DNA from: Mytilus californianus | Taxonomy: Eukaryota | DNA: 64,000 bases | Assembly (NCBI RefSeq): GCF_021869535.1 | Contig: NW_026262637.1 | Span: 8,990,001-9,054,000 of the forward strand | Reading direction: 5' to 3' | In this document: piece by piece, positions 1-64,000 of the stretch | Layout of the letters: the number at the start of each line of letters is the position of its first letter | Numbering within the stretch: the first letter of the stretch is position 1 | Position numbers and translations under genes: made by a program | The notes under the pieces: generated by a model | Seen by the model: the letters and a program-made list of their open reading frames with translations, nothing else | Told to the model about the DNA's origin: nothing | The model's database searches: none

Positions 1-139
1 ACCGCATGGCCTTGAACAATGAGCAAAACTCATACCACATAGAAAGCTATAAAAGGCATTGGAACTGTCAAATCATTAAACTGTCTTTAAAACATTTTGC
101 TGTTATTATTGTTTTAAACCAGATGCTTTCCATCTAGTT

Positions 140-3067
140 TTAAATCTTTTTAGAAGGCAGGTCAGAAAATTTAATGCTTTTTCTCAGTGGATCATATCCG
201 TCGTCGCTACGGGTATTAGTATTTGCACCACAGACCAATAGTATATCAACCACATAAACTGATGGAAATTTCATCAGAGAAACATCTCCTACTTTGGTTA
301 TATTGGGATCTACTGCTAAGTGTAATAATGTCTGATTATTTATTCCCCTTGGATCAATCTGAACCAAGTACGCAACTTGTTCTATAAAGTCTACACGCTC
401 AGTCACGCTACCACCTATAAACTGAAAAAGTCGAATTAAATGTAGTGTTAACTTCATTAGGCACTGCAAATGTCCTTGTTCAATAATGCTTAATGGACGT
501 ATGGTGAGAACACTTTTACCTCCCTCAATCTGACGAACAATCGTCTTGAAGACATCCAATACATCGGTCATCTGCACCTGAAATGATAAAAAGGCTAATC
601 AATAAAAACCATAAAAATGAAAGACTACCCTTTTAAATGATTTTCAGTTTGTTTTATTGTTGTATAGTTACACAACTTAATCAAGTCAGGGAATATGTTG
701 AGCACTCACAAACATGTCTAACCGAGCCACGTTCTTTGTATACCTGTCCCAGACAAGAGCCTGTTATACAGTTTTCCCTGTTGGTAATGTTGTTGTTTTT
801 CATTAAATATTGTAACCACCAATCTGTTCGTTAGTTTTCTCTTGTGATTGATTCGCATCTAGCATCTTAAAAGAGAGGCAGAAGAAACCAAAGGTATATT
901 CAGACTCATGAGTCGAAAATCAACTGACAACTAGCAAAAAACTAAAAACGACTAAAACACAAAAAAGAGTCTACAAAAGAGTCTACAAAAGACAACATAT
1001 AATACTTAAGACTAAGCAACACAAACCCCACAAAAGCAGGGGTGATCTCAGGTGCTCATTAAAGGTAAGCAGATTCTGCTCCACATGTGGCACCTGTCGT
1101 GTTGCAGATGTAAGTACAAACTTGGTGATGAGTCTAATTCGGCAGGTCACATTCAAGGAAATGAGCACGGGATTGTGGACTACAATTGGAACATATCCGT
1201 CGTCAAACAGATATTCAATAAAGGTCGTGATAGCGTCTCGAAGGAACGACTTCAACTTCACTGCTGGGAATCCTTGGTTTAATAGCTTTAAAAGCAACCC
1301 TCTATCAAGGAAATCATGAAAGGAAATGCAAGCCTTGGAATATCGTATCAATTGGAAGATATATACTCCATATGCAAGCGCTGCTGGACTTTTGCTACAT
1401 AGAATTAGAAAGTATCCAATTGTATTGTTGGAATCATCTCATTTGTCGTTAAGTTTTCTTCTCAATGGATCCTCATTGTCAATTTCATGTCTTTAACAGC
1501 TTAGTATACGGTATACGTTTTGTTCATTGTTGATAGCCTGGAGCGAAAGACATATTAGCGAAAAAATCTAAACATTTTTAAAACAGTGTTTTAACTGAAG
1601 CAAGTACATTTGTCATTTCGGGGCCTTTTATAGCTGACTATGCGATATGGGTTTTACTCATTGTTGAAAGCTGTACGATGACCTATAGTTGTTAATTTTT
1701 ATGTCATTTGTTTCTTGTTGAAGAGTTGTCTCATTGGCAATCATACCACATCAAATTTTTATATTTTAACTGAAGCAATAAATGTATTGGTTTATATTTC
1801 TAAAACTGTATCCATTCATAAAGATTACCCGTTCTTTCGTATTCTTGTTACCCCATTTTATCTCCATTTCACAAATCATGTCAACTAAACTTATTGCACT
1901 TTGGATTGTATCACCATTTAAAGGATCGTCTTGTTTGAATCTTAGCGTGTAAGCGTATTTCCATAGTTTCATACATTGCTGATAACAGCCATTAGCTAGA
2001 TACATAGCACCGCGAAAAATGATCTTTCCGATTGTTACAGGATGATTTTCACCATAAATCCGGGAATATTTCAGTAGTGCTTGCATGTAAAAGTCATTTG
2101 GATCAGTAAGTTGACGTAAAGTTTCGACTGACATAACTTCAACTGCACAATTCAAGTAACATACCGGTGTCACGTTCCTTACAGTATTGGTCATATTATT
2201 AGTCACAACAAAACGCAGCTTTAATGCTGTTTCCCACATTAAAACACACCGTGTGACGTCATCGTCTACCAAACAACAACCCAATAAATCAAATGCATAG
2301 CATTTGTCTTCGACTGAAAATGTATAAGTATCTAGAAAGTATTTTATAATAGTTGAACTGCCTCTCAGAGCAGCGATTTTAAGGGGTGTTTCTTGATAGT
2401 TTGTTTTGGCGGTCATTGATCCTCCATTCCGACATAATAACTTTACGGTTTCTAACTTATTAGCGTGTGCAGCATGATGTAAGGCCGTATATCCATCCAT
2501 ACTTGAAGCGTTAACACTTGCTCCTTTAGAAATAAGATATGCACATAGTTCCGTGTTAGCTACGGCTGCCATTAAACACGAATATCCCTGTATTGTAGTC
2601 TTCCTGATGTTTGCACCATGTTCTACGAGATATTCAACCATAGGCATATTTAGCGACCCACATGCCGATATTAATGGCGTCGACTGCACACTGGTCAGTC
2701 CATTAACGTCTGCTCCATGTTCAGTCAAAAGTTTGATTATATAAAGCCCATTTTCAAGACCTGTCGCACACCATAAAGACGGAGCTTCAATTCCATTTTC
2801 CCAGGTGGGTGCTTTAAAGAACCCATTTTGTTCAACATCGGGGTCACATTCGTCCAACAAATATTTCACAATATCTGCGTTACCCTTTATACATGCAAAA
2901 CATAATGCAGGCCTTCCATCGATTTTGAAAGTCACTATTGATTCCCGCTGACTTATTGTCAACATACATAATGTACTGATGATTTTGTTAGGTTTATCTT
3001 CATCAATACATGTGTGTATAATCCTGGCATACTTTTCTATTTCAGAATTACTGAGTTCAGCTGACAT
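140..3067 (-). CDS. fem-1: FEM-1-like ankyrin repeat protein, copy 1; exons 3067-1829 and 577-140 (558 aa)
   Basis: Ankyrin repeats (GADVN..STPLISAC, GASVN..GYTALHHAA, QETPLKIAA), TPR-like middle (FRGAMYLANGCYQQCMKLWKYA) and C-terminal QTLLHLA..LLVCGAN match FEM-1 architecture. Donor CGG|GTAATC at 1829/1828 and acceptor TTTCAG|GTG at 578/577 are both phase 0, so the ORF-track ends are intron read-through. Confidence 0.88.
983..1490 (-). mobile_element. Degraded Penelope-like element 3' fragment (RT thumb region) in fem-1 copy 1 intron
   Basis: Broken translation AYGVYIFQLIRYSKACISFHDFLDRGLL-KLLNQGF parallels YGVYISQLVRFARVC..KLLHQGF in the element at 59.5-59.9 kb; stops and frameshifts present. 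Confidence 0.7.
1617..1755 (-). repeat. Copy of the most abundant short interspersed repeat in the window (GATGTGGTATGATTGCCAATGAGACAACT... family)
   Basis: Same motif recurs at about 4930-5020, 16575-16650, 23610-23850, 24540-24740, 27820-27960, 49245-49435, 53360-53490 and 54660-54900 in both orientations. Confidence 0.8.
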
Positions 3068-3663
3068 ATTTAATATATATACCTTAGAAACGGTAGTTAA
3101 AACAGCTGATCAACACTTAACGATATTTACATCCCTGTCTGTAAAGTACCTTTAAATCGGTTCGGTAATCATAAAATCTAATTTTACCATTACCATTGAA
3201 GATGATGAGAAGTGTTTTTTTGAAATCATGCGTCGAACAAATAATTCAATATAATAGACTACATATCCTTATATCCTTTGGAAATTTTCAGTTTCGTTTC
3301 AGTTGATCCATATTGACAATTTAAATCTATCTACCTGTTCTAAATATTAATATAATTGACCTTGCCCGACGTTATTTATGTCAAATAAACTAAAGTAAAA
3401 TAGGTTATTAAAGTTAGAATATTTACACCTTTAATGAATTTGTGATGGAAAACCAACATATATTTCATTAAACGAACGACCATCGACCAAATCTCATGGC
3501 AGATTTTGTCACCCCTTGGTGGCAATAGTTTGTTTGTATTAGAACTTCTGAAAAACCGGTAAATATTGATGATAAAATACCAAATTGGCCTGCATGTTTT
3601 CAGAATGGCCGCACAGGAACTTGTTATTATTATTCTGATAATACAAAAAAGCCAACCGACATA

Positions 3664-3824
3664 AAGATAATTAGTTACATAGTGTGCTTGTGATCTAATA
3701 CGATATACATTGGGTCAGTTAATTTCTTATTGGGTCAGAGCGAAGCTCGAATCTCCATATGGAATTTACTGACCCCATATATATCGTATTAGGTCACTAA
3801 CACACTGTGTAACGAATTTATCTT
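3664..3824. mobile_element. Hairpin MITE-like element with about 60-bp imperfect terminal inverted repeats
   Basis: Left arm AAGATAATTAGTTACATAGTGTG...TTGGGTCAGTTAATT is the near reverse complement of right arm AATTTACTGACCCC...CACACTGTGTAACGAATTTATCTT. Confidence 0.7.
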
Positions 3825-4095
3825 ACCGAATATCTTAACATGTGGTCTTTAGACTAGTGGCTAATCAAAGTGATTAAGTCTTCGATACTTAATATTTAGT
3901 ATTAAGAACCTACTTCCATTGGTCTATACAATAATAAATGCCAACAATAACAACTTATTAGCTTTAAATGTGTTTTATGAATTTATTTCAATCGTTCATC
4001 ATCATTTCGTTGTCTGTTGAACCCTTTTAGGTTTTTCCTCAACACCGTGTTATTTTTAAAATGGGACGTTACACCACTACTAATAGTTATCAAAG

Positions 4096-4240
4096 GTACC
4101 AGGACTATAATGTAATACGCCAGACGCGCGTTTCGTCTACGTAAGACTCATCAGTGACGCTCAGATCAAAATAGTTACAAAGCCAATTAAGTACAAAAGT
4201 GAAGAGCATTGAGGACCCAAAATTCCAAAAAGTTGTGCCA
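4096..4240 (+). repeat. Interspersed repeat fragment; inverted related copy at about 15480-15600
   Basis: TACCAGG...CCAGACGCGCGTTTCGTCTAC...GACTCATCAGTGACGCTCAGATCAAAATAG has a reverse-complement relative at 15.5 kb. Confidence 0.6.
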
Positions 4241-6678
4241 ATACTAACCGTGTATTGAAATAAGCCCCGTCTACTTACCCCCATATGAAATATACACGGT
4301 CTCCTCACGGTTGCATGTAACCAATCATAGTCCTAGAGGTGTATAAGAGGTAAGAAAATCATTTTTATTTCCAATAAAGGATCCATTATGGGCAAAATCA
4401 GTACAGTGCTTAGTATATTACACATTTACATTACAGAAAATATAAATGAAAAACAGCTCAAACATGGGATATAATATAATAATGTGAGTTAATATAATCC
4501 ATATAAACTATAATGTTCAGTGTTCGTTGTCTATTAACCAGAAGCAGCATCATATATCCATTATGAAATAAGCTTGTATGAGTTAAATCCAGCTCGTGAT
4601 TGATGCATATCTACAAATAATTATAGAAGTCACCAAGGTAATGTGTACCTTGGAGTTTATTTGGATTACCCAACCGGCATACAGTTATTTAAAGATTCGC
4701 CGCATTATATATATATAGACTTAAGTCATCCGCCTTGTTTATATTACATCTCTGCTTGTGGATATTAATTTTCCTTGTTTATGAAATATATCTGGGAATG
4801 AAGATGAAAACCGGATAACAGGATTATCTGAAGTATTAAACATTACCATACACCATCAACAACGACTCATCCTAAAATAATATTGGTACACATACAAACA
4901 AACAATAGCGAACAACACAAATAAAAATAAGAAGATGTGGTATGATTGCCAATGAGACAACTCTCCACAAGAGACCAAATGACATAGAAGTTAACAACTA
5001 TAGGTCACCGTACGGCCTGACTTGTTAAAGGTACAGTTAAGATGAGATGAGATTCATCCAGATGATCAACGATGTAGTTATACCTATTGGACATAATAAA
5101 TCTATGAGAATAACAGTTTTCTGACGATATAAAAATATATTGTTGAATGCTGTTGGTTTAATTATTTTACTGGACATTCTCTTGTTTCTGCTTTCAGCTT
5201 TCTTCTCAATATAGATTTGTTTTTATCGCATCATGAAATACGTAATTAAAGATCTTTTATAATCTTTTCTAGTATTATGCTCTACTTTTAAATATAATTC
5301 AATGTTAATGTAATTGGCTGATTATAGTTATCAATTTTTTCATCTTAATGCCAAAGATTTGATTGGCAATAAAAGGCATTGAATGTTTGCAACAACTGAA
5401 GATCTCTTAGGTTTTTGTCTCGCCTACCGGAAAGTCGCAGTATGCGAGACGTATGTATTACTATCCGGCGGCGGCGTAAACTATTTGTATAAAGCTTTAT
5501 ATTTCAGAAGGAAGAAGACCTGGATGCTTCATATGTTGTATGCCGATTTCTTATGTTACGAAATTTCCGTCTGTCATATGTCCATTGTCATTGACCTTAT
5601 TTTCATGGTTCAGTGACTGCTTGAAAAACATTTTTTTTTTTGTCATGTGAATTTGTCACTTATTATAAGGAATAGGATAATTATATTTGGTATATGGGTT
5701 CCTTGCAACGTCTACATGTCCGCCAGACAGGGTTCATCTGACCTCGACCTCATTTCATAGATCAGTGATCAAGGTTAAAGTTACATGATTATGTCCGTTT
5801 CTCAAATGTTATAAGCAGTAGGTCAACTATATCTGTCCGTATGAAGTCCGATTTTTATGATTCTTTGTATCGTGTGTCTTGTCATTGTTAATAATTGCTG
5901 GGAGTATTTTTACAAACACATCGTAATTAGTAACATCTTGTTATTTTTTATGCACAAATGAAGAAATAAGAAAACATAAGATATTTATCATTTTATGTCC
6001 AAAATCATTTATAAAAATAAACACAATTGTGGGGAGCAGCGAAAAAGTTTTTATATAAAAGATTTTCAAAGTTTAGGCTTGTGTTGAAAATTAAGTACTT
6101 CATATTGTCCATTTGACTTCTATATATTTGCAGAAAAAAATTCTTAAAAATTCATTTTTTCAAATTATGTTTTCCTTGATGTTTGTTAATATATGATATA
6201 TACGAACTCTGACTATTAATTTTATAATTTTTGGTCTATAATTAAAAAAGTTTCCCATTAGGTCTCTATGTTAATTTTATTTTTTGAAGTGTAGATTACC
6301 TGATGGAGTAAGTATATATAGTGTAACAGCCATCCAATAAAAACAAAACCAACATACATGTGCTTTGAATGTTTGTTTATTTATACCTTTTGACTTTGTA
6401 TATTTAAATATAAAGAAGACCTTAACTGACCAGCAAACAAAATTAGATTTCATGTCATGTGATTGTTTTAAAAGTTCTATATATGATAGGAATCTCCATT
6501 GTCCATTTTCTATTTAGAAAATATTAGAAATAGTATAAACTAGTAAAACAGTACTTTATAGGCAACGGAATACCTTCATATGTTATGTTATTAGACATGA
6601 GTTTTGACAGGATTTGTTCACTTTTTATGTTTAAGTTTAGTACAAGGAAAAAAAAAATTTCTCACATCAAATTTATTT

Positions 6679-7260
6679 TTATGGCCATTCATAATCTTCA
6701 GTCTCATCTCCATCAGTATAATCATCTTTTTCACTCTCAGATTCAGAATCAGATTGAATGTGTATAACAACTTTTTGAATTTCCTCCTGGATTGCATCAT
6801 TTTGCCAATAGCTCGGTTCAATAATATTTTTTAACATGATCACAAGAGTTTAACCACTTAGCACTATCCTATCAATTTGTTCAAATCCTATTTGGAAGAG
6901 TGATTTATCATCATTAAGTTTAAATGTTGAATTTTCTTGACCAATAAATCCCTTCAAATAACCCCATACAAGTTCAATAGGGTTTAAATCACAATGGTAA
7001 AGGGGAAGTCTAAGTACTTCATGTCCTTTCTTTTTGAGGAATTCATCTACCTTATATACAGGTGCAATTTTCTTAGATTTAATCATTTGATATAACTTTG
7101 GTTTGGTAAATTGCTGTCAAATTCGATACCATTCTTATTTAAAAACAACCTTCATATCGTCTTTTCTCGAGTAAGAGGTTGGAGATTTCGTACTCTCAAC
7201 ACGGACACTGTAGTATGATGCATTGTCCATGAATACAATACTTTTTGGGGGCATTGATCA
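6679..7260 (-). pseudogene. IS630-Tc1-mariner (DDE_3) transposase C-terminal relic
   Basis: Minus-strand translation gives IVFMDNASYYS, then HEVLRLPLYHCDLNPIELVWGYLK, then after frameshifts HVKK/IIEPSYWQND and an acidic tail ending YEWP-stop at 6679; internal stops present. Confidence 0.8.
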
Positions 7261-8107
7261 TGTGAATGTCGAACATTCCAGGAAATCGGGGTTCTTAACT
7301 TACTAAGATTAATAAGTATTCTAATGTATATAATGATAAATTAACTAATGCATCTATAAAATTAACCCCTCTCCTTAAATTACACTTATTTTAAAACTTT
7401 AAATCATAACACAAAATTTACGAAACATTATAAAAGACAATGAAAATTCTATTTCGATATTAAGAAACATATAACATCTTTCCTTTTGATTATAATCCAA
7501 AATTAATAAGATCAATACAAACACTATATCCTTTAATCATGTCAGGTTATGATTTTCTGATCACACTGGACACACGCACGATTTTTCTAAAAGGGGGAAA
7601 TATATGTCAGGTAGATTGTATAAGGATGGAAAAGTAAAGGTCAAATCCGGAACAAAAAACAATTTAGATGATTTGCATTTGTATATGTTTGTATAAAAGT
7701 ATGTAATTAACTAACAATTATAAAGTAAAAATTATCTTTTAGACACCCTGTTCTTAAAGATATCAATATATCAGGGTACCTTGTTTGTGAAAGCTGTAGC
7801 AATAACGTAATTGTAACAGCTATAGACTTATAAATCAATTATCATTGTCAAAAAAAAAAAGAATAATAAGAATTATGGCATGTGAAATCTACAGATTGAT
7901 ATATAAGCTTTGATTGCATTTTCGTTTATCTATACAGAATTGATCTACAGATATACTAACCAACAAATGACGTGGATGTAAGTAGTAAGGTGACCTAAAT
8001 TTACGCGAATTTGAAATTTGACAGTTATTACGTTTGCGCGAACAAATGGTGTTACATTTGTGCAAATTTACCTGATACATTTTGTCTTTCCTGGAAAGGA
8101 ACATGCT

Positions 8108-8850
8108 AATTAAGAAGGGATATAGTTAGGATACTGTTGTCAGGTCATTAAAGATTGCATATTTTGGCGTTAATATTGATTCACTTATAGGGTCTTTGCA
8201 TCCGAACTAAACACATTTATTTAAAAACCAGTTGTTGGCATGACACGGGTTATGTTCTTCTCATATATGTTATGATGGTATGATACTAAACCCCTAACGG
8301 GAAGGATTGTGCCTGATATTCATATGATGAAGACATAATCTTTCAATCAGTTTAATTGAAGTCTGGAGCTGGCATGTCAGTTAACTGCTAGTAGTCTGTT
8401 GTTATTTATGTATTATTGTCATTTTGTTTATTTTCTTTGGTTACATCTTCTGACATCAGACTCGGACTTCTCTTGAACTGAATTTTAATGTGCGTATTGT
8501 TATGCGTTTACTTTTCTACATTGGCTAGAGGTATAGGGGGAGGGTTGAGATCTCATAAACATGTTTAACCCCGCCGCATTTTTGCGCCTGTCCCAAGTCA
8601 GGAGCCTCTAGCCTTTGTTAGTCTTGTATTATTTTTAATTTTAGTTTCTTGTGTACAATTTGGAGTTAAGTACGGCGTTCATTATCACTGAACTAGTATA
8701 TATATTTGTTTAGGGGCCAGATGAAGGAAGCCTCCGGGTGCGGGAATTTCTCGCTGCATTGAAGACCTGTTGGTGACCTTCTGCTGTTGTGTGTTCTATG
8801 GTCGGGTTGTTGTCTCTTTGACACATTCCCCATTTCCATTCTCAATTTTA
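8108..8850 (+). mobile_element. 5'-truncated 3' end of the Naiad-type Penelope-like element (last ORF codons plus 3' UTR)
   Basis: Near-identical to the reverse complement of 58856-59455; encodes LIKKGYS*DTVVRSLKIAYFGVNIDSLIGSLHPN-stop (TAA at 8208-8210), followed by the UTR. Confidence 0.9.
8261..8330 (+). promoter_or_regulatory. Candidate type II SECIS element (selenocysteine insertion sequence) in retroelement 3' UTR
   Basis: ATGA at 8272-8275; 11-bp helix II GGTATGATACT/AGGATTGTGCC; unpaired AAA at 8288-8290; apical mini-helix CCC-TAAC-GGG; TGAT at 8314-8317 completing the non-Watson-Crick quartet; helix I TCATATATG/CATATGATGA. Folded by eye. Confidence 0.8.
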
Positions 8851-10437
8851 AGTATAAACACTACATTATGGACACATTACACAGCATTTTACCTCAACAG
8901 GAATCAGATATAAGTCAGTCCTGTGATAAGACTCTGGGTCATTGTTGGTACCTTTTGTGCGTTTATTTGGAACAAGCGTCAACATTCTAGGCGGTATTGC
9001 ATACTAACTTGTGACGTCATTTTCAACTAAGTAGTTGGCAAATAGTTTGTGGCTTTCATACTCAGTAGCATTTTACATTAAATCATCTACAAAACTGACT
9101 TTAAAGAAGATCTGACAATCTCAAATTCAAGCCGTGTTTAAACCACTTTTCTATTTCAGTTGACGAATTTTTTATTATTTCTTTTAGAATATTTAATTAA
9201 TTCGCGCAAATATAGTAAACTTTCAACATGTAAATTTCGTGCAAGCATAATGCGTTTTGTCGCGCAAACGTAGAAAATTGTTCGAGCATATGTAAAAGGA
9301 ATGCACGCAAACATAACGCGCTATAGCAGTTATTATAGAAAATGTCACCATATGGCCCTTAACCATGTTAACAATGATGTAGATGTGTGCACTGATGATT
9401 CCCAAGTAATAAAGTTTGTTACTTTTGCATTTTGAGAGTTTGTATCAGTTAGTCTGTTGTTATTTATAGGTTCAGGTATATTCTGGTGTATATTTCACTT
9501 ATTATCTGTATCGATAACGTCAGATATGGCGCAACTGTGTCATGGTTGCTATTTCTTTACCGTTGGGTCCACATTCTAAGCGTGTTCCCGAAAGTGTACA
9601 GTTATGATTTCTTAACTGAAAGAATCGACATGCCCAGATTTGTTTAGTCACGATTATTAGAATAAGCATTTTGAGTCGAGGACTCCTATATTTTTCGTCT
9701 GCGATTGATTTTATGTTTTTATTCCTGCTAAGAAAATTTACTTACGGTAAATTATGAATAAATACCATAGCAAGGTCAAGTTCGTCAGTCTTTGCTTTGA
9801 TTACGTTTTGGCCTACAGCAAGGATCCCAGGGGCTCCTATATGTAAGAAGCAGCGCATTTAGCTGTATGTCTCGTATTTCTCTGATCTATTTTCATTGTA
9901 GAATTAAGGACATTCCCGTTTAATTCGTACAAAAGTACAAGAATATTATTTTAGTAGGTCTACCCCTTTTGTAAATCATATAGTTTTTAGAACACTGTAC
10001 ATATATGTATCAGCTGTTCCACATGTTTAATGAACGTATCATTTTTTACTATGGATTAATTATTCGCGCTACCAATCCAGAGAGAGATCAGACATCAGAA
10101 TTGACGGCCATATTTATTTGTCTCTCGTATAGTTACAAGTTTTATGAGTTTATTCGTATTCTGTGCTTTGGGGATAGAAAAGACTAGCAAGAAGCAGAAA
10201 TTAATGAGTAAACCCCATACTCCATAGAAAGCTGTAAAAGGCCTCAACATATCAAAATGAGAAGCAATTCAAATGAGAAAATAAGTGTCCTATTCTAACA
10301 TTCATTTACAAGATTGTATCATATAAAATAACAAAAAAATAATAAACAAATCAACAAAAATAAATTAAAAAATATTGAAATCATTTAACTGTTTTTCAAA
10401 CGTTTGACTGTAATATTCTGAAACAGATGTTTTCCAT

Positions 10438-13400
10438 CTAGTTTAAAACCTTTTCAGAAGGCAGGTCAGAAAATTTAATGCTTTTTATGAGTGGATCATA
10501 TCCGTCGTTGCTACGGGTATTAGTATTTGCACCACAGACCAAAAGTATATCTACCACATAAACTGATGGAAATTTCATCAGAGAAACATCTCCTACTTTA
10601 GATATATCGGGATCTACTGCTAAGTGTAGTAATGTCTGATTATTTATTCCTCTGGGATCAAGTTGAACCAAGTACGCAACTTGTTCTATGAAGTCTACAC
10701 GCTCATTCACGCTACCACCTATAAACTGGAAAAGTCGAATTAAATGCAGTGTTAACTTCATTAAGCACTGCAAATGTCTTTGTTCAATAATGCTTAACGG
10801 GTGTATCGTGAGAACACTTTTACCGCATTCAATCTGACGAACAATCAACTTGAAGACATCCAAAACATCGGTCATCTGCACCTGAAATAATAAATAGGCT
10901 AATCAATATAAAAAAAATTAAAAAGACTACCCTATTTAAATGTTTTTCCCTGTTTGGTTTGTTGTTCTTTCGTTACACACTTTCTCAGGTTAGGGACCAG
11001 TTTGAGCACTCACACACATGTTTAACTGAACCGCCGCACACGTTCTTTGTATGCCTGTCCCTTGCTTGATGTTTGCCTATTTTCTGTCATTGTTATTTTT
11101 TATTTATTATTTAAGGCCTTAATCTATTCGTTAATTTTCTCTTTTTATTTTGTCGCATCTGACATTTCACAATCCTTAACGAAAGGCGGAACATACCAAA
11201 GGGATTTTCAAACTCATAAGTCGAAAACAAACTAAAAACGACTAAAAGACAAACAACAATTCACAAAACAAAACATATAAAACTAGAGACTGACCAACAC
11301 AAACCCCATGAAACCAGGGGTGATCTCGTATTATCAGGAAGAATAAGTAGATCCTGCTCCACATATGGCACCCGTCGTGTAGTTTGATTTGATTTTTTTT
11401 TTTTGCACTTGCTAGTACAAACTTGTTTATAAGTCTAATTCGGTAGGGCACCTTCAAGGAAAAAAGCACATGATTGTTGTCTACAATTGGAACATATCTG
11501 GCGTCATCTGTGAAATAGATATTCCTTAACGGTCAAACAATCGGTGATAGTGTCCGTAAAATTCTCGAAGGAATAACTTCACTGCTGGGAATCTTTGCTT
11601 TAAACGCTTTCTTGTAAGAAGAAACCCTCAATCAAGGAAATCATGATAGGAATGCACTGGAATATCGTAATAATTATGCAGCTGAAATCTTGTCTTTTGA
11701 CGGAAATTGTTGATCTCAACCGACACTCATTGTCGATTTCACGTTTTAATTTGGCTACCCATAAACCAGGTTCAACCCACCATTTTTTTTTCTTAAAATA
11801 TCATGTACTAAGCCAGAAATATGGCAGTTGTTTTCAAATAGTCCGTTTCTATGTATGATGGCGTTTGTTTTTGTTGCAGCTCAGTGTTTCTGTTGTTTCG
11901 TTGTTTCCCTCTTATAGTTGGTGTGTTTACCTCGGATTTGGTTTGTGACCCGGATTTGTTTTCGCTTAATCGATTTATGACTATTGAACAGCAGTATACT
12001 ACTGTTGCATTTATTTAACAGCAAAATATACGACATGGGTTTTGTTCATAATGATTGTTGATAGCCGCGAGCAAAAGACATATTAGCGAAAACATCTAAA
12101 CATTTTAGCGCTGACATTAAAAACCATTTTTTGAATAGCTTTTTACTCAAGCAATAATTGTATTCGTCTGCATTTTTTAAACTGTATTTGTTTTAATAAA
12201 TTACCTGTTCTTTTGTTTTCTTGTTAATCCATTTGGTTTCTAATTTACAAATTATATTAACTAAACTTATCGCGCTTTGGATAGTGTCATCATTTAAAGG
12301 ATCGTCTTGTTTGAACCTAAGTGTGTAAGCGTATTTCCATAGTTCCACACACCGCTGATAACAGCCATTATCTCCATACAGAGCCCCACGGTAAATGATA
12401 TTTCCGATTGATACTGGATGATTTTCACCATAAATCCGGGAATATTTCAGTAGTGCTTGCATGTAAAGATCATTTGGTTCAGTTAGTACACGTAAAGATT
12501 CTACTGACGTAATTTCAACTGCATACTGAAAGTAAGATACAGGTGTCACCTTTTTTACGGTATTGGTCATGGTATTTTCAGCTTCAAAACGCAACCTTAA
12601 TGCTGTTTCCCACATTAAAACACACCGTGTGACGTCATCGTCTACTAAAAAACAACCCAATAAATCAAATGCATCGCATTTTTCTTCGAGTGGAAATTCA
12701 TAAGTATCTAGAAAATATTTCATAACCAACGAACTGCCTCTAAGAGCAGCGATTGTAAGGGGTGTTTCTTGATAGTTTGTTTTAGCGGTCATTGATCCTC
12801 CATTCCGACATAATAACTTAACGGTTTCTAATTTATGATCATGTGCAGCATGATGTAGGGCCGTATATCCATTCATACTTGAAGCGTTAACACTTGCTCC
12901 TTTAGAAATAAGATATGCACATAGTTCCGTGCTAGCTACGGCTGCCATTAAACCCGAATATCCTTTTTCTGTAGTCTTCCTGATGTTTGCACCATGCTCT
13001 ACGAGAAATTCGACTATAGGAATATTTAGCAATATACACGCCGATATCAATGGCGTCGAATCCGAATTGGTAGGTCCATTTACGTCTGCACCATATTCAG
13101 TCAGAAGTTTGATTATATCAAGCCCATTATCAAGACCAGTAGCACACCATAAAGGTGGAGCTTCAATATCGTTTTTCAAATTTCGGATTTTAAATAACCC
13201 TTTTTGTTCAACGTCAGGGTCACATTCGTCCAACAAATATTTCATAATATCTGCGTTACCCTTTAAGCATGCAAAATATAATGCAGGCCTTCCATCGATT
13301 TTGAAAGTCACTATTGATTTCCGCTGACTTATTGTCAACATACATAATGTACTGATGATTTTGTTAGGTTTATCTTCATCGATACATGTGTGTATAATCC

Positions 13401-13443
13401 TGGCAATCTTTTCTATTTCAGAAATACTCAGTTCAGCTGACAT
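10438..13443 (-). CDS. fem-1: FEM-1-like ankyrin repeat protein, copy 2; exons 13443-12205 and 10881-10438 (560 aa)
   Basis: Colinear with copy 1 (about 79 substitutions in 413 exon-1 residues by manual count); donor CAG|GTAATT at 12205/12204, acceptor TTTCAG|GTG at 10882/10881, phase 0. Confidence 0.88.
11225..11675 (-). mobile_element. Degraded Penelope-like 3' fragment in fem-1 copy 2 intron, at the same position as in copy 1
   Basis: Shares CTGCTCCACAT(G/A)TGGCACC, CAATTGGAACATATC and AAGGAAATCATGA blocks with 983-1490. Confidence 0.6.
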
Positions 13444-14530
13444 ATTTAAGCACTATTAACATATATCTTTAGAAACGGTAGTTAAATAGCTATTCAAAAC
13501 TAAGTGATATGTATGTTCCTGTATGTAAAATACCTTTTAACCGTTAATGAACCAATAATCCAAAAATATAATATCAACATTTGAAATTATGAAAAGTGTT
13601 TATGAAATCATGCGTCGAACACATAATGCAGGATATAAGACAATATATCCTTTGGGAATTTTCAGTTCCGTGTCAGCTGATCTATATAGAATTTTTTAAT
13701 TTATCTACCTGTGCTAGATATTAAAATAAATGACCTTGTCCGATGTTATATATTGTAAAAGTAATAATAGTTTATCAAAGTTAGAACATTAATATCTTGT
13801 TCAATTGAATGTATTTGTGATGGACAACCAAAATAGATTTCATAAATCGAACGACAATCGACCAAATATTATGTAAGATTGTGTCAATCCCTACGTGACA
13901 GTTGTAAGTTTGTTCATGCTTAAACTTCACAAAAACCGATGTAAACAGATACAATAAGACCCAATTGAACTGTATGTTCTATTAGAAGGGCGCATAGAAA
14001 CTTGTTACTATTATCCTGATAGGATAATTAATATGCATATGTAATTAGATCTTTGAATATAGTTTACATTGGCACTAATATCGATTTTGTCATCAGCAAA
14101 TTAAAACATAACTAAATTTGTATTTTTTTTTCAAGTGGGGTGTATAAAGACACACCCACGTTCGTTTAGATCTATAAAGAGGTTAAAATCCTAACTATCC
14201 TACTGTCTATCGATACATTTATTTTTGGCATTGCACTAGTCATTTCTTCTTTGACTGTCCATGACGTTAAAATACTAAATCCCTGGGATGTGTTTTAGTA
14301 GATTTTAGTCTCTGATGCATGATTTTTTATTATTAACTGTTTTGGCTTTTAACTAGCTGTCAGTAACTGCGAGTACTCTCAAATCGTACTTTCTTGTTTA
14401 TTTGACCTGTTGATACTAATTGTATTGCTTTTTTGTTATTTAATGTTATTCAGGTTTATATCTGGTCTATATACCAGCTTTGATAAGTGTTTGGTATAAC
14501 TATAAATTTTCACTTCGTACTATGAACATT

Positions 14531-14961
14531 AAAATTATTTATTTTGTAAAAATATTTCCTTTCTCTATTGGTACTGTACACGTATACCTAACAACAAAAT
14601 TATTTTCATTTACCTGTGTTTAAAGTTATTGCAAATGGATGGTATTTTTGTTCGAGCATATTGTTTTTCTTTAATTGTTTAACATTTCTTACCGATATAA
14701 CATGTTACTTTTATTATTCTTCCCTTAGTTCATTTATTTTGTATTCAAAATTATTTATTTTGTAAAAATATTTCCTTTCTCTATTGGTACTGCACACGTA
14801 TACCTAACAACAAAATTATTTTCATTTACCTGTGTTTAAAGTTATTGCAAATGGATGGTATTTTTGTTCGAGCATATTGTTTTTCTTTAATTGTTTAACA
14901 TTTCTTACCGATATAACTTGTTACTTTTATTATTCTTCCCTTAGTTTATTTATTTTGTATT
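14531..14961. repeat. Local tandem duplication, 2 x 216 bp
   Basis: AAAATTATTTATTTTGTAAAAATATTTCC... starts at 14531 and again at 14747, nearly identical. Confidence 0.9.
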
Positions 14962-15442
14962 TACATTGTGTCATAGGTCAAATTTATTTGTTCAGTGTAT
15001 GTTCAATGGTGTTAATATGTCCTTTGATTGAGTTAAGCTATTTCAGGTGATATTTTATAGTGTGTCTTTCTATGTTGTGATGTTACACTATTCTTTCAGA
15101 AAAAGGGTGAAGGTTTGGTACCATTAAAACGTTTAAACCCGCTGCATTTGTTTGCACCTGTCCTAAGTCAGGAATCTGATGTTCAGTAGTTGTCGTTTGT
15201 TGATGTGGTTCACAAGTGTTTCTCGTTTCTCGTTTTTTTTTTATATAGATTAGACCGTTGGTTTTCCCGTTTGAATGGTTTTACACTAGTAATTTTTTGG
15301 TGCCCTTTATAGCTTACTGTTCGGTATGAGCCAAGGCTCCGTGTTGAAGACCGTACTGTGACCTATAATGGTTTACTTTTATAAATTTTGACTTGGATGG
15401 AGAGTTGTCTCATTGGCACTCATACCACATCTTCTTATATCT
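14897..15442 (+). repeat. Interspersed repeat of about 545 bp; inverted near-identical copy at 26831-27373, partial copy at 30357-30470
   Basis: Direct reverse-complement match over the whole length. Confidence 0.85.
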
Positions 15443-17189
15443 ATATATGATGTTCAATGGCACAAAATATAGTTTTATCAATGCTCTTCAACTTTCTACT
15501 TGTTTGGCGTTGGAACTATTTTGATTTGAGCGTCACTTATGAGTCATGTAGATGAAACGCTCGTCTGGTGTATCAAATTATTAGCCTGGTACATTTGAAA
15601 ACTATTGAAGCCTTTACCGGAATACAATTATTACTTTAAATATTTGCCACATTATAATTATTCCGTCTGAAATTTTTGCCAATCGTTGTATTTATATCTC
15701 CCTTTGCAGATATTGAGCTCCTTTGTGAGATATGTTTATGATATGATACGCAAAAATAGTTAACCGCATTTATCTGAAGTATTGGACAGTAAAATAGATC
15801 ATCAACCTCGACTCCTCTTTTAATAAAATAGTCGTACACATAAACACAATCAACAGCAAATAAAACATGGCGAATTAGTTTCATTTATAGTAAAAATAAA
15901 AAAATATGAACTTCATTTCAGTTGACATACAATGTAGCTAAAGCCACTAAACGAAGATAGAAATGTACGGTCCTTAAAGTCTTACGATTTCAAAAATATT
16001 GTTAAAGTCGAAAGGTTTTTTTTACCAGACTATTTAGTGTTTCCATTTGCAGCTTTCTTCTCCCGTGAAATACCTTATTACAGATCCTGTATAATCTTCA
16101 CTCGTATGATGCTCTACTTTTTTTTAATATAGTTCAACATGTTCAATGATGATGTAATTGTTAGAAACAATTATTATTATGCTGTATGTTCTAAAAGATT
16201 TGTATTGCAATAAAAGGAATTAAATGTGTGTAACAACTAAAGAACTCTTGGATTTTTGTTCCATTCATGCTGAAATATAAAAGTGTACAACTTTCATATG
16301 ATCATACGTGCTCAAATTGCAGAGGAAGATAACAACCGATTCAATCAATGTTTAAACTGATGCAGCAAAATGTTTTGATGAGTAGACTTATCCCATAAGT
16401 GTGATAATAAAACTTTCGAAATTATGACATGTCGATTTGTTATTGTGGATCGAGTAGTCGAGATAATTAGAAATCAAACCGGTAAATGTTTTGGTTTTAC
16501 TTGTCAATGAGCGAACCACCCACGACAGGTGGGCACCCGGTCTTCTTTTTCACTATTAACAGACATTCATGCATATAATGGTTTACTTTTATAATTGTGA
16601 CTTGGATAGAGAGTTGTCTCATTGGCACTCATACCACATCTTCCTATATCTATATGTTGTTAAAATCGACACCAGATAGGAAGACGAAACATCTGCCTCT
16701 CTATCAATAGTAAGTTTACCTTCTGTTGATAAGCCCAGTATCACCATGAAGAAAAACACGAAGGTCTGTACAACGGGGTAAGTGTTACAATATGTTCTTT
16801 ACTTTCTTTAATGTATTGTTGAAAGGTGTTTTTAAATATTATTTTAGATTTTATTTTTTAACTTTGTCAAATATTTATTGTCTACATGTTTCTTTATTAA
16901 ACACTATTCTGGTATTGCACAGCAAAATCTATGTAACAAGATTCTGTTACGTGGTTTGAACAGTGTTATTATAGTTTTTGAATCTCTAAAGTTGTTTAAA
17001 GTTGTTGTTAATCATTACATTTATGCACTGATATTTAAATGTATGGTGTATAAAATGTTCCCCCAATATCTTCACTTTCTTTTCAAATAAATTCAATCCT
17101 GTTTTATAACATTGTTTCTTTTTATATGTCTATATAATGAAGAACCATTAGCAAAACGTTTGTTTATGTTGTAGACGTTAGTAGTATCA

Positions 17190-19845
17190 ATGACTGCGAT
17201 CTTATTCTTTGTGACAGTTATTGTAACATTAGCAGTATGTCAGTCTCAGAACTCAGAGTTTGTACCACAGACGCGTGACTTTGATTACAACTCAAAAGAA
17301 ACAGTCACTAAAACTACGGAGGAATCAATTATTTCGTTTGGAGGGCCGATATCTAAAGAAAAAATCCAAAAGCAACCAACAAAAACTGTTACAACACCCA
17401 ACGAAACTGTTTGTCCAATTACTCAGCTAGAAACAAAGGGACCAGTAAATCTATATATTCATGGGGCTTTTGCTACAACAAATAAAGGTTGGTTTGTTGC
17501 CCCTTGTTGCTTCATATACACTCAAATTGTTATGAGTCTCAGTTTGCGTTTCTCTCTACCAGCTGCAAAGGCAGCAATCGACCAAAGAATACTTTAAAAA
17601 GCGAAAAAATGTGACGAATTTAAATAATATAATGCATGATGTTATTTCTATTACAGTACTTCTTATCCCAACAAGACAAGTTTATATTGCAACAAATGAA
17701 ATATCAAAAAATTATTTCAGACTTACTTCCATTTCCACAACCACAATCAAAATGTGAATGTTCTCCAGGGTCGCAAGGTCTACCAGGAATCCCTGGACCT
17801 GACGGTAAGATTGGTCCTCGAGGACCCAAAGGAGACAGCGGACTACAAGGCTCTGTAGGTCCCCCTGGTAGACCTGGTCCTCCAGGGAATGTGATAGTTA
17901 ATACAACACATACCATTAGTCATAAACAATCCAGTGTGTTTACTGCATTCTCAGCTGTGATGACTATGACACAATATGGACCATTCGGTCAGGATAGGGT
18001 AAGTTGTGGTGTAATATAAATATAAGTTAAACTGTTATTGTCTTTTGAATGCAAAATTTAATCTCCAAACTGTTATTTTTGTAGGAATTTAGTTAAGACA
18101 AAATATTGACAATACATGTATTTCCGAGAACCATTGCTATTGCTGTTTTAGCTATACTTTTGCATATAGATATATTGATAGAAACATGTTAACGAAATCC
18201 GTTTTTTTATTATTCATATATCGACGAAAAGTAATGCAAAACAATATGTTATTGTGACTTTTTTTTCGAGCCTATGACATTTTGTCACCAACGCGAGACA
18301 TAGCGATCCTACAGTCCATCGTCGATGGTGTCAAAAGTTAGGTTTTTTTTTCATTTCTCTATATAATATTTTACTAATAAAAGGATTTATTTTTATGCAG
18401 TTAACGTTTCCATACAGTCGGGGATTAAACAGATTTTAAAGTAATGACTTCAATAACTTTTTTATAATCTTCGTGGAATGTTATGATACATGGACTGGAA
18501 CCTCTTCAAGATCAAGATATAACAAATGAAGAAATAAGTCTATTTTTGTTTTGTTTTTGTAGAATCATTATTTTACTGATCAAACTTAGTTTTGCAGTCA
18601 ACATAACACTTTCAAACTGACATCAGCAATCGCATACGAGACACAGTGTTTAGTACCCTTTGCAATGTTTTATTTTATTTTCGTGATAATAATTATTAGT
18701 AATCATTTAAAGTTTGTAGCTGTTCTGTTCATGTTGACTTTGGTCTTGTTTCTCTGTATGTTTTGCTTGAAGTTGTCATACATTCATGCTAAACAAAGCA
18801 GAAACATAATTTAGAAACAATTTTTGTTTCTTTGGTTTTTTTTTCTTTTTTAGGGTTCTTTATACTGATAATATTTTAGCACTATTTTCAGATAGTAGTT
18901 TTTGATCAAATACTGGCAAATTATGGTAAATCTTACCGTCAAAGTGTTGGTGTATTTGTAACACCTTATAATGGACTCTACCAATTCCATATGCATATAC
19001 ACACCAGGAAGTCTTTCATTGCTGAAGTCACCTTACGTGTAAGTTTGTATTGTTTACTGGTTACAGCAACCCGTTAAACAAAACATTTTGAACCATGTCT
19101 TCTTATAGAGAATTGTGAGGAGTGATAAAGTCCATTTAATGAATTTAGCACCGTTATTTGTTCGTCGAGTCGGTTACTTTTGACGTCTGAGTGTTGTTAG
19201 GACTTGTAATATATTTTTCCATCATTTATATCATTGTTTTCATTTTTTTTCATTTTTTGAGGCTTTAGTAGTCAGTCGTTTACAAAATACTTACTTCATT
19301 GAATTAATTTGGATCCGTACATTTTACTTCTTTTACAATCAAGTGCAACATGTTCATGAACTAAGCACATACAGTCTCCAGCAATAGACTGGTGTCTGTA
19401 CAATATGTTAATCTCTAAATACTCACAAGTTGAAAATAATTTGTGGATAAATTTTATTTTAGATTTTATTAGGCACTTTACTCGCATTATTCACAAATCA
19501 CTCGTACAGTAGTTAACCATTTAGAACTCTATGACAAGAAACGCTAGACAAGCGCTTAATTAAGCGCGTATTCATTTTCAGGTAAAACGAAAAATGAATA
19601 CCCAGTCGATGCAGGATATTGTCAGAACATGGGCTGATGGGAAAACAGGCAACATAGAATACGAAATGGGTTCATCCAACAGTGCCATAGTTTATTTAGA
19701 GAAGGGAGACATGGTATATTGTGTGTTACCAAAGAATCAAGTGTTGTCTGGGTTACAGTTTACATCATTTTCTGGATATCTGATGAAAACTGACGAAAAG
19801 AACGATATGAACTCAAAAGACAGATTTCAAACATTTCTTCCATAA
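17190..19845 (+). CDS. Secreted collagen-containing C1q domain protein; exons 17190-17487, 17721-17998, 18892-19038, 19582-19845 (328 aa)
   Basis: Signal peptide [19 protein letters not shown], Thr-rich stalk, CEC, about 14 Gly-X-Y triplets, gC1q motifs [56 protein letters not shown]. Junction phases 1/0/0 all match canonical GT-AG sites. Confidence 0.9.
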
Positions 19846-20555
19846 CTATTTAATGATTTAATTAAAAAAATGTAGTTTTGTATTGAATCATTTATTATAA
19901 GTAAATAAATCGTATCAGACATCCTTTTACAGAGATAAAGCTGAACTAGGCTAGACAACAGAACAAATAAATCAATGTATCGCTAAATTCACTTGTTCAA
20001 GTAAGGACACATCCTGCTGATAGCTGCGCTGCATGTGGGGTTTGTTTTACTTATCTGATATATGATCTAGGTTCACGATGGTGGAGATTTGTGCGCAAAT
20101 AAAACTGGTTCGTACTTAACTCAAACTTTCCTGATTTAGACAGCAAAAAGAAAATCGATTTCGGGGACTCCCTTATGTGTCAATATCATCGAAAAGATCC
20201 AATCAATAAGATTATATATCAGTTAACATTATAATGTGGACGGAATCAAAAGGTCAAATAGTGCGTGTTTTTTTTTTCGCAACGCTTTACGTGGGTTCTC
20301 TACTTATAAGGATAAGACATACCTCTTCCACTTATTCTTTTATTAGTTGTACATACGTGTTTCTCAAGAAGTATAAATGTAATGTGGATCACTTGTCCGA
20401 TTTACATATAAAGCAACAGCTTGACGATTTCTAAATGCACACAAAATTTTGTACAAATCTGATTAGCCGTTTTGTAGTTCGTCATTAATTGTTAACACTT
20501 TTTTGTTCCGTTTTTGTTCTTCATCTTAACTTTCTTTGATCCAAAAGGGATTCTG

Positions 20556-20955
20556 TCATGTCTGTTTAAATATATCTACTAGTCCGTTGCCTCTTAGATA
20601 CTTTTTATACTCCAACAACATTACATCGTCATAGCGACGCAACAGGACTGTTCTGCCATTTATATTGACCTGACCTCCCGCTATTCTGTCACGTGCTGTT
20701 TTACTATCCAATAGAATAACCCATCGAAATGACATCGCCAAATACTGAAGAGATTTAATGTGAAAGTCTCCAAATGACGTTAAATGAGTTCCTAATTGAT
20801 TATATACATCTTCGTGGGAAGCACGACTTCCACCCAAGTCGAAAGAAATAGCATTTGGGAGTGGTTCCGGTGGTGATCGTGGTGGTCTTCGTTCTAAATT
20901 CTTTGACATTTCGGGATCTCTTTTGTGACAGATCAGTACATATCCATTTCTTAAT
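20556..20955 (-). CDS. RRM-like domain terminal exon C (ZCCHC3/retroelement ORF1p-like fold); upstream exon not identified
   Basis: Open frame from acceptor TTCAG|A at 20955 (phase 2) to stop; clearly homologous to 35657-36044 (FDLGGS.ASHEDVY, KSLQY..MSFRWVILLDSK, LRRYDD); predicted beta-alpha-beta-beta-alpha-beta pattern by eye. Confidence 0.7.
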
Positions 20956-23438
20956 CTGAATTTAAAATAATACTCGCATCAGTTGCATGCTTGCAGACTA
21001 TCTATGTTAACACGCTATATATATATAAATATGAAGTGATATTGAATTTATTGCAATTAACCTTGATTTGGATTATTTTCTGGATGTAAGCAATTTTACA
21101 TGATGGCATCAACCTAGCAGGAGAATTTATTTCAGTTATAACAAAATATTTTATTAGTGGTAAAAAGAAAGGAAAAAGTATTCTTATTCGATGCAAGTCA
21201 CATGTTTTGGTTTCTGTTAACTTATTTTTAATGTAAAAGCAGTATAAATATACCACTGAAAGTTTATCATCTGAGTAAGGATAGGTAGAATGTACTGTTT
21301 TGAAAATTGTTTTGACCACAAGATACCCAATGGATACGATCAAGTTGTTTAATCAGAAGTCTTTTTCCATGTTAATGAAAAGATTCGATTACCAACGGAA
21401 TTGAACTGTGGTATTTATATCTAGTCATCAGATCCCGCGATTAAGAGCCTGACATATGGTATATACACCTGTCTATTGTCGATGACTATGTTGATCTCTG
21501 ATCATATGTCTTTTAGTTATTTGTGTCGTTGCTTTGGTGTCTCATAGACGTATACCCCTAATCTTTTATTTCATACAATAATATGACAAAGCAATAGTTA
21601 TTGACAGATAGGTCCAGCACAATAAACCATGATCGTTCTTTTTCATTGCATATAGGCAGGGATATTATCTCACTGCCTCTGCTGTTTACTAGAAATTAGA
21701 CAAATATAAAGAAATAAACGTTAGCATGTACATGTACTTACCAAATTCACGAATTAAAGAATTTGCCTTTTAATTGATTTGAACAGTTTCCGATGAGAGT
21801 AGTCACTTAATACTATGTTTTCATGCATGCCATATTCCAGAAAAACCCAGAACATTTTGCCCTTACAGTTGCATTGTATGGTTTAGTTATGAACAAAGGA
21901 TGCTATTTTAGGACAGGAATAAGTTGCATTAAACATCGTTGAATTATTCAGATATGTTTATACACAGGTTTGATTAGAATCGCACTGGTACAATAAGAAG
22001 TTAGTCCCAGGAGTGCAACTTGTGCTAATAAAATCAATTTTATTACATATTTCCATGCTACAAAAAATATTATATTGTTCACTTATTTGAGGTCGATTTC
22101 TTGAATGTACGTTCGTGAATATTTCATATTACTAATGCATTACGTTTGATTAATTTCTAAGCAATCTATCTGGTTTAATAATTATCTAAATTAAATTATA
22201 CCATTAAAAAAAATATAGAAAAATATGTTGTCATAATTAAGAAATTTTTAAAAGGAAATAATATAATTTTGTTATGCAGCCATAGGGATGGACATTACTG
22301 CTATGTATTCCTTAGTATGCGACCGCTCAGAAGGAGGGAGTATACTAGTTCACCGCTGTCCGTGTGTCTGTCCAATGACATTTTTGTCGAATTGTTTTTA
22401 GGAACTGCAAATCAGAACTTCTTGAAATTCTGGGCAGGCTTCGTGTGAGCATATATATATATATATACAAGTCTAAATTGAAAACAACGTTCAAACCTAT
22501 GATTGCGTTGGATAAAAACCGCAATTTTTATACGTGTATATATATATATATATATATACTATACCGTGTGGTTAACTTTCATATTCATTACTCACCAACT
22601 TCCTGTTAATCTTGTAACACCATGTCAATTTGACCCTGTATGAGATGTTCGTCGCATTGTCTCATGAACTACAAATAAGAGCTTCCTGAAATTTGATATC
22701 AAGCTTCACCTGAGCATGTTCTGTAGAGACGTTTTTGATTTTTAAAAATGAACGTTGTATATACTGGTTAATTATTAATTCAAGGATTTCGTAACTTTCG
22801 TTTTGAAATTTTGCTGAACCTGTAGAATCGTATTATTCTATTTTTTTCACAGTATTTTTGTTTATAAAGCCCGTAAATTTAGATACGATCCCAGCCTCGG
22901 AAAGTTCGTTAGTCCTTTGAATAATCTTATTTTTAAAGGATCTCAATTTAAATATACGTATAAGCCTTAGTATCTTTGATTACTGTTTTGTGCACTAACA
23001 CTACACAATTATGTTCGTCAAACAAAAACATAACTATAAAATATGTTTTAATTGCCACAGGTTTTGACCAGTATATACTTAATATGTTTATCCCTGGTGT
23101 AAGTGTTTTTGTACGTCAAGGAAATATTACTTTCAATGAAACTCGAGACATCACTGCATATATATATTCGATTTGTTTTTGACAAACGATACAAAATTAA
23201 TTGTCTGCTTAACATAATTTAAATGTAATTTTGTGTGAAACAGACAAAATTAAATTCATAAATTTTAAGGATGCATGAAACAGATTTGAAAAACAATGGT
23301 AACAGATTCAACAATCCAAGTATTAAAAGATTACTCCCTTTAATATAAATAAAGAGCCCCAATTTTATAGTTGAATTTTAACTTGAAATCCAATTGAATC
23401 CCTACGGAAGCCGATAAGGGTCATTCAAAAAAATATTT

Positions 23439-23586
23439 ATGTCGCAATTACGACATAGCATGTCGTAATAACGACATAACTATGTCGTAATTTCGACATA
23501 GCATGTCATAATAACGACATCACTATGTCGTAATTACGACATCGCTATGTCGTAATAACGACATCCTTATGTCGTTATAACGACAT
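23439..23586. repeat. Array of seven 18-bp palindromes (ATGTCGTAATTACGACAT consensus) separated by 3-4 bp
   Basis: Units start at 23439, 23460, 23482, 23503, 23525, 23547 and 23569. Confidence 0.9.
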
Positions 23587-26500
23587 CGCTATATATATAT
23601 ATATATAAAACAGTATGTATTATGATTGCCAAGAGACTATATAACACAGAAATTAACAACTATAGGTCATCATAATGCCTTCAAAATGAGAAAAGCCCCC
23701 ACATAGTCAGCTATAAAAGGCTCCGAAATGACAAATGTTTAACAATTTAATTCGAACGAGAAAACTAACGGCTTTATTAATGTACAAAAAATGAAAACAA
23801 CTACAAATATGTTACACGGCAACAAACGACAACCACCGAATTACAGGCTGCTGATCGCTATGTCATAATTACGACAACATTAGCGTTGTCACTTTTTGAG
23901 GCGATAGAAAATTAAAAATGGTCGTCAGTGAGGGCAAAGTTTGAAGCGTAAAGATATTCATCTTTTTTTGGAGAATAATGAACACTAAATGCAATCAAGC
24001 TTAATTAAAGTTATTTACTTGCACATACTAGAACTTTATTTTATAATCAAGTCAAATGAGACCCAGTTGCACAGGGGAGCGATTCGGGCTTCTTGGAGCC
24101 TCTAGTTATGTTTGGCATGTACATATTCGTGTAAAATATGACTGCATTTCCATTGCAGATTCTGAAGAAGATGAATTTTAAGCTTTTCCAAATAAAGACT
24201 GTTAAACTTTGGACTCCTAGTCCTCAGACCCATGGACCTCTGTACCTTCATTTGTACACAATGGCCTACTGATGCTTGATGCAAATTATAACTGCATTGC
24301 TACTGTTGGTTCTTTATGAGATTCTTACAGCGTCCTCCCCATTGAAGCCTGTATTAAACGTTAGACCCCAAGTTCTTTAAACCAATGTTCCCGAGGACAA
24401 CTATTTCTACAAACTTAGGGGAGGGTTAGGTTCCCGCTAACATGTTTAACCCCGCCACATTCTGTATGTATGTGCCTGTCCCAAGTCAGGAGCCTGTAAT
24501 TCAGTAGTTGTTGCTTGTTGATGTGTTACATATTTGTTTTTCGTTCATTTTTTGTACATAAATTAGGCCGTTAGTTTTCTCGTTTGAACTGTTTTACATT
24601 TCTTATTTCGGAGCCTTTTATAGCTGATTATGTGGCATGGGCTTTGCTCATTGTTGAAGGCTGTACGGTGACCTATACTTGTTAATTTCTGTGGCATTTG
24701 GTTTCTTGTGGCAATCATACCACATCTTCTTTTTTTATATTTAATCCTCATCATATAAGGATCATCCATTCTCTAAGATTTATCCAATATGGCCTGTAGT
24801 TCTTAATGAGAAGATTTTCAAAGCTTTTTCCATTGGAGCCTATGTTAAACTTTAGACCCCTAATAATCGAGCCTAATGGGTCCCCTGATCTTCACCTATC
24901 ACCTAAGGAACTTGTGTCTCGTACTCGAAGTGGTATGCGAGCGATTGCTATCGTTTGTTGTCCGTCGTCGTCTGTCGTAAGCGTGTTTTAAAAATCTCCT
25001 TTGAAACTACTGTACAAAATTCTTTAAAAGTTAGTTTGATTTTTCCTTGTTAAATGTTTCCTTCACAAAAGGCGTGCTTTGATTTTTGAATCCTTAAAAA
25101 CACAGCCGCTGTTATTAACTTGAAAATATAGGACATAATGGTCACACATTAGTTTTTTGATAATGTCTCGAATATCGTTACATTTATCTCAAATCTGTTG
25201 AGGGTTCATCATGACAAAATGGACCTATGCCGAAAATTTCAGAAAGATCAGTTTGACCCATATCTAAGTTGTGGCCTCTAAAACATTTTTTGGGGATAGC
25301 TACATGTATTGTCATCACTTGAAGTCCGTCGATTTTGACTGGCAACCAACAGCATGGACACTGTTACTAAATAAAGGCAACAGTAATATGCCGGTGTTCA
25401 AAGGTCATAAATCGATTGAGAGAAAACAAATCCGGGTTACAAACTAAAACCGAGGGAAACATATCAACTGTAAGAGGAAAATAAACGAACAACAGGAACA
25501 CTAAAGTGAACAAAAATAAACCCTTAACATACATAGAAAGAACTATTTGATAACAACTGTCATATTCCTGAATTGGTACAGGCCATTTTAAGAACAAATG
25601 GTGGGTTGAACTTGGTTTAATGGCTAGCCAAACCTCCCGCTTTATGACAATGTTAAAAATGGCGCTGAAATGATAACACTACGTGACAGAAATACAGATC
25701 AAACACAAGCAAGACCATATATCACAGAGAAACGCACAAACATATAATATACTACAGTGTAGTAATAGTCGCAAAACATGTAAACTGCAGAACAACAGCG
25801 AACATATTTCATCAACGACAAACACCACAGGATATAAAAAACAGTTAAGCGCTTACGTAACTCACATGCAATCTCGAACTGTATGCAGTTATTTCCACAA
25901 TACTATACAAAAAGACCACATAGCGAAATAGCAGAATTTTACCTCTCCTGCGACGAACGTCATAAATAGCGAAACTTTAGGAATTGATTTTGCGGCGACG
26001 GCTGCTAAACTTTTATCAACATTTTGTGATTTTTGTAATCTTTAATAAAAATTTAACGGTAAATACAGACGACGACGGACGACAAGCGATTGCAATAGCA
26101 CACATAATCCTTCTGGTACTTAACACATCTTCTTGATGTGATCTACATTAATGCCAAATATAAATATAGAGGCTCCAACAAGCCTGAATCATTCACCATT
26201 TCAATGGGTCCCATTAGACTTGATTATGAAATAAAGTTATATTATGTGCAGACATATAGCGTAACTAACTTTAATATTAATTAAGCTTGATTAAAATCAG
26301 TGTTTATCATTCTCAAAAATGAATATGTTTCGATAGGGTTTTGATACAAACTTTGCCCTCACTGGCGGCCATTTTTAACTTCGGATCAGCTCAAAACGTA
26401 AAAACTCTTTTTAAGGACCTGGATACAAGTCAAAATCATTGAATTAAGTGTTTAGGAGATCATTAAATGTGTGGAACAGTCGGATCAATTGTTTAATTAT

Positions 26501-26830
26501 TAAAATGAATTGTATTATTAGCGAAACAATGAATAACCTTGCAGTTCTGTTGGCGATCGGAATCGGTGTCAAAACACAACAGACAATGTCCTCCAAACGT
26601 TTGCTAGATCTGCCAGCATGGGTTCTGTCTGTTTTTCTGTTCATTAAAGTGCGTTAGAACTTTCAGTTTGAAGTTCTTGTTCATTGGAACAAAGGCAACT
26701 TAAAACAGATGTTCCATAATCTTTATAGCTATTTGTTTTACTCCAAATTTCACGCACTGTGCACTGTATATTTACATCCGAGACTACTATAACACATGTG
26801 TTATAATAGTCGTGTTATAGTAGTCTTAAT

Positions 26831-27373
26831 TAGATATAAGAAGATGTGGTATGAGTGCCAATGAGACAACTCTCCATCCAAATCAAAATTTATAAAAGTA
26901 AACCATTATAGGTAAAAGTACGGTCTTCATCACGGAGCCTTGGCTCACACCGAACAGTAAGCTATAAAGGGCCCCAAAAATTACTAGTGTAAAACCATTC
27001 AAACGGGAAAAACCAACGGTCTTATCTATATAAAAAACGAGAAACGAGAAACACTTATGAACCACATCAACAAACGACAACTACTGAACATCAGATTCCT
27101 GACTTAGGACAGGTGCAAACAAATGCAGCGGGTTTAAACGTTTTAATGGTACCAAACCTTCACCCTTTTTCTGAAACAATAGTGTAACATCACAACATAG
27201 AAAGACACACTATAAAATATCAACTGAAATAGCTTTATTCAATCAAAGGACATATAAACACCACTGAACATACACTGGACAAATAAATTTGACCTATGAT
27301 ACAATGTAAATACAAAATAAATAAACTAAGGGAAGAATAATAAAAGTAACATGTTATATCGGTAAGAAATGTT
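26831..27373 (-). repeat. Inverted copy of the 14897-15442 repeat
   Basis: Reverse-complement identity with 14897-15442. Confidence 0.85.
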
Positions 27374-28724
27374 CACATTCAGAACATGAATATGCATTGA
27401 CGCTGGATTTTGGTAAACACAATACATGTAAAGATATCACTACATATCAATGAGAATATAAGTTTATGGATTATTTGTTTATGAGTTAATTTGGTTCAGC
27501 GCAATTAAATAAAATACCACTGAAAAAACTGTTCATTTAAGATTTGACAAATGGATAGGAATTGAAAACTGTGCACTTATACTATCTATTGGTTAGAAAA
27601 TATTTGGTCATGTTTTATGAATATTTAAAGCCCGAGTTTTAAATGTTCCTAATACATGAGAAAGTTTTGTCTGACCAATATAGAACATATTCACACCTTC
27701 GAGTAACATAAAAAATTTATCCTTTCCCAATTTTATTAATCAAACCTTAATATGAGTTCACTTTGAAGAGTTACAATGGCTAATAAAAGACTGAGATGTA
27801 AATCATATTCAATATAAAAATAAGATGTGGTATGATTGCCAATGAGACAACAATCCACCAAAGTTCAAAAAAGTGGATGTAAGCAATTATAGGCAACTGT
27901 ACGGCCTTCAACAAGGAGATAAATCCATACCGTATAGTCGGCTATAAAAGGCTTCGACATCAAATTAAAATATGAACCAATTCAATTCAGAAAACTAACG
28001 GCACATAAAGAATCCTCCCCTTACCAGCTGGAACAGTGGTGTAACAGTTCAACATAAGATCAAACTATAAAAATCAATTGAAAAGGGCGAATTCACTGTA
28101 CCATATGTACTTTTACCATACATATATTTAAAACACATATGTCATAATAATTGATACCGAGAGTTTTTACTTACTTATTTAATCCTCTTCCTGCATACTT
28201 GCACATGAGGCCACTACCAAAGCCCTCCACTGTTGCCTGTCTTGTGCCTTTCTTTCTGTTTCATTCCCATGATTCTCAGTTTACTCTCTATATTGTGCTT
28301 CGCCATGTTTCTATCGTTCTCCGTCTCTTTCTTTTCTCCTCTGCAGGTGTCCATCGAAGAGCTATCTTTGTTATGTCATGTTTGTCTTTTCTTAGAACAT
28401 GGCCAATCTATTTCCAAGAGTGTCCTCCGTTAATTTCAGAATTTAAGGGTCATAATACAAAAGCTACAGGGCCAAATCCAGAACTATTGAAAGGGACGGA
28501 ATTCTCGATAAAAAATATATATATAAAAAATTGGACGATTGTATACAAAAATGTATTAATTCCGTGAAAAACGTAAGGTTTTTTTATCGGCGATCAAAAG
28601 GGGGGCGTACTCCCCCTACGCCCCCTGAATCCGCCACTGATTTGTTGTCGTTGATGGTTACTACTAACATTATCAAAATGATATATATATATATACGAGT
28701 TTTCATTTTTTTTTTAGACGATAA

Positions 28725-30360
28725 ATGGCTACTTCAGTGTTGCCTTATATTTGTGACATTTGTTATGGTCGACATATAACATAACAACAAATGCCGAATA
28801 CTGGTGTTCCGAATGTGAGGAAGGGTTATGTTTGGTATGCCAAGAACACCACACTATTTCAAAATCTACAAGAAACCACGAGACAATTAATATTGACAAT
28901 TTCAAGAAATTGCCGCCATCAATTGCAAGGACAAAGAGTCACAGCGAAGAACATAAGCGTCAGTATCAAAATTATAGCCCACATCACGGAAGTTTATGTT
29001 GTCCAATTTGCATCTGTGAAGATCATAAAGAATGTACAGGTTTATTGGCAATAGAAAATGTAACAAAATCTTCAAAACATTCAGTTCTGTTGGAGAATTT
29101 AGAAAAGACATCACAAACCCTTAAAAAACACATAGACATGATTGTTGAATACAGACAAAAGAGTCTCTTTAACGTTAAAAAAACCCAGCAAGAACTGTTT
29201 AGTAGTGAGACTATAAACCTGCGTAAAACAATAAATGATCATTTGGATATGTTAGAAAGAAAACTTATCCAAGAATTGTATGCTGGCGCGGAAAAGACCT
29301 CTGGCAAAGAAAAGAACGTCCATGAACTACGGGAAAGTGTCATTGTGGTTAAACTTTATGCATCTGACATTCAAACATTAATAGGAACCAAGAAACTTGA
29401 AACAGACATATTGGAAGTAGAAAGGTATATACAATCTTTATCAAAGAATGGCGATTTGGATGAAGTCATCCTAGATTGCAGTTTTTCCAATGTAATATTA
29501 GATGTGTTGTCTGCTCCTGTGTTCGGTCAGGTGTATTTTCGGACAGAGCCTTCATCTTTCGTTCCTACAGAAGAATTAAATCAACACGCACAGATCATTA
29601 ACATACCAACGCAAGGAAAAATGATTAACGATATCACTATTACACTTATTTCAATGTTTGAAATGCAGAAGCTAGAGCCGGTATGCAATCGACGTCAACG
29701 GATGTAGTTTCTGCAAAAATGGCAAAATAGCTGTTGCAGATTGCGGAAATAGAAAAGTGACTATTTTAAATTCAGATGGAACTTTATATAAAGATGTCTC
29801 TGTTGGTTGCGAACCTAGAGATGTGACGGTCATCGATGAAAGATTTATTGCTGTCACTACCGACAAGAGTGTAGACATCTTCAATTCAAAAACGACACAT
29901 CTGCACAAGTGTATACAAACCAAAGGCGGTTGCTATAGGTTACAACATGACGAAGGCAGATTAATATGGTGTGAAAGGTCAAAAGGAAAACAGATGATGA
30001 AGATTTCGGATTCTAAAATTTCCTCTCTCGTACCACATGATCGTATGTCAACGTGGGCATGCGTACACGTAACAAAATGTGGAAGACGAATTGTTTACTC
30101 TAGATATAAGGAAAGTACAATTATCTGTCAAAGTCTTAAGGATAAAAAATACAGATGGAAGTTTCAAAATGATTAGATAATAAAATGTCCTAGATCAATA
30201 TTTGAACATTTTTGTCGCGGTAAATCATAGTGTGGTAGTATTATCACCAGACGGACAACAACATAAAGTCGTGCTCAGTCAGGATAGCGGCATCCATCAA
30301 CCACGGGGAATTGATTTAAATTCTATCACGAACATCTTGTTGGTGGTAAATAGGAATGCT
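28725..30360 (+). pseudogene. TRIM-like B-box/B-box/coiled-coil/NHL-propeller pseudogene (no RING)
   Basis: MATSVLPYICDICYGRH..YWCSECEEGLCLVCQEHH (B-box), LCCPICICEDHKEC, coiled coil, then NHL-like IAVADCGNRKV, EPRDVTVIDE, VVVLSPDGQ, QPRGI. Disabled by a 5-bp duplication near 28780, a frameshift near 29690, TAG at 30174-30176 and a repeat insertion at about 30357. Confidence 0.82.
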
Positions 30361-32567
30361 GCATTTGTTTGCACCTGTCCTAAGTCAGGAATCTGATGTT
30401 CAGTAGTTGTAGTTTGTGGATGTGGTTCATAAGTGTTTCTCGTTTCTCGTTTTTTATATAGATAAGACCGTTTGTGAGAAACTGCAAATCAGAACTTCTT
30501 GAAATTTGGTGACAATTTCATGTGGGCATGCTATACCGTGAGGTGCACTTTCACATTCATCACTCACCAACTTCCTGTTTGTCGCATACTTGTATATTTT
30601 AACACCATGACCCTGTTTAAAATTTTTGTCGCATTTTCTCAGGAACTACAAATTCATGAAATTAATTCGATATCAAGCTTCATTTATGTTAGTAGAGACA
30701 TTATAGATTCAAATGAACGTTGTTACAGGTTATGAAGTCAGGGAATTCGTTACTTCAAATTAATTAAAACGTTTACTAAATTTTTTTATAGATACAAAGA
30801 TTTGGTTTTGAAATTTGGCTGCACGTGTAGATTGAATCTTACTACAAACGGGATGGTAAATCCTATTTTCACAGTACTGTTGTTTATAAAGCCCGTACAT
30901 TTAGATACTATCCACGAACAAGAGTTACAAAAGCTTCGTCCACATGGATTGACCATGGTTTATTGTAATGTGCCAGAATTTGTTTTCTTATTTCAATTCC
31001 AAAATATTTAATCAAAGCAACAGCAAGTTAATGACAATCGCATCCATCGCCCATCAACTTCATGTTTACCGAAAAGATAAGTCAGCAGTAACTCGATTAC
31101 ATTTCAACTTGTTTGATCTTTATTTGTCTTTCCAATATTAAAATATAAAAAAGGTGAATTTTAATTCAGAAAAATACAATGTATGTACCATTTGTCTCTT
31201 TTTAAATGTAAAATCTCAAAATTTTAATAAGTACCCTTATCAAAGATAAGAGGGGAATTAAATGTCAAATGAGGCACTATATTACATATTTGTTAATAAA
31301 TCTGAGAGATGATACAGATTTCTGTACGCACGATACGCTCGAGACCAAAAGTTTGCATATGAAAGCCGCAAAAAAAGTTTAAGAGTTTTCACATGTAAAA
31401 GCCTTAATGGAACTAAATAACTTGCCATCTTCGTGCAAATGCATGGCAAAAAGTAAAATAGCAAAAATACCGACCTATGAAAATTCAAAACGGAAATCCT
31501 TTATCAAATGGCAAAATCAAAAGCTCAAACACATAAAAATGGCAGAAATCATCGTCATACATAATCAAGCCAAACATCATTTTAAAAAAGAAGGGTCAAT
31601 GTACGATCATGTACTCGTTTTAAAGCTAATGATTAAAATCAGTCGAAAAATGCATCTTTTCGCGATATTTCACAGTTTGACGTTGCGAAAAAAAACAATT
31701 TACGTTAGCGACGGCATTACCTCCCCTGTAAGTTGTAACTGTATCGGGAATAAGTAAAATAACAAAAATACCGAACTCCAAGGAAAATTTATAAAGGGAC
31801 AGTCCCTTATCAAATGGCAAAATCAAAAGCTCAAACACATCAAATGAATGGAAAACAACTGTCATATTCCTTACTTGGTACAGGCATTTTCTCGTGTAGA
31901 AATGGTGGATTAAACCTGGTTTTAGTAGCTAACTAAACCTCTCACTTGTATGACAGTCGCATGGACAGTGAGTGGCAGTTATCTTGTTTGTTGTCGCATT
32001 GCTGATCATCATCCTGAATATGCATCAAATGTTTACTACATGGCGTCAAACAATTCTAGGTAACCAGTATAGCTGTAATTTAGAAATAGTCCTCTTCCTT
32101 CTGGTGGTATGACCCATACTGTAAGTGTATCAGTGTTTGTACTTTTGGCATATTTGAGTTGTATGTATCAATAAAAAAAATAAAGTTTTTGATTAAAATT
32201 ATCTTCTGAAGGGTATTGTGGTGATAGCATGTGTATAAGGTTTTTGAAAGTTTTTTTTTCGATGTTTCAGAACAGAAATTGGCATTTTAGATGTATATTT
32301 ATGGTATATTTTGATAAGAAGTGGTATGTATTAAAGAAAGACAATTTCTCAAAAAAAATTTATCACGAATTTATTTTGTTGAGTTGAGTAAAATTTATAA
32401 ATTAATGTTCATAGTTGATATGTAAAATGACAGCCAGTTAAAATGGATCACTTAGGGGAAGCGTATTTTGAAGATACTGGGTCAGTTAATAAACATTAAT
32501 TTTTAATAACACATTATATAAATCATCCGAAGCGGTTTATGGATTAACCTTAATAAGGAACGCTCAA

Positions 32568-33205
32568 ACCTAAACACTTAAAAGCCAAGGATGTATGAAT
32601 ACGTATGAACGTTAGGAGCCATATGACATAAACACTTAAAAGCCAAGGATGTATAAATACGTATGAACGTTAGGAGCCATATGACCTAAACACTCAAAAG
32701 CCAAGGATGTATGAATACGTATGAACGTTAGGAGCCATATGACCTAAACACTTAAAAGCCAAGGATGTATGAATACGTATGAACGTTAGGAGCCATATGA
32801 CCTAAACACTTAAAAGCCAAGGATGTATGAATACGTATGAACGTTAGGAGCCATATGACCTAAACATTTAAAAGCCAAGGATGTATGAATACTTATGAAC
32901 GTTAGGAGCCATATGACCTAAACACTTAAAAGCCAAGGATGTATAAATACGTATGAACGTTAGGAGCCATATGACCTAAACACTTAAAAGCCAAGGATGT
33001 ATGAATACGTATGAACGTTAGAAGCCATATGACCTAAACACTTAAAAGTCAAGGATGTATGAATACGTATGAACGTTAGGAGCCATATGACCTAAACACT
33101 TAAAAGCCAAGGATGTATGAATACGTATGAACTTTAGGAGCCATATGACCTAAACATTTAAAAGCCAAGGATGTATGAATACGTATGAACGTTAGGAGCC
33201 ATATG
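32568..33205. repeat. Minisatellite, 11 x 58 bp
   Basis: Unit ACCTAAACACTTAAAAGCCAAGGATGTATGAATACGTATGAACGTTAGGAGCCATATG repeated head to tail with single substitutions; 638 bp = 11 x 58. Confidence 0.95.
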
Positions 33206-33990
33206 ACAAAAAAGGAACCTAAAAAGAATAGCCTTATTCATTTGAGGTCAACTTTGCATGAGAGAACAGAGGCGTATTTAGGGGGGACAAGGCGTCCAGT
33301 CCCTCCTTATTGAGCTGCATATACATGTATGGTTAATGCATAGACTTTTACATTTAACACTCGAAACTTTGCCTTGTTTGTCCCCCCCCATCCCCCCGCA
33401 AACCCACCCAACCCCCAATTTTTTAAAAATCCTGGATCCGCATCTGGGGTGATGGAGTCTAAATTTCTTCAAAAGTTCTTAATTTATCAGCAGAGAACTT
33501 AGAAAATACGTTATAAATCATGTCAGTACTCAAACATGGCTACTGAGCTGAAGGAATGTTCAAGAATTTGTCTATATCAATTTTTAAAGATTAACATTAA
33601 ACAGTATCTACAAGGACGGTTTATCCAGAAGAGTTGATTCGCCGAGTAAAAAAAAAACAGTTCATCTAGAGGAATATTGTATTCAAAAGTTTAAACTGAC
33701 TTGAATTTAGAACCTTATCTCGTTAAATTAAACTAAACTTTGAATTACGCTCCCCGAATATAATGTGTTCTATCTAGTCAGGCAGGTGGACTCATATATA
33801 CCAAGATATGAACGTTGCTATATCCACTGTCCATATCTTACTAGCGATTAAATGCAGTATCTTTTCTTTCGTAATCATCCAAGCAGGCCTCGTCTATGAA
33901 AAAAATACATCCCACTATGTTACATAGACATATATCCTCTTTTTTGCGATGTCTCTTTTTACAAAAGGATAAAATTAGATATAATTCATC

Positions 33991-34630
33991 TAACGTCACA
34001 GTACCCAAATTGCACCGAGTACCCAAATTACACCTATTCAACAAAAATAGCAGCGGAAATCTTACAAGTTTTCTTTGAGACTAAATAATTTGTATTTTTA
34101 TGATTTGACATTATACACGTCTTTCAACATAGGTAAATATATTTAAATATACACTAAACGTTCACAGTATATATCAACAGATGAATCATTCCCTGGAAAA
34201 AGTAAATCTACGGAAACGTCGCCATGCGACGTTCTCAAAATGTCATCTTTTAAAAATGAGCAAATTAAAAAAAAAGTCATGTTACAAGCATCCATTTCTT
34301 AAAAAAAAAATAGTAAGCATGGAATAATGTCAAATTGTTCAAATATTTGAAGAAATAAAACAAACATCTGTTATTTGATTTTTAAGGATGTGAATTTAAA
34401 CATGGGTGCAATTTGGGTACTCCTCATAACAGAATCATGGATCGTTTGGAGGTCGGTTCAAACCCATTTTGTCATGAATCAATATGGATTCAAAATTAAA
34501 TTGGTGTAACTATATAGTAAATAAGGATACTTCTACAAAATAAACACAGAATGGAAACTTTTGTCTGGATCATAAAAAAACGTAGGTGAAAAAACTGTCA
34601 AAATAGGTGCAATTTGGGTACCCTCACGTT
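33991..34630. mobile_element. MITE-like element with GTACCCAAATTGCACC terminal/subterminal inverted repeats
   Basis: AACGTCACAGTACCCAAATTGCACC at left, GGTGCAATTTGGGTACCCTCACGTT at right, additional motif copies at about 34020 and 34405. Confidence 0.6.
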
Positions 34631-35656
34631 ATATATTTTATTAACAGTTTTACGTAAATGGAACCTTATTTCCCATTATTTTTCTTTCTTTATAGATTAA
34701 AATTTGAATATATATTGTATGTATAAGAAGTATTGATTTGTGACTTCTGGTATAAAATTTGATTGTTTTTGTTATGTAACTTTGTCTAACATGCTGCAAG
34801 TATATTTATGTGTTCATGTTTGCATTGTCGGTCTCCTGGTGCTTGAAATGTGGCTGTGGACTAAATGAAATAAAAGTTTCAATTGTATTGTTTTTTTTTA
34901 TTAAACTCCGAGTATTTTCCTGCGTATTTAGAAAGTAGTTCAAATTAAGGGATACTTCACTGGAGCTTGGACTGTGAAGACCAACTTAAAGAAATAAATT
35001 TCATTCTGTTTGTTGTAAAATTACAATACATAAACATACTGATTGATTTTACACCACGAACAGTAAAAACAAAAGTAAAAGCAGTAAAACTGATAGAACA
35101 ATTCCAAAACATATGCATAAAGTATTTTCAACATAATGCTAAAGAGTGTTACAATGTCATGAAAAGAGCTTTAATTTCAAAATAATTCTTTGATTAAAAA
35201 CTACAAATGCAAAAGATAACAAGAATCACCAAAAATATTGGACAGTACAATAAGGTCACAACAACCAACAACGTTCGACTCCGCAGAAAAAATAGAGGTA
35301 CGAACAAAACAACATCCAGATAGTCTGAATAGGGTCGGACACAAAATGTGATGGGTAAACGAGTTTTACGTGCTCTCTGGATTGACTATTAATATATCAG
35401 CATAACATATAGACTTGTCTTTAGGACATAGTGTGGTCTTATAAGAAAAATTTCGCCCACTTGTGGAGTAGTATCTGAGAGTAGTTTATACGTAGTTAAT
35501 AATTGTGTATTTGTGTCAGACTCTGTACAATGTGCTGACAAGTCTCTGTGATATATATATACATGCGTCTGTGTAGCAGGGATATTTAGATGCACGAAAA
35601 TACTGGTTTAGTATCTCATCCCAACAAGTATAATAACTACACCAGGCGTGTGACAA

Positions 35657-37800
35657 TTAGTAATCTTTAACAGTATCAATAAATCCACTTGCTCTCGAAG
35701 ATTTTTTATATTCCAGTGCAATAATATCATCGTAACGTCTCAATATCACTCTGTTGCCATTGACGATTATAACACTTCCGGCGAGCAAATCACGCGATTT
35801 CTTACTATCTAATAAAATGACCCATCTGAAAGACATTGGAAAGTACTGAAGAGATTTCATGTGACACTCTTTGTTTGAATATAACAGACTTTTCAGTTGA
35901 TAGTATACATCTTCATGTGAGGCGTGACTTCCGCCCAGATCAAACACCAAAGCATTTGGAATAGGCTCTGGTTGTGACTTTGTTTCACTTTTAGCGTACT
36001 TTTTAATTTCTGCCATTACGTCCTCAAAGATTTCATTAGAATACCTGTAAATTCAAGAATAATATACAAGATTCATTTTTTAGTATCTGTAAAATTGTGA
36101 ATACTAAAATATTGTTTAACTGTTTTGGACTGATAAATACTGAAGATATACCTGTTTAGTCCTCTTATTTTTGGGTAAGGGGGAGGGGGAAAGTTTAAAT
36201 ATAGTCCCATGATTTGATATGTATCCGTCAAATTTGGAATAGGCTGTATTTAAACTTAAAGAAATAAACAAAATGACAAACCATTCACAAGTAACTTCTA
36301 AGCAGTGTTTGCAGAATCTTGCTATCCTATATTTGGTAACCTGTTGACTTTTCAAATAAAAATTGTACCAATTATTAATTTTCGGCATATTCATATCGTA
36401 AAATGTCAGCTGCAAATTATACAATATGAAGCCTTTTTTTGCTAGTAAGCGCACAGGGCGTGTTTAAATGAAGCACATTATCTTACATGTAGAGCAGCTG
36501 AAATTTAAAAAATACAGGGATTTTTAATTCAAAACGTATATATCATACAGGTAGTACATCGTAAACAGTCCTTTCCATCTATTTTTCAAAGTTGTTCCTG
36601 TGTTGTGCTGTTACACCACTGCTGTAGGTTAGGGTAGGGTTGAGCGCTCATATACATGATTAACCCAGATTAATTCTTTATAGGTGCCTGTCCGATACCA
36701 GGAGCCTGTAATTCAGTGAATGTCATTGGTAGCTGTCTACCATATTTGTTTTTCGTTTATTGTTTATCATTAATCAGGCCGTTGATTTTCTCGTTTGAAT
36801 TATGTTCATATTTTGTCACGCTGCGGCCTTTTATTGCTCACTATACGTTATGGGTTTTGCTCATTGGTGAAGGCGAACAGCAACCTATCGATCTAGTTAC
36901 TATATTACACCCTCGTCCTTTTCTCTCTGGTGGACGATTGTTTCATTTTACGTCTTAAACGGTGATATTGGAGTTCGTGTTGAGGTGGATACTGAAGTCT
37001 AAGGGAAGACCATTAAACATACTAGCCCTTTTCCATACCTGCCCTGTTATACCAAGATCTGGATATCTGTCAAAGGGCTTTAGTTCGAGGGCAGATATAT
37101 CAAGATTTTGGGATAATTCAAGGGAGACATGGAAAGGGAATACATTATCACTTATTTGTGTGCATCAATAAAAATGAATGATCAATAGCCGAAATAAATG
37201 TGTATTTATATTACCTGTGACATAGCTTTTTTTAAAAGCAGTTAAGTTCAGTTCAAACTAATTCAACAAATTTTGCATGGGGTGTCTTTATCTTGAATCA
37301 GATACACCAACACACAATGGCAACGGTCAGGAACGCCAACTGTGCAGCAATTGCCGTTGACGAATCGCACCTATGACGTCATTGACGGATCAAAGACATG
37401 ACGTCATAGTCAAAAGCCTTTGATCTTGGAAGCTGCATTTTTTCTCACTTGCACATACATAATTATAAAAATGAATAAATTACTTGAAAACAAGTATCAC
37501 TTACTTGACTTTTTCTTTCTTTGGTGCGCGAGGTGTGTTTGATTTGGAAGATTTATTAAATGTAGAAACGCTTGACACGGACGATTCCAATTCTGCGTTC
37601 GTAGTTAACTTCGCCGATCCTTTCGTTCTGAAGGAATTTGATTTCGTCAGTATCTTAGGCTTAACACACTTTAGCTTAGTTTCACTTTCTTTTAAAGTAG
37701 ATAATGTTGTTTTCGTCTTTGCCTTTCGTCGCCATTTACGAGCGAACTTTGTCGGTCGGATTTGTTCTTGGATAACAAGCATAGCGATTCTACGAAACAT
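35657..37800 (-). CDS. Gene B: basic Lys/Ser/Thr-rich exon (37800 or acceptor 37851 to 37505) spliced to RRM-like exon 36044-35657 (about 227 aa from ATG 37800)
   Basis: Perfect donor AA|GTAAGT at 37505/37504 (phase 2) and acceptor TTACAG|G at 36045/36044 (phase 2) join the two ORFs in frame; terminal exon homologous to 20556-20955. Confidence 0.72.
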
Positions 37801-38550
37801 TTTGAGTATGCGACTGTTTCTATTGCACAGAACGTCAGTAAGTATACAATCCTGTTTATACACAAACTATTACGTGTAAAAAAGAAATGTTATTTAAGTT
37901 ATATAGGTATTCTAAGTAGCTAGTGGAATAAATGATCACTTAAGATTCTAAACAGATAAACTGTTTTTTTAGAATAAAGTAAAATCAATTAAAAGATTTA
38001 ATTTGTATGTATGTGGGTTCATAATTTAAATATCCTGGGTTTTTTAAATATTAAACTTTTCATGTATGAAAAACACTTGAGATGTCTTTTATTGTATATA
38101 GATCAACCGAAAGATAAATCATTATGATTAAAACACGAAAATGTCATAAAATAGTCAATCGTCTCCGTCTAAAAGTTTCTTATCAACTTTTTAATTGAGT
38201 GATATGATACAACTTTTAAAACTGTAAATAAAGTTTTAAAATTTGAAAATAAGGCCAGGCATAATTATATCTGTATATCTGAGTTAAGCGTTTGTTTCTT
38301 TCTACCCTAATTTTCATTATGTCCTTACGTTTTATTGATTTGTGTGGACACGGAATAAAATCGTCATCCCATTGAAACAAATAAAAATTTATTTCAGCAA
38401 AGCAAAACCAAACTTGAGAAAGAATATCCATGCCTACTTACTTTATTTTTAAACACGTACACATGATTTTTTGGCTTAGCTTTGGTATGTACGTATTTAA
38501 GTAATAACTACTCTACCAATATGATAGCAGAATTAACAAAAAAAAGATTA

Positions 38551-38563
38551 ATTGATTGGTTGG

Positions 38564-38597
<34 letters not shown>
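38551..38597. repeat. (GATT)n microsatellite
   Basis: Visible GATT/GGTT tetranucleotide run. Confidence 0.9.
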
Positions 38598-40644
38598 TAT
38601 TGGTGTTTACCGCCACTTTCAGCACTGTTACATATTTTGTGGCGGTCAGTTTTTATTGGCGGAGGAGGCCGGATTGAACCACCGACCTTCGACAGGAAAA
38701 CTAACAAAAAAGAACATTATTATGTATACAAATTTTGTTTCCGTTTCTTATTATCAAATCAGCTTACACATTGTACTATTGGTCATGCGCTCTTTCTCAT
38801 TTTGAGAATTAACGAGTTTCTAGAGTCCCTAACATTCTAATTTAATACTTCTTTCTTTTAGTTTAACATTATGGTCTGTTACCACATCTGTATTGCAACA
38901 GGCGTCCGTTTGACTGTGCCGGAAATATACATACGAATCCACGTCCGGTCGGACGTTAAATCCGAAGCCTCGTATAGGGAGAGTGCCACGCTCTGCGAAC
39001 TGGTTGAGGTGTCAGTATGTGACTTGGTAGATGGCAATAGTTCTGTCCCTATCCAACACACCCTAAGTTTCGAGTGGAAGTCGAAATTGTCAACCCTTAA
39101 TCCCGGTCCTTCCAAATAGCAGTCTGTTTATGAAGTGTATTGTTAATTTGTTGTCGTTCTGAAAAATGTATGAAATATTTTCTACTGGACGTTAATCAAG
39201 TAACAATCAATCTTAATGAAAGGCTTTTCACAGGTCAATATGTTTCCCGTATGTAAAAATTGGTTCCGTGTACTTTGGCAGCTTGTCCCTCTGAATTATC
39301 CCGTGCACTGTAATGTTTTGAGGGGGAGTCATTTCCTCTCTCGATTTGTAGAGAATGGTGTGATCATACCTTAATGTGATTATCTAAGGTAATTATATTT
39401 GAAAACGCTTGTTATGATAAAAGCTAACTGGCCCTGATATATCTTCACTTTACCTCGTCTTTGTGGTATTTACCGCAGTTCTTGTACTGCTGTGCCCCCC
39501 CCCCCCCCCCCCTTCCTCCTCTTTTTTTAGGTGATGCTGGTAATTGACATTTCTTTAATTCTTATATACTTGTATGATCCAGTTTCGAAGTTGGAATACT
39601 TACACGGATATCAGACCTCATATTAGATAATGCGTTATTGAATTTATGTTTAGGTAAACGTTTCTTTGAATAAATAACATGAGAAAAAAAAATGGAAATG
39701 GGAAAACTTTAAAAAATTTAACTAAAAGATCAGTGTGTTATTTCTATGTGTCGAATTGCATGCACTTACTAGAATAACATACGAATGTTTTTTGAAAACT
39801 AATTTGCAACGGAAATCTATACCTTGCAATTGCAACAAGCGAATCTGTGAGCTACTGCTCACTAATGATACCCCGCCCGCTAAAAGTATAAGGTAAATAG
39901 GAAGTTGTTGAGTGATGAATCTGAAAACGCATCACACGGTAAAGCGGACTTATATAAACCCTGAAAAAAAATTTCAGAAATCCTTGTATTGTAGTTCCTG
40001 AGAAAAATGTGACGAAAAATATTCATGGGACGGATTGACAGACAGAGGTAAAACAGTATACACCCACTTTTTCAAAGCGGGGGTATAATTATCTAATGAA
40101 CATATTTTACTAGAAAATATAGATTTCGTTGATATTCGGGGAAAATATTTGAACGTTTATGCATGAGTTGTTTATAATCCAATTCAAAACGTTTCAAATA
40201 GATAATGAAATTTATTCAAAAACTTAATTGTGTCATATGTATAAAAGGGGATTTGGTAACGTCAATGAGACAGCAACCCAGGAACAAATATAACCAACAT
40301 ATATCCAGTGGACAACCGTAGAGGGTATATATACACTATGTCAAGGTATATGTTGTACATTGTATCTGTATTATGGGTTATATGAATCTTTGTTGATAGT
40401 ATTTTTATGATTTCTGAATTAAGTTTGATGTATTGTTTGACTTGTAAAATTATGTCGTACAATTACAAGTAAGGGTTTCTATATCTCTGTTACCAGGTTA
40501 TGGTTATCCTTAGATAAATTGATATTTCATTCGTTCTAAAAGTATTAAGTTTTATTCAATTGTGTTTTGAATATTTTGGCTATAGCTGCTATATATATCC
40601 CTTTTGTGTGTTCTATAAAACAGTTTATGATCAAGTTTGTCCAG

Positions 40645-40748
40645 TTGTAAGAAGTGGAGAGTGTGTCACCTGTACTAATTGTAAGAAGTGGAGAGTGTGT
40701 CACGTGGACTAATTGTAAGAAGTGGAGAGTGTGTCACGTGGACTAATT
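40645..40748. repeat. Tandem repeat, 3 x 34 bp, just 3' of gene A
   Basis: TTGTAAGAAGTGGAGAGTGTGTCACGTGGACTAA starts at 40645, 40679 and 40713. Confidence 0.9.
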
Positions 40749-40789
40749 GCACAAGACAATAAATACAATGCATATATTTGTTTTATTAC

Positions 40790-43700
40790 TTAATTTACTT
40801 TGACAGTTTTCATAATTTTGGGTGCCGATTTAGCTTTTTTAAGAGAAAGTGGTAATTTCAAGTCCCTTTTCTCGCCTCTAATCTTTTCTAGATACAAATA
40901 CGTTTGGTGTTCCCTGCTTGTTACCTCGTCTAAGGCTTTTATAACAATTTGGACGTCATCAAGTTTGAATCCAGCACGAACCATGTGATCAGCTTCCACT
41001 TTGCTTGAAACTTCCGCCAACCATCTATTTCTGACAACAATATCGCCAGCCCGTACAGACAATGGGTCAAACTGAAGCTTTAAGATATCACAATTAAATT
41101 CGTTCACAAGCATATCTTTGACCTCTTTGTGGGAATACTTTTCGTTCTCTGGTAAACTGAAGCACACCACAAGGGGGCGTTTTTCTGGACAGATTTTGAG
41201 TGTATGTGTAGCCGGGTAACATCTGTCTTCATATTTACTTGTATCCCATTTTTTGGGTGGAACCGGCGATTCTTCGACATCCCTATAGGCACCTGTTGAT
41301 CTAACAGAATGGAAATATAATTTAACACAAATAGAACTTAACGCCAAACAAGCAACAAAAATAAGTTGAATGTAGGTAGTAGAAATCTACTTTTACGGAC
41401 GAAGAATAATTCATGATTCATAGGCACAGCTTGGGGAATGGACCCCCCCCTTTTTTTTTAAAGTAATTTTTTGTAATATTTTGCGCTACGGGGAATGGAC
41501 CCCCTTTTTCTATTTTTGTGTGTGCAAATATTCTGTAATGTGTTCTTGCTCTTTTTCCATACGGTATTACAATAACAGTAGTCAGTTATAAATTTTGACC
41601 ATCTATTACCGTATTATTTTCCAAAATGATAATAGAGGATCAAATGAAAGTTATAAACAACTGTTATTGTAATATCGTATGGAAAACAACAAGAACACAT
41701 GTACAATCAGTTGATATATTACAAAATGCTTAAAAAATAGAAAAATGGTGTCTTTTTCCCTTACCGCCTTTGGTAGAATTTAGCTCCGTCGTAATTATGT
41801 TGCTGTTTTTTTATTTTTTAATTTTTATCAAAAACTGTCTCAGCGTAACAACTAAATTACATTTTAGTTAAATTATTAATTAAGGGCATATATACAGTTT
41901 TGATCCCACGCGGTGATTATTTTACGAAAATTTGGATACAAGCTATTTTTAAACTAGTCAATTTAAATTTCATTCCTTTAAACAGACATATGTAACTTTT
42001 TTTATTTCAAAAGATAATCGCAATCAGATTTTTGTAAACACATTTGGAATATCGTCTTTACATAAAAAATTGAAAACAACACATTCAATAATTGCATGCG
42101 TCCGAAGCGCTTTTCTGGATTTACCTTTATCAGGAACGCTCAAAGCCAAATATTTGAAAACAGAGGATGTATAAGTACCGAAACAGTTGAAGAGCTTTAT
42201 GACAAAAAATACCTAAAAAATTACCAAATCCATCTAAGGTCAACTTTGCCTGAGGGAGTTGAAACCTTAGTTTCTTTATAATTTCAAAATTTATAAACGG
42301 ACAATTTAAGAAAGGTTTGTTATAAATCATGTCAGTACCGAAGTACTGACTACTGAGCTGAGTATACCATAAGTTTGTGTAACAATTCTTTGGAAATAAT
42401 TTATTTCCATTTTTTTTTTCATAATTTAAAAAAAAAAAAACGGCATTTTTGGCTGTATATTTATCTAATTTAACTTGCAAAATACCATCGTTTCCGCAAG
42501 TTTATTGAATTCTGTTTGGTATTAAATTAATAATTAAGATCCATTTTGTTACATCTGGTGATCCGTTTATTTGGCAATCGCCAATGGCAGTCAGCAGGGT
42601 TTAAGAACATCCGTTGTTCGACCTATTAGTCAAATGCGTTTTGTTAAAATGTACTTTTTCACTTTTTTGGTCTTTTGGAAAATGTTGTTTGTGCTGTATT
42701 TAGACCCCTCTACCAAGAAATTTGTTTTGCATGCACACGTATAAAAATTGCGGTTTTTATCCAACGCAATCATAGGTTTGAACGTTGTTTTCAATTTATA
42801 CTTGTTTATATTTTTTCGTTTGGGCATGTATTATATTTGCCTTCGGGTTTATATGATCCGTTCATCCTATTTCGACTCTTTAAAATTCAAGAGTCTATCC
42901 TAAATTGAGGTAAATTATATGGCCTTCCAAATACCGTTTCGATTCCTAACAACACTGTAGGATATAAATTGAATATTCTTTGGTGTATAAAACGCTGAAA
43001 GTAGCATATTTTGTACTACAGTGCATAATATAAAGATTAATATAGTTCAAATAAAGTATATGTGTTGACTCCCACGTATATTTTTTTGTAATCATATCCC
43101 ATTTTTACACTAGCTGATGGCTTAGTTCCGTCTATTCAAAATATTTTATTGTTCAAATATCAAATCATGACAAATGTACATTTAAACAAAGGGATTGGAC
43201 AAAAGGCAGTGCCTATACAAATCCTTTCCCATACAAGATGGATTGAATAACATGATAGTATATAATTTTCTGGATTAATAAACCTCCTTTTCTAATTAAA
43301 GTCCATGTCTGGTGATTTTTTTTCAAGAATTTAACAATCAAAAATATGTGTATTTATTTATTATATACATATATAATATTGTATTTATATAGTGGATATG
43401 TTACCTTTTAAGTATATCAATATCTGGGTCACTGACCTCACTGGCTTCCATCTTTGTAGTGGTAATGATAGTTTCGTCTTTATCTTTGATCTCTGTAACA
43501 TTCTTTTTCAAATGAGTGGCTGGTGGCTTAGCTCTAGCTTCTTTTTCTCTGAACGGATCTCGAAACCCTAACGAACGAATGTTTTCAGGTAGTTTATAAT
43601 CGGAAGCTGCCCTATTGTCATCTGTAAAGGAAACTTGTCTTCCTTCTACAGCTGCCGACTTTGCCCTGTAAACTCCGCCATTTCGTTCATGTTCGCTCCT

Positions 43701-44051
43701 ACGGACTAAACAACCAGTTTTCGGTCTGACTATGTCGCCAGTTTCTTTATAGAATTTCCATTGAAAGCTATCTATAACCGGGTTGTAGGATAAAACTGAT
43801 TTAAAACCTTTCAACTTTAAAATCTTGCTCATCTTTGTACGTATTTCATTTTCATTGCCATGCATATAGGCTTCCAAATATTTGACGTCTTGACTTAAAC
43901 ATGCTTTGTCAAACATATCATTGATATTTACATTGCTTACCTCTGCAGGCCTCGTAAAAAAAGAAGCGGATCCTGCTCTGTAAGAACTTAATGGTATATG
44001 GTATTTTGATTCTATATTACGTAAAATCATAGCTTGGCTTGATGTAGGCAT
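40790..44051 (-). CDS. Gene A: exon 44051-43405 (frame open from about 44186) spliced to RRM-like exon 41300-40790 (about 385 aa)
   Basis: Donor AG|GTAACA at 43405/43404 (phase 2), acceptor TCTGTTAG|A at 41301/41300 (phase 2). Terminal exon shows VVCFSL, SHKEV, LQFDP, RW...S, DEV..RE..TYL, a distant match to the other two RRM-like exons. Confidence 0.65.
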
Positions 44052-44264
44052 TTTACAATGACCCCACCTATTCTTTTGGAGCAAACCCCATGACGACAAA
44101 CAGTGACGTGATAGATTGGCATAACGACGTTCAGTTATTGAGATTAAGATATATGGATTTCCCCCCTTGATTTTGACTTTCGAATACTGTACGCAATTAC
44201 GTTTTTATAATTAACGATGTGAATCAAATTTACTTAACCACTTTTCAGAGTATCTGTGATTATA

Positions 44265-44378
44265 AGTCCGAGATTGCTCTGACGTCTGATGGTCTTATTT
44301 GTAGATTTGCTTGTGTCGACTCGTGAGGGCCTCAGTAAGTCATAAAAAGACCATCAGACGTCAGAGGAATCTCGGACT
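44265..44378. mobile_element. Small hairpin MITE-like element with about 35-bp inverted repeats
   Basis: AGTCCGAGATTGCTCTGACGTCTGATGGTCTT ... AAGACCATCAGACGTCAGAGGAATCTCGGACT. Confidence 0.7.
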
Positions 44379-44651
44379 AATCTGGCTGTTGAAGTGAATC
44401 AATGAATGAACATTTATCGTGATAAGTCATTGAAATCTCTTGACAGAGAACCAAATGATGCGGACACTAGTTACACACTGAGTTTCCAGGTTGTATCTCT
44501 AGGACTTTGATTTAAATTTGAACTTTAAGTAATATGTTGACACATTTATGGTTATGTATTGACCAATATGACGTTCACTTTTGCAATAGGGTGTCGATTG
44601 AAACAACTCATTATGTTTAAGTATAGATAGGAATGTTCTAGGCAAGATGTC

Positions 44652-45050
44652 TATGGCGTATCAAGAGGGTCAAAAGTATTTTTTTCATGCAAAAGCACTA
44701 ATTTAATGCAAATGCGATATTTAATGTTGCAAATGCTATATAATTGTAGCTTTTGCGCTTCTTGTAATATTTCGTAGCAAATCCTATCGGCTAACATACC
44801 ATTAGGCTCATATATTCATTTGGTGCATTTGCGGTAATTAATGTAGCATTTGCGGTATTTAATGTAGCATTTGCGGTATTTAATGTAGCATTTGCGGTAT
44901 TTGTTACCGCATTATCTTAATCTTAACACAAAAATATACAGAGAAGACCAATTGTATATTTCTTTCTTCTGATACCGAGAGGTTCAAAAGTATAAACAGC
45001 AAATGCAATACTTAATTCTTAAGCAAATACAGCAAATGCAATACTTCGTA
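44652..45050. repeat. GCAAATGC/GCATTTGC repeat-rich region upstream of the integrase gene; candidate transposon left end
   Basis: Starts TATGGCGTATCAAGAGGGTCAAAAGTA, has a related copy at about 44970, three tandem TAATGTAGCATTTGCGGTATT units at about 44838-44900 and several GCAAATGC motifs. Confidence 0.5.
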
Positions 45051-45270
45051 TTTAAATTAGAAGGTTGTTTCTTCTCTTCGCTTGATTCTCCGCCCATTTG
45101 TACTTAAATCTCCGCCCACTTCAAATATCGAAACACCCAATCAGTTCACAATGTGTAAAAACTGAAAAACGTATATTATGTGAATAATCATTGACGTAAA
45201 TTAATAATAATAGTTTTTGTGATTTTTTTCTGCTGATCCTCTGTTACTAATACCTAAATATTTGTTCAAA

Positions 45271-48200
45271 ATGGCGTATAATGACAATTTGAATGGCTTT
45301 CTTAGTGTATTTCAAACCATTGTTAATGACATCGTACGAACTTTAAACAATGACGATGCTTCGTTTGATTTTATGGATGTGGCATTGAATCGACTTAATG
45401 CACTATGGCGGAATTTAGGAAGAATGGTTACTGCATATCCTCAATGCAACCTACTTACAGAGGATTTTCAAAGACTGATCACCATTATAGAAGATATTAA
45501 AAGGTTTGGAAAATTAATAGGGATGTCAAATCGGTGAACAATTACTAATCGAGTACTCATTTTTTTTTTTATCTATTGTTTTAAAGCATTTTATAAAATC
45601 TATCTTCTCAGATTTTATTTCAAAATTCTATCTAATAGATTTGTTATTATTCACAAAAAAGTTTTTGTTATCATGAATAATCTATGCAAAAGGAGTAGGT
45701 TCAGTAAGACCCCCTTTTGGCCCCAAAATATAGCAGTTTTACAAAATCATTAAAATGTAAACTTTATTGGAAAGTAGAATACTTCTGCAACATAAATATC
45801 GGCTGTTTTTGACAATACAATGCACATATATCGGGTACTAGCATCTTAAAGTCATGCTAAATTACTGAAATCTTCATAATTTTAGCATTTGAGTTTTTAG
45901 ACGGTTTCCGTCTTAAATGGAAGTGGGTGCATTTGTGTTCATTCTTAATATTTAAATGTAAGTTGTATTTCATGAAAATACATAACATATATAAAGGTTG
46001 AGAGTGAACACGGATGTGGCCACTTTCATTTTTGACAAAAAACATCTGAAAAGTGACATATTATGGCATATGTGATATATTTTTCATATTTCAGCTTGCA
46101 TTTGAGCGTCTTAAATGACTAAATCAGTTCAAATCTTTAACATGAAATAATTGAATCGACTGAAGTAGACACTTAAGTGTTTAAAAGTGTCCAAAATATT
46201 TCATCGGATGAACCTGAAATTTGAGGTCAAAATCGGCTCTTACCGGACCTACACCTTTCCCAATTTTGCAAGACTTGTAGCTTGAACAAAGCATGATCAA
46301 ATCTACATTTAGGAAAAGTATAAGACAATTCTGTTTGAGGATCTACACCTTAAATCAGTCCACATGTTCTGCATGAGAAACGTAGATAATCTTGTTTCAG
46401 GAGATTTATAAATATACCTGAACATGTAAAAATAAGAAGATGTGGTATGATAACCAAAATGAGACAACTCCCCACCAAAGAACAAATAACATAGAAGTTA
46501 GTGTAAACATATTTTATTAATTAAATTCAGGTTACGTAATGTACACAAATTGGCATTTACATATTAATACAAGTGAATAATTAATAGGATCCAGAAACAA
46601 GCTGTTAGCTTATATTAATCCGTTTCCTAATTCAAATAAGAACATTCCATATTGTAATACTCAAGGAGAAGAATGTAAAAAAAATAACAATGTTACACTA
46701 GATGGAAAACAAACAAAACATATACATGTAATAAGGTTGTGAACACAAAAGAGAAAAAAAAACATAGAAGTTAAAAACCATGAATAACCATACGGAAATA
46801 ATGAGCAAAACACATACACGCATAGTAAGCCACGAAAGGCCCTGAAATGACAAAACGTAAACAAATTCAAACGAAAAACTAACGACCTGATTTATGTACA
46901 AAACAATAAACGAAAAACAAATATGATATGTTTGGAAACATTTGGATGTATTATACATTTTAAAGAAACAAATTATAATTTCTATCTGCATAGAAATAGC
47001 TGTCACTCACAGCATGTATTCCGAGGGTTTATCAAAGGTGAAGCAATACGGCAAATTGGAAACACAAATGACCATAACAATTTAATAAAAAATCTAACTA
47101 ATTTCAATAGGGGTTATGATAACGTCGAAATAGATGATAGTATTACTGATGCTTTATCAATTGACCGTACTGAATTATTACAGCAAAATAAATCGAAGGA
47201 AAAAGAAAATATTCCGTTAGTTTTGATAACTAAATATAACCATATATATATATATATATACGTAAAATAAAGAAACGGGCATTTATTACAGTTTGACGAA
47301 GATTGTGTATAAATATTCAATGATGCACCAATAGTTGCGTATAGCAAACATAAAAGTGTTGGAGATATGCTTAGTAGATGAAAGTTGAAGACTTTAACAT
47401 AAAATTGACAGTTGGACCCCTGATGATGGCAGATCTGTCATAATAACTAGACCTATTGATGAAGAATTAAAATATAAATATATCAATATATACATGAATA
47501 ATTTTCATATTTGATTATATTAAAATAATGCATCTAAAATTACCATCCCAAGCCAGAGCCTCTAATCCCAAGCTTTAACTGCCGAAACACTAAAATAGTG
47601 ATCAATAGTACGTGTTGGGTCCTATCATGCAATTTGGGATGTGGGGTTGCATGGGTGTTTTATAATAACAAAACTCAATGAAAATCAACAAAGCACTTAA
47701 ATAACTTTTTCTAGTAAATTTTTTTGGCAATTTTATCAAGTGAGATGTAAAGATTTCTGTACTTAACTTTTAATTTTCACATTTTTTTTTCATTTTTCAT
47801 TTTCAAAATTCAATATCCCTAAAAATGCACCAATATCCCATATCCCATTTATTTTTAGGACAAATATCCCATATCCCTAAAATTAAAATGGCAAATATCC
47901 CGTATCCCAATAAACCCTATACAAGCCTCACAACTGTTGTTCATTCTCGTCTATATGACAACTGACTAATATCAGAGACATATAATACAAGACTAATATC
48001 AGAGACATATAATACAATGTATTATATGTCTCTGCTAATACATAAAGTTTCTCACAAGATCGTGCTATAAACATCTGTTCTTAAATTTGATTAAACATTG
48101 CTTTATGATCTTAGATTATTTTGATAAACTTCTAAATGTTATTGCATCTGTACTGTGCAACCCATGTACCGTATAAACTGTCACATTAATCAAGATGTAA

Positions 48201-51200
48201 GATCATTAAACTGATTAAGAACTGACCATCAACTCTTTGATGTAATTAACCACGCCACAATAGACTAACAGCAAACGAAAACTTAAATAATTTCTATGAA
48301 ATGTATTACTTTTACAAAAACAGCACTTTAAATATATGCACGATTTAGAAATATTTGGTCCTTTCGGTTTAACGGTCCTTTTTTGGTCATAATCATAACA
48401 TTATATTTATTTAAATACTCACGGATTTCGAAAGTTAAGCGCTTCGAATACACAAAATATCTTTATTGTATAGTTCATTCACATAAGGGAAATCTTAAGA
48501 CGAGAACATTCATTTATTTCGACATACAATTTTCAAGCTAAGAATTTTTTATTCATTTCAAAATTGCGCGAGTTTTTATGACAAGATCAGCAATTATATT
48601 GTATCTGTTGAAAATATTCGTGCGAAACATTAAAAGAGGACAATAACATTGCTGAAATAGTGGAGATTTGAAAAGACCTGAATCACATATCCTTTAACTA
48701 TAAATTTTATGACCCGATTCGTAAAGATGACCGTTACAGAAAACACCAAAGAGGTGGTGTTCTCGAAGCTATCTTATGATTAGGACGTGTCCTAAGACCA
48801 ACTTATGACAAGTCTTTGTCCTAAGTCGTGTTCTCGAAGCTCTCTTAACTTAAGATATATTGCATTTTTCGTCCTACCGTTCGAACACCTAATTAGATGT
48901 CTTAAGATCATCCTTTCTTCATTCTAACTTAATAAAGTTTGAATTTCACTTTTTGCTCAATTTTTACGTGTAGATAAACATGAAATAAAACGCACCATCG
49001 GTTATTAACTCGTATATAAAGAAATTGTGCAGGCTTTTAAACTTTGAACTTCGTGTATCACGATACGATGACACTTAAAAATTTAATTCTCATTTCAAAA
49101 CAAATTGTTTTCCAGTTTACAATCCTTTTTTTATATAATTAAGACCATCTTATGTCATGTATATGTCCTAAGTCATGTTCTCGAAGCTCCCGTAACTTAG
49201 GATTTATCACATTTTAGAACACATAATTTAGTGACTTAAGATCATCCAATTTTAGTTTTCTCGTTTGAATTGTTTTACATTTGTCATTTCGGGGCCTTAT
49301 ATAGCCGACTATGCGGTATGGGCTTTGCTCATTGTTGAAGGCCGTACAGTGACCTATAGTTGTTAATTTCTGAGTCATTTGGTCTCTTGTGGAGAGTTGT
49401 CTCATTGGCAATCATACCACATCTTCTTTTTTATATTTAATAGTATACATGTACATGTAATTATAAAATTTGTAAACAATTTTATTAATTGGTTTTCGTC
49501 ATTAATAAATGTTTTATAAAAAAAAATACTTAAGCAAATTGAAATTTCGCACTTAGGATATGTTTAGACCGTCCTTAAATAAGATGCGTCTGAGATAGCT
49601 TCAAAACTTAACTTAAGCAATATCTTTATTTTCATAACCATTGCAGATACATAGGTACAGAGAGAGTGCAAAATATGTACATGAATATGCATCTTTTTAC
49701 AAAACATATATACAATACAGTGGTTTTCAAAATAATATACATTTTAGCCAGAAGGACCCACATATTTATTTATACACTTTATAAATTTACATAATCTTTT
49801 TAGATCTGACTTTTTGTTTAATTTGCTCATCAATTTTCTAAACTTTAGTGTATTAACAAGAGCAAAATAGTACTTATCAAGGTATAATTTTCTACTGTCG
49901 TTAAAAAATGGACATTCTAGCAGATAATGAAATTCGTCTCCAAATTCTACCAATATTACAAAAATGACATTTTCTTTCATTTCTATTAACATTTTTCCAC
50001 CTCCCTGTTTCTATTGGGAGTCTGTGGTTCTATATCTACATAAAATAATACTTTCGTGCAAATCCAAGATATCGAAATATTTTTCAAAATTTAATTCTAA
50101 CTTAAAAATTATATTATTTACTGCTTTTGTAGACTCTTGTAATTGAGTATTCCACAACTGTTTGTATTGGTCTTGTAATCGCAACTTTAGTGCATTTTTT
50201 AACCATATATCATTTCCATAAGAGTGTCCAAAGATGATCCATCCTAAATTTGAATCTTAGTATACTTTCGAGAACACCACCCCAGATATGGTCGTCCAGC
50301 AATTTGATGGAGGGACAGTCCAAGATAATGCAAAGTTAAACAGACTGTACCAGCTTAAGCATTTACTGTTAACTCGAGGTCAGGTGTTATTCCAAGACAA
50401 TAACTTAGCTTCTACATAGGATTACTATCTGACACAAAAAAAACACCAGGACGAAAAATGCAATATATCCTAAGTTAAGAGAGCTTCGAGATCATGACTT
50501 AAGACAAAGACGTGTCATTAGATGGTCTTAGGACAGTCACGTCCTAATCCTAAGATAGCTTCGATAACACCACCCCAGACTTACACCCTGATCTGTCATT
50601 GGAAAACAACATCTAACAATGTTCATGCATATGAGGATTATCAGATATAATAAAACCTTAAGTTATATTGAGACTTGCTCCTTCTCTAGCATATACCGAA
50701 TGCGGTATGCATTACATAAACTGTATTACATAATTGTGTTTTGTATTTTATCATACTTTTTTGGTAAATCTGTCATGGTATATTTTGGTATATTATAGTG
50801 TGATAAATAGTGCAGTATGTAAGTTTTAAAGTCTATTCTAAAAGAAAATCATACAATATAAACAGAAAACAATCAAGATAACTTGGCTTTGGTGGAAAAG
50901 AAATATACTGAAAGGAAAGTCTAATTCAGTATTTTTTTTTCTTTCATACGAGCTAAATGATATTAACGATTTCGAAAAACCAACAAAATTGTTGGATTAT
51001 GATTTCAATCTTATTTGGGGTTACTGTATATTCTTTTGTGAAACACAGCTATAACACACGATTTTCTTTTGGAATTTCGATACATTTCATTGCATTTCTA
51101 TGTCTTTAAGATTTAATGAATACTAATTCACACAATAAATTCATCAAGCCAAGGTCTTTGTGTAGATAGTATTATGTGTTATAAAGGTCAAACAAGTATT

Positions 51201-54200
51201 ATGAAGACAATGACATATGTTTCAGAAATTTTGTAACCATCTCTTATCGGTTGAGGAAATTGCGAATTGAATAATATTTTCAGTTTAAATCCATTTTCCA
51301 TAATTCCTTCATCTACTGTATTGCTTTACATAATCTTTTTTCCTTAACAATGCTTTATAACAGTGTGTGTATGTATATCATTGTTAAATTTATATAACGT
51401 TTAAAGTAAATAAAATTCATTCAGTTATATTTATTCATATTCTAAATTCCACAATCTCTCATCGCTTGCAAATGCAATGATGCTTATCAAACAAAATTTA
51501 AAATATGATATACCTAAGAGCGGATACCTGTTATCACTAGCTATGACCTTATGGCAAACACATCTGCATCAAATTTAATCATTATAGAATGCTTATATAT
51601 CCGTTAAACATTTCAAAAGCATTTGTATCGGTTATCTGCCATCCAATTAGCATCAAATTATAAAATTATAACCATTAGGAGTATTTGCGCAATCAAAGTT
51701 AATTTGATACATTTTTGAAGTAAAATGAAATTTATATTGGCAATCAAACTTTGTATATCATTTTCTGAAAAGTGACACATTTTCAGTTACGAGGTTGTGG
51801 CATTAACTCATCGATGCATTCATATATAGATATTAAACAGTTCACTTTAAAATATACATGTGTATTAAGTGTGAAGTTGTTATGACCAAAAGTACTTCAA
51901 ACCAAAACATTACCCTACTTTAAACCAAAACTTTAACCAGATACGAGGCGAACAAAAGGACGAACGGGCGGACACCCATACCTAAACATTGTGCCCCCTC
52001 TACTGTCGTAGGCGGGGAATGCAGAGTTTTGTTATAGACTCTCTACAGGACTCTTCTTCACCAAAAAAAAACTGTCATTAGTAAAACGAGGAGAAGGATC
52101 TGGATACTAGATTTATTCATCACTCTTTTACAGGTCGGAAACAGAACATATTGGATTAAGGCTATCTCAATATGGCGGAATAGGACGCCCCAGGTACCAC
52201 ATCTCTCGTGAACAATTGGAATTTTTGGTTGAGATTGGATTTTCTAGAAAATGTATGGCAAGTCTTCTACATGTATCAGTATCTAGCATAAAGCGTCGAT
52301 TGAGGTAAATATCAAATTCAATTCTAACAATTTATGATACAGCAAGCAATCTTATATCTTAGATTATATAACTAAATAATAAGGGGGGAATAAAACGAAT
52401 CTTAAGAAAAAAGACAACACCATCTCCAAAGTAAATAAGGACGAACATGCAAACAGCAATAACAAAACATTTGAAAGAAAACTAAATATTGTACAACACT
52501 AACCGAACGAAAAAAACGGTTCTATCCCATTTGTATCAGAAGGGTTAGCAGTTTTTGATACTCTAGTGCAAGTGGTATCTGTGGAGTTACCCATTGCATG
52601 GAAAATACTCTGATATATATATTCGATAATTGAGTAGACTTATAAAAAGAATTGATATGTTCGGTGAAACCTGAGTAAACTATCCCGAACATATTCTAAA
52701 TAACATAGAAAATAATTATTTTCAGGGACTACAGAATACTCCTAAGGAGACGTTATGCAGTCATTAGTGACACCGATTTAGATAATCATGTAAGGAGGAT
52801 AACCCAGTTTAACAGATCGTTAGGTCAACGAATGGTCCAAGGAATTTTGAAAACAGAAGGAATCGTTTTGCAAAGACGAAGAGTAGCAGAATCCCTCATC
52901 AGAGTTGACGAAGCCGGAGTAGCAATACGATGGTGCCGAACGATACGAAGAAGATCGTACCAAGTTTCTGGTCCAAACGCTTTATGGCATGTAGATGGGA
53001 ATCACAAGTTGATAAGGTCACGAAATATTTGTAACTTTGAAATATATACATATTTTATAATTTTTATCTAATGATATGATCGAACGTGGTAAAATTCATA
53101 CATGTTATTAATACGCTCAATGTTATTGCCTTGCCTCTGTGGGCTGTTTGTTTTCGTCGGCATCGATGGTTGCGTCGTCAACAGTTTACAAGTATTATTT
53201 TGTGATTTGATCAATCCAAGGGAACCACTAATGGTACGTCAATGGTGTTTGGTATGCACTTGTGTTGACATTGACGTTTTTTCCAAGCACATATGTTTTG
53301 ACAACTTATATACCAGAATGTTTTTCATAGTTTAAATGTTGAAATTTGTAATTTATATAAATATAATGAGATGAGGCATGATTGCCAATTAGACAACTTT
53401 CCATCAAAGTTCAAATAAAGTGGATGTAAGCAATTATAGGCAACCATACGTCCTTCAACAATGAAAAAATAACCATACCGTATAGTCGGCTTTTGATAAG
53501 TCAATTGTATTAGCACTTTCATTCGCATCTCATTTTCATGGAGATTACATAACCCACTCTCACAAGCATGTACATGTTTTTTTACTTTAAAACTGTTATA
53601 TAATTTGAATGTTTGTGTTTTTGACAGTTTTTAAAGACTAAATGAAAATTAGAAATAAAGAAAAGTGGTATGATTGCCAAGGAAACAACTATCCAACAAA
53701 GTTCAAATTAGGTGGATATGAGCAATTATAGGCAACCACACGGCCATCAACAACGAGACATGAAAAAACTTATCCCCGGCTTAGTATATTTCTAGGATTT
53801 TGATTGGTTAAAGAACTTCGTAACAAAACCCATAGCCCCTGGTTGTTAACTCATATCCCCGGACGTTGCTATCCATTACCCGGGGGGGGGGGGACGTCGC
53901 GCGCGTTTCCCTTATTTCCATGGTTGTTCCTTGTGAAATATAGAATTCTGCAGATTATAAATGAAGTCTGTAATTAAATATTTTATCCACTAACAATTTT
54001 AACTTATTATGTCGATCATTTGCACTCATTTTAGTAAATGCGTCATTTGGCTGCCACATTGTCAATGAATGGGACTACAGACCTAGCTATGCAAACTACC
54101 CACGTCAACGTCGCGCCGTCTATGATGTAACTTTCACAACATTGAGCGCCAGATTCGACCCATCTCAGTTTCTCTGTCTCTGTATGAAAACGTGTTATAT

Positions 54201-55397
54201 TTGACTACCTGTAGGGTAGTCCTACACCCCGTAAACAATATGTAAAATTCACAAATTTCAATAAAAAGATTTTTAAAAAAATGAAGAAAAAAACGTTGCT
54301 TTCACGTTACACTTAGTGGTCGAATTTCTCTAATAATCGCCAGATTTGGACTAAGACCGGGGATAAATTCGTTATCTACGTTCATATCCGTAGATATAGA
54401 TATTTTAACATCCTTCAGTATCCAAGTTAATTTATAACAAGCGAAAAGGAATGTTATTTTTGCACTCAATAATATTTGCGTAATTATACTAAATACGATC
54501 GGTTATCAGTCAAAAAAAAAGAAATGACTACGGCAACATAACACCGGAATGCCCTCACGGTCATCCACTGTGAAAATCAGTTGAAAAGGCTTAACTGTTC
54601 AGATCGACATAAAGAATAAGATCAAACAATAACACAGACCGATCGAGGAATAAAAAAAAATGTGGTATGATTGCCAATGAGACAACTCTCTACCAGAGAC
54701 AAAATTGCGTAGAACTATATGTCACTATACGGTCTTTAACAATGAGAAAAACCAATACCGCATAGTAAGCTATAGAAGTCACCGAAATGTCAAATTTAAA
54801 ACATTTAAAACAAGAATTGTCACTGGTTCAGACGTACAATAAATATGATAAACAGCAACAAACGACAACCGCTGAATTACAGGCTCCTGACTTGGGACAT
54901 GCATTTGAACTAGTAGACATTATTTTATTTCCACAGAGGTATTTGTTCCTGCTTTAGTTACGGATCATCGAGTTTAAATGTTGTACTTAATTTACATGTC
55001 AGAGTATTTTCATTTAATTTCATACATGCAAAGCGTGACTCTGTGTAAACAATTTATATTTATATGAATCAGTGCGAAATCTAACGGCAAAATAATATTT
55101 GCCATGCAAAATATGAGTAAACGGAAGAACTCTTAAATGCATTGCATTTTCTTCGCAAAGATGCTACTGATTATAAATTCATAAGAAATAGTTATTATTG
55201 AAATAAGTAAATCTAGAATTTGAGTATGATATAATCGTTCATATTCTGAACAATGAGAAAAACAAGCTAAATAATAGTTTTACGACTAATTATTTGCAAC
55301 TGTTGTTTTGGAAATACATTTCGCACCTACTACCAATTTAAAACCCTTTTTATACGACCGCAAAAATTTTTTGCGGTCGTATATTGGTATGACGTTG

Positions 55398-55429
<32 letters not shown>

Positions 55430-57677
55430 CGAAGACACATTGGTTTTCGCACTATAACTTTAGTTTAAGTAAATAGAAATCTATGAAATTTAAACACAAG
55501 GTTTATGACCACAAAAGGAAGGTTGGGATTGATTTTGGGAGTTTTGGTCCCAACAGTATAGGAATAAGGGGCCAAAAAAGGGCCCAAATAAGCATTTTTC
55601 TTGGTTTTCGCACAATAACTTTAGTATAAGTAAATAGAAATCTATGAAATTTAATTACAAGGTTTATGAACACAAAAGGAAGGTTGGGATTGATTTTGGG
55701 AGTTTTGGTCCCAACAGTTTAGGAATAAGGGGCCAAAAAGAGGCCCAAATAAGCATTTTTCTTGGTTTTAGCACAATAACTTTAGTATAAGTAAATAGAA
55801 ATCTATGAAATTTAAACACAAGGTTTATGACCCTAAAAAGAAGGTTGGGATTGATTTTGGGAGTTTTGGTCCCAACAGTTTAGGAATTAGGGGCCCAAAG
55901 GGTCCAAAATTAAACTTTGTTTGATTTCATCAAAAATTGAATAATTGGGGTTCTTTGATATGCCGAATCTAACCGTGTATGTAGATTCTTAATTTTTTGT
56001 CCCGTTTTCAAATTGGTCTACATTAAGGTCCAAAGGGTCCAAAATTAAACTTAGTTTGATTTTAACAAAAAATGAATTCTTGGGGTTCTTTGATATGCTG
56101 AATCTAAACATGCACTTAGATTTTTGATTATGTGCCCAGTTTTCAAGTTGGTCCAAATCGGGGTCCAAAATTAAACGTTGTTTGATTTCAACAAAAATTG
56201 AATTCTTGGGGTTCTTTGATATGCTGAATCTAAACATGTACTTAGATTTTTGATTATGGGCCCAGTTTTCAAGTTGGTCCAAATCGGGGTCCAAAATTAA
56301 ACTTTGTTTGATTTCAACAAAAATTGAATATATGGGGTTCTTTGATATATGCTGAATCTAAACATGTATTTAGATTTTTGATATTTGGGCCCGGTTATCA
56401 AACTGGTCCACATTGAGGTCTCAAGGGTCCAAAATTGAACCTTATTTGATTTCATCAAAATTGAATTTTTGGGGTTCTTTGATATGCTGAATCTAACCAT
56501 ATATTTAGATTTTGGATATTGGACCATAATAGGTAAATGTCCAATTTAAAAATTTTAAGTTTTTAAGTTTAAGTTCTTAGACCCAATCATTCTGTGTCAG
56601 AAACCTATGTTGTGTCAACTATTTAATCACAATCCAAATTCAGAGCTGTATCAAGCTTGAATGTTGTGTCCATACTTGCCCCAACTGTTCAGGGTTCGAC
56701 CTCTGCGGTCGTATAAAGCTGCGCCCTGCGGAGCATCTGGTTTTTCTAGGCATACGCTATTAGAACACATCATTATATACCGGCGAATTCATGTCACGCA
56801 TAACTAATATATCAAGTTTAACTATTTTCCAACGGGTGTATTTCATTGACGTTTGAAAATTATAGTTGATTTCTCAGTTCTCACGCATACTCGTAAGAAT
56901 ATAATTATCCAATTTTTCAGATGGGGTATGGTAATCCATGGAGGAATTGACGGGTACAGCAGAATGCTAACTTTTTTAAATCTTGCTCTTGACAATAAGG
57001 CGAGTACAACCTTTCAACCCTTTGCAAACGCCTGTCAGGAGTTTGGAGTACCATCCAGAGTAAGGACAGATCATGGACGGGAAAATCTAGACATTGCAAC
57101 ATTCATGATTGCCCATAGAGGTGCAGACAGGGGATCAATAATAACGGGACGAAGTGTTCACAACCAGCGAATAGAGCGTTTGTGGCGTGACATGTTTCAA
57201 TCATGCACATGTGTCTTCCACCAACTGTTTTATTTCTTGGAGAGAAATGAATGCCTTGATGTTACTAATGAAATGCATTTATGGTGTCTGCAATACATTT
57301 ATGCACCACGTATCAAGGCCGCACTTCAGGTTTTTAAAGATGGGTGGAATAGGCACAGTTTGTCATCGGAACAAGGACATTCTCCTAAACAGTTGTTTGT
57401 TCTTGGTGTGCTACAGCAAGCAGGACAGGGACACCGTGGTATTGATGACCTTTTTGTACAGGAAGAAATTGGAGATATTGAAAATTACGGTATAGACTGG
57501 GCGGGTCCAGTGCCAGAAACCGATTCAAACACCGTAACTGTTCCAACGATAATATGTCCGATTAGTGAAGCGGACTTTCAACAGCTAAGACTGGAAGTCA
57601 ATCCCTTGGCAGAACTAGATGGACTAGGTATAGGTCTTTATTTGCGCGCACTAGCGTTTTGTTTATTGAGGTTGTGA
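45271..57677 (+). CDS. IS3EU-like / rve-type DDE integrase-core transposase; exons 45271-45503, 52134-52304, 52726-53016, 56921-57677 (483 aa, intact)
   Basis: Spliced frame has no stop: GRPRYHISREQLEFL (HTH-like), GPNALWHVDGNHKLIR|WGMVIHGGIDGYSR, PSRVRTDHGREN, SVHNQRIERLWRD give the D-D-E triad. All three introns are GT-AG and phase 2 at both ends. The superfamily label comes from motif recall, not a search. Confidence 0.82.
45691..46256. mobile_element. MITE in integrase intron 1
   Basis: TIRs AGGAGTAGGTTCAGTAAGA / TCTTACCGGACCTACACCT. Confidence 0.7.
46975..47395 (+). mobile_element. Penelope-like element fragment (post-RT region, Neptune-like)
   Basis: YLHRNSCHSQHVFRGFIKGEAIR, NRGY, IPLVLITKYN, and after an (AT)n break PIVAYSKHKSVGDML. 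Confidence 0.65.
48752..50575. mobile_element. Inverted-repeat element with about 130-bp arms (GGTGGTGTTCTCGAAGCT...)
   Basis: 48752-48885 is the imperfect reverse complement of 50443-50575; extra terminal motif at 50267-50283 and partial motifs at about 49170-49235. Confidence 0.55.
49745..50260 (-). mobile_element. Non-LTR retrotransposon (LINE) ORF2 3' relic
   Basis: Broken translation LKLRLQDQYKQLW, FKLELNFEKY, ILCRYRTT, KCHFC..GDEFHYLLECPFFNDSRK is the post-RT Cys/His motif region typical of CR1/L2-group LINEs. Confidence 0.72.
53770..54367. mobile_element. MITE-like element in integrase intron 3
   Basis: Ends TTATCCCCGGCTTAGT / ACTAAGACCGGGGATAA are imperfect inverted repeats. Confidence 0.55.
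55347..56745 (+). mobile_element. Helentron-associated (HINE/DINE-1-like) non-autonomous element with internal satellite arrays
   Basis: 5' inverted pair TATACGACCGCAAAAA/TTTTTTGCGGTCGTATA, (GTC)n microsatellite, 161-bp units at 55442/55603/55764, about five 126-138-bp units at 55900-56520, 3' subTIR TGCGGTCGTATAAA plus short GC hairpin, T-rich flanks. Confidence 0.75.
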
Positions 57678-58855
57678 ATTTAATCATGTTTTTATTAGTG
57701 AAACAAATGAGGTTGTCGCCTTTGATAAACTGATGCACAGATACTAATTTATTTCACATCCTAAGCAACATTTTAGAAGAGCTTGATCTTAATTAATGCT
57801 GTTGAAAGATTATTTAAGTCAATATGAGACATGGTTATAATAGTTGAGATGATACAAAATGTAACTATAATCATTGTGATATTAACAATTTTGTGAAAAT
57901 ATGTATTATTTAATGATAATATTGTCTAAAGAAGGGACTGAAACTATTTTAAAAATGTTCATAGGAGAAATATATCTCACTCTGTAAATATTACTGCTAT
58001 TTTTAAAAACGGAGCTTGATTGTCAGAGTTATCTTTGCATTCTACAAAAGAATTGTATTTATTACTTCAAAATAAAATTTGTCAGCACACTGTTTGCTAT
58101 GATAAGTGGACGGAAGTTTTTGATATTGCATATCATGATCTTCATAAAGCGTGGAACAATGTCACTTTTACTTAAAACCATCTATGTTAGTGGATCTAGA
58201 TGTCAAAACAGCACATCATTGTATTTTTACTTGTAGACTTATGACTATCAACCTTTAATTTTTTTGATGTTTATGAAAAGGGAGAGCATATCACTCAATT
58301 ATTTCTATTATGTTCTGAACTAGTAAAATCTCCTACGTTTGTGCGACAGAAGTTGTTAGTTTTATTGGATAATGTTGATTGATAAAAATTAATATATTCT
58401 TGTACGAAGAAGTATTTATGTTTGGTTTACATAACACTACAGGGAGATAACTCTGTAAAAATCAGCTGAATGTTTAAATCACGTTTTATTATAAAGGAAA
58501 TATTGAGCTTCTCAATTATTATTTTTTTTGTTAAAGTGTCAAAGTGAACAGAATATTTTGTTTTTATGAAAATACAACGAGCAAAATCAATTATATTCAA
58601 GGTGTTTGGTACCACCTTAATTGGATCCTTAAAAGGTATAAATGTTAGTTTTGTCAATTTCATGTTGCTTATATCGAGATATTTATCTTCATCAGAAGGA
58701 CTTTAAATTACTTTAAAATGTAAACAGTAATGTTGGTAATTTCAAATTATTCAAATATACTGTAAAACATTATATAACTAACCTGCATGAATATTTGTGC
58801 AGTTTAAGATGTATGAGAAATGTTTGGTTTTTTTTTAAACACTTTTTAAAGTAAA

Positions 58856-61800
58856 TAAAATTGAGAATGGAAATGGGGAATGTGTCAAAGAGACAACAAC
58901 TCGACCATAGAACAGACAACAGCAGAAGGTCACCAACAGGTCTTCATTGCAGCGAGAAATTCCCGCACCCGGAGGCGTCCTTCAGCTGGCCCCTAAACAA
59001 ATATATATACTAGTTCAGTGATAATGAACGCCATACTAAACTCCAAATTGTACACAAGAAACTAAAATTAAAAATAATACAAGACTAACAAAGGCTAGAG
59101 GCTCCTGACTTGGGACAGGCGCAAAAATGCGGCGGGGTTAAACATGTTTATGAGATCTCAACACTCCCCCTATACCTCTAGCCAATGTAGAAAAGTAAAC
59201 GCATAACAATACGCACATTAAAATTCAGTTCAAGAGAAGTCCGAGTCTGATGTCAGAAGATGTAACCAAAGACAATAAACAAAATGACAATAATACATAA
59301 ATAACGACAGACTACTACGGTTAACTGACATGCCAGCTCCAGACTTCAATTAAACTGATTGAAAGATTATGTCTTCATCATATGAATATCAGGCACTATC
59401 CTTCCCGTTAGGGGTTTAGTAACAGTATCGTAACTATATCCCTTCTTAATAAGTCTATTTAAAGGTTTTGTTAGCTTCAGAGGTGATTACTGACATTTTT
59501 GTGCTTTATAAAGAATATTTCCATAAAAAATTGGATGTGAAATACCTGAACGTATAAGAAGTCTGCATGTTGAGCTATATTTACGAATGATGTCCTTATA
59601 CCGATGATAAAATTTAGTAAATGTTTTGACTAGTTTGTGATATCGAAAACCCTGGTGTAATAATTTTTCAGTAATACATAAATTTCTCTCGTTAAAATCT
59701 AAAACATTGTTACATACACGAGCGAATCGTACAAGTTGAGATATATAAACACCGTAAGATGGTGACAAGGGAACGTCACCATCTAAAGATGGATAATTAA
59801 CGATAGGAAATGAAAAATCATCTCTTTTATCATATATTTTAGTATTAAGCTTTCCGTTAATGATATAGATATCAAGATCGAGGAAAGGGCAGTGGTCATT
59901 GTTAGTATAAGCTTTATTTAAAGTAAGTTCAACAGGATAAATTTCTTTATATATATATAGTATACATACTGAAGTCGTCATTATTGAGAGCCAAAATATC
60001 ATCCAAATATCTAAAAGTATTATTAAATTTGTGTATCAGATGTTGTTTCGATGGGTCTTTGCTGATTTTTGTCATAAATTGTAACTCATAGCAATACAAA
60101 AAAAGGTCCGCAATAAGTGGTGCACAGTTAGTCCCCATTGGAATTCCGATAACTTGACGATATACGGAATCTCCAAAGCGAACAAAAATGTTATCTAGTA
60201 AAAATTCAAGGGCATATATAGTATCAAAGCATGTCCAATTGACATAGTTTTTTTGTTTATTGCTACTAAAAAATGACCTAAAAGAGTTTGAACATATATA
60301 TTCACATTCTGACTTTTTAAATGCCCATTTAATTAGGTGTGTGAATTTTTTCTTAATGAGAATGTGAAGCAATGTGGTATATAGGGTAGAAAAATCAAAA
60401 CTTTGAACAGATTCAAAATCACCAATATATGCATGTAATTTATCAAGTACTTCCAACGAGTTCTTGACACTCCAATAGTAATTAATTCCACTATTTTCGA
60501 AGGCCTTATTTGAACAATTTATTATCAGGTTTTTGATTGTACCAAGTGTACTGGTAAGAAGAATAGACAATTTAGTAGTGGAACAATGGCTTGAAGACGA
60601 AATAAATCTATATTTGTAAGGTGTTTTGTGTAGCTTCGGAAGCCAATACATAGTTGGGACTTTCATTGTATTTGGTTCTGCTTGTAAAGCGGTAGCTAAA
60701 AGTTTATGTTTGTTACAGATGTCGTTTTCTGAAAATGGAGTCAGTTGGAATGTTGGTGAATTGGTGATTTCTTTTTTCAGAACCTCAATGTAAAATTTAT
60801 TTCAAACAATAATAATATTATTAGCAGCTTTATCGGCCGGGACAAAAACAAATTCCTTGGCTAGTTCTTTTAGTTTATGTTTGATACGAGAAATAGGTTT
60901 ATTGTGGTTATTGTTAAGAGTAAAATGTTCTTTAAAATGTTGAATACGTATATCAACTATGTTCATTACTGAATTAAAAAAAGAGTCCAAAGATTTTTTG
61001 TCAGCTTTTTCCCGTTTTATCCATTTCAAACAGTAAGTATGGAGTCAGTCGTGGATGATATTACGACACTCATTCCAATTAATAATTGACGGGGGACGAT
61101 ATTTAGGTCCTTTACTGAGGAATGGTTTTAACTCTCGGTCTTGAACGATGTTAAGATCTCCTGTTATAACATGGGAAATGGGTCCATAAATGTATTCGGA
61201 ATTACTGCAATTACATGAAGTAGGTGTATTTTCACTGATATTAACATCTTTACACAATTGGCTATAATTAAACACAAATTTCCGGGTAGATTTCTTGTAA
61301 ATATAACAAATAAGAGGGAGCTCAGTATTATCAAAATATCCCGGAATTTGTTCTTTAACAGAATGGTCGTTAAAAATACCGGCAATATTTACAAAATCAA
61401 AACCTTTATTGACATACTTTATTTTAATAAACTGTTTTTTATGATCTTCAGGGCGATCAATTTTGGGAAACAGTTTAGAATAACAATATGCCATTATAAT
61501 TTGAACGATTTCATACTTAGGACTGCTATATGAAATTGTGTTGCAATCCTCTAAAATTTTATTTAACTTATTAACCGGTAATGAACAGAGCTTTGTTAAC
61601 AGATAATGTCTGCCGTTGTTTTTTGAAATAGAAATTAGGTCCGAAATATTGGTATGATTGGTCCGAAATTTTCTTTGATTGCGATTTTTTCTACGACCAT
61701 GAGAACGGTTTTTACGAACAGTTTTAGAAACTATATCCAAAATGTTAACAGAATCGGTTCTTGATATATTACCAATTCCCATGATATTATCATTAAGACC

Positions 61801-62110
61801 GAGAGGGTAGACTGTCTGTAATTTTTTAATCCAATTTAATTCAATTATTTTCCGTGATCGTACAAACTTTGAATGAGATTCACCAGGCTGCTTATTTACT
61901 ACTTCTAAAGGTTGAACTGCTAAATATTTAATAGGATGATTGTGCTTCTTAAGGTGTTGATAAATGATACTTTTGAATTTATTGGGTCTTTTAAAACGAT
62001 ACAGATGTTCTTGAGTGCGTTTAGATAAATATCGTCCAGTTTCACCTACGTACTGAATACTACTTGTGCAAGAGACTGAAGGTACCATTGCATTCAATAT
62101 ATGAGTATTG
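58856..62110 (-). mobile_element. Naiad-type Penelope-like retroelement (N-terminal GIY-YIG, CxC linker, C-terminal RT), damaged copy with two in-frame TGA codons
   Basis: QYVGETGR..KRTQEH, ELNWIKKLQTVYPLGLN (EN); SCNC..HVITGDL..KGPKYR (linker); PADKAANN, YWLPKLHKTP, FDFSTLYT, GIPMGTNCAPLIADLFLY, FRYLDDIL (RT). ORFs 61045-62097, 60802-61029 and 59947-60666 share one frame and are joined through TGA 61047-61045 and TGA 60804-60802. There is a 10-nt (AT)5 frameshift at 59958-59949, TAA at 59487, and the 3' UTR runs to 58856. Confidence 0.92.
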
Positions 62111-62687
62111 TGTTGATAATATATGTCAAACTTTTAAACTTTGTTTTGTGAATATTCTTGTGTAATATCTAATATAAATATTGTATATAAATATTGAATA
62201 TTTGAATAAAGAAAAATAATTATTTCAATGCTAAACATGCTAAATAAAGATAAATAAAAAAATATTTAAATGCTAACTAAAGAGTCACAATAAGCATAAT
62301 TATGTGTTAATTTATAATATGAATATGCTCATGCAGTCAAGTAAAATTTGTTTAATAAAATTAAGAATGGAGGCGGGTAAAAATGGACGTCATACTAAAC
62401 TCCAAACATATGAATGAACTATAGTTTAAAAAAAACACACACAAGACTAACAAAGGCCAGAGGCTCCTGACTTGTAATGCTCATTTCAGTTGTGAAATTA
62501 TGTGAATTATATGTTTCTATCATTTGAATTGTATGCTATATTATTGTAATTTTTTAGCTGTCTGGGTTATCGTCAATATGAATATATTAATATGACTTTC
62601 ATATACGCTTTTAAAGAAAGAGGACCTTAAAACAATTTCAGTCTTAGTTTTTACTGTTCAGGCCCTTACTCCAACGGGACACCAATA

Positions 62688-63466
62688 CCCCGTTCACACT
62701 AGCCTTGTTAAACCGGGTTCGACCCGAATTAGTTAATCCGGGTTAAATTTAGATAGTGTGAACGCCTTAAACCGGGGCGAACCCAGTTTAAAATTACCCC
62801 CCATTTGAGGTGGAGTTAATGTGGGTCGAACCTGGGTTAACTACCTCACTTCTAAATGTGAACGCAAAGTGAAGGTGATGTGAGGTTGTTGCTACAGTGA
62901 TATATATGACGTTTGCTTAAATAAGTCTTCAATGTGACTTAACTATTACGTGACGTCATATTTTGACAGACGTCCAGTAACAATATTTTTAAAATGGGTC
63001 AAGAATTATATAACCCATATCAAATTAGCGGCAGCAAGCCCTGTGATATAAGTGTATTTACCTATGTTGAAAAACCTGCATAATGAAAAACGATGAATAC
63101 AATATATATATATATATGATTGCCGTTGCTTTTTGGTGCGAAAAATGGGTGCAATTTGGATCAAGTGCCATTATTTTAAAACACTGAAAGTGGTTGATGG
63201 TGATCGAACTCCTCCAAAGCGACCAGGAGTGCGGTAAAAAATTTCAGACTTTAAAATAATGCATCTGTGGTGAAACAAAATGTAAATATGTACAGTTGAC
63301 AGATGCGGGTTACAATTTTAGCGCTAACATTTCTATTTTTGTTGAGAGGGAAAATCCCAAACCGGGTTAATTTTTTATCAAGACTATATTAGTGTGAACT
63401 GGGGTAATTAATTCGGGTTAATTAACCCGAGTTCGACCCGATGCTAATTTTATAGTGTGAACACGG
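62688..63466. mobile_element. Non-autonomous TIR element flanked by TA
   Basis: TA|CCCCGTTCACACTA ... TAGTGTGAACACGG|TA, with subterminal GGTTCGACCC/GTTCGACCCG and GTGTGAAC repeats. Confidence 0.75.
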
Positions 63467-64000
63467 TACAAAACTCAAAAAGACAAACAACAGTAAACAA
63501 AACAACACATAAAACTGAAGACCGAGCAACAGGAACACTACCGAAAACCTCGATTGATATCAAAGGCTCCGGAAGGGTAAGCAGATATTGCTTCAACTGC
63601 GACACCCGTCGTCACGTGTTATTATGACAATATATTAATAAGTTAGATGACATATTATTATTTTTATTAGCTGGAGTAGATTGTCTCGCGGTATATTGAA
63701 TTATTTAGTGAGAGGACGTCATCTATATATATTATAGAGGAAAGTTAAGTCAAAGGATATGCTAGCTTCTTTTATTCTTCCTAAGAAGCTCCTGTATGAA
63801 TTCAGCATAATATTAATAAAGGAACAAGTACACAAGGAGAGGAGCATAGTTGGTTCCCATGAATGGACTTTCTAAATGTTGAAAAACACGTCCTTCAAAT
63901 GTAACAAATATGTTGTATATCCAGAAATCAAACATCTTGATAATGTCAGTTTCAGCGATTGAGTTGGTTTGAATCGGTGATTTTTGTCGAGCATGTAACT

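Follow-up and report, generated by a model that had tools for sequence, protein, structure and literature searches.

A probable SECIS element in a truncated Naiad retroelement of Mytilus californianus and its relation to selenoprotein-encoding Naiads

Naiads are Penelope-like elements (PLEs) whose diagnostic features, according to the available text of Craig et al. (2021; PMC8557442), are a GIY-YIG domain, a KR-rich block, the motifs CxC, GxKF/Y and DKA, and a reverse transcriptase (RT). The accessible parts of the same paper describe four Naiad families that encode selenoproteins and carry grade A SECIS elements, namely Naiad_Scon and Naiad_Mmer in clams and Naiad_Sdum and Naiad_Smim in spiders. 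A UGA occupies the position eight residues after DKA (DKA+8) in 4/4 of these families, and UGAs also replace the Cys that precedes GIY-YIG and the first Cys of CCHH; CxC is absent from the selenocysteine (Sec) sites given in the text available. Two Mytilus families, Naiad_Mcor and Naiad_Mgal, bear no selenoprotein flag in the accessible metadata of that work, in which it is also proposed that 5′-truncated transposable elements (TEs) could deliver SECIS elements to host genes. Selenoprotein Naiads with SECIS elements and the portable-SECIS hypothesis are thus both already published. A literature search, in which subscription journals were mostly uncovered, found no other paper on Sec-encoding Naiads; the accessible part of a preprint (10.64898/2026.07.22.740005) mentions Naiads, not SECIS elements.

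The stretch of DNA analysed here, referred to as the window, comprises 64,000 nucleotides of M. californianus contig NW_026262637.1 and holds two broken copies of one Naiad family. The shorter copy lies on the forward strand at 8109-8850, is 5′-truncated near 8109, and consists of the C-terminal tail of the RT ORF (8109-8210, with an internal TAG at 8127-8129 and a terminal TAA at 8208-8210), a SECIS element and the remaining 3′ UTR. The longer copy, on the minus strand at 58856-62061, is 5′-truncated inside the GIY-YIG domain near 62061 and reads, in order, GIY-YIG core, KR-rich block, CxC, GxKY, DKA and RT. It has been damaged by nonsense codons, by a frameshift near 59950-59962 and by a 146-nt deletion, with one base shared at the junction, that took the ORF end together with the 5′ half of the SECIS. 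What is left of the latter is its 3′ half at 59365-59420 (minus strand); the AUGA has been deleted along with the 5′ arm of helix II. The two copies are 97.5% identical over 570 nt (8281-8850 versus 59424-58856 of the minus strand). Moreover, the ORF tail of about 33 codons is 61-64% identical to the C-terminus of proteins P0003, P0004 and P0007, which in turn are 75-82% identical to the long ORF (62061-59487); because both match the same three proteins, tail and long ORF can be placed in one family, as had been supposed in the preliminary description of this DNA. An intact SECIS and a UGA never stand together on either copy of the window, and a selenoprotein cannot be made by either of them. 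The copy at 8109-8850 is a dead 5′-truncated insertion with no UGA-bearing ORF in cis of its SECIS. The earlier argument that the SECIS lends separate support to the TGA codons of the family consequently stands at the level of the family, but not in cis, as the two features lie on different broken copies and only one TGA qualifies.

The assignment to Naiads relies on the protein encoded by the longer copy (P0001), in which the GIY-YIG core YVG..R..E..H..E..N lies N-terminal to the RT and all four of the remaining diagnostic motifs (KR-rich block, CxC, GxKF/Y, DKA) are present. The homologs listed for P0001 carry PF01541 and PF00078; a Pfam profile search of P0001 itself and of its relative P0125 gave no match. 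In a structural model of the close homolog P0004 (pLDDT 68.6), the best 18 Foldseek matches are TERT structures, with E-values down to 6.7e-8 and TM scores of 0.26-0.42. Confidence falls below a pLDDT of 50 at residues 98-114, around DKA, so the role of a DKA-proximal Sec is not readable from this model. Like the selenoprotein Naiads in the accessible part of PMC8557442, the window family combines an N-terminal GIY-YIG followed by RT, a UGA at DKA+8 and a SECIS after the ORF. Its domain order and motifs are also those of Cys-type Naiads, for example Naiad_Mcor and Naiad_Mgal; identity to Cys-type relatives is about 29-40%, and the two of these whose 3′ ends are available lack both TGA and SECIS. 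Six motifs of the window were looked for in the consensus sequences of PMC8557442 and none was found (0/6), in a text where matches may be masked by line wraps and by sequence runs that were cut. No hammerhead match was found in either copy, nor any tandem Naiad arrangement within the window.

The SECIS of the shorter copy spans 8261-8330 on the forward strand and begins about 50 nt downstream of the ORF stop. Direct reading of the sequence places the AUGA core at 8272-8275 and reveals a quartet formed by U8273·U8317, G8274·A8316, A8275·G8315 and U8276·U8314. Helix II (8277-8287/8303-8313) is paired at 10 of 11 positions, with one A·G mismatch and with G·U wobbles in 3 of the 10 pairs, and an unpaired AAA (8288-8290) follows 12 nt past the AUGA. 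Helix I (8261-8269/8321-8330, one base bulged) closes the internal loop, and an apical CCC/GGG mini-stem of 3 bp is predicted above the AAA bulge in the minimum free energy fold. Helices, quartet, AAA spacing and mini-stem are all where the preliminary description had put them, though it made no mention of the wobbles, and its spacing of about 50 nt between stop and hairpin agrees with a TAA at 8208-8210 and a hairpin from 8261; of the ORF that it set before the hairpin, the stop is retained, but the frame itself amounts to no more than some 33 C-terminal codons interrupted by the TAG at 8127-8129. In eukaryotic SECIS elements, helix II places an unpaired AA(R) at a distance of 11-13 nt from the core, in line with the 12 nt read here, and the features of the hairpin are those by which type 2 SECIS elements are defined in the accessible part of PMC2761289. 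They also resemble the Rfam family RF00031 (SECIS_1) in helix I, internal loop, tandem G·A quartet, helix II and an AAA bulge below the mini-stem. Unlike the usual type 2 SECIS, this one is carried by a mobile element and not by a host gene, and scores 31.7 bits. Two differences separate it from the published Naiads, as far as the accessible text of PMC8557442 describes them. Its distance from the stop is about 50 nt versus 1-21 nt, and it has an apical mini-stem, whereas the four published SECIS elements are called type I. The latter difference is soft, since by eye the two clam elements printed there could also form a mini-stem of 3-4 bp with nearly the same spacing.

Regarding the scores, the 81-nt hairpin region folds with z=-3.03, and 3 of 200 shuffles are equally stable. 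Rfam SECIS_1 matches 8262-8326 with 31.7 bits, which corresponds to E=4.4e-4 in the 1.1 kb searched and to E=0.025 in a search of the full 64 kb; at the gathering threshold of 35 bits no SECIS_1 match is obtained over the window. The check with Infernal that had been proposed therefore yields a match that falls short of the gathering score. For the same reason, the earlier designation as a textbook type II SECIS is too generous in its adjective, although the type II geometry, that is, the apical mini-stem, is borne out. A custom SECIS descriptor that demands at least 9 helix II pairs, run on both strands of the 64 kb, has 8261-8330 as its sole match, against a background per shuffled window (100 shuffles) of 0.76 matches at this setting and 0.06 when at least 10 pairs are demanded; as relaxed on helix I, this descriptor still misses a second SECIS at 14251 (see below). 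A custom covariance model matches the window at 8250, 59365 and 14239 (E=0.06), and gave no further SECIS in the window and none in the six additional Naiad loci L005-L010. Judged by its sequence and predicted fold, the hairpin at 8261-8330 is very probably a genuine eukaryotic SECIS.

Two TGAs of the longer copy had been put forward as in-frame codons of interest, and they differ in standing. Residues were counted in 120 of 302 near-length homologs and 120 of 421 shorter ones, among the matches listed. The TGA at 61045-61047 (minus strand) falls at residue 363 of P0001, in a column that is Ala or Ser in 108/120 near-length and 83/120 shorter homologs listed and Cys in 0/240, and the 97% identical protein P0123 has Ser there. 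As a Sec codon it is ruled out, and it represents a private nonsense change of this copy. The TGA at 60802-60804 (minus strand), at residue 444, replaces the conserved Cys eight residues after DKA and is upheld as a family-wide Sec candidate. Among the 120 near-length homologs listed, this residue is Cys in 89, Trp in 9 and another residue in 2, and the remaining 20 proteins end at 443; other internal end positions never occur more than once each. Half of the shorter homologs listed (50/120) also end at 443, including P0123, which has 54 members and terminates exactly before residue 444. Such protein ends reveal a stop, not the identity of its codon. The N-terminal region of Sec sites is missing from the window copy; in P0125, 95% identical to the window protein, Trp takes the place of three Cys within the endonuclease region. 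Trp at a Cys column was taken, by inference, as a TGA translated under code 4, a reading whose only direct support is that P0073 and P0005 have Trp where the DNA of the loci L001-L004 (see below) has TGA. From the family-wide stop at DKA+8 and the three Trp of P0125, the window family probably has four Sec codons, three in the zinc-finger region of the endonuclease and one after DKA. One of these probable sites, the second Cys of the CX4CxxC finger, is extra with respect to most published Naiads, being reported in the accessible part of PMC8557442 only for one spider family.

To place these sites in a phylogenetic frame, a FastTree tree was built from 211 sequences, the window protein and 210 of 245 candidates, with at least 180 residues required within positions 26-443. 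Five close relatives were retained by name, and the two columns under test were masked. A single clade (FastTree support 0.998) unites 116 sequences: 92 show a stop or TGA at CxC or at the DKA+8 Cys, 11 show Trp, 1 keeps Cys in the two columns and 12 are uninformative. The 95 sequences outside it show 0 stops, 1 Trp, 90 with Cys at both positions and 4 others. The recoding fingerprint is thus present in 103/116 clade sequences, and all 92 stop/TGA sequences lie inside the clade. With IQ-TREE, run on 23 of 127 eligible sequences, the clade obtains a UFBoot value of 74 and its two halves 98 and 100; at 74, a single origin of Sec use in Naiads is not firm. Among proteins that reach the YVG motif, 22/25 in the clade start just past the first CCHH Cys versus 2/47 outside, and 20 of the 120 shorter homologs listed end directly before the first CxC Cys. 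The clade also includes P0142 and P0166, which by eye match the proteins given for Mmer and Scon in the accessible part of PMC8557442. The Sec sites appear to differ between sister families: in P0154, CxC bears the Trp whereas DKA+8 is Cys, the reverse of the window family, and the closest sister families of the latter (P0003, P0004 and P0007, at 75-79% identity) have Cys at DKA+8.

A scan of genome contigs yielded ten loci, L001-L010. Four of them (L001-L004), arranged in tandem on two contigs, belong to a single Naiad family that is 44% identical to P0001. Five TGAs stand in frame in these copies: four fall on conserved Cys columns, DKA+8 among them, and the fifth on a column that is not Cys. 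SECIS_1 matches of 42.1-42.8 bits, above the 35-bit cut-off, lie at the end of their ORFs, and a UGA-bearing ORF with a 3′ SECIS in cis is therefore seen directly in these copies. In all four, the AUGA of the SECIS itself provides an in-frame UGA at the ORF end, which resembles the overlap described for Naiad_Mmer in the accessible part of PMC8557442. The two contigs (CBDDTI010000448.1 and CBDDTI010000653.1), with their near-identical full-length Naiad arrays, belong to a genome labelled as bacterial; given that Naiads are eukaryotic, they probably represent contamination by host DNA. The Cys-type loci L005 and L009, followed for about 1.1 and 0.8 kb past the stop, have no TGA and no SECIS; L006, L007, L008 and L010, being incomplete or broken, are uninformative in this respect. 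Some repeats are common to the window and to L005, L006 and L010.

The SECIS of the window and those of L001-L004 can be aligned without gaps, with no variation in AUGA, AAA and UGAU. When the window is compared with L001-L003, 10 of 19 pairs are altered on both sides (5/11 in helix II, 4/5 in helix I and 1/3 in the mini-stem), and 94.7% of cells pair; all three mini-stem pairs are kept in every distinct SECIS row. None of 500 shuffles reaches 10/19, and slid registers give 1-4 such pairs. As the set consists of three distinct sequences from two families and the structure was drawn from those same sequences, the covariation is supportive and does not amount to a significance test.

A second SECIS is present in the window at 14251-14312 (forward strand; SECIS_1 31.0 bits), where a truncated Naiad copy belongs to another family within this clade. 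This copy (14038-15443, forward strand) is 5′-truncated and has an internal 215-nt tandem duplication; its ORF tail, which occupies 14041-14115 with the stop codon at 14113, shares 71% identity with P0278, and the SECIS lies about 135 nt beyond the stop. Taken alone, 14251-14312 folds poorly (z=-0.91). The SECIS_1 matches in the 64 kb are these two, 8262-8326 and 14251-14312, 6 kb apart, each shortly after an ORF tail of a recoding-clade Naiad. The 3′ end of the second family occurs again at 27373-26831 (minus strand). An 18-nt motif is found in nine copies (0.01 expected) at 1721, 4948, 15400, 16609, 26857, 27838, 49392, 53384 and 54673, within a family of 100-330 nt repeats; as one of these repeats closes the second Naiad copy, they may be Naiad 3′ termini. 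Decayed RT pieces of at least three further Naiad families lie at 1136-1486 (minus), 30661-30951 (plus) and 63685-63968 (minus), and the SECIS_1 search found none behind them. Fragments of Cys-type Naiads also occur within the window.

Other features of the window include a type I hammerhead ribozyme match at 4117-4160 (minus strand; 33.3 bits, cut-off 34), whose repeat recurs at 15478-15606; the match probably belongs to a retrozyme or to the pLTR of a canonical Penelope-like element. Paralogous ankyrin-repeat genes, which we take to be fem-1-like, form a tandem pair at 70-3640 and 10378-14021 (both minus strand; 77-82% DNA identity). An ORF of 198 residues at 40790-41386 (minus) is related to DUF4732/C19orf81 (PF15876), and one at 56850-57677 (plus) encodes an integrase core (PF24764, E=3e-70). 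The segment at about 6650-7300 (minus) presumably is a decayed DDE transposase fragment of Tc1/mariner type, judging by eye. Tandem repeats comprise 58-nt units (32568-33207), units of about 130-160 nt (55440-56525) and a short self-complementary array (23437-23596), the last of which yields spurious miRNA-family matches. No tRNA genes were found in the window.

Taken together, the hairpin 3′ of the stop, the family-wide stop at DKA+8 and the co-occurrence of TGA and SECIS in relatives argue that the hairpin is the SECIS of a selenoprotein-encoding family of Naiads, Penelope-like elements with an N-terminal GIY-YIG, in which UGAs at conserved Cys positions would be read as Sec. We assign this reading a probability of roughly 0.88. 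The decoding of UGA as Sec by an SBP2/eEFSec-type machinery is an established pathway. In a full-length active copy, the SECIS would lie within the 3′ UTR of the element mRNA and would recruit the host SECIS-binding protein and the Sec elongation factor, so that in-frame UGAs at the conserved Cys positions of the zinc finger and before the RT would be decoded as Sec and a single endonuclease-RT protein could be completed. Given that the UGAs precede the RT core, RT would not be made without recoding, and transposition may thus be dependent on selenium. Sec insertion itself, and the three N-terminal sites taken from the Trp residues of P0125, we infer from sequence comparison.

The alternative that survives best, albeit as a quite improbable one, is that the hairpin is kept for another job, such as a kink-turn for RT binding or 3′ priming, or the stabilisation of the mRNA, and that the UGAs are sites of non-Sec readthrough or programmed stops yielding the endonuclease only. 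Such a role would suit a hairpin located in the 3′ region that PLEs copy first, as well as the AUGA that gives an in-frame UGA at the ORF end of L004, and the accessible part of PMC8557442 reports no Sec insertion assay for any Naiad. It does not account, however, for UGAs that are almost confined to conserved Cys columns, nor for AUGA, AAA, GA and their spacing staying invariant while the stems covary, and Cys-type families transpose by the same route without the hairpin.

It is very improbable that a host gene now uses the copy at 8109-8850 as its own SECIS, as might be suggested by an intact hairpin behind a broken ORF tail and by a location between the two ankyrin-repeat genes. Both neighbours lie on the minus strand, opposite to the copy, so its SECIS cannot serve them, and their long ORFs contain no Sec-type UGA; in addition, the copy is young (97.5% identical to its sibling), and its intact hairpin needs no selection. 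The portable SECIS envisaged in the preliminary description is therefore not seen to have been donated here, and as a hypothesis it is already found in the accessible part of PMC8557442. Finally, it is hardly credible that the hairpin resembles a SECIS by chance, as AT-rich repeat DNA might allow, and that the TGAs reflect ordinary decay: the Rfam score is sub-threshold, the looser descriptor gives 0.76 matches per shuffled window and the ORF copy does hold ordinary nonsense changes, one TGA among them, but this reading is already largely refuted by the SECIS at the same position in L001-L004, the family-wide stop at 443 and the covariation in 10/19 pairs, and both SECIS_1 matches in the 64 kb directly follow ORF tails of recoding-clade Naiads.

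With the SECIS of a Sec-encoding Naiad as the favoured reading, what is new here is modest: a further family and host group, a larger recoding clade, turnover of Sec sites, covariation, and a second SECIS-bearing family 6 kb away. On the practical side, truncated copies of this kind will produce false SECIS calls in selenoproteome searches, and annotation turns Naiad Sec ORFs into fragments or, where an assembly is contaminated, into bacterial proteins. A broader picture can be drawn, rather improbable as a whole, in which a large and old Naiad clade needs Sec recoding, shifts Sec among Cys sites and scatters intact SECIS elements densely in bivalve genomes, where some sense landings in host 3′ UTRs would have made new selenoproteins or UGA read-through, with selenium gating transposition. 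Thanks to truncated copies that keep their SECIS, a screen of genomes could put the proposed donation of SECIS elements by TEs to the test, and the covariation adds evidence for selection on the SECIS structure. For the Naiads themselves, the selenoprotein-encoding transposons would extend from four published families to an apparently large clade, in which 103 of 116 sequences bear the recoding fingerprint.

Follow-up and report, generated by a model that had tools for sequence, protein, structure and literature searches.

A probable tandem cluster of three C19orf81/DUF4732 paralogues with an RRM-like C-terminal domain in Mytilus californianus

Three open reading frames (ORFs) on the minus strand of a 64,000 nt stretch of the Mytilus californianus genome (the window; contig NW_026262637.1) raise the question of whether they are a domesticated retrotransposon module or genes of an older animal family. 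They lie at 20556-20909 (ORF1), 35657-36016 (ORF2) and 40790-41347 (ORF3), where a first-pass annotation had placed them, and their proposed homology is borne out by pairwise comparison. ORF1 and ORF2 share 58% identity (E 1e-48), ORF3 is 22–23% identical to ORF1 and ORF2 (E 4e-6 and 6e-6), and the motifs F.L, SH.(E/D)V, LQ(Y/F), RW, D(D/E) and E(Y/H) recur in all three. The splice sites read off the sequence are all phase 2 relative to the ORFs. The window very probably carries a tandem cluster of three C19orf81/DUF4732 paralogues, with a common exon layout and an RRM-like C-terminal domain; on the minus strand the proposed order is gene 3, gene 2, gene 1, each named after its ORF.

A profile of the mussel paralogues matched 230 representatives at E<=1e-3, in all of which the domain is C-terminal, and 92 of 136 domain segments match Pfam PF15876 (DUF4732) at E<=0.01 (best 7e-45), with no second Pfam family recurring among the 136. 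One match, P0042 (E 3.5e-19), belongs to a cluster that includes the 'putative uncharacterized protein C19orf81 homolog [Strongylocentrotus purpuratus]', and the gene 1/2 subfamily aligns with the sea-urchin/annelid C19orf81-homolog group (hhalign, 99.7%, E 7.5e-26). Among ESM Atlas structures, the cluster 'Chromosome 19 open reading frame 81' matches best (TM 0.59/0.55, 130 residues, rmsd 2.9). In direct hmmscan searches against Pfam DUF4732, gene 3 (19.7 bits, E 1e-3) and its orthologues (25.4–26.4 bits) fall below the gathering cut-off of 27 bits, and genes 1 and 2 have no match at E<=1. Gene 3 belongs to an ancient subfamily, clade I, whose members with names looked up are all molluscan and have long, motif-rich N-terminal exons; genes 2 and 1 belong to clade II, together with the sea-urchin C19orf81 homolog. 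The ORFs are real, low-copy mussel genes of a conserved, uncharacterised animal family and not a novel gene type, and the earlier statement that no named gene could be recognised no longer holds, gene 3 being RefSeq LOC127725956. The literature on human C19orf81 names it only as a marker of undifferentiated spermatogonia (PMC13003925, PMC6274646), and a bone-density screen includes the mouse orthologue in its list (PMC7822523); beyond such expression and screen lists, no function has been published for C19orf81.

For gene 3, splicing is shown. Coding exon 1 (43405..44051, minus strand) starts with MPTSSQAMIL at 44051, comprises 215 codons plus two bases, and is 100% identical to residues 1-216 of XP_052089219.1 (P0154). 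It is present in one copy per genome, carries conserved short motifs (VNINDMF, KGFKSVLSYNP..F.WKF, RPKTG and IRSLGFR, from a motif alignment), and ends at 43405 in a phase-2 donor (aag/gtaaca). Intron 1 (41301..43404, minus strand, phase 2, GT..AG) was read from its splice signals and is skipped in transcript contig L021, a spliced sequence of 1,210 nt that covers 44089-43405 and then continues at 41300, directly after the acceptor (gttag/a). Coding exon 2 (40799..41300, minus strand) is 98.8% identical to P0154 residues 216-385, and contains the DUF4732/RRM-like domain at about 40808-41245 (HMM domain match E 5e-62). At its 3' end the RefSeq isoform splices at 40799 (aaa/gtaaat), while L021 passes this position unspliced and reaches the stop codon at 40790-40792. 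The terminal mini-exon of the RefSeq isoform (38389..38412, minus strand) encodes FGFALLK and a stop; it was located by six-frame translation from the C-terminal peptide of P0154, is preceded by AG, and is followed ~590 bp downstream by the start codon of gene 2. Overall, gene 3 is 99–100% identical to XP_052089219.1, deposited as 'uncharacterized protein LOC127725956 [Mytilus californianus]', and it is under purifying selection (dN/dS 0.09–0.25, p<=0.005). The junction 43405>41300, predicted in the first-pass annotation, is exact and is backed by both the deposited protein and L021.

The same design is found in gene 2. Coding exon 1 (37505..37800, minus strand) begins MFRRIAMLVIQEQ, comprises 98 codons plus two bases, and is 82–85% identical to residues 1-95/101 of proteins from M. 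edulis, M. galloprovincialis and M. trossulus. The encoded segment is strongly basic (pI 11.2, 26 K+R) and rich in S/T, and the exon ends at 37505 in a phase-2 donor (caa/gtaagt), so that, as had been noted, the upstream exons of genes 2 and 3 both end in donors of this phase. The phase-2 GT..AG intron (36045..37504, minus strand) was delimited by its splice signals, and the junction is crossed by the orthologous proteins; it leads to an acceptor at 36044 (ttacag/g) and to coding exon 2 (35657..36044, minus strand; HMM E 1e-41), which holds the domain (35660-36016) and the stop codon. The predicted junction 37505>36044 is also exact, being backed by deposited two-exon proteins of 224–230 aa in the same three species. 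Both exon types are likewise joined in P0004, a protein of 194 aa from a 1,071-nt contig of a related mytilid. Gene 2 is under purifying selection (dN/dS 0.10–0.15, p about 1e-6).

Gene 1 consists of the domain alone, in a 117-codon ORF (20556..20909, minus strand; HMM E 4e-37) that keeps all family signature residues and is uninterrupted at the syntenic site in M. edulis and M. trossulus, so that frame and signature residues are retained across three species. The phase-2 acceptor previously noted at 20955 (ttcag/a; AG 20956-20957) is conserved with its T-rich tract in all three. The open frame that follows it (20910..20957 with the acceptor, minus strand) is probably 5' UTR and not coding, since a 20-nt deletion between the acceptor and the ATG (20909) in M. 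edulis shifts the frame, and a search for a coding upstream exon found none. The dN/dS ratio of gene 1 (0.55–0.69) is not significantly below 1, i.e., constraint is relaxed and indistinguishable from neutral. No transcript or annotation evidence was found for gene 1; its orthologue P0197 is known from genomic contigs only, and gene calling in the M. edulis and M. trossulus assemblies does not include gene 1. Gene 1 clusters with P0016, a separate sequence from another source, and this grouping suggests an old copy. Gene 1 encodes a small protein that evolves fast or, if not, is a duplicate in decay.

The first-pass annotation had proposed that unrelated N-terminal exons were fused to a duplicated module, and this part of it did not survive. 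Dreissena, Pinctada and the sea-urchin C19orf81 homolog also have an N-terminal exon with a phase-2 intron behind it, and 26 of 45 long family members, from both clades, have an MPTSSQ start. Since this design is common across the family, the N-terminal exons are not unrelated fusions. Each functional gene consists of an N-terminal exon encoding a disordered basic region with short motifs (in its widespread form starting MPTSSQ(A/L)xIL), a phase-2 intron, and a C-terminal exon encoding an RRM-like domain of ~110–130 residues (predicted b1-a1-b2-b3-a2-b4-b4') with a long C-terminal helix.

The family has only five loci in the 1.65 Gb of the genome, and searches at both DNA and protein level show the exons to be single-copy. 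The genes are therefore not transposons, and the ORFs are not parts of high-copy elements, an outcome that had been raised as decisive against them. The synteny of the cluster is kept in M. edulis and M. trossulus, and a clade I plus clade II tandem also occurs in the scallop Ylistrum. Of the dN/dS and synteny comparisons suggested in the first-pass annotation, synteny and the selection on genes 2 and 3 came out in favor of functional genes, and the dN/dS of gene 1 could not be told apart from neutral.

The RRM-like fold that had been proposed is well supported by modeling. The AF2 model of gene 2 (pLDDT 87.8, pTM 0.74) has the topology b-a-b-b-a-b-b plus a C-terminal helix, and that of gene 3 (core pLDDT 85–96) is RRM-like with a long C-terminal helix. 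The top Foldseek matches are U1A-type RRMs (E 3e-4). With VIA-align, the best 50 of 48,161 PDB representatives for the gene 2 model are all RRMs, headed by the Larp7 xRRM (7slq_B; Z 8.3, rmsd 2.0 over 88 residues, model residues 19-119) and U2AF65 RRM1 (Z 8.2), with La, U1-70K and p65 within these 50. In place of canonical RNP1 and RNP2 motifs, the family has (V/L)CF on b1 and NRW(I/L/V)(I/V)T on b3, and none of the 136 family members matches Pfam RRM_1, even at E<=5. RNA binding is only a putative function of the DUF4732 domain, given that these motifs are missing and that the sheet may be covered by the long C-terminal helix. The ligand of the domain may be RNA or a different nucleic acid, the basic tail might increase affinity or direct the protein to the nucleus, and partners might be recruited by the N-terminal motifs, possibly in germ cells; taken jointly, this scheme is tentative, and we put it somewhat short of an even chance.

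The missing consensus motifs and the lack of RRM_1 matches would suit an occluded or pseudo-RRM that acts as a protein-protein interaction module and not as an RNA binder. The conserved amphipathic helix after b4 (YDDV..EY..[YF]) could pack on the sheet, and best Z scores of 7–8.3 indicate a fold in common and no more. However, b3 has an invariant W and a nearly invariant R, b1 an F and b2 a Q-[FY], residues of the type that contacts RNA in third-helix RRMs such as U1A, La and the top-matching Larp7 xRRM, and the attached tails are strongly basic, as in gene 2. A purely protein-binding role is possible, although we consider it rather unlikely.

A much poorer fit is the origin originally suggested, in which an ORF1p- or ZCCHC3-type RRM of a retrotransposon was domesticated, duplicated and fused to unrelated N-terminal exons within the mussel lineage. 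In its favor, L1/Tx1 ORF1p has an RRM-like fold too; an Atlas shape search found an arthropod cluster in which 51% of the members carry zf-CCHC (TM 0.37/0.31), an Atlas feature search found a cluster with some DUF4780 members (0.87), and a single family member matches DUF4780 (E 0.034). Against this, the three ORFs and 136 relatives have no match to Pfam RBD_ZCCHC3_1st/2nd, Transposase_22 or ORF1 families at E<=5, ORF1p structures are absent from the best 50 PDB representatives, where the nearest structures are cellular RRMs, and the proposed specific kinship with ZCCHC3 or Tx1/L1 ORF1p is not supported. A loose whole-genome scan with the RBD_ZCCHC3_1st/2nd models also gave no matches, and was insensitive enough to miss DUF4732 too. 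A search for the CCHC motif was negative, and the reported lack of zinc knuckles and of an adjacent ORF2 was confirmed. The low copy number and family-typical N-terminal exons speak against this origin as well. Molluscs and sea urchin have in common not only the family but also its N-terminal motif and phase-2 intron, and an annelid has the domain as well; any domestication would therefore be older than the bilaterian divergence and not a mussel event. The three ORFs show no sign of retrotransposon origin, recent domestication in the mussel lineage is largely refuted, and we regard this origin as very improbable.

It is scarcely credible that the ORFs are pieces of transposons or dead pseudogenes, open by chance: gene 1, with a dN/dS not significantly below 1, unannotated in two congeners and without a coding upstream exon, and the retroelements elsewhere in the window would suit it, but genes 2 and 3 combine strong purifying selection with annotated orthologues and single-copy exons, gene 3 is transcribed and spliced, and even gene 1 is intact in three species and apparently old.

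Among known systems, the cluster, read as C19orf81/DUF4732 paralogues, resembles L1/Tx1 ORF1p and ZCCHC3 domains in its general RRM-like fold and basic flanks, but differs in having neither CCHC knuckles nor an ORF2 neighbor, in being limited to five copies per genome, and in that neither a coiled coil nor a trimerisation part was detected. RRMs with a third C-terminal helix (Larp7/p65 xRRM, La RRM and U1A RRM1) share the b-a-b-b-a-b topology and a helix after b4, whereas the mussel domain is only 6–12% identical to them, has no RRM_1 match and lacks the RNP1/RNP2 consensus; the xRRM 'RNP3' motif (Y/W-x-D/Q) is not seen in that form, Q-[FY] being found on b2. The closest system is C19orf81/DUF4732 itself. 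The mussel proteins score under its Pfam gathering cut-off, gene 2 has MFRRIAMLVIQ and a very basic tail instead of the MPTSSQ start, and gene 1 is without an N-terminal coding exon, but the C-terminal domain is homologous and has the same predicted structure as the chordate C19orf81 cluster, it likewise follows a disordered N-terminal part, and the sea-urchin homolog has the same phase-2 intron after its first exon.

Three homologous ORFs lie on the minus strand at 20556-20909 (ORF1, gene 1; 117 aa), 35657-36016 (ORF2, gene 2; 119 aa) and 40790-41347 (ORF3, gene 3; 185 aa), as described in the first-pass annotation, and their conserved columns are the ones it had listed. In pairwise comparisons ORF1 and ORF2 share 58% identity (E 1e-48), and ORF3 shares 22–23% identity with ORF1 and ORF2 (E 4e-6 and 6e-6, respectively). 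A six-frame HMM scan of the whole window detected exactly these three copies of the domain and none besides. All of the splice signals named previously are present on the minus strand, with donors caa/gtaagt (exon end 37505) and aag/gtaaca (exon end 43405), and acceptors ttacag/g (exon start 36044), gttag/a (exon start 41300) and ttcag/a (exon start 20955), each in phase 2 relative to its ORF.

Gene 3 is an already annotated RefSeq gene, spliced exactly as had been proposed. The 390 aa product, XP_052089219.1 ('uncharacterized protein LOC127725956 [Mytilus californianus]', representative P0154), matches 44051-43404 (100%) and 41302-40793 (98.8%), and the RefSeq isoform has a terminal exon of 7 codons (38412-38389, minus strand) that is spliced from a donor at 40799. 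The Logan contig L021 (1,210 nt) consists of two blocks, 44089-43405 and 41302-40789, and since the 2.1-kb intron is absent from it, it provides transcript-level evidence for the 43405>41300 junction as well as for a read-through stop at 40790. The 37505>36044 junction of gene 2 agrees with deposited proteins of 224–230 aa from M. edulis (XP_071137585.1), M. galloprovincialis (VDI84293/4) and M. trossulus (XP_063402299.1), the residues of which map to 37800-37504 and 36046-35660. Both gene 2 exon types are also united in P0004, a 194-aa product of a 1,071-nt contig from a more distant mytilid. The RefSeq mini-exon of gene 3 (38389-38412) is only about 590 bp upstream of the start codon of gene 2 (37800), and given this spacing, read-through or shared regulation between the two genes is conceivable.

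The window genes belong, as divergent members, to the C19orf81/DUF4732 family (Pfam PF15876), which is known but uncharacterised, and their gene layout is common to the family. By hmmscan, gene 3 scores 19.7 bits against PF15876 (E 1e-3), which is below the Pfam gathering cut-off of 27 bits, and its orthologues, P0001 with 26.4 bits and P0002 with 25.4 bits, also stay under 27. Two relatives of genes 1 and 2 (P0003 and P0004) score 13 bits, and genes 1 and 2 themselves gave no hmmscan match to PF15876 at E≤1. Since these scores fall short of the operational 27-bit cut-off, the window genes are filed as divergent homologues and not as Pfam-threshold members. A search of 1.84 billion representatives with a profile built from nine mussel sequences retrieved 230 proteins at E≤1e-3 (112 at E≤1e-10), in which the domain is almost always C-terminal, with a median tail of 4 residues beyond it. 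PF15876 matched 92 of 136 domain segments at E≤0.01, the best at 7e-45, and 108 when the limit was relaxed to E≤5, and no other Pfam family recurred among them at E≤5; representatives P0171 and P0121 carry PF15876 in precomputed tables.

Comparison of alignments by hhalign linked the gene 1/2 subfamily (A5) to a set containing the sea-urchin C19orf81 homolog, Helobdella and relatives (A6) at 99.7% and E 7.5e-26. The top shape match in the Atlas was a chordate cluster labelled 'Chromosome 19 open reading frame 81', 99% of whose members carry PF15876, with a TM score of 0.59 by query and 0.55 by target over 130 aligned residues (rmsd 2.9), this cluster being known here by its Atlas label alone. 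Named members of the family come from bivalves (Pinctada, Ylistrum, Dreissena, Sinanodonta and Ruditapes), gastropods (Elysia, Bradybaena, Physella, Haliotis and Lottia), the leech Helobdella, and a sea urchin ('putative uncharacterized protein C19orf81 homolog'). They are united by a signature consisting of P-x3-P before β1, (V/L)CF, (T/S)H at the α1 cap, Q(F/Y), RW on β3, and YDD(V/I)..E(Y/H)..(Y/F) opening the C-terminal helix. In the 136-row alignment (A3) the column counts are W 136, H 134, P 131 and 128, D 128, E 117, R 115 and F 111, and all of the signature residues are kept in all three window ORFs.

Upstream of the domain there is a second conserved element. Of the 45 representatives with over 100 residues ahead of the domain, 26 begin with MPTSSQ(A/L)(L/M)IL or a near variant of it (MPTASQ, MPTLSQ, MPISSS), and such starts occur in both of the clades described below; gene 3 itself begins with MPTSSQAMIL at 44051. 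According to a script that looked for the GT-AG pair yielding the deposited protein, the N-terminal exons of Dreissena (P0048) and Pinctada (P0014) are each followed by a phase-2 intron, and the sea-urchin homolog also has a phase-2 intron at the end of its N-terminal exon, together with a second phase-2 intron within the domain. The N-terminal exon and its phase-2 intron are thus common to Dreissena, Pinctada and sea urchin, which runs counter to the suggestion that the domain had been fused to unrelated N-terminal exons. The upstream exons had also been called basic and low-complexity. In gene 2 the tail is very basic (pI 11.2). Exon 1 of gene 3 is not merely low-complexity, as it shares the short motifs V.(V/I)(D/N)IN(E/D)(L/M)F, KG(F/Y)..L(S/A)Y....(S)..W, RPKTG and L..LGFR with its clade I relatives. 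An Atlas feature search with this exon gave no usable match. Gene 2 has lost the MPTSSQ start and opens with MFRRIAMLVIQEQ, which may be a degenerate form of it.

A quick maximum-likelihood search on the 136 domain segments separated two groups at the midpoint root (SH-aLRT 98%), and only this coarse split is used here. Clade I contains gene 3 and two loci on another contig; clade II unites the sea-urchin homolog and the leech protein with genes 1 and 2. The arrangement is conserved in M. edulis and M. trossulus, with gene 3, gene 2 and gene 1 in that order and a convergent C1q gene after them; in these species genes 1 and 2 are about 5 kb apart, compared to 15 kb in M. californianus. The scallop Ylistrum balloti has a clade I gene (432 aa, MPTSSQALLL...) and, some 2 kb further on and on the same strand, the clade II gene for P0038 (MPTTSQ...), so that the tandem pair predates the split between mussels and scallops. 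In Pinctada imbricata and Y. balloti alike (contigs L014 and L017), the clade I gene has a histidine phosphatase (His_Phos_1) gene upstream of it on the opposite strand; no such neighbour was seen beside the Mytilus cluster. The gene 3 orthologues of M. edulis and M. trossulus have, upstream and on the opposite strand, a gene whose product of about 1,760 aa combines RING, B-box and two Tudor domains (L015 1-496, L016 1-1959), an architecture of germ-line type.

About 10 kb of the spacer between genes 2 and 1 is missing in M. edulis and M. trossulus. This extra sequence includes, at 28760-30176 on the plus strand, a B-box ORF (ANCHR-like_BBOX, E 7e-6; zf-B_box, E 4e-3) that contains a coiled-coil-like stretch and, beyond a frame break (29707/29757), a 139-aa ORF; the whole resembles a TRIM-type fragment without a RING. 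Convergent with gene 1 are ORFs at 17190-18019 on the plus strand that have a signal-peptide-like start and G-x-y collagen repeats, and as a collagen and C1q gene occupies the syntenic place in M. edulis and M. trossulus, they probably represent its orthologue. At 140-3067 and 10438-13443 on the minus strand are two closely similar copies, in tandem, of a gene made up of two ORFs (433/416 aa and 145/147 aa), and by eye these look like ankyrin-repeat proteins.

AlphaFold2 models built with the family alignment have a core pLDDT of 85–96 for gene 3, with the N-terminal 43 residues disordered, and a mean pLDDT of 87.8 (pTM 0.74) for gene 2. Both follow the order β1-α1-β2-β3-α2-β4-β4', after which comes a helix some 25 residues long. 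Among PDB structures, Foldseek ranked U1A-type RRMs first (E 3e-4 to 4e-3), and with VIA-align the best 50 matches among 48,161 PDB representatives were all RRMs (Z 7.0–8.3), headed by the Larp7 xRRM (Z 8.3, rmsd 2.0, 88 residues, model residues 19-119) and U2AF65 RRM1 (Z 8.2). By VIA-align's own note a Z of 7–8 means a shared fold and nothing beyond, and it is at this level that the RRM-like fold foreseen for these genes is confirmed. A phmmer search of gene 2 against PDB sequences gave no significant match; all searches took the exons of the window genes singly.

Our best mechanistic guess, which we hold tentatively, is that the domain is a putative RNA-binding RRM of an atypical kind, with a third helix, assisted by the basic tail and the N-terminal motifs. 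Contact with RNA would be made via the conserved R-W of β3, the F of β1 and the Q-F/Y of β2, the residue face being predicted from strand periodicity alone, and the basic tail and N-terminal short motifs would supply affinity, localisation or partner recruitment. The main rival gives the C-terminal helix of the models another part, that of covering the sheet, so that the DUF4732 domain would be a protein-binding pseudo-RRM; we consider this rather unlikely. Continuing with the RNA-binding reading, a broader and similarly doubtful proposal is that DUF4732/C19orf81 is an ancient, unrecognised animal family of atypical RNA-binding proteins (RRM plus third helix) with a fixed plan, in which paired clade I and II proteins act jointly or are co-regulated, possibly in germ cells. 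The plan would comprise the MPTSSQ(A/L)xIL peptide, a disordered region with short motifs, the phase-2 intron and the C-terminal domain, and in pteriomorph bivalves one clade I and one clade II member would have stayed adjacent and co-oriented from before the divergence of mussels and scallops. It is this long-kept pairing that suggests joint action or co-regulation, and human expression data that hint at a possible germ-cell role: C19orf81 is an scRNA-seq marker of human undifferentiated spermatogonia (PMC13003925). A C19orf81 antibody is listed in PMC6274646, and the mouse orthologue, 1700008O03Rik, is in the list of a bone-mineral-density screen (PMC7822523). Our literature search found no papers on DUF4732 or the MPTSSQ motif, and found C19orf81 and 1700008O03Rik in gene lists only, with no functional work on the family.

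Selection on the domain exons was estimated by the Nei-Gojobori method across three Mytilus species. The dN/dS is 0.09–0.25 for gene 3 (p 1e-17 to 0.005 against neutrality) and 0.10–0.15 for gene 2 (p about 1e-6), while that of gene 1 (0.55–0.69, p 0.23–0.34) is not distinguishable from neutral. All three species keep the frame of gene 1 intact, as well as its acceptor AG; the stretch from this acceptor to the conserved ATG is probably not coding, since M. edulis has a 20-nt deletion in it. A tblastn search of 20955-35600 with the N-terminal parts of gene 2 orthologues found no upstream coding exon, and gene 1 is absent from the gene calls of the M. edulis and M. trossulus assemblies. Its only orthologue contigs, L019 and L020, are collinear with genomic DNA and so are genomic and not transcripts. 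If expressed, gene 1 would, from its sequence, yield a 117-aa domain-only protein.

The first-pass annotation had also proposed a domesticated, duplicated RRM of L1/Tx1 ORF1p or ZCCHC3 type, in stand-alone genes without zinc knuckles or an ORF2 neighbour. The second part stands. Five family loci occur in the 1.65-Gb, 175-contig M. californianus genome, three in the window and two on another contig; gene 2 exon 2 (as DNA) and gene 3 exon 1 (as protein) are single-copy, the sole other match being gene 1 at 71%. No C-x2-C-x4-H-x4-C motif is present in any exon product. The neighbours are a C1q-like gene, the B-box ORF and the paralogues themselves, and the nearest retroelement noted is more than 15 kb off. 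The proposed origin does not hold, as CCHC motifs, ORF2, high copy number and the relevant RNA-binding profiles are all missing: neither the three ORFs nor the 136 relatives match PF23057, PF23058 or PF02994 (ZCCHC3 RBD and L1 ORF1p), and the genome copy count and neighbouring genes revealed no multi-copy state with an adjacent ORF2 (endonuclease/reverse transcriptase). A reading of the ORFs as parts of transposons is excluded by copy number (only five loci, with single-copy exons), synteny and selection. Genome scans with PF15876, PF23057, PF23058 and PF16012 gave no match, and carry no weight because known DUF4732-like genes were missed as well. A lead to DUF4780, consisting of a single member (E 0.034) and one Atlas cluster (0.87) and with no literature on it, was judged too weak.

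The two loci outside the window, C110:67216946-67217389 and C110:69876806-69877171 of the M. californianus assembly (G000; stretches L004/L005), are both in clade I and lie 2.7 Mb apart. One of them is 100% identical to residues 146-305 of P0007 (305 aa, starting MPTSSQTMIV). A TAG was flagged inside the match at the 67.2 Mb locus by the first protein search; the P0007-matching ORF there is intact.

The candidate 'domesticated ORF1p module' thus resolves into three divergent members of an existing family, which is mostly a matter of tidying. What is added for the family is an RRM-like fold with a C-terminal helix, a conserved and previously unremarked N-terminal MPTSSQ peptide, a conserved phase-2 intron, and two deep subfamilies whose members still form a tandem pair in mussels and scallops; the R-W pair, the MPTSSQ peptide and the paired genes offer handles on C19orf81-like function. 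In canonical RRMs the RNP1 consensus is K/R-G-F/Y-G/A-F/Y-V/I/L-x-F/Y and that of RNP2 is I/V/L-F/Y-I/V/L-x-N-L. Both are missing in this family, where β3 reads N-R-W-(I/L/V)-(I/V)-T and β1 reads (V/L)-C-F-x-(L/F), and an HMM search of the three ORFs and 136 relatives gave no RRM_1 match. What the window genes have in common with canonical RRMs, according to AlphaFold2, Foldseek and VIA-align, is the β1-α1-β2-β3-α2-β4 fold.
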